From contig JAYOYH010000001.1 of the NCBI GenBank assembly GCA_038153405.1, forward strand, positions 1,493-32,145: DNA of 30,653 bases. The letters are read 5' to 3'. A program made the position numbers and the translations under genes. Positions within the stretch are counted from its first letter, which is position 1. Each line of letters begins with the position of its first letter. This document shows, piece after piece, positions 1 through 30,653 of the stretch. The notes below the pieces were generated by a model. That model had not been told where the DNA came from. It worked only from the letters and a program-made list of their open reading frames with translations, and searched no databases. Origin of the DNA: Gemmatimonadota bacterium (GTDB lineage Bacteria > Latescibacterota > UBA2968 > UBA8231).

Positions 1-1
1 G

Positions 2-1942
2 GCGCAGCGCGACGCGCGCATTGTCGTTTACTCGCGCAGCAGCACTGGTGCTCTCGTTGATCAACCTGCAGATAATCCGCCCGGCATAGCCGTGGTTGGT
101 CAGCTGCTGCTGCGGCCTGGAGCGGTGCTCGAGGATGCGTTGGGTGGATTAGCTGGCGTGGGTGGACGCGCGATTCCGCTGGCGTCCTTTGCCCTCGAGG
201 CGCGCGGCGAAGCGGTTGCACCACAGCGCGCGCAGTTGCGCATCGAGACGGTTGGTGGTGCCGCAGGGGCCCTGAAGTCTCTCGAGGTGCACATTGACGT
301 CGATGCCGACGGCGCCGTCGACCGCGGCGAATCTTCTGTCGTCGGCTCTGCCGTTTCACTCGATGTGCAGGGGCTGGTCGATGTGGCCCTGTCTGCGCCG
401 GCACTGACCAGCGGTCGCACAGTGCACTATCTGATAGTGGGCGAGTTTTCTGCGGCGCTGGCCCCAGCCGATCAGGTGCGGGTTGTGGTCGAGGGCCTGC
501 AGGGGGGTGCGGGGCAAGTCAGCGGGCTGCCGGCGTGGGGCAGCGGCGACCCGATCATCGGTCCTCTACACCGGGCCAGCGGCTACGTCGACGTGGTGCA
601 CACTGAGCTGGCGGAGCGCCAGGCCAACCGGCGTGGGACGATAGCAGTGGGCTTTAATACGGCGTCGCCGCTGAGAACGGGTGACCAAATTATACTGCGC
701 TTTCCGCAGGGATTCGATCTGAGCCAAGCGCGCCTCGATGAGGCCTCGCGCGGGCCGAATAGCGGCCCGTTGGCCAAAGTCAACTGGCTGTCCTCGCGCA
801 GTGCGCTGGTCGTCGAGGTCTTGGCCGACGAGCCGGCTGGAGCCTATGCGCTGGTTCTGGACGATGTAGTTAATCCGCCTGCGGCCACCGGTCTGAGCAT
901 CGACGTGAGCACGCGGCGCGCCGACGGGCGCACCGTAGACGGGGCCGATCTCACGCCCTTTCTCTTCGATGTAGAAGAGGTTGGCCTATCGCTGGCCTGT
1001 CGCGCCGATTTCGACGGCGACGGGCGCGTATACTTTGCCGACCTTTTTCTATTTGGCGACGCCTTTGGTTATACGGCTTCGAACCGCTTTGATTTAGACG
1101 GCGATGGCCGCGTTGATTTCACCGACTTTTTTGCCTTTAGCGAGGTCTTTGCTCAGCCTTGTGATCCGAGTCAGATCGATACAAGCCCACGCGATGAAGC
1201 GCTGCCGCTGAACGTGGTCGAAGCCCTGCCCGGCGGTGTTGATATGCACTTTGCACTGGTGCGCGCCGGTTCGTTTTCCATGGGGTCGCCCGCTGCCGAA
1301 GTTGGGCGGCTTGGCAACGAGGGGCCACAGCGCAAGATCACGCTAACAAGCGACTTCTACCTGGGCCAATACGAGGTGACGCAGGCGCAGTGGCGCGCTG
1401 TAATGGGGACTGCACCTTGGGCGGGCCAGCCGGCCGTGTTGGAAGACGGTCGCCACCCGGCCGTCTATATCTCATGGAGCGATGCGCAGGCCTTTGTGCG
1501 CGTTCTCAACGCAGCGGCTGGCGATTCGCTCTACCGCTTGCCCAGCGAAGCCGAGTGGGAGTATGCCGCCCGCGCCGGCACCGGCACGCGCTGGTCGTTC
1601 GGCGACGTTGAATCCATGTTGGCCGACTACGCGTGGACGCGCACCGTGCCGCCGGTAGTCAGCGAGTTAATAACGCATGCTGTGGGTTCAAAGCGCCCCA
1701 ACCCCTGGGATCTCTACGACGTGCACGGCAGCGCCAGCGAATGGGTGCAAGACCACTATGCTGCGTATCCGGCCGTCGACCAAATCGATCCTCAGGGTCC
1801 GAGAACGGGTAGCGATCGCGTGCTGCGCGGAGGGGGGGCGTTGCTCAGCGCCGAAATGACGCGTTCGGCCGCGCGCGCTTTCTTTGCGCCCGATGTGCGC
1901 CTAAGCACCTTTGGCCTGCGCATTCTGAAGCGCCTTCCCTAA
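2..1942 (+). CDS. 5'-partial modular protein: Ig-like domains, dockerin-like twin EF-hand (~1001-1150), C-terminal FGE-sulfatase (SUMF1/EgtB/PvdO, C-type lectin fold) domain (~1240-1935)
   Basis: The frame is open from base 2 (AQRDARIVVYSRSSTGAL...), so the start at 92 is probably not the real start. Twin Ca-loop motifs ADFDGDGRVYFADLFLFGDAFG and FDLDGDGRVDFTDFFAF. FGE-family motifs GSFSMGS, EGPQRKI, YEVTQAQW, YRLPSEAEWEYAARAG, PNPWDLYDVHG, RVLRGG. Confidence 0.88.
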   Translation, partial: AQRDARIVVYSRSSTGALVDQPADNPPGIAVVGQLLLRPGAVLEDALGGLAGVGGRAIPLASFALEARGEAVAPQRAQLRIETVGGAAGALKSLEVHIDVDADGAVDRGESSVVGSAVSLDVQGLVDVALSAPALTSGRTVHYLIVGEFSAALAPADQVRVVVEGLQGGAGQVSGLPAWGSGDPIIGPLHRASGYVDVVHTELAERQANRRGTIAVGFNTASPLRTGDQIILRFPQGFDLSQARLDEASRGPNSGPLAKVNWLSSRSALVVEVLADEPAGAYALVLDDVVNPPAATGLSIDVSTRRADGRTVDGADLTPFLFDVEEVGLSLACRADFDGDGRVYFADLFLFGDAFGYTASNRFDLDGDGRVDFTDFFAFSEVFAQPCDPSQIDTSPRDEALPLNVVEALPGGVDMHFALVRAGSFSMGSPAAEVGRLGNEGPQRKITLTSDFYLGQYEVTQAQWRAVMGTAPWAGQPAVLEDGRHPAVYISWSDAQAFVRVLNAAAGDSLYRLPSEAEWEYAARAGTGTRWSFGDVESMLADYAWTRTVPPVVSELITHAVGSKRPNPWDLYDVHGSASEWVQDHYAAYPAVDQIDPQGPRTGSDRVLRGGGALLSAEMTRSAARAFFAPDVRLSTFGLRILKRLP

Positions 1943-1945
1943 GCT

Positions 1946-4900
1946 TTAGCGCCCTGCATTATGGGTGTTAAACGAATCGGCAAAAATAAAAAAATCGTCG
2001 ATGGAGATGCGGCCGTCGAAGTCCAGGTCCAGAGTGGGATCCCAGTCGGGGTGGAGCGGCGTCAGTCCCATGGCGTCAATGAGCTGAAAAAAGTCTTCGT
2101 AGTCGACGCGCCAGTTGTCGTTGAAGTCGCCGGTTGGCTTTTCGCTCAGCGGCGGTAAGACGACGAATTCGACCTGTGTGCTGGCACTCAGTCCTCCGGC
2201 GTCGGTGGCGGTGAAGACGACCTGCGCGCGGCCCACCTGCGCGGCGGAGATGGCCACCGCGCCCAGCGAATCGATCTCTATGGAAAGGAATTCACCCGGC
2301 GTGGTGCGCGCGTTCCAAACCAACTGCTCCCGCGGCGCATCGTCTGCTGCGTAGCGGTTGAGCGACAGGTAGATTTTCGCATCGCTGTTGAATTGCTGGG
2401 ACGGAATGGCGGCCAGCGTTGGTGCCCTATTGGTGAAAAGTGGCCCCCCGTCTGCGCCCAAACCGTGTACGGTGATATACAGCGTATCGGTGGCGCTGGC
2501 CCCATCGCCATCGGTGGCGGTGAAAAAGACGCGCAGTGCACCGGTGCCGGCACTGTCGGCTGTTATGGTGGCGATGTGCAATGAATCGTCGATGGCTACG
2601 TGTAGTCCGGAATCGGCTCGGGCACTCCAGCGCAGAAACCGCAGCGGTTGGTCGTCTTGCACGTAGTTGTTCAGCGTCAATTGGGTGCCGGTGCCGGCGT
2701 CGATAAAGAGCGGAGGAAGACCGTCTAGGACGGGGGCGCGATTGCTGTTGGCTGCTCGCTCGTGCACGGTGACCCGCAGCGTATCGGTGGTGCTGGCGCC
2801 CTCGGCGTCGGTGGCCGTCAGCGATACGCCCAGCAGACCGGCGCTGGCACTGTCGGCCAATATAGTTATGAGGCGCAGCGAGTCGTCGATGGTCACGTAC
2901 AGGCCAGAATCGGCCCGGGCGCTCCAGCGCAGAAACTGCAGGGGTTGGTCATCCTGTGCATAGGTGTCCAGCGCGAATTGGGCGCCGGTGCCGGCGTCGA
3001 TAAAGAGCGGAGGAAAACCGCTCAAGATGGGCGCGCTGTTGACGGCGGTCGAACCGTCGGGACTGTGCACGGTAATGTTTAGTGTGTCGGTGGCGCTGGC
3101 GCCCTGCGCGTCGGTGGCGGTAAAGGCAATGCGGCGCGGTCCGCGCGCATTGCTGCTGGCACTGACGGTGGCGATGTGCAGCGTGCCGTGGATGCTGATT
3201 TGCAGACCGGCATCGGGCAGGGCGGTCCAATGCAGGAGTGCCAGCGCCTCGTCGTCGCGGGCATAGGTGTCCAAATCGAACTGGATGGACGCGCCGGCAT
3301 CGACAAAGAGCTCAGGGAAGGCACTCAGCACCGGCGCTGGGTTGGTCGATGTGACGAGGATGGTATCGGCGGCAATTGCGCCTCGTTCGGTGCTGGCCTG
3401 CAGCACTAGCTCGGTTTCGCCCTTGAATCCGTCGCGTGCGCTTAGCGCTAGCGTTTTTTTCTCCAGATCGATTGCCACGTTGAGCGCGGCGTTGGCCACC
3501 GCGCTCAACGTGGTTACGCTGGGTGCAATGTAGGCTTGTAAATCGACGATTAGCGTGCTATCTGCGCTGAACGAGAGGTCGGGCAGCGGAGTGATCGACG
3601 AGGCAACGCGCACCGCAAACGTATCCTGTGATGAGAATCCCAGCAGATCGTAGACGCGCACGCTGATGTTTTCCGCATAGGCTGCTGCGCCGGCCGGTGC
3701 AATCAGGCGCAATTGGCTGCCGTTGAGCTGGGTTTGGGTAGTGGTCGTCGAGCCTAAGCTCCAGATCAAACTGGACGGCGCGTCGTCAGGGTCGGAACCA
3801 TACTGCGCAAGATCGATAAATAGCGTGTCTCCGGGCGCCATCTGCGCGTCGGGCAGGGCGGATAGCGTGGGTGGCTGATTCACGCGCAGCACGGTGAGGC
3901 GCAGCGTATCGACGGCGCTGGCTCCGCTCGAATCGACCACGCTAAAGAAGAGGTCGCGCACGCCCGAGAACGCTTCTGTCGGTCGCACCGTTGCCCGACC
4001 CATATCGTCAATTGCAATGTGGGTCAGCGCGTCGCTGGCCGCGCTCCAGCGCAGCGCGCTGGCCGGGTCATCGATATCGGTGGTCGCGCCGGCTAAGTCG
4101 ATGACGAATTGACCGCCCTGTAAAATCGACGTATCGCGCAGCGCGATCTGCGGCGGGTCGTTGCGCGGCTGTATGTGGATGGCGGCGGTTTTGGTGCCCG
4201 AGTTGGCCAGTCCGTCGCTGGCCAGCACGTCGAGCGAGAAGGAGCCGTGGCTATTGGGCGCAGCCCACAATTCCAGCTGGCCGCTAGCGCTCGTGTAGCG
4301 CTGCGATAGACCGTCGGAGGCGACAAAGCTCAGCTGCAAGCTGGAAAAATCGTTGTCTATATCGCTGACTTGGGTTTTCATGTCGACGCGCAGCGTTTCG
4401 TCTTCGGCCCACGTCAAATTGACGGGCAGGGTCACTGCGGGAGCGTCGTTAACCGCTTTCACTTCGATGATGCCGCTGTCGCTGTGCTGCAGGCCAAAGG
4501 CATCTATTGCCGTTACGGTCAGCGTGTCGATGCCAAAGAAGTTGGCTCCAGGCAGTACAATGAGGCTATCTGCGGTGGTGCGCGCAGTGATATGGCTGCT
4601 TTTAAATGCAAAGGTAAAAGTAGTATCGTCGACATCGGAGACGATATCGCGTATGAGAACGCGATAGCCCAATTCTTCGTCCTCTCGGAAGACTAGTGCG
4701 GGGAAGTCGACCGTTGGGCGATCGTTGACGACGTTGATGGAAATGGCGTTGGACTGGGCCGCCGTCAGGGCCGAGTGCGCTGGATCGGCCACATTGTGCA
4801 CACTGAGCACAATTGACTCGTCGTCGATGGCTGTGCTGTAGCTCAGGTTGTCAAAGGTGGCCCGGCCGCTGTCGGCAATGGTCGTGTTCTGCAGCAGGGA

Positions 4901-6595
4901 GCCGCTGCCCGAACTGGTGACGGTCAGGGTGTCGCGAAAGTCGTAGTCGACAAACCCGCTGTCGTCGACGGCTTCGACTAGGGGTTGGCGGCTCAGCACC
5001 GTACCGGTGAAGCCGCCGCTGGGTTGGGTGTGAAAGATCAGCTTGGTGGCGACCGCATCGACGGTTAGCTTGTCGGCGTCGCGCGCGTAGATGCGCGCAC
5101 CGCGCCCACCGTTATCGGTAGACAGCGCGCCGGTTGGGGCCGAAACGCGCAGAGCGTGTCCCTGGGTGGCCGCCCGCGTCAGCCGCGCGGAGAGAATGTA
5201 GTGGCGCGTCGTGCCGGCCGCCGGCGTCGAGAAGGTGGTCGCGACTACCGTTGCTCGGGTGCCGAGCGTGACGTCGGCCGCATCGAGGCGACCGAGGAGC
5301 AAATCATCGCCCAGCGTCGCGTTGCCGCTCTCGTAGAGGCGGAACTCGTTGAAGTCGGCCGTGCTCAGTCCGGTTGCCGTGGCCAGGTCGGACACCGTAA
5401 AGGTGAGTCCGTTGACCGTCGTCGATCCATCGCCGGTCAGGGCAATGCTCAGGAGCTTAGCTTCGCGCCCGGGGCCGATTTTGCTCGCACCGCTCAGGCC
5501 CGCGCTGTGATCCGGCACAATCTTGCGCAGTCGCTGGTTGCTCTGGTCGGCGACAAAGAGCGTATCGCCGCGCAAGAAAAGGCCGTTTGGACTGGCTAGC
5601 TCGGCGCGGTTGGCCGCGCCGCCATCGCCGCTAAAGGCCGATGTGCCCAGACCGGCTATGCTGGTGATATTGCCGGCTGGGTTGACGCGGCGAATGCGAT
5701 GGTTGAAGCGATCGGCTAGGTAGATTGTGCCGAACGTATCGACGACTACGGCCGATGGGAAGGCCAGGCGCGCGTGGATGGGCAGATCGCCGTCGCCCGT
5801 CGACCCGGGTGAGCCGTTGCCGACGATCGTCGTCATCGTGCTGTCGCTGGCCGCTAGTTTGCGAATTCGATGGTGATAGGTGTCGGCGATATAGACGTCG
5901 TGGTTGCGGTCGACGTAGAGGCCGCTCGGTCGGCTCAGCGTGGCGCTGGTGGCCTTGGTATCGTCGATAAAGAGGCCCGCCGTCGTGTCCTTGCCGGCAA
6001 TGGTCGCAATCTTGCCGCTGGCGTCGATGCGGCGGATGCGATTGTTGCCCGTATCGGCGATATAGACAAAGCCGCCGCGGGCAAAAACGGCCGTCGGGCT
6101 CCTGAGCTTGGCCGCTGTAGCGTCGCCGCCGTCGCCGGAAAACCCAGCGCTGTCCTTGCCGGCAATGGTGGAAATTACGCCCGTCGTCAGCACCTTGCGG
6201 ATGCGGTTGTTGCCCGTATCGGCAATGTAGACGACGCCGTTGCTGTCGACGAAGACGCCGCCCGGCGCGCTGAGCTTGGCCGCTGTGGCCGCTCCGCCGT
6301 CGCCGAGAAATCCACTGGTGCCGGTGCCGGCAAAGGCGGTGATCGCACTGCGACTGGCATTGAGTTGGCGAATGGCGTTGTTGCCGGTGTCGGCGATAAA
6401 GAGCACACCCGTGGTATCGCCCCATACGGCTGCGGGCAAACTCAGGACGGCGCTCGTAGGGACGCCGCCGTCGCCGGCGTAGCCCTGACCGCCCGTTCCC
6501 GCCAGCGTAGTTATGGTCTGTGCCGTCGATGAAACGGCCCCTGCAAGGCCAGCCAGAAGGGCAAAAATGAGCATGTGCAGTCGCTGTATAAGCAT
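1946..6595 (-). CDS. Large secreted protein (1549 aa): signal peptide, NHL-repeat beta-propeller, Ig-like domains, about 9 tandem cadherin/Big-like repeats, C-terminal dockerin-like twin EF-hand
   Basis: Hydrophobic N-terminus ending SSTA|Q. Six NHL-type repeats (IADTGNNRIRK, GFSGDGGxATAAKL). Repeats of the type NxAPxL..DDD..LxW..F.A.D..G. C-terminal GDFNDNWRVDYEDFFQL...LDLDFDGRISIDDFFIFADSF. No PNPF sorting domain. Confidence 0.9.
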   Translation of the reverse strand: MLIQRLHMLIFALLAGLAGAVSSTAQTITTLAGTGGQGYAGDGGVPTSAVLSLPAAVWGDTTGVLFIADTGNNAIRQLNASRSAITAFAGTGTSGFLGDGGAATAAKLSAPGGVFVDSNGVVYIADTGNNRIRKVLTTGVISTIAGKDSAGFSGDGGDATAAKLRSPTAVFARGGFVYIADTGNNRIRRIDASGKIATIAGKDTTAGLFIDDTKATSATLSRPSGLYVDRNHDVYIADTYHHRIRKLAASDSTMTTIVGNGSPGSTGDGDLPIHARLAFPSAVVVDTFGTIYLADRFNHRIRRVNPAGNITSIAGLGTSAFSGDGGAANRAELASPNGLFLRGDTLFVADQSNQRLRKIVPDHSAGLSGASKIGPGREAKLLSIALTGDGSTTVNGLTFTVSDLATATGLSTADFNEFRLYESGNATLGDDLLLGRLDAADVTLGTRATVVATTFSTPAAGTTRHYILSARLTRAATQGHALRVSAPTGALSTDNGGRGARIYARDADKLTVDAVATKLIFHTQPSGGFTGTVLSRQPLVEAVDDSGFVDYDFRDTLTVTSSGSGSLLQNTTIADSGRATFDNLSYSTAIDDESIVLSVHNVADPAHSALTAAQSNAISINVVNDRPTVDFPALVFREDEELGYRVLIRDIVSDVDDTTFTFAFKSSHITARTTADSLIVLPGANFFGIDTLTVTAIDAFGLQHSDSGIIEVKAVNDAPAVTLPVNLTWAEDETLRVDMKTQVSDIDNDFSSLQLSFVASDGLSQRYTSASGQLELWAAPNSHGSFSLDVLASDGLANSGTKTAAIHIQPRNDPPQIALRDTSILQGGQFVIDLAGATTDIDDPASALRWSAASDALTHIAIDDMGRATVRPTEAFSGVRDLFFSVVDSSGASAVDTLRLTVLRVNQPPTLSALPDAQMAPGDTLFIDLAQYGSDPDDAPSSLIWSLGSTTTTQTQLNGSQLRLIAPAGAAAYAENISVRVYDLLGFSSQDTFAVRVASSITPLPDLSFSADSTLIVDLQAYIAPSVTTLSAVANAALNVAIDLEKKTLALSARDGFKGETELVLQASTERGAIAADTILVTSTNPAPVLSAFPELFVDAGASIQFDLDTYARDDEALALLHWTALPDAGLQISIHGTLHIATVSASSNARGPRRIAFTATDAQGASATDTLNITVHSPDGSTAVNSAPILSGFPPLFIDAGTGAQFALDTYAQDDQPLQFLRWSARADSGLYVTIDDSLRLITILADSASAGLLGVSLTATDAEGASTTDTLRVTVHERAANSNRAPVLDGLPPLFIDAGTGTQLTLNNYVQDDQPLRFLRWSARADSGLHVAIDDSLHIATITADSAGTGALRVFFTATDGDGASATDTLYITVHGLGADGGPLFTNRAPTLAAIPSQQFNSDAKIYLSLNRYAADDAPREQLVWNARTTPGEFLSIEIDSLGAVAISAAQVGRAQVVFTATDAGGLSASTQVEFVVLPPLSEKPTGDFNDNWRVDYEDFFQLIDAMGLTPLHPDWDPTLDLDFDGRISIDDFFIFADSFNTHNAGR
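2157..3345 (-). repeat. Four intragenic tandem ~300-bp repeats encoding ~100-aa Ig/cadherin-like units
   Basis: The motif cga[t/c]aaagag recurs at 2701, 2998 and 3301 (spacings 297 and 303 bp). The two middle copies share PPLFIDAGTG and QDDQPL.FLRWSARADSGL. The fourth copy (~2157-2432) is more diverged. Confidence 0.85.
5515..6517 (-). repeat. NHL repeat array (about 6 units of ~56 aa) within the 1946..6595 CDS
   Basis: Recurrent [YF]IADTGNNRIR.. and I.TIAG.....F.GDGG.A..A.L..P motifs. The DNA ttgcccgtatcggc recurs near 6045 and 6210. Confidence 0.85.
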
Positions 6596-6702
6596 AAGGG
6601 CGCAGATTTTTTCCTAATGTAAGCGAAAGTGGTAGTTAAAGTAAATGCCGCTATGCGCGATATACTAAATGAGGCAATGTTGTCTTATATGTCGGCTAAA
6701 AG
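6596..6702. promoter_or_regulatory. AT-rich divergent promoter region
   Basis: A 107-bp AT-rich gap lies between divergent genes in otherwise GC-rich DNA. TATACT, a -10-like hexamer, is at 6661-6666 on the + strand. No convincing -35 element. Confidence 0.55.
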
Positions 6703-9700
6703 TTGAAAAACATGAATAGATCTTTCCTTTTATTGCCCCTGATCGCCGCGCTGCTATTTTCGTTGCAGGACGTTGCTGCACAGTCAGTTGCGCTGTCTCC
6801 GCAGAGCCTTGCGCGAGTGCCTAAAGGGGCCTCGACGAGCAATCCCTACTGGCAGCGCTTAGCCATTGTGCTGACGCGCAATCCGTCGGCGGGCAATACG
6901 ATCTCGATCAGCCTGCCCGCCGATATTTCAATTGCCGATTTGGACGGGGACGGCAGCGTCGAGGACGAAATCGCCCTCGACGACTCGTCGGCGACGGGGA
7001 CCGGCTACACCTCTGTTGCCGGCAGCACGTCCAGCCGGATTCTGCTGACTAGCGGCACGGGCGGCACGGTGGGCAAGGTCTATGTGCACTACCCCATTAT
7101 AACCCCGGCCCAGCCCGTGCTGCCAAACGCCATCTACGGGCAGATTGCCTTTTCCAATCCCAACGAACAGTCCATTCCGGCTGGCGGTCTGGTCCTCGAA
7201 CTCGTCGAGCCCCGCCAGTTGCGTCTGGCCACCTTTTCCCGGCTCTTTGTCGAGAGCGCGGCCGATACGGCGACCAACGCTCAGGGCGATGCCTATCCAG
7301 AGAAGGCGAGTCCGGCTTTTTCTATACCGCTGCCGGATTTGCTGAGCGATCGCCGCGGCCATCTGACGAGCAATGCCATCGCCCGTGCCGGCATCGCCTT
7401 TGCCGACGGCAACGACGGCAACGACACGCGCTATCACTTCTGGCTTTCGCTGCGCGATACGCTGGATCGCGTCGACACTACAGTAGCCGTGCGCGCCACG
7501 AATCGCCTGACGCGGTCCTTTGTCCAGGGGAGCGAGGGCGATTCGCTAGCCGTAGCCTTTGACGCGACGTCTCTGCTCGACACGACGACGTATTACGTGT
7601 ATATGACATCGGACCTAACGGGCCATTTTCCGCTGATGCGGAGCCGTGGCATTGCGGTGCGCCACAAGCCGGTAGTGCTCGGCGTTGGATCGTTTCTCAG
7701 CGGCGACGCCGATTTTATCGACTCGGGACGCCTGCTCAGTTTGGACAAGGGCAGCGCCGGACCGGTCGACAGCACGCGCGCACAGGTGGCGATTCCCTTT
7801 CAGGTCATAGACTACGACGACAGTGCGTCGGTAAAGCTCTTCTACGCGACGGCAGATACGCTCGATACGACGTTTGTGCAGACGACCGGCACGGTGCCCA
7901 ATCGCGTGATTAGCGGTCTGAAGAACGCCGCTTTCGTCGATAGTTCTACGGCGCTATTTGAGGGGCGCGACGCCGAGCTCAACTGGAAAATCGCACGCAA
8001 TGATTCGGTTTTTGTCGCGCGCGGAAACTACTATGTATATGCAGTCATAAGCGACGGCAAGTCGCTGGGCATTCGCCGCAGCACCCACACGTATAACGTG
8101 CGCCACTCGCCCCTATTGATACTGGACAGTCGGGAAAATCGCACGGTTGAAACGGGGGGGAGCAAGGCCGAGCGCTACTACGCCATCACTTGGAACGGCG
8201 ACAACGGTATCGGCGGCGATGTCGCGCGCGGTGACAGCGCGCTGATCGCCCTCTATTACAGCGATAGTAGCGGCTTTGCCGTGCCGAGCGGAGCGGCCGA
8301 ACTGGAGGCCGCTGCCGCTGACTCGACCCGCGATACGCACCGGATCGTATCCGGCCTACAGGAAAAGCCGGACGGTCGCGCCGACAACCAGTACGTGTGG
8401 GATTTATGGCGCTATAAAAATCCCGACGGCGGCGGCGTGCCTAAAGAAGGGGTCGACTACGCGCTCTACGGCATTGTGCAAAACGACTCGACGCGGCGGG
8501 TTGTGCGCTGGAACGACGCCGGCGGCACGGCGCGCAAATTGCGCTTTATCCACCGTCCACATCTGCGCGTCCTCTCTCCGCTGCACCTACTCGAGGTGAA
8601 TGGGCGGAGCAATTTTGAGGTGGTATGGGAGGCGATAGACGTCGATGGGGCGGCCCAGCTCTGGGTGGTGCTGACCTCGGCGGCGGCGGCCAGTGCCTTA
8701 GGCGATTCCACCCATTATGCCGCGCTGGTTGGAGATGGCGCAAGCGATTGGGTGGCCAATTCCGTCGACGGTAGCATGGCTGCAGCCACGGCGCTGAGCG
8801 AAGATTCGACCAGTGCGCTATCCGTTCGTCCCGCGCGCATGACGCGTGCGCTGGATGGGAGTGCGCAGCCGCTGACCAATGGCGACTACTACGCCTACGT
8901 GCTCATTGCCGAATCGGCGTCGGCTGCACCGCCCGACTCGGCGCTGGCGCGGCGGGCCAGCGGGCGCGTGCGCATCAGCGGGCTGGGACCGGCCGGTGCA
9001 GCGGGGCTCGATACGCCGGACGTAGAATTCGTACCGGCCGAACTGACGATGAGTGCGCCCATCGATACGGCGCGCATCGAAGTGCGGCCGCACAGCGGCG
9101 GGGCCCAGGTCGATCTGCTGAGCTTTTTTGCCAGCGTCGATACGACGTTCTTTACCGTGGTCGATCAAGATGCCAGCCTGCCCGGCATCCAGCCGTTTAA
9201 GCTCAACCCCCAACTGAGTGGCATCGTGCTGCGCGATACGCTGTTGGTCGGCGTCGACAGTCTCAATGCGGGCAAGTACCTGCTCGATCTGGTCTATTAC
9301 GAGCAGCAGGGCAACCGCCGCTTTGACGGTGAGCTATCGCTTGCCAGCATTCAATTGGTGTGCCGCGATACGACGGGCGCTTCTACCGTTAGCATTGACC
9401 ACCTAGGCAATCGCCAATCGGCCTTTTTTCGCGACGGGTCTATGGTCGCTTTGCTGCCGCCTGAGACGGCGATGCGCATTCGGATCTTGCCGCGGGGTTC
9501 GATTCGCGGCCGAGTGGCGCTGCAGGGGCGCCCCAATCCGGCTGGGATAGCCACGCTGATGCTGCGCGATCGCAATAGCTTTGCGCCCATCGCCGATTCG
9601 CTCTTTGTGGCGACCAACGATCTGGATCGCGGCAAAGACGGCATACAGGACTCGCTGGCCAGCGACGGCAGCTTTGATCTGTTGAAAGTGCCCAGCGGCG

Positions 9701-10788
9701 AATACCAGCTGGCCGTCCACGTCGATGGCTATTTGGACGGTCAGTATCCGCTGCTGCGCGTCGATCCGGGCACGGAGTTAAACGATATCAATCCAACGCG
9801 GCGGGCCAACGGGATTGACGACCCCGGCTATCTCGTCGCGGGCGATATTACGGGCTATGTCGATACCAATGGGGTATCGATCCCCGACAACGAGATCGAT
9901 CAGCTCGACGTCGACTTCGTCGTAGCCTACTTCGGACAGAAAGTCGTGGTCGCCAGCGCGGGTGCAGGTGCGGGTGCGGGTGCAGCTGCACCTGCGACAC
10001 CGCTGCATCCGGGTCACCTGGCCGATATCGACGGCGATAGTCTGGTGTGGATTGCCGATCTCAACGTCGTTGCCGCCAATTTCAACCAGCAGGGGGTCGC
10101 GCCCGTCTATAAAGTGGCCGTTCCGTTGGTCACTCCTGCGCCGTGGCACACTGTCGGTCAGGAGCGCGATGGTCTGTGGCACGTCGACGTCGTGGCCGAC
10201 GGTCTCGTCGATGCGCGCGCCTTGGCCTTCCGCCTGTTCTTTGACGAGTCGGTGTGGCGGGTTGAGGAGGTGGACGTGCGCGCCTTTGCCGGCCGCCCCG
10301 CGATTGCGGCTCGGAAAATGGGTCGCGGTGAGCTGGCTATGGGCATTGCCCTGAGCGGCTATCAACGCGGAGAGACGGGTTCCAGTCCGGTGGCGCGGAT
10401 TGCCCTGCGCCGCATAGGGGAAGGACCGGCTGCCGTCCAACTGCGCGATACCGAGTGGGTCGATGGGGCGCTGGTGCGCTACCAGCCGCTGGCCGCTCGG
10501 GTGGTGCCGGCGGCCTTTGCCCTATTGCCGAATTATCCCAACCCCTTTAACCCTGAAACGCAGCTGCGCTTTACGCTGCCGGCGCCCGGGCGCGTAACGC
10601 TGGAGATCTACGATGGGCTGGGACAGCGCGTGCGCACCTTGATCGCCGAGCAGCGGCCGGCCGGTTTTTACACGGTGGCCTGGGATGGGCGCGACCAGGC
10701 CGGTCGCGCCGTTGCTTCGGGCGCCTACTTGGCCCACCTGCGCAGCGGAGAATACCGCGCCGTGCGCAAGATGCTGCTGCTGCGCTAA
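6703..10788 (+). CDS. Family A secreted protein (1361 aa): signal peptide, novel N-terminal and repeat domains, cohesin-like, carboxypeptidase-regulatory-like, dockerin-like, second cohesin-like, FlgD-Ig/T9SS type-A sorting-like C-terminus
   Basis: TTG start at 6703 or ATG at 6712; signal peptide ending DVAA|Q. Cohesin-like region ~9020-9490. GSIRGRVALQGR..GSFDLLKVPSGEYQLAVHVDGYL. Dockerin-like LVAGDITG..DNEIDQLD..FG / ADIDGDSLVWIADLNVVAANF. C-terminal LLPNYPNPFNPET..WDGRDQAGRAVASGAY..KMLLLR. Confidence 0.9.
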   Translation: MKNMNRSFLLLPLIAALLFSLQDVAAQSVALSPQSLARVPKGASTSNPYWQRLAIVLTRNPSAGNTISISLPADISIADLDGDGSVEDEIALDDSSATGTGYTSVAGSTSSRILLTSGTGGTVGKVYVHYPIITPAQPVLPNAIYGQIAFSNPNEQSIPAGGLVLELVEPRQLRLATFSRLFVESAADTATNAQGDAYPEKASPAFSIPLPDLLSDRRGHLTSNAIARAGIAFADGNDGNDTRYHFWLSLRDTLDRVDTTVAVRATNRLTRSFVQGSEGDSLAVAFDATSLLDTTTYYVYMTSDLTGHFPLMRSRGIAVRHKPVVLGVGSFLSGDADFIDSGRLLSLDKGSAGPVDSTRAQVAIPFQVIDYDDSASVKLFYATADTLDTTFVQTTGTVPNRVISGLKNAAFVDSSTALFEGRDAELNWKIARNDSVFVARGNYYVYAVISDGKSLGIRRSTHTYNVRHSPLLILDSRENRTVETGGSKAERYYAITWNGDNGIGGDVARGDSALIALYYSDSSGFAVPSGAAELEAAAADSTRDTHRIVSGLQEKPDGRADNQYVWDLWRYKNPDGGGVPKEGVDYALYGIVQNDSTRRVVRWNDAGGTARKLRFIHRPHLRVLSPLHLLEVNGRSNFEVVWEAIDVDGAAQLWVVLTSAAAASALGDSTHYAALVGDGASDWVANSVDGSMAAATALSEDSTSALSVRPARMTRALDGSAQPLTNGDYYAYVLIAESASAAPPDSALARRASGRVRISGLGPAGAAGLDTPDVEFVPAELTMSAPIDTARIEVRPHSGGAQVDLLSFFASVDTTFFTVVDQDASLPGIQPFKLNPQLSGIVLRDTLLVGVDSLNAGKYLLDLVYYEQQGNRRFDGELSLASIQLVCRDTTGASTVSIDHLGNRQSAFFRDGSMVALLPPETAMRIRILPRGSIRGRVALQGRPNPAGIATLMLRDRNSFAPIADSLFVATNDLDRGKDGIQDSLASDGSFDLLKVPSGEYQLAVHVDGYLDGQYPLLRVDPGTELNDINPTRRANGIDDPGYLVAGDITGYVDTNGVSIPDNEIDQLDVDFVVAYFGQKVVVASAGAGAGAGAAAPATPLHPGHLADIDGDSLVWIADLNVVAANFNQQGVAPVYKVAVPLVTPAPWHTVGQERDGLWHVDVVADGLVDARALAFRLFFDESVWRVEEVDVRAFAGRPAIAARKMGRGELAMGIALSGYQRGETGSSPVARIALRRIGEGPAAVQLRDTEWVDGALVRYQPLAARVVPAAFALLPNYPNPFNPETQLRFTLPAPGRVTLEIYDGLGQRVRTLIAEQRPAGFYTVAWDGRDQAGRAVASGAYLAHLRSGEYRAVRKMLLLR
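9958..9996 (+). repeat. In-frame hexanucleotide microsatellite (GGTGCR)4 with decayed copies, encoding AGAGAGAGAAAPA
   Basis: Read directly: gcg ggtgca ggtgcg ggtgcg ggtgca gctgca cctgcg. Confidence 0.75.
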
Positions 10789-10799
10789 GGCGCTACCCC

Positions 10800-13700
10800 G
10801 TGCGACGCTTGTGCACATGGCTGGCGTGTGCGGCGCTAGTGGCCGCGCCGCTGGCCGCCCAAGAAGCCACCCTCTCTCTACAGCCCCTATCCGAAGGGCC
10901 CTTGGCCCCGGGCGACACGCTCGTCGTAGGTATCTACGTCGACGCCGGTGCGCTGGAGTTGACCTCGGCCAGCGCCTATGTGCGCTGCGATCCCTCCTTG
11001 TTGCACATCCTGACTGAAATGCCTACTGACGTTGGATCGATTGCTCCCTTTGTCAGCGGTTCGGCGTGGACGGCAACCGTCTATGAGAATGCCGGCGATC
11101 CGCTTACGGGCCAGCTGAGCTACGTGGCCGTCAGCCGTGCCGCTGCCGACGGCGAGCGCGCCGTAGCCAGCGGCCGCTTTTTGCTGGCCAGTGCGCGTTT
11201 GCGCCTCGTGGGCCTGCCGCCCGATGGGCGGATCGAGCTGAGCTTGGACGCCGGTGGACGCCGCCAGTCGACCTATACGCTGAGTGCTGAACCGGGTGTG
11301 GAAAGGCGTTTCTACATTGCGGAGCGCACATTGGCTGTTGCCGTAGAGGGCGAGGGGTTTGTGCCGCTGCCGGATCGCATCGTGGCCGCGGGCCAGTCGT
11401 GGACGGTCGATCTGGCAACCTATTACTCGGGTCCAATGGAAGCCGTCGTCGCCTGGGGAGCCGATGCCGACGAGGGAATCGACCTGCAGCGCCAAGGATC
11501 GGTGCTGCGTCTGGAGGCCGCTGCCGAGGGTATGGTGCGCTACTGGGCCGATGGGGCCGATGGGCGGCGTTACTTCGGTGCATTCGCGGTGCGCTTTGTC
11601 GCGCAGCCGGTCTATATACAGGCAGGAGGTCTGATCGAAATCGACGAGGACAGCGGTGCCTACCGCATTCCCCTGAGCCGATTTCTGCTCGATGGCGCCG
11701 CAGAGGGCGCTTGGGACGCTTGGGCCGAGGAGGGTGCGGATGTGCGCGTAGAGGGCGATGCGCTGGTTGTAGAACCGGTGCCCGATTGGTCGGGTCAGAC
11801 CGAGTTTGGGCTGCGTTTTTGCGCTATGGACAACACCTGTCAGACGGAGGACTGGCTGCTGCTGGTGCATGCGGACAACGATCCGCCCGCATTCGCCGAC
11901 CTAAAGCCGCTCGAACTTGTCGTGGGCCAGCGCCAGGTCCTGCCGCTGAACAGCTTAGTCCACGACGTCGACGACGACCTCGATGCGCTGGTGCTCGAGG
12001 TGAGTGAGTCGGCGCAGGTGAAGCTGGTGCGCGAAGGCTATATGCTGGTCGTCGAGGCGTTGGCTGTTGGCGATGCAGAGGTCAATCTGAGCGTTGTCGA
12101 TCCGGCCGGGGCTGCAGGCACTGCGGTGTGGTCCGTGCGCGTAAGCGCGCCCAGCGCGGGACCGCAGTTGACCGCATCGCCGGGCCTGCGGGTCATTGTC
12201 GGGCAGGTCGCTACCATCGATTTGAGCGCCTTTGTCGAAGACATCGACTCGGCGCTGGAGGACTTGGCGTGGACGGTGCGCGGCGAGGGCGTGGAGGTCT
12301 CCTGGCAAGAAGAGGCCGGGTCGCTGGTCGAACTCTATGCGACCGAGGGCAGCGCGGCCGCCCTCTATGTGCAGGTGCGCGATCGGCAGGGTAATGAGGC
12401 GACGGCGGTGTGGTCCGTCGCCATCGAAGCCGTCTCCGAGGACGCAGTGGATTTTCCGGCGCCGGTGCCCGTGGAGGGGCCGGGGGACGCGACTCAGCAG
12501 GCGTCCCCCGACTCAGCTGCCAGCACAGTAGACGAGGCAGAAGTATTGCCCGCAGAGGGCGATAGAGCAGACGCGCTGCCCGAGGCAGACGAAGGGTTTT
12601 CCGAAGAGGCCGTCTGGCCAGATGAGGGCGGATCGGCGCCAGCTGCGTCGGCCGTAGGGGATGGGTCCGAGTCCTCGGATACCGCTGAGCAGGTAAAAGG
12701 GGATACAGCCGATGTGCCGGTTGCGGAAGGGGAAGAAACGGCGGCCGACTCTGCAGCCGTGTATGTGGTCGTCGAGGAACAGCAAGACAACGCAGGGGAC
12801 GTTGAGGCCGTAGAGGGTGAAGAAGGGGGTCAATGGGAACTCATGCCCATCGATCTCGTGCAGCTTAGAGCGGGTGCGTCGTGGAGCGTGGAGTTGTCTC
12901 CCTATGTGCAGGGAATCCAACCGGAGGCGCTGCGCTGGAGCGCCGTTGCTGGGCCTGGCGTGGCTGTCAGCCTGGCGGGCAGCCGGGCCGCACTGCAGGT
13001 CGAGGCTGGGTATTACGGCCGGACTCAGTTGGTTTTTCGCGCCGTCGATGCTGTTGGTCGGGAGCGCAGTCTGAGTTTGGTTGTCGAGGTGATTGTGCCG
13101 TGGTCGCTGGCAGATATACCCGATGTAGAGCTGGCTCAAGGCGATTCGCTCTTTATCGATTTGAGCACCTACGTAGACGCCGACGTCGCGTGGTCTGCAA
13201 CCGGCGGAGAGGGCCTGTCTATCGAATGGGCCGATGGGGGTGCTCTGCTCAGGGTAGAGGAAGGCTTTAGCGGCCGCAGTGCGCTGATCTTCACCGCCGT
13301 CGATGAGGCGGGCTACAGCGCCGCCGATGCCGTGCGCGTCGAGGTGAGAGCCGGTGATGAACCTGAAGACAGTGGGGCGCCGGGTGTGGATGCTGCAGAG
13401 GAGGCTGCAGGAGGCGGCTCTGTAGAACTAGCGCTGGGTTGGTGGGGCGACGTTGCGCTGGCGCAGGGAGGGATTTGGACGACGCCGCCGCTCGACGAAT
13501 TGGTGCTCAGCGGCGCGGCGGTCGAAGTGCAGTGGTCGCTGCGCGGCGGCGCGTTCGTCACGGCGCATATCGACAGCGCGCGCCGCGTCGTGCTCAATGG
13601 AGCGCTTGCTCGCATGGGGCGCGAAGTGTTCTGGCTGGTCGCCGTCTGGAACGATCAGCGCCGCGAGGTGGCCCTCGGCGTGCAGGTGGGGGCGCGCGAA

Positions 13701-15092
13701 CCGACGCTGCGTGTGCCGGAAGGGGAAGTGCTGGCCACGCCGGACGGCTACGATTTGGCACACCTGTTGGACGGTGATTCCACCGGCGTGGCGTGGAGTG
13801 GGGAAGCAGACGACGCGCAGGTATACATTGCAGACGGCCTGCTGTTTGTGCGGGCCGAGCCCGGCCTCTATGCGGTCCTCCTGGCAGCGCATCTACCTTC
13901 GGGACGTCGCCTCGGAGTCAATCTGTCTGTGCGCGTGCCGGCCGAAACGGTAGAAGGAGAAGCGCTCGAAGAAGCGCAAGTAAAAGTCGCAGCGGCGGCT
14001 GATGAGCCGCTGGCCCCGGCATTCGATATGCCTGAGCGCATTGAAGTAGAGCGCGGGATGGGTGGGCGCTGGCCGCTGCGCATCGTCGATGGAGACAGTC
14101 CGATCGCAGAGTTGGTCGTCTCGTTGGCCGCGGTGGGAGGGCATGCGCATCTCGAAGCAGATCACCTAGTCGTAGAGGATGCGTTGGAGGCCTTTTACGT
14201 CGTTCTGCAGGTGCGTGATGCGCAGGGTTTGAGCGATTCGTTGCGCATCGATATACAGCCGCGCGATACGATTCCTCCCGAATTTGGACTGAGTGCTCAG
14301 GTCGATGGAACGGGGCGGGTGCGCTGGGTGGTGCACGGCGACGAGCCGCTGGCCACCGCGCTGCTCCTACTCGATGAGCAACCGGTACCGATCTTCGAAC
14401 GGACGGAGCGCCGAGTGACCTGGGAGCACGTTGCCGTCGATCAACAGAACCTACGCCTGCGCCTACTCGTAGGCGATGCGGCAGGCAATGTCGCCTCCGC
14501 GCAGCGCGAGGTCAGCGTCGGGTGGGCGGGCGGTGGACGCGCCGTGCACAGTGCCGACGGGCAGCTGCGCGTGCTGGCAGGGGGAGCGCGCGCACACGTG
14601 CTCATCTACGCCGAGGGAGAAGCCTACCGCATTGAATGCGCCGACGTTGAGCACTTCGAAGTGGCACTGCGCACAGGGCAAACGGAGGAGGGATTAGAAT
14701 ACGGCCAAGCCGGTGCGTGGCAATCGCTGCCAACAGTAGCCAGCAACGGGCTGCTGCGCGCGCGCGTAGACGGGTCTGGATGGCTGCGGTCTGGGGGCAT
14801 GCCGGCAGAGCACATCGCCCAACTAGCCCCCCGTGCTTTTCCCAACCCCTTTAACGCCGCAGTAACCATACGCTTGGAAATGCCAGTGGCCGGACGGCTA
14901 CAGGTGGAAGTGTTCGACGTGCTGGGTCGGTTGGTGCGCAAGGTAATGGCAGAAGAGCGAGCCGCTGGACCGTGGACCGCGCAGTGGGACGGGCGCGATA
15001 GCCGCGCGCGCGCCGTAGCCAGCGGGCCGTACTTAATTGTCGTCGATGCGGCGGGGCAGCGGCGGGTTGTGCCCGTTCTGTTGGTGAGGTGA
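10800..15092 (+). CDS. Family B secreted protein (1430 aa): signal peptide, N-terminal cohesin-like domain, tandem cadherin/Big-like repeats with acidic linkers, FlgD-Ig/T9SS sorting-like C-terminus
   Basis: GTG start 11 bp after the upstream stop; signal peptide ending PLAA|Q. Cohesin-like GDTLVVGIYVDAG..LTSASAYVRCDP..SGRFLLASARL. Repeats NDPPAF..DVDD and EDIDS..LAW. C-terminal AFPNPFN..WDGRDSRARAVASGPY..VLLVR. Confidence 0.88.
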   Translation: MRRLCTWLACAALVAAPLAAQEATLSLQPLSEGPLAPGDTLVVGIYVDAGALELTSASAYVRCDPSLLHILTEMPTDVGSIAPFVSGSAWTATVYENAGDPLTGQLSYVAVSRAAADGERAVASGRFLLASARLRLVGLPPDGRIELSLDAGGRRQSTYTLSAEPGVERRFYIAERTLAVAVEGEGFVPLPDRIVAAGQSWTVDLATYYSGPMEAVVAWGADADEGIDLQRQGSVLRLEAAAEGMVRYWADGADGRRYFGAFAVRFVAQPVYIQAGGLIEIDEDSGAYRIPLSRFLLDGAAEGAWDAWAEEGADVRVEGDALVVEPVPDWSGQTEFGLRFCAMDNTCQTEDWLLLVHADNDPPAFADLKPLELVVGQRQVLPLNSLVHDVDDDLDALVLEVSESAQVKLVREGYMLVVEALAVGDAEVNLSVVDPAGAAGTAVWSVRVSAPSAGPQLTASPGLRVIVGQVATIDLSAFVEDIDSALEDLAWTVRGEGVEVSWQEEAGSLVELYATEGSAAALYVQVRDRQGNEATAVWSVAIEAVSEDAVDFPAPVPVEGPGDATQQASPDSAASTVDEAEVLPAEGDRADALPEADEGFSEEAVWPDEGGSAPAASAVGDGSESSDTAEQVKGDTADVPVAEGEETAADSAAVYVVVEEQQDNAGDVEAVEGEEGGQWELMPIDLVQLRAGASWSVELSPYVQGIQPEALRWSAVAGPGVAVSLAGSRAALQVEAGYYGRTQLVFRAVDAVGRERSLSLVVEVIVPWSLADIPDVELAQGDSLFIDLSTYVDADVAWSATGGEGLSIEWADGGALLRVEEGFSGRSALIFTAVDEAGYSAADAVRVEVRAGDEPEDSGAPGVDAAEEAAGGGSVELALGWWGDVALAQGGIWTTPPLDELVLSGAAVEVQWSLRGGAFVTAHIDSARRVVLNGALARMGREVFWLVAVWNDQRREVALGVQVGAREPTLRVPEGEVLATPDGYDLAHLLDGDSTGVAWSGEADDAQVYIADGLLFVRAEPGLYAVLLAAHLPSGRRLGVNLSVRVPAETVEGEALEEAQVKVAAAADEPLAPAFDMPERIEVERGMGGRWPLRIVDGDSPIAELVVSLAAVGGHAHLEADHLVVEDALEAFYVVLQVRDAQGLSDSLRIDIQPRDTIPPEFGLSAQVDGTGRVRWVVHGDEPLATALLLLDEQPVPIFERTERRVTWEHVAVDQQNLRLRLLVGDAAGNVASAQREVSVGWAGGGRAVHSADGQLRVLAGGARAHVLIYAEGEAYRIECADVEHFEVALRTGQTEEGLEYGQAGAWQSLPTVASNGLLRARVDGSGWLRSGGMPAEHIAQLAPRAFPNPFNAAVTIRLEMPVAGRLQVEVFDVLGRLVRKVMAEERAAGPWTAQWDGRDSRARAVASGPYLIVVDAAGQRRVVPVLLVR

Positions 15093-15158
15093 GTTGGTGT
15101 GGTGCGACGCGCATGGGGGGGTTAAGGGGCTGTTGCGGTCGTGGAGATGTCGGCCGTC

Positions 15159-15192
15159 GGCGGCCATCCATGGGCGGCGCGCCTGTTTTTTT
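15159..15192 (+). terminator. Candidate intrinsic terminator after the first A-B gene pair
   Basis: GGCGGCC (15159-15165) can pair with GGC(G)CGCC (15176-15183) and is followed by TGTTTTTTT. The stem is imperfect with a 10-nt loop. Confidence 0.4.
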
Positions 15193-15418
15193 GCGCTCTA
15201 TCGGCCGCTGGGCACGCGGGTTGGAACGGGGTTTGCTCATTACTTGGCGTCCTGTATGAGAAGTTGAATGCAAACCGACCCGTGGGGGCAGGGATGTTAG
15301 CAAAACCCTACATATTGCGTTGTTCAGTGGGGCACAATTCCACCAAAAGGCGTTGGCACGGGGAAAAAAATTCTCTGTTGATCGGGCACTTTGTGCCGAG
15401 CCAGGTGTTGTACATACT
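15193..15418 (+). promoter_or_regulatory. Probable promoter/leader of the 15419-30529 operon
   Basis: This is the only long gap in the + strand cluster. It has lower GC, an A7 tract at 15364-15370 and an inverted repeat GGCAC-ttt-GTGCC at 15385-15397. Confidence 0.45.
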
Positions 15419-18400
15419 ATGATGATTCGAATGGCCATTCTCCTTCTCTCCAGCTGGTGGGGGCTGGATACGGCGCATGCGCAGACGGTGCAGATCGTGC
15501 CCAGCGAGTTGAGTCTCGTCCCGGTCGCCGGACTGGGCGACGATCGCTATTGGCAGCAGATTGAAGTAACGCTGGCCGTCGATGATCGGGCCAGCGCCGA
15601 ACTGCTGTCGATCGAATTGCCCGAGGCGATGAGCCTGGTGGACGATGACGAGGATGGAGCCTACGATGATGAAGTGCGCGTGGTATATCGCCCCATAGGC
15701 GATGAACAACCCGAGGTATTTGTCGCGGCGACTACCACCGCTCGACGCATCGTCATTGGCAGCGCACAGGGAGCGGCAGCAGGAGGGCAAATCTACGTTC
15801 AGTTTGCCTGCAATAACCCCGTGGCGCCGGTCGAATTGAGCGCGCGCTATGGCCGCATCGATTTTGCCGACGAGGGCGAAACCGATCTGCTCGAAGGGCC
15901 TCAATTGAGCTTTGTAACGCAAGAGGACTTTTCGGCGCTGGGATCGATGCAGGTAGTGCGCTACGCGCCCGTCCTCGGCGTTGAGGCCGATACGTCGGCC
16001 GCGCCCATTGGTCAGTTCTTTCCCGATGCCGCGCAAGTCCTGGTCGACAACTTGCCCGATCTCGTATTTGACGGGCCGGGAGGTTCGTCGAGCGATGCGT
16101 TGGAATTGGGCGACGGAGACGATAGCAACGACGTCGAGTATCGATTTTTCTTTTCTACACTTGGCAATTTGACGCGCGTCAACGAGGACACCGCCATTGA
16201 GGCGTCTATCGCCGGCGGAGATCCCTACATCGAGCGCGAAGGCGCGATGCGCTTGCTGCGTCTCGATATCAGCCAGTTATCTCCTGGCCTCTACTATTTG
16301 TATGTCACGTCTTCGCAGACGGGTTCGATTCCCCTGGGCCGCAGCCGTGGGATCGGCGTACTGCACACACCTCAATTTACCGTAGTCGGGCCACAAGAAG
16401 ACGTCACATTGGACTCTGGTGGACTGTATGACGCGGCGGGCATGGCAACAGGTAAGGGGATTCAGCAGATTGCGTTAGAGTATGAGCTAGTGGATTTAGA
16501 CGATGCCCCCCCTGTATTTCTCTTCTACAGCACAAAAGAGGTGTTAGAGAGCAGCAACGTATCAGCCGATGGCATTGCCGCGGGGGTTGCCAATGCTACT
16601 GCTCTTACGCCCGGCGGTCTCGCGGAATCGGCCGGCGTCTTTACTTGGGATATTCTCGCCGAGGGTTTGATACCTGAGGGCGAGTACTACATCTATGCCG
16701 TGGCCAGCGATGGAACGGGCACGACAATGCAGCGCAGTGAGGGAATCGTGCGCGTGCGCCACTCGCCTTTTCTGCGCCTTGACCCGCTCAACGATCGCGC
16801 CCATATCGGCGTCGATACGATTCGCACTGGGGGGGTGCACCCGCAGCGCTACATCACGTTTAGCTGGGGGCGCAGCGGTATGGATGGCGATAAAGATCTC
16901 GACGACGATGCGCATATCGCGCTCTACTACAGCAGCGAGCCGGCCGTAGAGCAGCCAGGCAGCAGCGGTCTCGCCGTTCCCGGTGGTGCCAGCCAGATGC
17001 TAACGGCGCTGAACGAGGGAAGAGCCGAGCTTGTATTTGGCGATATCCTCGAAGACCCCGACGGCCGCGCCGACAACCAGTATGTGTGGGATCTGTGGTC
17101 GCCGAGTAGAGATGGTATCTCGCTGCCGCAGGAAGGTGCCGTCTACTATGCCTACGGTCTGATTAGCGACGGTGAGAATCGTCGATTGGCGCAGATGAAC
17201 GGCGGGTATTTAAACGATGCCGCATCGCAGATGGTCTTTGTCCATTCTCCGTCTATCCTGCCGGTGCAGCCGGTTGCACCTATCGCCGTTGGTCCTGGTC
17301 TGTATGGGCGCACCACATGGGAAGATGTGGATCTCGACGACGATGCGCGCATTCGCGTGCTGCTCAGCGGCGAAGATTTAGGACCGCATCCCCTATACGG
17401 TGAAGTGAGCGCCGTGCGCAGCTACGTCGTCAATTCGGTTGACGGTCGGGCCGCTGTGCTCGTCGATACGCTATACGATCTGAGCGAGGATTCGCCGCAG
17501 GACCACTTTGACTTTGGCATTGAGCATATAGCCCGCGGTATTTCGACCGACGCGGCGTTGGAAGACGGCGAATACACCCTCTATTTAGCCATTGCCGATG
17601 GAAATAGCTTTGCCGACGCCCAGTGCTGGCGCGCGCCGGGGGCCATACAGGTGCAGGGACTGGGCGAGGCGGCGGCGCCAACCGTGCCGATTCGCCTGTT
17701 GCCCGAGCGCTTTAGCATGGGCAATGGGGGGGCGCTGCAGGTGTTTGAAGTGCGCGTTGATGCCGGCACAGAGGTCGACTTGGTGCAGGCCAGCTTTGTG
17801 GTGGACGGCGATGGTTTTGCCGTCGTCGACCAAGACGGAGAAGCAGAGGGCATTCAGCCCTTCGCTGTTAGCAACGGCTTTTCGCCGGCCAAACTCGTCA
17901 GCAATCGCGTCAGCGGCGACGAGGGCGGTCCGCAGATTCTCACACTCGAATACTTTGAACCCACGGCCAGAGCCATTGCCGGACTCGGCCCCGATAAGAC
18001 GCTAGCTACGTTTCAACTGCGCAGCTTGGAGTTGGAAGGACCGACGGCTATCGAATTGGTGGTCGAGGACGAGGGCGGCGATCTATCGCGCCTGCAGCGC
18101 GACGGTTTTTCCGTCGTCGAACTGGTCGCCGCGCCGCTGTCGCAGGGAGAACTCGTGCCTGGACGCGCCGTGCTGCGCGGCCTGCTGCAGCTAGAGGGCC
18201 GCACCGATATGACGTCGCAGGCTACCGTTGCGCTGCGCACTCGCGGCGATTATCGCCCCTTTGGCGATGTGCTTTTGGCCGAGACCAACGACGTCGATAT
18301 AGATGCCGCCGGTGTGCAGGTGGACGTTGCCGCCGACGGCCGCTTTGAACTATCCGAAGTGCCGGCGGGCCGCTGGAATCTGCACGTCCACGTCGACGGA

Positions 18401-19423
18401 TACATCGAGGGCGTTGCCGCCGATCTAACGCTCCACTCGGGGTTGGTATTGGAAGATATTGTCCCCGCTAGCGTGGGAACTGAAGACATGCCGCGTCTGC
18501 TGGGAGGCGATGTGACGGGATACGTCGAGGAGAGCGGCGTCGGCGTGGCCGATAACGAAGTGACGCTGGCCGACTGGGACTACGTGGCCGCCTTTTTTGG
18601 CACAGAGGTCGACCAGGGTAACGGCAGCGCGCAGGCCGATATTACCGGCGACGGGCGCGTAGATATTGGCGATTTATCGCTGGTAGGCGCCAACTTTATG
18701 CAGCGCGGAGCGCAGCCAGTATACAAAATTCTTCCAAGTGAACAGCGCATCTACATCGACTATATGCGAGATGCTGGAGCCGTGCGTGCCGGCGAAGAAA
18801 TTACGTGGTCGGTGCGTGCGCGCGGTGCCGAAGACGTGCGGGCTTTCGCTCTACAGCTGCACTACGATCAACGCCAATGGGAGTGGGTTGCCGTGCGCGG
18901 TGCCGACGCGTCGCCCGCGCTTTCCGCCCTAGCCGAACGCCCCTACGGCAAGCTGTGGGGACGAGTGGTGATCGGTCGTATGGGCACGTTGATCGGCGGC
19001 GATGGCCGCGTGGCACAGTGGACACTGCGCGCGCGCACCGACGATCCAGCCGAGCCCGTGCTGCGCGCCGATGCGTTTATTGATCGCGCCGACCGGTTCC
19101 TGCCGCTGATGGAGAATGAAGAAGGCAGTAGGGCGAGTCTGCCGCAGGAACTGCGCTTGGAGCAAAATGCCCCCAATCCCTTTAATCCAGAGACGACCAT
19201 CGCCTTTGCCGTGCCGACGTCGAGCCGCGTTACGCTAGAGATTTTCGACGTGCTCGGACAGCGCGTGGTGCGCGTGTGGGATGGGGTGCTGGACGCTGGG
19301 CAGTATGCCATGCGCTGGAACGGGCGCGATACCAGCGGGCGTCCTGCCGCCAGCGGAGTGTACATCTATCGGATCGAGAGCGATCGTCAGGTCCTTTCCA
19401 AACGCATGGTGCTGGTGCGATGA
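15419..19423 (+). CDS. Family A' secreted protein (~1334 aa), full-length paralog of 6703..10788
   Basis: ATG at 15419 gives the signal peptide MMIRMAILLLSSWWGLDTAHA|Q. It shares YWQ, LPDL, RSRGI.V.H.P, PDGRADNQYVWDLW, VVDQD....GIQPF, L.VHVDGY, GD[IV]TGYV and PVYK with 6703..10788. C-terminal LEQNAPNPFNPET..WNGRDTSGRPAASGVY..KRMVLVR. Confidence 0.9.
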   Translation: MMIRMAILLLSSWWGLDTAHAQTVQIVPSELSLVPVAGLGDDRYWQQIEVTLAVDDRASAELLSIELPEAMSLVDDDEDGAYDDEVRVVYRPIGDEQPEVFVAATTTARRIVIGSAQGAAAGGQIYVQFACNNPVAPVELSARYGRIDFADEGETDLLEGPQLSFVTQEDFSALGSMQVVRYAPVLGVEADTSAAPIGQFFPDAAQVLVDNLPDLVFDGPGGSSSDALELGDGDDSNDVEYRFFFSTLGNLTRVNEDTAIEASIAGGDPYIEREGAMRLLRLDISQLSPGLYYLYVTSSQTGSIPLGRSRGIGVLHTPQFTVVGPQEDVTLDSGGLYDAAGMATGKGIQQIALEYELVDLDDAPPVFLFYSTKEVLESSNVSADGIAAGVANATALTPGGLAESAGVFTWDILAEGLIPEGEYYIYAVASDGTGTTMQRSEGIVRVRHSPFLRLDPLNDRAHIGVDTIRTGGVHPQRYITFSWGRSGMDGDKDLDDDAHIALYYSSEPAVEQPGSSGLAVPGGASQMLTALNEGRAELVFGDILEDPDGRADNQYVWDLWSPSRDGISLPQEGAVYYAYGLISDGENRRLAQMNGGYLNDAASQMVFVHSPSILPVQPVAPIAVGPGLYGRTTWEDVDLDDDARIRVLLSGEDLGPHPLYGEVSAVRSYVVNSVDGRAAVLVDTLYDLSEDSPQDHFDFGIEHIARGISTDAALEDGEYTLYLAIADGNSFADAQCWRAPGAIQVQGLGEAAAPTVPIRLLPERFSMGNGGALQVFEVRVDAGTEVDLVQASFVVDGDGFAVVDQDGEAEGIQPFAVSNGFSPAKLVSNRVSGDEGGPQILTLEYFEPTARAIAGLGPDKTLATFQLRSLELEGPTAIELVVEDEGGDLSRLQRDGFSVVELVAAPLSQGELVPGRAVLRGLLQLEGRTDMTSQATVALRTRGDYRPFGDVLLAETNDVDIDAAGVQVDVAADGRFELSEVPAGRWNLHVHVDGYIEGVAADLTLHSGLVLEDIVPASVGTEDMPRLLGGDVTGYVEESGVGVADNEVTLADWDYVAAFFGTEVDQGNGSAQADITGDGRVDIGDLSLVGANFMQRGAQPVYKILPSEQRIYIDYMRDAGAVRAGEEITWSVRARGAEDVRAFALQLHYDQRQWEWVAVRGADASPALSALAERPYGKLWGRVVIGRMGTLIGGDGRVAQWTLRARTDDPAEPVLRADAFIDRADRFLPLMENEEGSRASLPQELRLEQNAPNPFNPETTIAFAVPTSSRVTLEIFDVLGQRVVRVWDGVLDAGQYAMRWNGRDTSGRPAASGVYIYRIESDRQVLSKRMVLVR

Positions 19424-22400
19424 GCGGGTTTATATTGCGCATACTGACCCTATTTATTGGGGTTCTGCTCGGAGCAGTTACGTCCGCCGATGCTGCCGCT
19501 CGTGCCGAAGTGCGGCGTGCCGATGGGGCGAATGCCTTCAGTGCCGAACTGGGTTCTGTGGTCGATATGGAAGTATTTATCGACTCCGGCGATGAAGCGT
19601 TGACGGGCTATAGTCTTTTTGTTTCCTACGACGCCGAGGTGTTTTCTCTGGTGCCGGCCGAGGTGGCTGCCGACGGCGCTGCCGTGCCATTTAGCAGCGG
19701 CACTATGCTGCGCGGTATACCGCTGGTCAACAGCGTCGAGGAAATCGATGGCAGAGTCTACTTGAGCTACGTTGAGGCCGCCGGTGGGTCAGCGCGACTC
19801 AGCGCTGACAGCAGCGGTGTTGTCTTGCGATTTAAACTCGAAGTCGCGCGGCGATCGGTGGAAGGCATCGAGTCCATTCGTTTAGAGGAACTCGGGCACG
19901 ACCGCATTTCGCACTACGTGACGGCGGATGAGCCGGGCATTGAGAAGCGCTTTGCCCAGCCGCTGGGAGCGGCTCAGGTGCGGATCACGGGATTCCGCAT
20001 TTGGCCGATCCCGGATGTAACCGTTGTCGAGGGCCAGTCGCAGGTGGTCTTCGATTTGGATCAATTCGTCGACACGCTGTCGACCGAGGTCCTGTGGACT
20101 CATTCGCGCCTCAGTGAAGTGCCCACCGCCATCGATCCCGACACGCGGGAAGTGACGATGAGTCCGCGCGACGGCTTTGTCGGTAGGCGCGCAATGATTT
20201 TTACGGCCTTTGATATAGACGAGGGCCTGACCGCTGCCGATACGGTGCGCATAACGGTTCTTTCCACTCCGCTCATAACCGATTTCCCGGACACGATTCG
20301 CTTTGCCGAGGACAGTTTGTATCTGGATCTCGACTTTGACGCCTTTGCCGAAGATCTCGACCACGACGTCGCTGAACTGACGTGGCAGGCGGCGCCGACC
20401 GTTCACATGGAAATAGATGTCAATGCCGATAGTCACGTCGCGCTATTTAGTCCTATGGCCGATTTCTTTGGCATCGAGGAAGTGACGTTTATCGTCGCCG
20501 ATCCAACGGGGTTGGCCGATACGGTAGTAACCGTCGTCGAGGTGTTACCGGTTAACGATCCACCCGAGGTCGAATCGCTGCCGCCGGTCTACCCGGTCGT
20601 CGGCAGGCCCTCGCTGGTCATTCCCATCGAAGACATACTGAGCGATCGCGACGATGCCGTTTCGGTGCTACAGGTATTTCTCGAAGTCGAGGGCGGCGTG
20701 CGGGCCGAATTGGCCGACGGCAACTTGTTGGTGGGCAGCTCACAGGCCGGCCGCGGTATCGTCCATATAACGGCGCAGGATACGTCCGGCGCGAGTGCAT
20801 CCACGCGCTTGGTAGTCATTGGCCTGGAGGAGGGCACATCGGTTGGGCCAGAGCTGGATCGCCTGGCGGAAGTGCGTTTTCGCGGCGGGCAGTCGGTAGC
20901 GCTCGATTTAAAAGAGCGCGTGAAGGATGACAGTCCAGCCGAATTGCTCATATGGTCGGTGCAGGCCGATAGCGGGTTGGTCGCGTCTATACCGGGCGGT
21001 GTGCTGCAAATCAGCGGCGAAAGTGGTTTTGCCGGTTCTGCTCATCTCGTCGTTGAGGTTACCGACCCCGAGGGCAATAGCGACGCGCAGCGCCTGCTGG
21101 CCAGCGTGTTGCGCAGCGAAGACGATCTGGGACCGCGCATTGCTGCGGTGGGCAAGATCGGTCTGCGTGAGGACGAAGTCGTGCGCTATGCGCTCGATGA
21201 GTGGGTGGCCGATCCAGACCATGCCGATGACGCGATCAACTGGGAAATTTATCCTACGGCTGGCGTAGAAGCGACGCTGGATGTGGTATCGCGCACGCTG
21301 AGCGTGTGGGCCACCGACGATTTTGCCAGTCCCGCCGAACTCGGTTTGCGCGCCATCGATCCACAGGGCAATAGCCACGAGGCGACTGTGCCCGTGCTGC
21401 TGGCCCGATCGGGAGAGGCGCCGCAGTTGGCCGCGCTGCCCGAGGTGAGCTTGGACAGCGCCAATGCAGCCGTACAGATCGATTTAGATGACTATGCCTA
21501 CGACGATGTCGACCGCGAGAGCGAGCTAGTGTGGCAGGTTGTAGCCGAGCCTGGCGTCCGGGCCTCATTCGATCCGGTGACGCATGACCTCGTGCTGGAG
21601 CGCGACGAAAGCGCGGGGAATATGGGCGGAGCGACACAGGTGCTGTTGCGCGCTATGGACACCAATGGCCAGGAGCGCACCGCGCTGATAACAGTGGGAC
21701 TGCCGCCGCTCTTTTCGCTGCTGGCACTGCCCGATGTAGAGCTATTCGTCGGTCGCGTTGATTCGACCGTTGTGCTGCAGGACTATGCCGTGGGTGGGGG
21801 GGGGAGTGCGCCGCCGTCGTTGGTGTGGAGCGTCGGTCCGGCCGAGCACATCTCCGCCGAAGTCGACGTGCGCACCACGCGCCTCTTTCTTCTATTGACC
21901 AACGCTGGTTTTACCGGAACCGAGGTGCTGCAACTGAGCGCCGTTGATGCTACGGGACGCCGGCAGGTAGTGCCGCTTCAGGTCGTGGTCAACGGTCCTG
22001 GTTTGGCACCGCAGGTGCGCTCTTTGCCGCGCATTGAAGTGGCCGAGGGCGAGGTGGATGCTTCGCTCGATTTGGACGACTACGTCGTTGATGACGATCC
22101 CGACGATGCGCTGGTGTGGAGCGTGAGTGGTCAACAGGTCCTCGCCGTTTCTATCGATCCGGCCACGCGGGTGGTCACGCTCGATGCAACGGAGGCAACG
22201 CCCGCTATTGAGAAACTGCAGTTTGTGGTCATCGATCCATCGGGCAATACGGAACTGGCTGTTATGGAAGTCGTCGTCGTGCGCGGCGGCGCGGCACCTG
22301 TTATTGGAGCCCTGCCTCAGATGTTGCTGACGGCTGGCGATGCAGAGCGGCAAATCGATCTGAGCGTCTTTGTTCAAGATGCCGATACGCCGTCAGAAGA

Positions 22401-23505
22401 CCTGAGGTGGGATGTGCAGGCTCCGGCCGGCATCTCTGCGCGTTTGGAAGGCAGTCGTCTCTTTGTCGCCATTCCCCCAGGCCAGCGGGGCCAGCGCAGT
22501 ATTGCGCTGACGGTGACCGATTCCCAGGGCAATCTGGCGGTGGCGACTATGCAGGTGATTATCGAATTGGATGGGCGGCCTCCCGAGTTTAGGGTCGAGG
22601 TGGGGCGCGATCCGGTATTTAGTGAGTGGGTCGAAATCATAGCCGTGTCTGACGAAATGTTGCTCGACGTGCCGATCATCGCTGTCGAAGGCGATACGCT
22701 GGATGTCAAGGTGCGCGATGACGGTAAATACCAGGCCTCGTTTTACCACGGTCCCGATGAGGAAGATCTCTTTGTCGAAGCGGTGGTTCGCGGCGTTGAT
22801 CGCGCTGGGAACGAGGGGGTGCGCCGGCAGGAAGTCGCACTGGATTGGTTTGATAAAAAGGGGGGAAACGTGCGCAGTCCGGACCTACAGCTCCTCCTCA
22901 ATGTGAGCGATGCGGCTGCGCAACCCGGACAGATGGCCATCATCTACAGGTTGGGCGCTGCCGAGCAGCCGCCCAACAGCGGGGGCTATCCCGTATACTC
23001 AATCGACATGCTGGATGACCGCGCGCTGGCTATGCCGGTGACGATCAACTTTCTCACCTTGGGCGATGCACCGCAGGGAGTCTTGCGCTGGGATGAGACT
23101 ACGGATACGTGGAATGAGTTGGCTACCAGCGTCGACCCGCAAACCGGCTGGCTGGCGGTGACGGTCGACGAGTTGGGCCTGTTTAGAACAGGGCGCGTGC
23201 GCCAGGAAAATATACGCCAAATGGCTTTGCTCAACGGCTATCCCAATCCCTTTGTCGCCGGTTTGGGAGAAATGGCGACGATTGAATACAACATTGTCTC
23301 GCCAGGTCCGGTGCGCATGATGCTGTATAATGCGCTGGGACAGCCCGTGCGCGTTTTGATCGACGAATTTCAAGAGGTTGGCGTGTGGAGTGTCGGATGG
23401 AACGGGCGCGACGCCGCAGGTTCGATCTCAGGTAGCGGCGTCTACTACATCGAGCTCATCGAAGGGGGGCGGCGCCACCGCCGCTCGCTGGTGCTCTTGC
23501 GCTGA
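19420..23505 (+). CDS. Family B' secreted protein (~1361 aa), paralog of 10800..15092: cohesin-like domain, tandem cadherin/Big-like repeats, sorting-like C-terminus
   Basis: ATGA overlap with the upstream stop at 19420-19423 gives the signal peptide MSGFILRILTLFIGVLLGAVTSADA. Cohesin-like MEVFIDSGDEALTGYSLFVSYD. About 9 repeats of the LDDY..DD...L.W type. C-terminal GYPNPF..WNGRDAAGSISGSGVYY..LVLLR. Confidence 0.9.
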   Translation: MSGFILRILTLFIGVLLGAVTSADAAARAEVRRADGANAFSAELGSVVDMEVFIDSGDEALTGYSLFVSYDAEVFSLVPAEVAADGAAVPFSSGTMLRGIPLVNSVEEIDGRVYLSYVEAAGGSARLSADSSGVVLRFKLEVARRSVEGIESIRLEELGHDRISHYVTADEPGIEKRFAQPLGAAQVRITGFRIWPIPDVTVVEGQSQVVFDLDQFVDTLSTEVLWTHSRLSEVPTAIDPDTREVTMSPRDGFVGRRAMIFTAFDIDEGLTAADTVRITVLSTPLITDFPDTIRFAEDSLYLDLDFDAFAEDLDHDVAELTWQAAPTVHMEIDVNADSHVALFSPMADFFGIEEVTFIVADPTGLADTVVTVVEVLPVNDPPEVESLPPVYPVVGRPSLVIPIEDILSDRDDAVSVLQVFLEVEGGVRAELADGNLLVGSSQAGRGIVHITAQDTSGASASTRLVVIGLEEGTSVGPELDRLAEVRFRGGQSVALDLKERVKDDSPAELLIWSVQADSGLVASIPGGVLQISGESGFAGSAHLVVEVTDPEGNSDAQRLLASVLRSEDDLGPRIAAVGKIGLREDEVVRYALDEWVADPDHADDAINWEIYPTAGVEATLDVVSRTLSVWATDDFASPAELGLRAIDPQGNSHEATVPVLLARSGEAPQLAALPEVSLDSANAAVQIDLDDYAYDDVDRESELVWQVVAEPGVRASFDPVTHDLVLERDESAGNMGGATQVLLRAMDTNGQERTALITVGLPPLFSLLALPDVELFVGRVDSTVVLQDYAVGGGGSAPPSLVWSVGPAEHISAEVDVRTTRLFLLLTNAGFTGTEVLQLSAVDATGRRQVVPLQVVVNGPGLAPQVRSLPRIEVAEGEVDASLDLDDYVVDDDPDDALVWSVSGQQVLAVSIDPATRVVTLDATEATPAIEKLQFVVIDPSGNTELAVMEVVVVRGGAAPVIGALPQMLLTAGDAERQIDLSVFVQDADTPSEDLRWDVQAPAGISARLEGSRLFVAIPPGQRGQRSIALTVTDSQGNLAVATMQVIIELDGRPPEFRVEVGRDPVFSEWVEIIAVSDEMLLDVPIIAVEGDTLDVKVRDDGKYQASFYHGPDEEDLFVEAVVRGVDRAGNEGVRRQEVALDWFDKKGGNVRSPDLQLLLNVSDAAAQPGQMAIIYRLGAAEQPPNSGGYPVYSIDMLDDRALAMPVTINFLTLGDAPQGVLRWDETTDTWNELATSVDPQTGWLAVTVDELGLFRTGRVRQENIRQMALLNGYPNPFVAGLGEMATIEYNIVSPGPVRMMLYNALGQPVRVLIDEFQEVGVWSVGWNGRDAAGSISGSGVYYIELIEGGRRHRRSLVLLR

Positions 23506-23517
23506 GAGCGACAAGGG

Positions 23518-26500
23518 ATGCAAATAATGAAGCACCTAAAGAAAACATACTACGCGCTATTATGCGCGCTCAGTTGCCTGCTGGCAGCCACGGGCGCTGT
23601 GGCCGGCAGCAACGAGTGGACGCGCGAAGGCGCGGGGCTTAACGCCACTGTCAACGTGCTGCAGTTCCACGCCGGCCGTACGGATACGCTCTTTGCCGGG
23701 GCAGTAGACGGCTTTTACCGCAGCGGCGACGGCGGTCAGACGTGGTTGCCCAGCGGAGCGCTGCTCGTCGATCGCAGCGTGCTGAGTCTCGCAGTGGATC
23801 CCGAGCGCCCCACCCAACTCTACGCTGGAACCCATGTCGGTCTATTTACCAGCAGCGACGGCGGACGCCAGTGGCGCTCGGTATCGTCTGTTACCAGCGG
23901 CGTGCTGTCCCTGAGCCCTGGCCAGGGTGGACGCGTCTACGCAGGCACTTTTGGCGAGGGAATTTATCTGAGCGAGAATCGCGGCGAAACGTGGCGTGCG
24001 GCCGGTGGCGAACTAGCTTCTGAAATCGTCTTTGCCCTAGCTGCTCATCCATTTGAGAGCAATACGATTTACGCGGGCACGGGGCGCGGACTCTACGTCA
24101 GCCGCAATGGTGGGGCCAGTTGGCAGGCCGTGGCCGACTTGGCCGGGCAGAGCGTGCGCAGCATCGTCGTCGGCGATGAGCGCACGTTGTCTGGACTGAT
24201 TGTCGTCGGCGCGTTTGGCGGAGGCGTCTTTATCAGCCAAGATAGCGGAGACAGCTGGCGCGTGGCCAATAGTGGTTTAAGCGACCGCAACGTGCGCATG
24301 GTTGCAATAGATCTCGATGTGCCGGGTCTCTACTACGCCGCGACGGCGGCAGCAGGCTTTTTTCGCACGCGGGACGGCGGCGGGAGTTGGGCGGCCATCA
24401 ACGAGGGACTTGGCGATTTGGCCACGCGTTGGATTGGCGTAGTTCCAGGTGTGGAGGGACGTCTGCTGGGTCTGACGCGCAATAGTGGAATATACGCGCT
24501 GCAATTTGAGCCAGAAGCGCGCGCGCGCTTTAGCGCAAGCCAGCTCAATTTTGGTCCGGTCGCCGTCGGTTCCATTGCGTCGCTTGCAGTGGATATAAGC
24601 AACGATGGTCAGGCGTCACTCGTGGTCTCTAATATCAATGTAGACCGCGAAAGTGCCTTTGGCGTAAGTCCGGCTTCACTGACAGTTAAAGCGGGGCAGA
24701 CCGAGCGGGTGCAGGTGCGCTTTCAGCCGCAGCAGCGAGGGGCGGTGTCGACCAATATGATGGTGCGTAGCAACGACCCATTTGCGGGCAGCACCAGCAT
24801 TTCTCTGCTCGGTACGGGAGTGCAGGCACAGCTGAAGGCGCAGCCGAGTGCGGTGCGCTTTGGTGCGGTGCGCGTCGGAGGCTATGTCGATACCACCGTG
24901 GCTATCAGCAATGAGGGCAATGCTGTGCTAGAACTGCGCAATGCCTTTTTTGAAGACAGTGCGTTTCGCTTGTTGAACGCTTTGCCAGATGCGCTCGCAC
25001 CGGGGCAAAAAGCCCTGCTCCGCGTGCGTTTTGTGCCGCTGGTGGCGCGCGGGATTTCTTCGAATCTGGTCATTGTAGCTGGCGACGGCATGGATAACAA
25101 GGTGCCCTTTGACGGCATCGGCACGGCGCCCGATATCGGCCTTTCGAGCATGGACGTGGACTTTGGCACGGTGGATATCGCCACGGCGCGCGTGCAGACC
25201 TTAGATATATCCAACAGCGGCAATGCGCCGCTAACAATTCGCGCACTATCGCTGCAAGGTGAGTCCTTTAGCATCGACGGCAATGAGCCGAAAGTCATCG
25301 CTCCCGGTGAAATCTACGCGCTTAGCCTGCGCTTCTTTCCCATCGAAGCGGGGGCGCGGCGCGGCGTGCTGACCGTGGAAAGCGATGCGCCGGGCCGCCA
25401 GTCGAGCGTGCAGGTGCATCTGGTCGGGGCCGGCGGCGCACTGGCACTGCGCGCGCAGGAGCCGTTGGCTGCTGGCATTGGTTCGGCCGACTTACTCGTC
25501 GTCGACCTGAATGCCGACGGCGCTGCCGACATGGTATTGGCCGACAGCGCGGGGGGTAAGATCCACGTGCACATCAATGACGGTGCGGGTGCATTCACCG
25601 CTATGGCGTCGTATCCTTCGGACATGGCGTCCTATGGAGCATGGGACCGCCCCGCGGCGATGGCGGTGGCACCTATCTTCGGTTCGGCTCCAGATTTGGT
25701 GGTGGCCGACCCCGTAGCGCGCTCCCTTTCTCTACTGGCCAACGATGGTCAGGGAGGATTTGACCAGCAGCGCACGGACGTATATATCGGTCATGTGCTA
25801 GCCGATGTGCTGGCCGTCGACCTCGATGCAGACGGCGACGTCGACATTGCTACGGCCAATGCAGATGACGCTTCTGTGACGATATTGTACAACAATGGAC
25901 GCGGCAATTTTAACGCGCGCGCAGCTATTGATGTCGGATCTGGCCCAGCGGCGCTGGCCGCCGGACATCTCAATGCCGACGACCACCGCGACCTCGTTGT
26001 GGCCAACAGTGCGGCTGGGACGATATCGGTTGTTTTAGCCGATCTCCAGGGAGGCTTTTTAACGCACCAAGACTACGTCGTTGGGCAAGGGCCCATTAGC
26101 GTGCACGTCGTCGATTTCGATGCTGACGGCGACAACGATGTGCTGGCTGGCAGTCGCGGTTCGCGCGATGTCGCCGTGCTGCTCAACGACGGCAGCGGCC
26201 GGCTGACGCTATTGCAGCGCATTAACGTCGACATACCTCTGGTCGACATGGCCCTGTCCGATCTGACGCGCGATATATTCAGCGATTTGGTCGTCGCTGG
26301 TGGCAGCGGAGACTACATTGCCTTTTTGGAAAACGACGGAGGTACTGGGTTGGTCGTGCGCGACATCATTACCTCGCAGGTGCCCGTGCGCCGGGTGGCG
26401 ATCGCCGACCTGAATGGCGATGGGGCAAACGATATTGCGGCCCTGTCTTCCAGCGATTCACAGGTGCAGGTCTTTCTCAACGAAGATGCCCGCCTCGGCG

Positions 26501-28473
26501 ACCCGCCGCGCCCGCCCAGCGAGGTAGAGGCGCGCGACTTGGGCCGCGATCTGGGCCGCCAGGTAGAAGTCGTTTGGCGGGCGCCCGAACTAGATGAACA
26601 GCTGGGTCGCACGACGCGCTATACCGTATTTCGCTCAGCTACGCGCGGCGGAGACTACGCGGCCATTGATACGCTGCTGGCCGGCAGTAGGCGCTTTATC
26701 GATCCGGCTGCCACGTTAGCCGACACGTTCTATTACTACATCGTCGCCGGCAATGCCGGCGTTGAATCGGTTCCTTCTGATACCGTATGGGCCGTGTCGC
26801 AGCCGTCGCCTTTTTTTCAGCTCGAAGTGGTCGATGAAGCCCGTTTCAGCATTGGCGATACGCTGGTTGTACGCGCCTTTATTGTACCGACTGCCCACGT
26901 GCTAACGGGTGTCTCCATTTATATGAGCTACGATGCAGAGGGTCTCGATCTCGTCGATGAACGGACAGGCGAAGCCCTGGCAGAAGGCGGTGAACTGACT
27001 GACGTTCAGCCCTTCCGCGTAGCCAGCGCTTTTGAGGGGCGCGTGATCGAAAATGCCATGCACGGCGGCGAAGCGGGCCGAGTCAATCTCTCTTTGGTGC
27101 AGAGTATGGGCTTGCCGCTGATCGATGCCGGGGTCGATCCAGTGCTACTGGGCGAAGTGCGCTTTGTGACTAACGGCGATGTCACCGCGCAGATTCGCAT
27201 TGACGAGGAACCACAGCTCAACCGCATCAGCGCGGTCGTCGACGATGAGGGTCAGTGGATTCCGCCCTTCATTCCCGAACAGCCGATTGAGATTGTTGCG
27301 CGCGACTATACCGTGCGCGGACAGGTCGCGCTGCAGGCTCGAGAGGTCGACAATGCCAATGTGCAGGTTTCCTTGCATTTCTACAACGCGGAAGGTCAAC
27401 TGCTGGTATCGCCGATCAACGACGAAAATCGATTTAAAGAGGGCATACAGTACACGCTTGACGAGCGCGGTGCCTTTGCGCTGGCGCAGATTCCGCCGGG
27501 TGTTTACAACCTGCTCGTAAAAGCGGATACGCACCTGCGCGGACACGTGGTCGATGGACCCATTACCATCGGCGGCGAACTGGTTGAAGATCCGCTGCAA
27601 TTTGAGTGGGCGACCGAGGAAATCAGCGTGCCGTTGCCCGCTGGCGATGCCAACGATGACAATCGAATTAACTTAGCTGACTTTGGTCAATTGGTTGACT
27701 ACTTCAATAGCAATACAACCGTTGAGCCTGCGGCACGGCGCGCCGATTTTAACGGCGATGGGCAAGTCGGACTCGATGATTTTATGTTGCTGGCCGAAAA
27801 TTTTGGCCGCATCGGCATGGAATTGGCTGAAGAAGCGGTAGCTAAAGAGGCCCCGTCTTCCGCGCCCGTTCTACTGGATGCCAACGGCATGCTGCGCCTG
27901 CAGAATCCCGAAGACATAACAGCGCTTACGCTGCTCTTTCTCGACGTCGATGCCGCTTCCCTTTCTCTGCGGGGGACGGCGTGGGAAGAGCGCCGATACC
28001 ATATGCATACGTGGGATGAGGGGGGGGCGACGCGGCTAGTCATAGCTCTTGCCGAATCGCGCACCGCCCTGCGCAGCGCGGAAGACCTGATGCTGATCCC
28101 GGCTGGTGCCACTCCCATCGGAGGTCAGATCCTGCGCGCCGACGGCTCGCTAATCGATCTCACTATGGAAGCGGCCGCCGTGCGGCCACAGCACAGCGCG
28201 CTGTGGCCCAATTATCCAAACCCGTTTAACCCAGAGACCACCATTCCCTTCGCGATTGGTATCGGCGATGGTCGTCGCGTCGAGTTATCCATATACAACG
28301 CGCTGGGCCAAAACATACGCACCATCTTTGATGGGGCGTTGGCGCCGGGCATGTATAGGATGATCTGGGATGGTCGCGATGCCGGCGGTTGGGCGGTATC
28401 TTCGGGAGCCTACTTTTATCGCTTACAGACAGGCGATAAGATGCAGGTTCGGGGCTTGCTGTTGCTGCGCTGA
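23518..28473 (+). CDS. Secreted mosaic protein C (1651 aa): Asp-box/BNR beta-propeller, 3 ASH/choice-of-anchor-D Ig domains, FG-GAP/VCBS repeats, FN3-like, cohesin-like, carboxypeptidase-regulatory-like, dockerin-like, T9SS sorting-like C-terminus
   Basis: Signal peptide (alternative ATG at 23527). Six Asp-boxes (YRSGDGGQTW, FTSSDGGRQW, YLSENRGETW, YVSRNGGASW, FISQDSGDSW, FRTRDGGGSW). Three FG.V.[VI]...ISN.G...L units. Repeats DLNADGAAD, DLDADGDVD, DFDADGDND, DLNGDGAND. Dockerin GDANDDNRINLADFGQLVDYF / ADFNGDGQVGLDDFMLLAENFG. C-terminal PNYPNPFNPET..LLLLR. Confidence 0.92.
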   Translation: MQIMKHLKKTYYALLCALSCLLAATGAVAGSNEWTREGAGLNATVNVLQFHAGRTDTLFAGAVDGFYRSGDGGQTWLPSGALLVDRSVLSLAVDPERPTQLYAGTHVGLFTSSDGGRQWRSVSSVTSGVLSLSPGQGGRVYAGTFGEGIYLSENRGETWRAAGGELASEIVFALAAHPFESNTIYAGTGRGLYVSRNGGASWQAVADLAGQSVRSIVVGDERTLSGLIVVGAFGGGVFISQDSGDSWRVANSGLSDRNVRMVAIDLDVPGLYYAATAAAGFFRTRDGGGSWAAINEGLGDLATRWIGVVPGVEGRLLGLTRNSGIYALQFEPEARARFSASQLNFGPVAVGSIASLAVDISNDGQASLVVSNINVDRESAFGVSPASLTVKAGQTERVQVRFQPQQRGAVSTNMMVRSNDPFAGSTSISLLGTGVQAQLKAQPSAVRFGAVRVGGYVDTTVAISNEGNAVLELRNAFFEDSAFRLLNALPDALAPGQKALLRVRFVPLVARGISSNLVIVAGDGMDNKVPFDGIGTAPDIGLSSMDVDFGTVDIATARVQTLDISNSGNAPLTIRALSLQGESFSIDGNEPKVIAPGEIYALSLRFFPIEAGARRGVLTVESDAPGRQSSVQVHLVGAGGALALRAQEPLAAGIGSADLLVVDLNADGAADMVLADSAGGKIHVHINDGAGAFTAMASYPSDMASYGAWDRPAAMAVAPIFGSAPDLVVADPVARSLSLLANDGQGGFDQQRTDVYIGHVLADVLAVDLDADGDVDIATANADDASVTILYNNGRGNFNARAAIDVGSGPAALAAGHLNADDHRDLVVANSAAGTISVVLADLQGGFLTHQDYVVGQGPISVHVVDFDADGDNDVLAGSRGSRDVAVLLNDGSGRLTLLQRINVDIPLVDMALSDLTRDIFSDLVVAGGSGDYIAFLENDGGTGLVVRDIITSQVPVRRVAIADLNGDGANDIAALSSSDSQVQVFLNEDARLGDPPRPPSEVEARDLGRDLGRQVEVVWRAPELDEQLGRTTRYTVFRSATRGGDYAAIDTLLAGSRRFIDPAATLADTFYYYIVAGNAGVESVPSDTVWAVSQPSPFFQLEVVDEARFSIGDTLVVRAFIVPTAHVLTGVSIYMSYDAEGLDLVDERTGEALAEGGELTDVQPFRVASAFEGRVIENAMHGGEAGRVNLSLVQSMGLPLIDAGVDPVLLGEVRFVTNGDVTAQIRIDEEPQLNRISAVVDDEGQWIPPFIPEQPIEIVARDYTVRGQVALQAREVDNANVQVSLHFYNAEGQLLVSPINDENRFKEGIQYTLDERGAFALAQIPPGVYNLLVKADTHLRGHVVDGPITIGGELVEDPLQFEWATEEISVPLPAGDANDDNRINLADFGQLVDYFNSNTTVEPAARRADFNGDGQVGLDDFMLLAENFGRIGMELAEEAVAKEAPSSAPVLLDANGMLRLQNPEDITALTLLFLDVDAASLSLRGTAWEERRYHMHTWDEGGATRLVIALAESRTALRSAEDLMLIPAGATPIGGQILRADGSLIDLTMEAAAVRPQHSALWPNYPNPFNPETTIPFAIGIGDGRRVELSIYNALGQNIRTIFDGALAPGMYRMIWDGRDAGGWAVSSGAYFYRLQTGDKMQVRGLLLLR

Positions 28474-28490
28474 GTCGCCATATTGAAGGG

Positions 28491-29435
28491 ATGAGCGTGC
28501 GTTTTATTCCCTTCGTAGCTATACTGTGCGGTGCCCAAGTATGGTCGCCGCCAGCAGCGGCGCCAGAACCTATTTCTTCGCTGATTGAACACGAGCAACT
28601 GGCGGCTATTTCATCGGTTGACGAGCACTTGCTGCGCTACCATCTGCTGCATGCAGACTCGCTCGATGGCCACCCCAAAAGGGGGAGGCGCCTCTTTTTT
28701 CACCTGCGCGCCGATTCGGCCGATGCCGCCCGGCGCCTATTGGACGACGTCCAGGGCCCGGCATCTCTCAATGCGATGCCGGGCGATATGGGCCAGTTAC
28801 CGGTCGCTCAGAAAAAGGCCCTTTTCTTCTCAATTCTATTACCCATCGTTCAGTTTCATAACGAGACTACGCTGGCGCGTCGCCAGCGTTTGTTGGATAT
28901 GGCTTCTGGGGTGTCAGACGACGCTTTTTTTCGCGCCATGGCCGAGCACTATGCCCTTGCTCGTCATCCGCATCCGCTCGCTACGCGCGCCGACTCACTG
29001 CGCGAACTGATCCACCGCGTCGATGTCGTGCCGCCGTCGCTGGTGCTGGCACAGGCGGCCATAGAGTCGGGATGGGGCACGTCGCGCTTTGCTCGGAGCG
29101 GCAATAATCTCTACGGACAGCGCATCTGGCGCAGTGACTTACAGGGAATGACAGCTGAAGGTGCAGCGACCTCGCGCTTTCGCCTCGCGGTATACGTCAA
29201 TATTGCGGCCAGCGTGCGCAGCTACATGCGCAACTTAAACTCCCATCCTTCTTACGGCGATTTACGCGCCCTGCGCGCCGAGTCGCGAGCGCAGGACGGC
29301 GCCGTTCTCGGCGCCGTCCTAGCCGCCGGCCTCAGCCGCTATTCGACTCGCGGTGCCGAGTACGTAGCCGACGTTAAACGGCTGATTCGCGGCAACGCGC
29401 TGGAGCAGTTTGACAGGGAGCTAAGCAGCCCGTGA
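28491..29435 (+). CDS. Bax-like glucosaminidase-domain protein (GH73-type peptidoglycan hydrolase)
   Basis: Motifs KKALFFSILLP, RVDVVPPSLVLAQAAIESGWGTSRFA..GNNLYG, SVRSYMRNLNSHPSY..LR..R and L..YSTRG.EYV are typical of Bax/glucosaminidase proteins. It has an N-terminal signal-like segment. Confidence 0.88.
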   Translation: MSVRFIPFVAILCGAQVWSPPAAAPEPISSLIEHEQLAAISSVDEHLLRYHLLHADSLDGHPKRGRRLFFHLRADSADAARRLLDDVQGPASLNAMPGDMGQLPVAQKKALFFSILLPIVQFHNETTLARRQRLLDMASGVSDDAFFRAMAEHYALARHPHPLATRADSLRELIHRVDVVPPSLVLAQAAIESGWGTSRFARSGNNLYGQRIWRSDLQGMTAEGAATSRFRLAVYVNIAASVRSYMRNLNSHPSYGDLRALRAESRAQDGAVLGAVLAAGLSRYSTRGAEYVADVKRLIRGNALEQFDRELSSP

Positions 29436-30529
29436 AGCGACTATATTGCGCCCTGTTGCTGGCATTGTGCCAAGTCGGCGAATCGGTCGCCGAGCGTCCC
29501 GGTTACGTGACCATTCTGCTCTACCATCGCTTTGGCGAGAGCAAGTATCCCACGACCAATATATCGGTGGAAATGTTTCGCCAGCAGCTGCAGTATCTGC
29601 GCGATAACAACTATCAGGTACTATCGATGGGGGCGTTTCGCCAACTCGTGGAAGCAAAGCAGCCCTTTCCACAGAAGGCGGTGCTCATCACCATCGACGA
29701 TGCCTATCGCTCCATTTACGAGCGCGCCTTTCCGCTGCTCAAAGAGTTCGACTATCCCTTTACCGTCTTTGCCAACGCCAGTCCGCTCTACAGTAAATCG
29801 CCCAATTTTATGACGTGGGATATGCTCAGAGAAATGCGCGACTGGGGGGCGACGATTGCCAACCACAGCTATTACCACCCGCGCATTGGGCGACCACAGG
29901 AGGGGCAGACGCGCGCCGAATACGCCGAGTGGGTGCGTCGAGATCTGCAAAAGGCGCAGCGCGCCATGGCCGATAACGGCTTGGCTAGCGATCTATTCGC
30001 TTATCCATACGGCGAGTACAATGCGGTGGTAGAGGAGGTGGCTAGCCAGATGGGTTTTGCGCTCCTATTCGCCCAGGATGAAGGCGGCGTCGATCTATCT
30101 AGCAATCCGCAGCGCATACCGCGCGTGGCGATTGTCGGGGCCGATATGAATATGGAGCGCTTCGCTTTTAAGCTTAATCTGGCGCCGCTGCACGTGGAAG
30201 ACATGCAGCCGCAGGCCGTTGAGCTAGAGCGCGATGGCGCGCCGTTTTTCTCGCTGCGCTTGGCGCAGCCCGAGCGCTATCGACCGGGTATAATCAATAT
30301 GTTTATCTCGGAGTTGGGCCGGGTAGATGCCGACTTTGATCGCGCCAGTGGCGTGCTTTCCTACCGCTGTTCAACGGCGCTCACTCGGCCGATGAATCGC
30401 CTGATCGTCACGGCGCGCGAAAAGGGGAGCGCACATTTTTCGATGTTTTCGCGCCTCTACTTTCTGCCGTTTGCCCAACTAGGCGGCGCGGAGGTGCCCG
30501 CTGATCAGTCGTCCCAACGCGCCGATTAA
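29432..30529 (+). CDS. Polysaccharide deacetylase family protein (CE4/NodB domain, IcaB/PgaB-like) with C-terminal extension
   Basis: GTGA overlap with the upstream gene and a signal peptide. Motifs ILLYHRF, VLITIDDAY, NHSYYH and FAYPYGEYN. Confidence 0.92.
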   Translation: MKRLYCALLLALCQVGESVAERPGYVTILLYHRFGESKYPTTNISVEMFRQQLQYLRDNNYQVLSMGAFRQLVEAKQPFPQKAVLITIDDAYRSIYERAFPLLKEFDYPFTVFANASPLYSKSPNFMTWDMLREMRDWGATIANHSYYHPRIGRPQEGQTRAEYAEWVRRDLQKAQRAMADNGLASDLFAYPYGEYNAVVEEVASQMGFALLFAQDEGGVDLSSNPQRIPRVAIVGADMNMERFAFKLNLAPLHVEDMQPQAVELERDGAPFFSLRLAQPERYRPGIINMFISELGRVDADFDRASGVLSYRCSTALTRPMNRLIVTAREKGSAHFSMFSRLYFLPFAQLGGAEVPADQSSQRAD

Positions 30530-30538
30530 CGCCGCAGC

Positions 30539-30587
30539 GGGGCGGTCTCGCGCGCAAAGCGCCCGCGGGTGCGCGCGGGTACGCCCC
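30539..30587 (+). other. Long GC-rich hairpin immediately after the last gene of the cluster
   Basis: GGGGCG (30539-44) pairs with CGCCCC (30582-87), and CGCGCGCA (30549-56) pairs with TGCGCGCG (30570-77). No T-tract follows. Confidence 0.5.
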
Positions 30588-30653
30588 TGGGTTCACCTCG
30601 CGAGGAGTTCGGCTTGGGTGCGCCGAGAGGCTCTTAATATACGGGGGGGGAAT

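Follow-up and report, generated by a model that had tools for sequence, protein, structure and literature searches.

A candidate T9SS-exported cohesin-dockerin assembly tied to flagella by gene distribution and promoter motifs in Latescibacterota-like bacteria

The closest described counterpart of the proteins analysed here is the C-terminus of CipA from Clostridium thermocellum (Coh9-X-DocII; 3kcp, 4fl4, 2b59), where cohesin, X-module and dockerin follow one another in the same order and with the same fold. SdbA (2bm3) and Acetivibrio ScaA/ScaB (4u3s, 3l8q) offer a further likeness, a separate protein whose single related cohesin is carried by a long linker. Outside Clostridia, similar cohesin-dockerin surface complexes have been predicted from genomes in Ca. 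Stygibacter (Cloacimonadota; PMC8542988) and as the planctosome (PMC6461901); the passages cited propose surface attachment through the C-terminal domain of the Stygibacter scaffoldin and, in the planctosome, an adaptor bearing both cohesin and dockerin. Non-cellulosomal cohesin-dockerin complexes have also been proposed for ANME archaea, in the passage cited from PMC9012536. The relevant passage of PMC7424252 cites Farag 2017 for dockerins in Latescibacteria, and PMC4454575 makes no mention of cohesin or dockerin. Full-text searches of open-access literature listed no paper that connects such a system with flagella, FliA or T9SS in the present lineage; the proteins may already be catalogued in Farag 2017, Peer 2009 or supplements.

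A regulatory parallel comes from Vibrio, where the cited part of PMC6504787 describes early sigma-54 and late sigma-28 flagellar tiers, several flagellins and a large adhesin, FrhA, that depends on the hierarchy. The genome studied here resembles it in its predicted sigma-54/sigma-28 tiers, its several flagellins and its large proteins; it differs in that FrhA is an RTX adhesin controlled indirectly, through CdgD, and that the account cited involves no cohesin-dockerin assembly.

The window, that is, the whole stretch of 30,653 nucleotides that was analysed, contains seven long open reading frames (L1, L2, A, B, A′, B′ and C), which were confirmed and whose named protein homologs are mostly from Latescibacterota; the organism is accordingly treated as Latescibacterota-like. 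Five of them follow one another on the forward strand: A (6712..10788), B (10800..15092), A′ (15422..19423), B′ (19420..23505, its start overlapping the A′ stop as ATGA) and C (23518..28473). The likely start codons (A 6712, A′ about 15422, B′ 19420, C 23518-23527) were set by eye, without a predictor, from signal-peptide-like N-termini. L2 (1946..6595) lies on the reverse strand, divergent from A, and L1 (2..1942, forward strand) is incomplete at its 5′ end, interrupted by the window edge, an N gap and the contig end. A and A′ are paralogs, as are B and B′, and the last 590 residues of C are common to A and A′. A glucosaminidase gene and a deacetylase gene lie downstream of C. The comparison of synteny advised in an earlier note, made from the letters of this DNA, upheld the arrangement: among the relatives compared, the order L2 divergent from A-B-A′-B′-C recurs across genera, some relatives retain only A′-B′-C plus L2, and full-length L1 adjoins L2 in only some. 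L1 is probably a neighbour and not a core part of the assembly.

The C-termini of A, A′ and C have one module order: cohesin, X-module, dockerin, second cohesin and T9SS tail. In A, which begins with a signal peptide and about five Ig/FN3-like domains, ortholog profiles place an A-type cohesin (Coh1) at 9016..9492, an X-module plus dockerin resembling type II X-Doc at 9493..10098 and a NagJ-like cohesin (Coh2) at 10123..10494, all on the forward strand. The modules of A′ are Coh1 at 17684-18163, the X-dockerin at 18164-18712, Coh2 at 18737-19117 and the tail at 19145-19420. C starts with a BNR propeller, three ASH/HYDIN Ig domains and an FG-GAP propeller, and ends with a cohesin of the B-type clade (26809-27303), an X-dockerin (27304-27819), a degenerate copy of Coh2 and a T9SS tail. 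B and B′ carry an N-terminal B-type cohesin (10866-11345 and 19498-19986, respectively), followed by an Ig stalk with an acidic linker in B, a Big_9/cadherin-like stalk in B′, and a T9SS-like tail in both. This picture agrees with the earlier note, which had read five dockerin-like and at least five cohesin-like modules in the window, weaker cohesins after the dockerins of A and A′, both kinds of module within A, A′ and C, and a single cohesin on a long stalk in B and B′. Ortholog profiles and structure models recovered the five and five in the same places, assigned the weaker cohesins to the NagJ-like class (E 6e-7; Z 12.1) and, through profile and A′ model matches, confirmed that A, A′ and C each carry both kinds of module. 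The X-module, the existence of two dockerin classes, the promoters and the flagellar link were absent from that reading.

Scanned as single sequences against Pfam, the window proteins gave Dockerin_1 above the cut-off in C only, and none matched Cohesin. The X-dockerin ortholog profile (A, A′, C) matched type II X-Doc structures over both X-module and dockerin (4u3s_B, E 4.5e-14; 2b59_B, 2.6e-13). Seven positions of the calcium loops are kept in 75-78 of 78 X-dockerins, and the calcium ligands are near-invariant throughout; recognition residues are strongly conserved within, and specific to, each ortholog group. The B-type cohesin profile ranked type II cohesins first (3l8q, E 4e-6; range 4e-6 to 0.03) and fell into the cohesin cluster of the atlas (score 0.95). 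The A-type cohesin is homologous to the B-type (98.8%), its own match to solved cohesins being weak (E 0.046). Coh2 is a cohesin of the other, NagJ-like class, with the NagJ cohesin (2jh2, 2ozn) and the Archaeoglobus cohesin 2xdh as best matches; NagJ of Clostridium perfringens is an enzyme, whereas Coh2 sits between the dockerin and the export tail of a non-catalytic protein.

The model of the A′ C-terminus (pLDDT 89) had CipA Coh-X-DocII (3kcp) as its top Foldseek match. Taken separately, Coh1 matched type I cohesins with Z 14.3 (rmsd 2.5 over 136 residues) and type II cohesins with a lower Z of 12.1; X-Doc reached Z 13.7 (rmsd 3.5 over 149 residues), Coh2 Z 12.1 and the tail Z 11.8 against the PorU tail. 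Judged by these profiles and models, the cohesin, X-module and dockerin modules are real.

The system is not a cellulosome. It departs from the CipA system in its diderm host, T9SS tails, extra NagJ-like cohesin after the dockerin and flagellar-type promoters, and it lacks the CBM3, the tandem cohesin array and, among 16 open reading frames scanned, dockerin-tagged hydrolases. No CBM family was found in the seven window proteins, which contain at most two cohesins per chain, never in tandem, and Pfam detected a catalytic glycoside hydrolase or peptidase family in 0 of the 16 scanned dockerin proteins (17 in the genome). Both the Stygibacter complex and the planctosome were, by contrast, proposed to carry peptidases or glycoside hydrolases, and a flagellar link is absent from the passages cited (PMC8542988, PMC6461901).

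The A′ head points in the same non-catalytic direction, in line with the earlier note, which had recognised no glycoside hydrolase or protease domain in the seven proteins. Modelled with pLDDT 88, this head is a chain of beta-sandwiches whose matches are at Ig/FN3 level at most (best Z 9.4), in a wide structure search that barely covered residues 1-293, a part that might still have a new fold or a hidden activity. Against the atlas, the A head gave no match of 0.9 or higher, and the B stalk gave 0 matches against solved structures. The BNR propeller of C resembles GH74-type and other BNR propellers (best E 7.5e-17), so a carbohydrate-active role of C is possible; by this resemblance the propeller could bind or cut glycan. 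Of the binding folds proposed earlier, the NHL propeller of L2 and the FG-GAP propeller of C stood, while the supposed C-type lectin fold of L1 proved to be an FGE-sulfatase-family domain. The D-S/T-hydrophobic motif is the O-glycosylation sequon of Bacteroidota. It is enriched in A (24 versus 6.2 expected), and its ratio among orthologs is 2.94 for A, 2.28 for L2, 1.06 for A′, 1.59 for B and 1.42 for B′; A and L2 may be glycoproteins. The idea that such motifs mark all sigma-28 genes was rejected, as it fits A and L2 versus A′ but fails for B versus B′ (1.59 versus 1.42).

In the whole genome, six proteins carry an X-dockerin and four are of the B type; the two kinds always share loci, and A-type and B-type genes adjoin at all three or four of these. 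Since B-type cohesins and X-dockerins are present or absent together and are encoded side by side, we infer that the former bind the latter. Evidence on whether A-type chains also join one another is mixed. Polymer formation is favoured by a second class (8 genomes), with one X-dockerin match per genome yet two related cohesins at the six loci examined. It is disfavoured by the separation of A-type and B-type cohesins into old clades (support 99/97 in a tree of 42 rows, 6 per group) and by their unlike predicted binding faces. Conservation of the predicted binding face versus the back face of the A-type cohesin was 0.61 versus 0.49 in A and 0.27 versus 0.36 in A′, the faces being taken from strand alternation and not from coordinates.

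The other dockerin class is phenylalanine-rich (F-rich) and lacks an X-module. It occurs in L1 (995-1165), at the C-terminus of L2 (1955-2140) behind an NHL propeller and a Big_9 stalk, and in nine other open reading frames of the genome. The earlier note took L1 and L2 for clients of the cohesins described above, a proposal weakened by the presence of the F-rich dockerin in 125 of 125 class genomes, 76 of which have no B-type cohesin match. As it persists where B-type cohesin and X-dockerin are missing, the F-rich dockerin probably binds a different module, perhaps a cohesin of the NagJ-like class.

T9SS is the export route of the Tannerella-type S-layer, a paracrystalline lattice over the cell. 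The five T9SS-like tails proposed earlier were scored against TIGR04183 (cut-off 23): those of A, A′ and C exceed the cut-off, those of B (19.4) and B′ (20.7) fall short of it, and L1 and L2 lack a T9SS tail. A search for T9SS core genes, also recommended in the earlier note, found SprA (606 bits; cut-off 200), PorU (665; 420) and the PorV family (257; 90) in the genome, and 94 of its open reading frames end in a T9SS tail by a custom tail profile. GldM gave no match in this genome, nor in any control genome. Tail profiles and the A′ model support the five tailed proteins as putative T9SS-type cargo.

Both FliA and RpoN are encoded in the genome. A predicted sigma-28 (FliA) promoter for A-B (TAAAG-N16-CGATA; 6637..6664, forward strand) precedes A, and a second, weaker predicted sigma-28 promoter, for L2, faces it on the reverse strand (6686..6715), with its -35 box overlapping the A start codon. 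Upstream of A′ lies a predicted sigma-54 promoter for A′-B′-C (15222..15237, forward strand); the window has no other sigma-54 site, and the genome has 24 in all. These assignments use the sigma-28 and sigma-54 consensus sequences, with the flagellin genes of the genome as control: the motif before A is also found upstream of 5 of 8 flagellin genes, and 2 other flagellin genes have sigma-54 sites. An inverted repeat before A was also considered as an RNA hairpin or riboswitch and rejected, both arms being -10 boxes of the facing sigma-28 motifs and Rfam giving 0 matches.

The two promoter classes separate the paralogs consistently. Within 400 bases upstream, the sigma-28 motif was found in 13 of 13 A orthologs and 0 of 19 A′ orthologs, and the sigma-54 motif in 15 of 19 A′ orthologs (two of the misses had fewer than 200 bases) and 0 of 13 A orthologs; a relaxed sigma-28 motif faces L2 in 13 of 16 orthologs. 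These counts come from related, not independent, sequences, and the sigma-28 pattern was chosen after the conserved element had been seen; the background in random windows was 0.16% for sigma-28, 0.1% for sigma-54 and 1.2% for relaxed sigma-28. With a matrix built from flagellin promoters only, the A site ranked 273rd, the L2 site 252nd and the site of paralog A5 19th among 9.7 million positions. The candidate sigma-28 site before A is therefore moderate by matrix alone and convincing through its conservation. Strict sigma-28 sites also lie upstream of A-type genes at four loci in other families. In another class, with a single A-B pair, A has a canonical TAAAGTTT-N11-CCGATA upstream at 4 of 6 loci, while two loci break off within A, and a sigma-54 site precedes B in 3 of 6. 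Contigs from three RNA runs (shares 0.06-0.16) fall on A, A′, B′ and L2; they are short, in part nearly identical and blind to level, strand and starts, and they may derive from DNA.

The tie to flagella extends to gene distribution. With thresholds of our own choice, 22-29 candidates scored per genome and profiles built from flagella-bearing genomes, the B-type cohesin was called in 49 of the 125 genomes of this Latescibacterota-like class, and flagellin occurs in exactly these 49 (one cohesin call, G033 with E 1e-9, is borderline). X-dockerin was found in 47 and FliA in 44 of these 125 genomes, both in 43; the four X-dockerin genomes without a FliA match all have flagellin, one only as a fragment. 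Across the phylum, X-dockerin occurs in 55 of 153 genomes, all among the 65 with flagellin (ten of which have no X-dockerin match) and in 0 of the 88 without. Among 69 family genomes of at least 80% completeness, the A head is present in 28 and flagellin in 32, including all 28, and L2 occurs in 24 of the 125 class genomes, every one with flagellin. Four mixed genera are split identically by X-dockerin and flagellin (4/28, 1/2, 3/8 and 1/2), in counts that, like the others, ignore kinship and habitat. The controls behaved independently of flagella: PorV was found in 124 of 125 class genomes and the F-rich dockerin in all of them, and genomes without flagella retain PorV and F-rich dockerin proteins, some longer than 1,500 residues. 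PilT, the type IV pilus control, was found in 0 of 125. On the contig, the nearest flagellar genes lie about 130 kb from the cluster; in a genome search the cohesin and dockerin profiles matched no flagellar protein, and hence identify no physical link to the flagellum.

The strict co-occurrence with flagellin genes suggests that the structure serves the flagellum itself. We tentatively favour, at a little short of even confidence, a T9SS-exported, non-enzymatic cohesin-dockerin assembly that belongs to the flagellar programme and coats the flagellum or its pole. As the motifs suggest, expression would come in two waves: A′-B′-C early, under sigma-54, then A-B and L2, under sigma-28, alongside most flagellins. 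SprA and PorV would then export the five tailed proteins, with PorU cutting the tail and perhaps anchoring them. Given the predicted folds, each B stalk would use its tip cohesin and calcium to bind the X-dockerin of the neighbouring A-type protein, much as CipA is held by the anchoring scaffoldins of Clostridia. Cohesins left unoccupied on A, A′ and C would recruit more A-type chains, or proteins with an F-rich dockerin (L2, for instance), so that Ig and propeller heads face outward, and the resulting structure would serve the flagellum as a coat of the filament or sheath, or as a polar adhesive patch. The sheath is a possible place of action; the parts of the sheath literature cited describe none for this lineage, and likeness to sheath proteins was absent among the Pfam and NCBIfam matches. 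A more specific version, which we consider unlikely, has T9SS delivering flagellar coat subunits from outside under the sigma-54 to sigma-28 cascade, with B stalks priming the structure and A subunits linking up head to tail, cohesin to X-dockerin, as a polymer wound around the filament or its sheath.

Promoters and co-occurrence would also fit if the cohesin-dockerin assembly covered the surface of the swimming cell as an adhesin coat, merely co-regulated with flagella. Vibrio cholerae FrhA is a described flagellar-regulated adhesin (in the part cited of PMC6504787), propeller heads and Ig stalks are typical of adhesins, and the genes are unlinked to flagellar operons in the genome. We regard this reading as somewhat unlikely: retention of the B-type cohesin in 49 of 49 flagellin-bearing class genomes is, in our judgement, tighter than expected for an optional adhesin, and the finding in another class that the two genes of a single A-B pair have motifs for different sigma factors, sigma-28 and sigma-54, suggests ordered assembly. 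It is also conceivable that there is no assembly at all, the modules being calcium-stiffened spacers in adhesins of a free-living stage that were lost together with flagella in sessile or host-bound lineages. Kin are not independent, habitat is uncontrolled, lineages without flagella may share a lifestyle, and, on the A-type cohesin, conservation of the predicted binding face does not clearly exceed that of the back face. Such joint loss nonetheless appears improbable, given the paralog-specific, strongly conserved recognition residues of the dockerins, the constant A-B gene pairing across two classes, the conserved promoter motifs and the retention of PorV and F-rich dockerin proteins in genomes without flagella.

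A cellulosome-like display scaffold, with A-type scaffoldins holding enzymes that bear dockerin tags, on the model put forward for Cloacimonadota and the planctosome, would account for a Coh-X-Doc and anchoring-cohesin layout that copies CipA and SdbA. F-rich dockerins are abundant in relatives, the propeller of C is GH74-like, and the glucosaminidase and deacetylase genes after C would fit as well. The lack of catalytic hydrolase families in the scanned dockerin proteins and the low number of cohesins per chain make it improbable, and it leaves the flagellin tie and the sigma-28 motif unexplained.

What is new here is a candidate cohesin-dockerin set tied to flagella by its distribution and by two predicted promoter classes. 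Virtually nothing is known of the proteins of flagellar sheath biogenesis, according to the cited passage of a review, and the set offers candidates for the question of how flagellar coats and sheaths are built (PMC7175336). For the majority of cohesins and dockerins outside cellulosomes no function has been assigned; in this case the whole set is tied to a single organelle, so that expressed modules would allow a test of its function without culturing the organism. The finding also connects T9SS export with the building of flagella, two processes usually studied in different phyla. The paralog-specific dockerins could serve as new orthogonal protein couplers, and the polymer coat, if true, would add a novel type of accessory structure to the flagellum and show a cohesin-dockerin polymer in a structural role.

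The same cohesin/X-dockerin kit is found at two more loci of the source genome. At one of them (L080, G000:C9), the B-type gene B3 is divergent from the A-type genes A3 and A4, with a sigma-54 site present; the other (L081-L082, G000:C61 and C46) carries A5 with a strong sigma-28 site and is interrupted by a contig end, across which it apparently continues into B4. The stalk of B itself contains an acidic low-complexity linker (window 12460-12840), the length of which differs between orthologs.

Opposed, overlapping sigma-28 motifs were also detected at a divergent flagellin pair (L129:12328-14977, G000:C1), in a layout identical to that of the L2/A spacer. In a relative, G021, the double sigma-28 element is retained between L2 and A' (L055:13419-13521), with the A start codon altered, though A and B are absent at this locus. 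The source genome encodes eight flagellins and an unusually long FliD (a 1,220-aa frame, L128:9702-13361, G000:C1), and its flagellar locus includes two giant glycosyltransferase-TPR genes; together, these features suggest a complex and glycosylated filament.

Downstream of C, and on the same plus strand, a gene for a Bax/FlgJ-like glucosaminidase (window 28491-29435) begins 17 bases past C, followed by a polysaccharide deacetylase gene (29432-30529). Both genes follow C in the related genome G003 as well, but do not in G021. In FlgJ of the source genome the rod-binding domain alone was seen; therefore, we speculate that the downstream glucosaminidase might provide the muramidase that FlgJ lacks.

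In other families, short proteins with a B-type cohesin, of 420-460 aa or about 760 aa, are encoded next to the C-like gene (L062, L063, L111, L114, L117, L118). They lack a T9SS tail, and most also carry an F-rich dockerin. These apparent adaptor scaffoldins often have GMP synthase as a neighbour. The F-rich dockerin was found in all 125 genomes of the class, with at least 50 copies in many of those without flagella, and may represent a separate docking or sorting system.

Genome-wide, the D-S/T-hydrophobic motif, the Bacteroidota O-glycosylation sequon, was enriched 1.34-fold in tail-bearing proteins versus 0.97 in others; control motifs led by E or N showed no enrichment. In SprA the motif is about twofold enriched. 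Bacteroidota-type O-glycosylation is possible in this phylum.

Follow-up and report, generated by a model that had tools for sequence, protein, structure and literature searches.

Duplicated cohesin and X-dockerin gene pairs found only in flagellated Latescibacterota and predicted to be exported to the cell surface

Genes A and B, which form a tandem with A' and B' in a Latescibacterota bacterium, were found only in those Latescibacterota that are flagellated. We observed the domains, the pairing of the genes, their co-occurrence with flagella, the promoter motifs and the SprA, PorV and C25 genes. From these we predict a function to which we give an even chance: A and B would be enzyme-free proteins, likely exported by a T9SS-type route, likely joined by an X-dockerin–cohesin contact, and forming a coat or tether of the motile cell that is likely switched by the flagellar program. 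The occurrence in flagellated genomes only and the predicted flagellar-type promoters together suggest that this is likely a secreted surface structure of swimming cells. The window, the whole 30,653-nucleotide stretch of DNA analysed, contains the following genes.

1946..6595, - strand: gene g2, divergent to A
6703..10788, + strand: gene A, annotated ORF; likely true start ATG 6712
10800..15092, + strand: gene B, fast-evolving
15419..19423, + strand: gene A', with the same architecture as A
19420..23505, + strand: gene B'
23518..28473, + strand: gene C, third gene of the A'-B' run, starting 12 bp after B'

The ORFs of A, B, A' and B' are all open, in agreement with an earlier sequence-only reading of this DNA, and the tight coupling that it described is present in both pairs (11-bp gap between A and B; ATGA overlap between A' and B'). 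ATG 6712 is the probable start of A because AAACATGA is conserved in relatives.

Sequence comparison confirms that the tandem of A-B and A'-B' is a real old duplication. As had been proposed, A and A' are collinear end to end, aligning in a single BLAST alignment (residues 13-1361 versus 8-1334, 32.8% identity, E 5.6e-154) with a global alignment score of z=65 against 30 shuffles, and their copies of the 14-mer PDGRADNQYVWDLW are identical. The similarity of B and B' is weaker, ~25%, in two HSPs (25.9% over 891 columns, E 6e-26; 24.6% over 798 columns, E 5e-12), with a global z of 20 against z=5-9 for A-versus-B pairs. Every B/B' motif pair quoted before falls in aligned columns. Similarity through generic domains only is ruled out, because the A/A' alignment spans the unique N-terminal 750 aa, which have no PDB sequence match. 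The age claimed for the duplication also holds: A and A' are together set apart by a branch with support 100, and five genera of the family have A.

In the FastTree phylogeny, A and A' are sisters with support 100 (100/102 rows; long-branch warnings). The suggested congruence of the A and B trees stands for the deep split, {A, A', A6} separating from {A3, A4, A5} just as {B, B', B6} does from {B3, B4}; B and B' are not recovered as sisters. B3 and B4 carry an extra Ig domain that B, B' and B6 lack. The N-terminal tree (68/70 rows) gives no resolution among B, B' and B6, and the C-terminal tree (57/70 rows) joins B6 with B' at support 89; B6, a third type, may be nearer to B' than B is. Among relatives other than the closest one, identity to the window is 25-41% for B versus 46-65% for A, so that B diverges much faster.

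A runs from a signal-peptide-like N-terminus through five beta-sandwich domains, a cohesin, an X module, a dockerin and another cohesin to a T9SS/FlgD-type CTD, its fold being assigned by homology to A'. The C-terminal domains of the two proteins are encoded as follows.

9025..9477, + strand: A cohesin 1, homologous to the B-type cohesin (HHalign probability 96.3, E 1.7e-9)
9502..10110, + strand: A X module and dockerin (XDoc dyad); the profile matches CipA XDoc 3kcp (E 3.6e-12) and 2b59 (E 8.2e-11)
10153..10470, + strand: A cohesin 2
17693-18148, + strand: A' cohesin 1
18173-18487, + strand: A' X module
18497-18724, + strand: A' dockerin
18755-19093, + strand: A' cohesin 2
19151-19420, + strand: A' CTD

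In a profile search, the XDoc of A also matches 4u3s. Two cohesin-type domains are present in each of A, A', A3, A4 and A5, and A-type members of families f2-f4 have three cohesins and two dockerins. Pfam Cohesin passes in only 7/52 members, and the ESM Atlas gave leads only, all under 0.9. The dockerins of A and A' differ at recognition positions in a comparison that draws on half of alignment A2 and on the A' invariants. Sequence and structure searches found no catalytic family or fold in A or A' and no carbohydrate-binding match in A. An enzymatic role for A was rejected accordingly: its top structural match, YcnI, is middling (Z 9.4, rmsd 2.6, 114 aligned) in a search with a 749-residue model, where single-domain matches can be hidden. 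The X-dockerin of A and the flagellar link were both absent from the sequence-only reading.

B and B' each carry one cohesin at the N-terminus and a CTD at the other end.

10911-11357, + strand: B N-terminal cohesin
14829-15089, + strand: B CTD
19498-20001, + strand: B' type-II-like cohesin
about 20005-22533, + strand: B' Ig/cadherin-like rod
22552-23202, + strand: B' Ig and ZU5-like domain
23221-23502, + strand: B' CTD

The middle of B is a Big_9/cadherin-like rod. It contains an acidic insert of low complexity at about residues 550-680, which B' does not have. The single cohesin of B matches only ScaB, SdbA and related anchoring cohesins, and the B' cohesin profile returns type-II/anchoring cohesins only (8/8 rows, best E 4.5e-6). 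An X-dockerin dyad and a complementary type-II-like anchoring cohesin are thus both present, the former in A-type and the latter in B-type proteins. C contains a BNR/Vps10 propeller, ASH/HYDIN Ig domains, FG-GAP repeats, a cohesin, an X-dockerin and a CTD, and its end (cohesin-X-dockerin and tail) is similar to the A-type end. The g2 protein has an NHL propeller, a B-like Ig rod and a C-terminal dockerin of a second type, without a CTD; the profile of this second dockerin finds twelve ORFs in the genome, one of them an FGE-sulfatase-domain protein. In Pfam, A and B matched neither a CBM nor a glycoside hydrolase, and the dockerin proteins of the window matched no glycoside hydrolase.

A, B, A' and B' all have a Pfam FlgD_ig match, with Por_Secre_tail on A' and weakly on B. 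The CTD fold resembles that of PorU (Z 11.8, rmsd 2.0, 91 aligned), and the PorZ CTD also matches. The host genome encodes SprA, PorV and two C25 (PorU-like) proteins; the GldM model had no match in the host and matched no control genome either. A CTD together with a PorU-like sortase points to outer-membrane anchoring (PMC11285876).

Across genomes, A is followed by B in 16/16 and A' by B' in 24/24 loci with DNA downstream, as the sequence-only reading expected of a linked pair, and the same order is found in 6/6 such loci of family f10, outside the host's class. In addition, A5 and B4 are paired in 16/16 loci, B3 adjoins A3-A4 in 20/20, and C follows B' in 21/22. B stays next to A across classes, even in genomes that have only one XDoc protein; the pair has three loci in the host genome and one copy in a distant family. 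The description of A and B as an obligate two-gene unit is nevertheless too strong, because A'-B' continues into C, unpaired copies exist (A in G129, G130, G131 and G154; a B4-like gene in G021) and the trees do not show B and B' as sisters; the host also has two further A/B loci. A-like proteins occur in KSB1 and Delongbacteria as well. In a metagenome search for distant A loci, matches to the CTD motif drowned out the rest and no synteny was obtained.

Complex prediction paired the A' XDoc with the B' cohesin at a score of 0.58 versus 0.00 for the best control, a result rated weak. The runs agree in at least 96% of contacts and the partner pLDDT is at least 86. In calibration, only 18/157 solved complexes had scores of 0.60 or below, and both mismatches that passed (2/215) also scored in that range. 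The A'-B' pass may reflect memory, because similar complexes such as 2b59 are already solved, and the partner of the XDoc is not pinned down, because A cohesin 1 is of the same kind as the B cohesin. An obligate binding of A to B goes beyond this one weak prediction, made for the cognate A'-B' pair.

Among 168 genomes, all those with A (58/58) and all those with XDoc (61/61) also have flagellin, and 0/95 flagellin-negative genomes have A or XDoc (Fisher p=2e-31, an overstatement; kin are not independent). The presence/absence split recurs within genera g14, g18, g10 and g23 and families f2, f4 and f10, independent losses being counted from genus and family codes only. General loss of the T9SS or of dockerins as the cause of the patchy spread of A is ruled out by controls kept regardless of flagellin, SprA (160/168) and Dockerin_1 (158/168). 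No A/B-type gene lies inside a flagellar cluster in the loci examined, and the C-like gene of G129 is likewise outside.

Conserved upstream motifs add to the flagellar connection. The sigma28 consensus is a TAAA-type -35 and a CCGATA-type -10 separated by an 11-bp spacer, and the sigma54 -24/-12 consensus is GG-N10-GC.

6637..6663, + strand: predicted sigma28 (FliA)-type promoter of A-B, TAAAGTAA-N11-CGCGATAT; 15/16 relatives, with a pattern derived from the A upstream regions themselves
6689..6715, - strand: predicted sigma28-type promoter of g2, TCATGTTT-N11-GCCGACAT; 13/15 relatives, a conservation that may partly have another cause because the -35 overlaps the A start codon
15222..15236, + strand: predicted sigma54 promoter of A'-B'-C, TGGAACGGGGTTTGC; 16/20 relatives, 0.14 expected from shuffles

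The host genome has both fliA and flgM, and a matrix trained on the A and g2 sites recovers the site upstream of flgM, which ranks 8th of 19 genome matches. The sigma28 motif precedes only 3/21 distant-family A genes. The sigma54 motif is found before A3 (19/21), B3 (17/22), A5 (12/14) and distant-family B (8/9), and groEL-like and glnA-like genes are also preceded by sigma54 sites. The distinct conserved motifs at A-B and A'-B'-C support the earlier proposal of two separately regulated versions. The related claim that each pair has its own upstream non-coding region needs a correction, since the 107 bp before A are common to the divergent gene at 6595-1946.

How might these proteins work together? 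A and B would be exported through their CTDs, and a PorU-like sortase would anchor the C-terminal end of B to the outer membrane, so that the roughly 8-9 Ig repeats of B would carry its cohesin outward by about 30-40 nm, an estimate from length. A would then dock on B as CipA docks on SdbA, by its X-dockerin to the B cohesin, and the two cohesins of A may bind additional proteins of the A or C type, or dockerin-only ones such as g2. Through the old duplication, one pair would have come under a late sigma28-type promoter and its counterpart under a sigma54 promoter, and the dockerin differences may give each pair its own specificity.

Alternatively, the products may belong to the flagellum as such, forming a sheath, coat or polar collar of T9SS-exported cohesin-dockerin proteins that assembles on the filament or around it, the sigma54 (middle) copy being added before the sigma28 (late) copy. 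The strict nesting of A and XDoc within flagellin-positive genomes suits this idea, as do the 5-10 flagellin matches that carriers often have, and the presence of both promoter types parallels Vibrio, Pseudomonas and Campylobacter, in which RpoN acts before FliA: middle flagellar genes need sigma54 and late genes including flgM need sigma28 (PMC3930126). However, the genes are not physically linked to flagellar clusters, no flagellin-binding domain was identified, nine flagellated genomes, from five other families, match neither A nor XDoc, and one A5-B4 locus lies among glycosyltransferase-like genes, as in cell-surface glycoprotein loci. With the CTD and sortase pointing to the outer membrane, we regard a flagellar part as unlikely. 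A broader proposal, that the genes encode an undescribed flagellum-coupled structure (filament sheath or motile-cell coat) built from T9SS-exported scaffoldin/anchor pairs, wired into a sigma54-then-sigma28 flagellar hierarchy and expanded by repeated duplication to as many as five A-type and four B-type members whose dockerin codes are private, is possible but doubtful. If true, cellulosome cohesin-X-dockerin chemistry would have, in FCB-group bacteria, a further and old role that is linked to motility and involves no enzyme.

Flagella and A/B genes could also both be lost upon a lifestyle change. In this reading the pair would be a scaffold with which free-living cells adhere to particles or display enzymes as cellulosomes do, and its loss alongside flagella would simply reflect that lineages which are host-associated or sessile shed both. 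Its XDoc and type-II cohesin parts are those of cellulosomes, the twelve ORFs with the second dockerin include the sulfatase-domain protein, and a CTD-bearing scaffoldin with dockerin enzymes has been proposed for Cloacimonadota (PMC8542988). We consider it decidedly unlikely. Genomes without flagellin lack A and B and yet retain numerous dockerin proteins, with up to 36 matches per genome; A itself bears just two cohesins and has neither a carbohydrate-binding nor a catalytic match; and the lifestyle confound leaves the sigma28-type motif common with flgM unexplained. Very unlikely, in our judgement, is self-polymerization of A, its XDoc binding a cohesin of another A in an S-layer-like mesh, with B a co-regulated accessory adhesin. 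The domain counts (two cohesins and one dockerin per A, three and two in families f2-f4) would allow such a mesh, as would the homology of A cohesin 1 with the B cohesin, and both the A copies without a neighbouring B and the faster divergence of B fit a partner that is not obligate. The adjacency kept across classes, also in single-XDoc genomes, and the mirrored deep split of the trees speak against this reading.

The S-layer of Tannerella forsythia consists of two proteins, TfsA and TfsB. Such Bacteroidota T9SS cargo shares with A and B the Ig-like CTD (PorU/PorZ fold), the SprA/PorV/C25 genes and adjacent giant co-transcribed genes; A and B, in contrast, are not mutual paralogues, carry cohesin-dockerin modules and belong to a flagellated host. 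The clostridial cellulosome (C. thermocellum CipA X-DocII/SdbA; A. cellulolyticus ScaA XDoc/ScaB) has the same cohesin-X-dockerin tail as A, and its anchoring cohesins resemble that of B. A differs in having one of its two cohesins after the dockerin, and A/B in lacking a CBM or glycoside hydrolase match and in tracking flagella. Cellulosome anchors are SLH or sortase (PMC9012536), whereas A/B have a T9SS-type CTD in a diderm host. Of the two parts that define a cellulosome, at least one multi-cohesin scaffoldin gene and dockerin-bearing glycoside hydrolases (PMC11557425), the first is found in A, A', A3, A4 and A5. Ca. Stygibacter (Cloacimonadota), likewise an uncultured non-Firmicute, has genome-predicted cohesin and dockerin proteins with a CTD, but its scaffoldin combines tandem cohesins with CBM2/CBM3 and dockerin-bearing hydrolases, and the part of that account considered here has no paired A/B genes, X-dockerin or flagellar link (PMC8542988). 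Non-cellulosomal cohesin/dockerin proteins also occur in ANME archaea, not thought to degrade cellulose, where they vary between relatives, and the role of such proteins outside cellulosomes is described as open (PMC9012536). The A/B architecture, unlike theirs, is fixed across classes, and offers a pair that is conserved widely and in which plug and socket can be named, with recognition-position differences and a motility context. Compared with RpoN/FliA hierarchies, both motif types recur here before T9SS-type cohesin-dockerin proteins outside flagellar clusters; A-B would link T9SS-type export to the flagellar sigma54/sigma28 program, systems usually seen apart. We found no account of the A-B pair in the literature and none joining Latescibacter, cohesin and dockerin, though Farag 2017, Peer 2009 and supplements may bear on novelty; among the matches listed for flagella, FliA and sheath, no paper included dockerin or cohesin, and the main text of Youssef 2015 never mentions either.

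Other signals in the region are less distinctive. Scans for terminators across the whole region (14 versus 13.2) and for sigma70 promoters (6 versus 4.3) were at chance level. The only RNA run found, a marine one available as contigs, covered 15% of the sequence words, with short low-depth contigs on A, B, A' and B' that cannot show transcription. Two features lie between B and A'.

15170..15196, + strand: terminator-like hairpin and T run, between B and the A' promoter
15361..15375, no strand assigned: near-palindrome GG(G/A)AA...TT(C/T)(C/T)C in the A' leader, in 14/20 relatives (a raw count), a candidate activator site

The sequence-only reading had proposed an ancient tandem duplication of a two-gene unit, A-B and A'-B'. 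The duplication is real and ancient, and it sits within a larger conserved system whose parts, at three A/B loci of the host genome, are these:

6703-10788, plus strand: A (beta-sandwiches, cohesin, X-dockerin, cohesin and a T9SS/FlgD-type C-terminal domain, CTD)
10800-15092, plus strand: B (cohesin, rod, CTD)
15419-19423, plus strand: A', built like A
19420-23505, plus strand: B', built like B
22552-23202, plus strand: ZU5-like domain of B', directly ahead of the CTD
23518-28473, plus strand: C
1946-6595, minus strand: g2
contig C9: paralogue B3, divergent from paralogues A3-A4
contigs C61 and C46: paralogues A5-B4, spanning the overlapping ends of both contigs

The frames of A, B, A' and B' are all open. 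In a single alignment A and A' are collinear end to end, with 32.8% identity (E 5.6e-154, global z=65); an identical 14-mer occurs in both. The alignment of B with B' falls into two parts (~25% identity; E values 6e-26 and 5e-12; global z=20, versus 5-9 in A-versus-B controls), and all the quoted motif pairs are in register. The spacing within the pairs, an 11-bp gap and an ATGA overlap, is as described. A non-coding upstream region belonging to each pair had also been claimed; for A this needs correcting, its 107-bp upstream region being shared with the divergent g2. C starts 12 bp after A'-B', and its C-terminal 550 aa are homologous to the C-terminal parts of A and A' (E about 1e-31).

Among loci with DNA extending downstream, B follows A in 16/16 (two truncated, one split), B' follows A' in 24/24, C follows B' in 21/22, B4 follows A5 in 16/16, and B3 lies beside A3-A4 in 20/20. 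In family f10, outside the class of the host, B comes after the single A in 6/6 such loci, and in families f2-f4 four A clusters terminate in B. Adjacency recurs, and 'obligate' overstates the pairing: six A loci in four f2-f4 genomes have no adjoining B, and a B4-like gene of G021 has no neighbouring A. G021 and G043 carry A'-B'-C but no A-B, and in G023 the A-B position is taken by another pair, A6-B6. Genus g9 has a short B of 617-619 aa (L055-L056 of G015; L071 of G042), and in G015 a further 1241-aa ORF lies between B and A'. A and A' form one side of a branch with support 100 (100/102 rows). Because A is present in five genera, the duplication dates back at least to their split. The B trees recover B3+B4 (support 91 and 99), while B, B' and B6, which all lack one extra Ig domain, either do not separate or place B6 with B' (89).

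Modeled with AlphaFold from 43 sequences (pLDDT 88.0, pTM 0.62), residues 22-770 of A' form about five beta-sandwiches in a chain. The structural matches of this model, which are Fn3/Ig chains and YcnI-like domains, reach a middling Z (best 9.4, rmsd 2.6, 114 aligned) and include no catalytic fold. The A tail profile matches X-dockerin dyads first (CipA 3kcp, E 3.6e-12; 2b59, 4u3s, 5k39) and then, for the last domain, cohesins; the domain preceding X is homologous to the B cohesin (probability 96.3). Among 52 A members, Pfam finds Dockerin_1 in 18 and Cohesin in 7. All eight PDB matches of the B' cohesin are anchoring cohesins of the ScaB/SdbA type (best E 4.5e-6), and Big_9/cadherin-like repeats follow the B-type cohesin in 46/51 members. 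The last 345 aa of B' are modeled as Ig, ZU5-like domain and CTD (pLDDT 89.2, pTM 0.83); the ZU5-like domain resembles ankyrin 3f59 (Z 10.5, rmsd 2.9, 118 aligned) and the CTD that of PorU (Z 11.8, rmsd 2.0, 91 aligned).

SprA is encoded in the host genome (4.86 Mb, 93% complete), together with several PorV and two C25 peptidases, one of the latter adjoining a PorV gene. GldM has no match there, with a search model that matched no control genome either. From SprA across the phylum and the PorU-like and PorV genes of the host, Latescibacterota appear to have a T9SS-like system. A CTD profile matches ~106 ORFs of the host, and the full X-dockerin is confined to six proteins (A, A', A3, A4, A5, C). 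KSB1 and Delongbacteria also have proteins of the A architecture. The relatives that bear names were deposited as MAGs, under Latescibacterota or Gemmatimonadota.

In complex prediction, the A' X-dockerin and B' cohesin score 0.58, whereas the best of three controls scores 0.00; runs agree in at least 96% of contacts, with partner pLDDT at least 86. The pass mark is met by 116/157 solved complexes and 2/215 mismatches, and passing scores at 0.60 or under comprise just 18 solved complexes and both mismatches. Since similar complexes are already solved, the pass may come from likeness to them. The model weakly suggests that the two domains bind, and its score does not separate cognate from non-cognate partners. 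The displayed alignment rows show consistent differences between the dockerins at the known specificity-setting positions: A has DQLD and W[IV][AS]D, whereas A' has TLAD and xI[GAQRV]D, its T, L and D being invariant in 23/23.

The surprising part of the A-B system is its flagellar coupling. Among 168 Latescibacterota genomes, the A core is found in 58, X-dockerin in 61 and flagellin in 73; every A-positive and every X-dockerin-positive genome has flagellin, and profiles match neither in the 95 flagellin-negative genomes. FlhA is found in 54/58 A-positive genomes, two by weak matches. The five carrier families comprise 145 genomes, and 63 of their 64 flagellin-positive genomes carry A, X-dockerin or B; the exception, G083, has weak flagellin matches and no FlhA match. 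The split is repeated inside genera g14, g18, g10 and g23, and is not tracked by SprA (160/168, many of them flagellated) or Dockerin_1 (158/168). The B profile matches 80 genomes, 17 of them flagellin-negative at E 1e-48 or weaker, with the rod only in the three whose ranges are listed. Flagellin-negative genera g19 and g22 have from 11 to at least 36 Dockerin_1 matches per genome and no match to A, X-dockerin or full B. The host has nine Flagellin_N matches.

The two copies were also thought to be regulated separately; the predicted promoters agree, with different motifs upstream. A sigma54 motif precedes A' in 16/20 relatives (0.14 expected from mononucleotide shuffles; 15222 in the window) and A in 0/16. 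Upstream of A, TAAAG(G/T)AA-N11-nGCGATAT, a motif of sigma28 geometry, occurs in 15/16 relatives, the one without it being an internal piece of a gene with a frameshift. A matrix trained on the A and g2 sites has 19 genome matches at over 13 bits, including one ahead of flgM (rank 8; flgM by Pfam, E 7.5e-15) and one upstream of A5; the rest precede genes not known as flagellar. Further strong sites lie at C7:52538, C27:23575, C51:2895, C46:30678 and C1:69748, two of them leading HEAT-repeat and globin-domain protein genes. FliA is encoded, as are nine more strong sigma70-family matches. Sigma54 motifs also precede A3 (19/21), B3 (17/22), A5 (12/14) and distant-family B (8/9); distant-family A genes seldom have either motif (sigma28 3/21, sigma54 4/21). 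Of 66 strict sigma54 matches in the host, 30 lie ahead of genes, including a flagellin as well as groEL-like and glnA-like genes.

We infer every step of the following reading, the likeliest of those weighed, and consider it about evenly balanced between right and wrong. A and B would exit by a T9SS-type route; B would be anchored by its C-terminus, its cohesin held out on the long rod; A would dock through its X-dockerin, presenting two more cohesins; and sigma54 and sigma28 would time the copies within a motile program. This would resemble how the CipA/SdbA scaffoldin-anchor pair works. We do not class A-B as a cellulosome, which would call for dockerin-bearing hydrolases; no dockerin protein of the window matches a glycoside hydrolase.

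The strict co-occurrence with flagellin would also suit A and B being components of the flagellum itself, which we think rather unlikely; nine flagellated genomes of five other families match neither A nor X-dockerin, which counts against the flagellar link, as does the non-independence of related genomes. A common lifestyle may instead underlie both flagella and A-B. That would favor an enzyme-display or adhesion scaffold lost together with flagella, an improbable account in our view, set beside the sigma28-type sites shared with flgM. Self-polymerization of A, with B as an accessory, would fit the cohesins and X-dockerin that A combines and the A loci lacking B; it is the faintest prospect, given how regularly B adjoins A. 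The comparison with known systems draws on PMC7081726, PMC4454575, PMC11557425, PMC9012536, PMC11285876, PMC8542988 and PMC3930126. For 'cellulosome-affiliated enzymes' in Latescibacteria, PMC7081726 refers to Farag 2017, where some proteins of this system may already be noted.

Other genes accompany these loci. A stand-alone 219-aa protein with one B-type cohesin and no Pfam match (L223:3724-4383; C1:85723-86382) is possibly an adaptor or cap. In G129 (L229:7656-13196) a C orthologue is followed by a 441-aa protein of cohesin, two Ig repeats and dockerin, likely an adaptor; a similar gene comes after a C-like gene in G130. At 2-1942, convergent with g2, lies a large protein with a second-type dockerin and a C-terminal FGE-sulfatase domain. 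Close behind C (28491-30529) are a glucosaminidase-family gene and a polysaccharide deacetylase, a position kept in the host's own genus and G011, with D alone in G013, and not kept in G021 or G012. In the A5-B4 region (C61:10138-14338, C46:5107-25375; L224, L225), two TPR membrane proteins lie ahead of the pair, and one of them matches PMT mannosyltransferase (E 2e-6). After the pair come a TPR protein, then a protein of 493 aa that has no Pfam match and appears conserved in other families, and glycosyltransferase-like genes. This setting suggests glycosylation of A and B.
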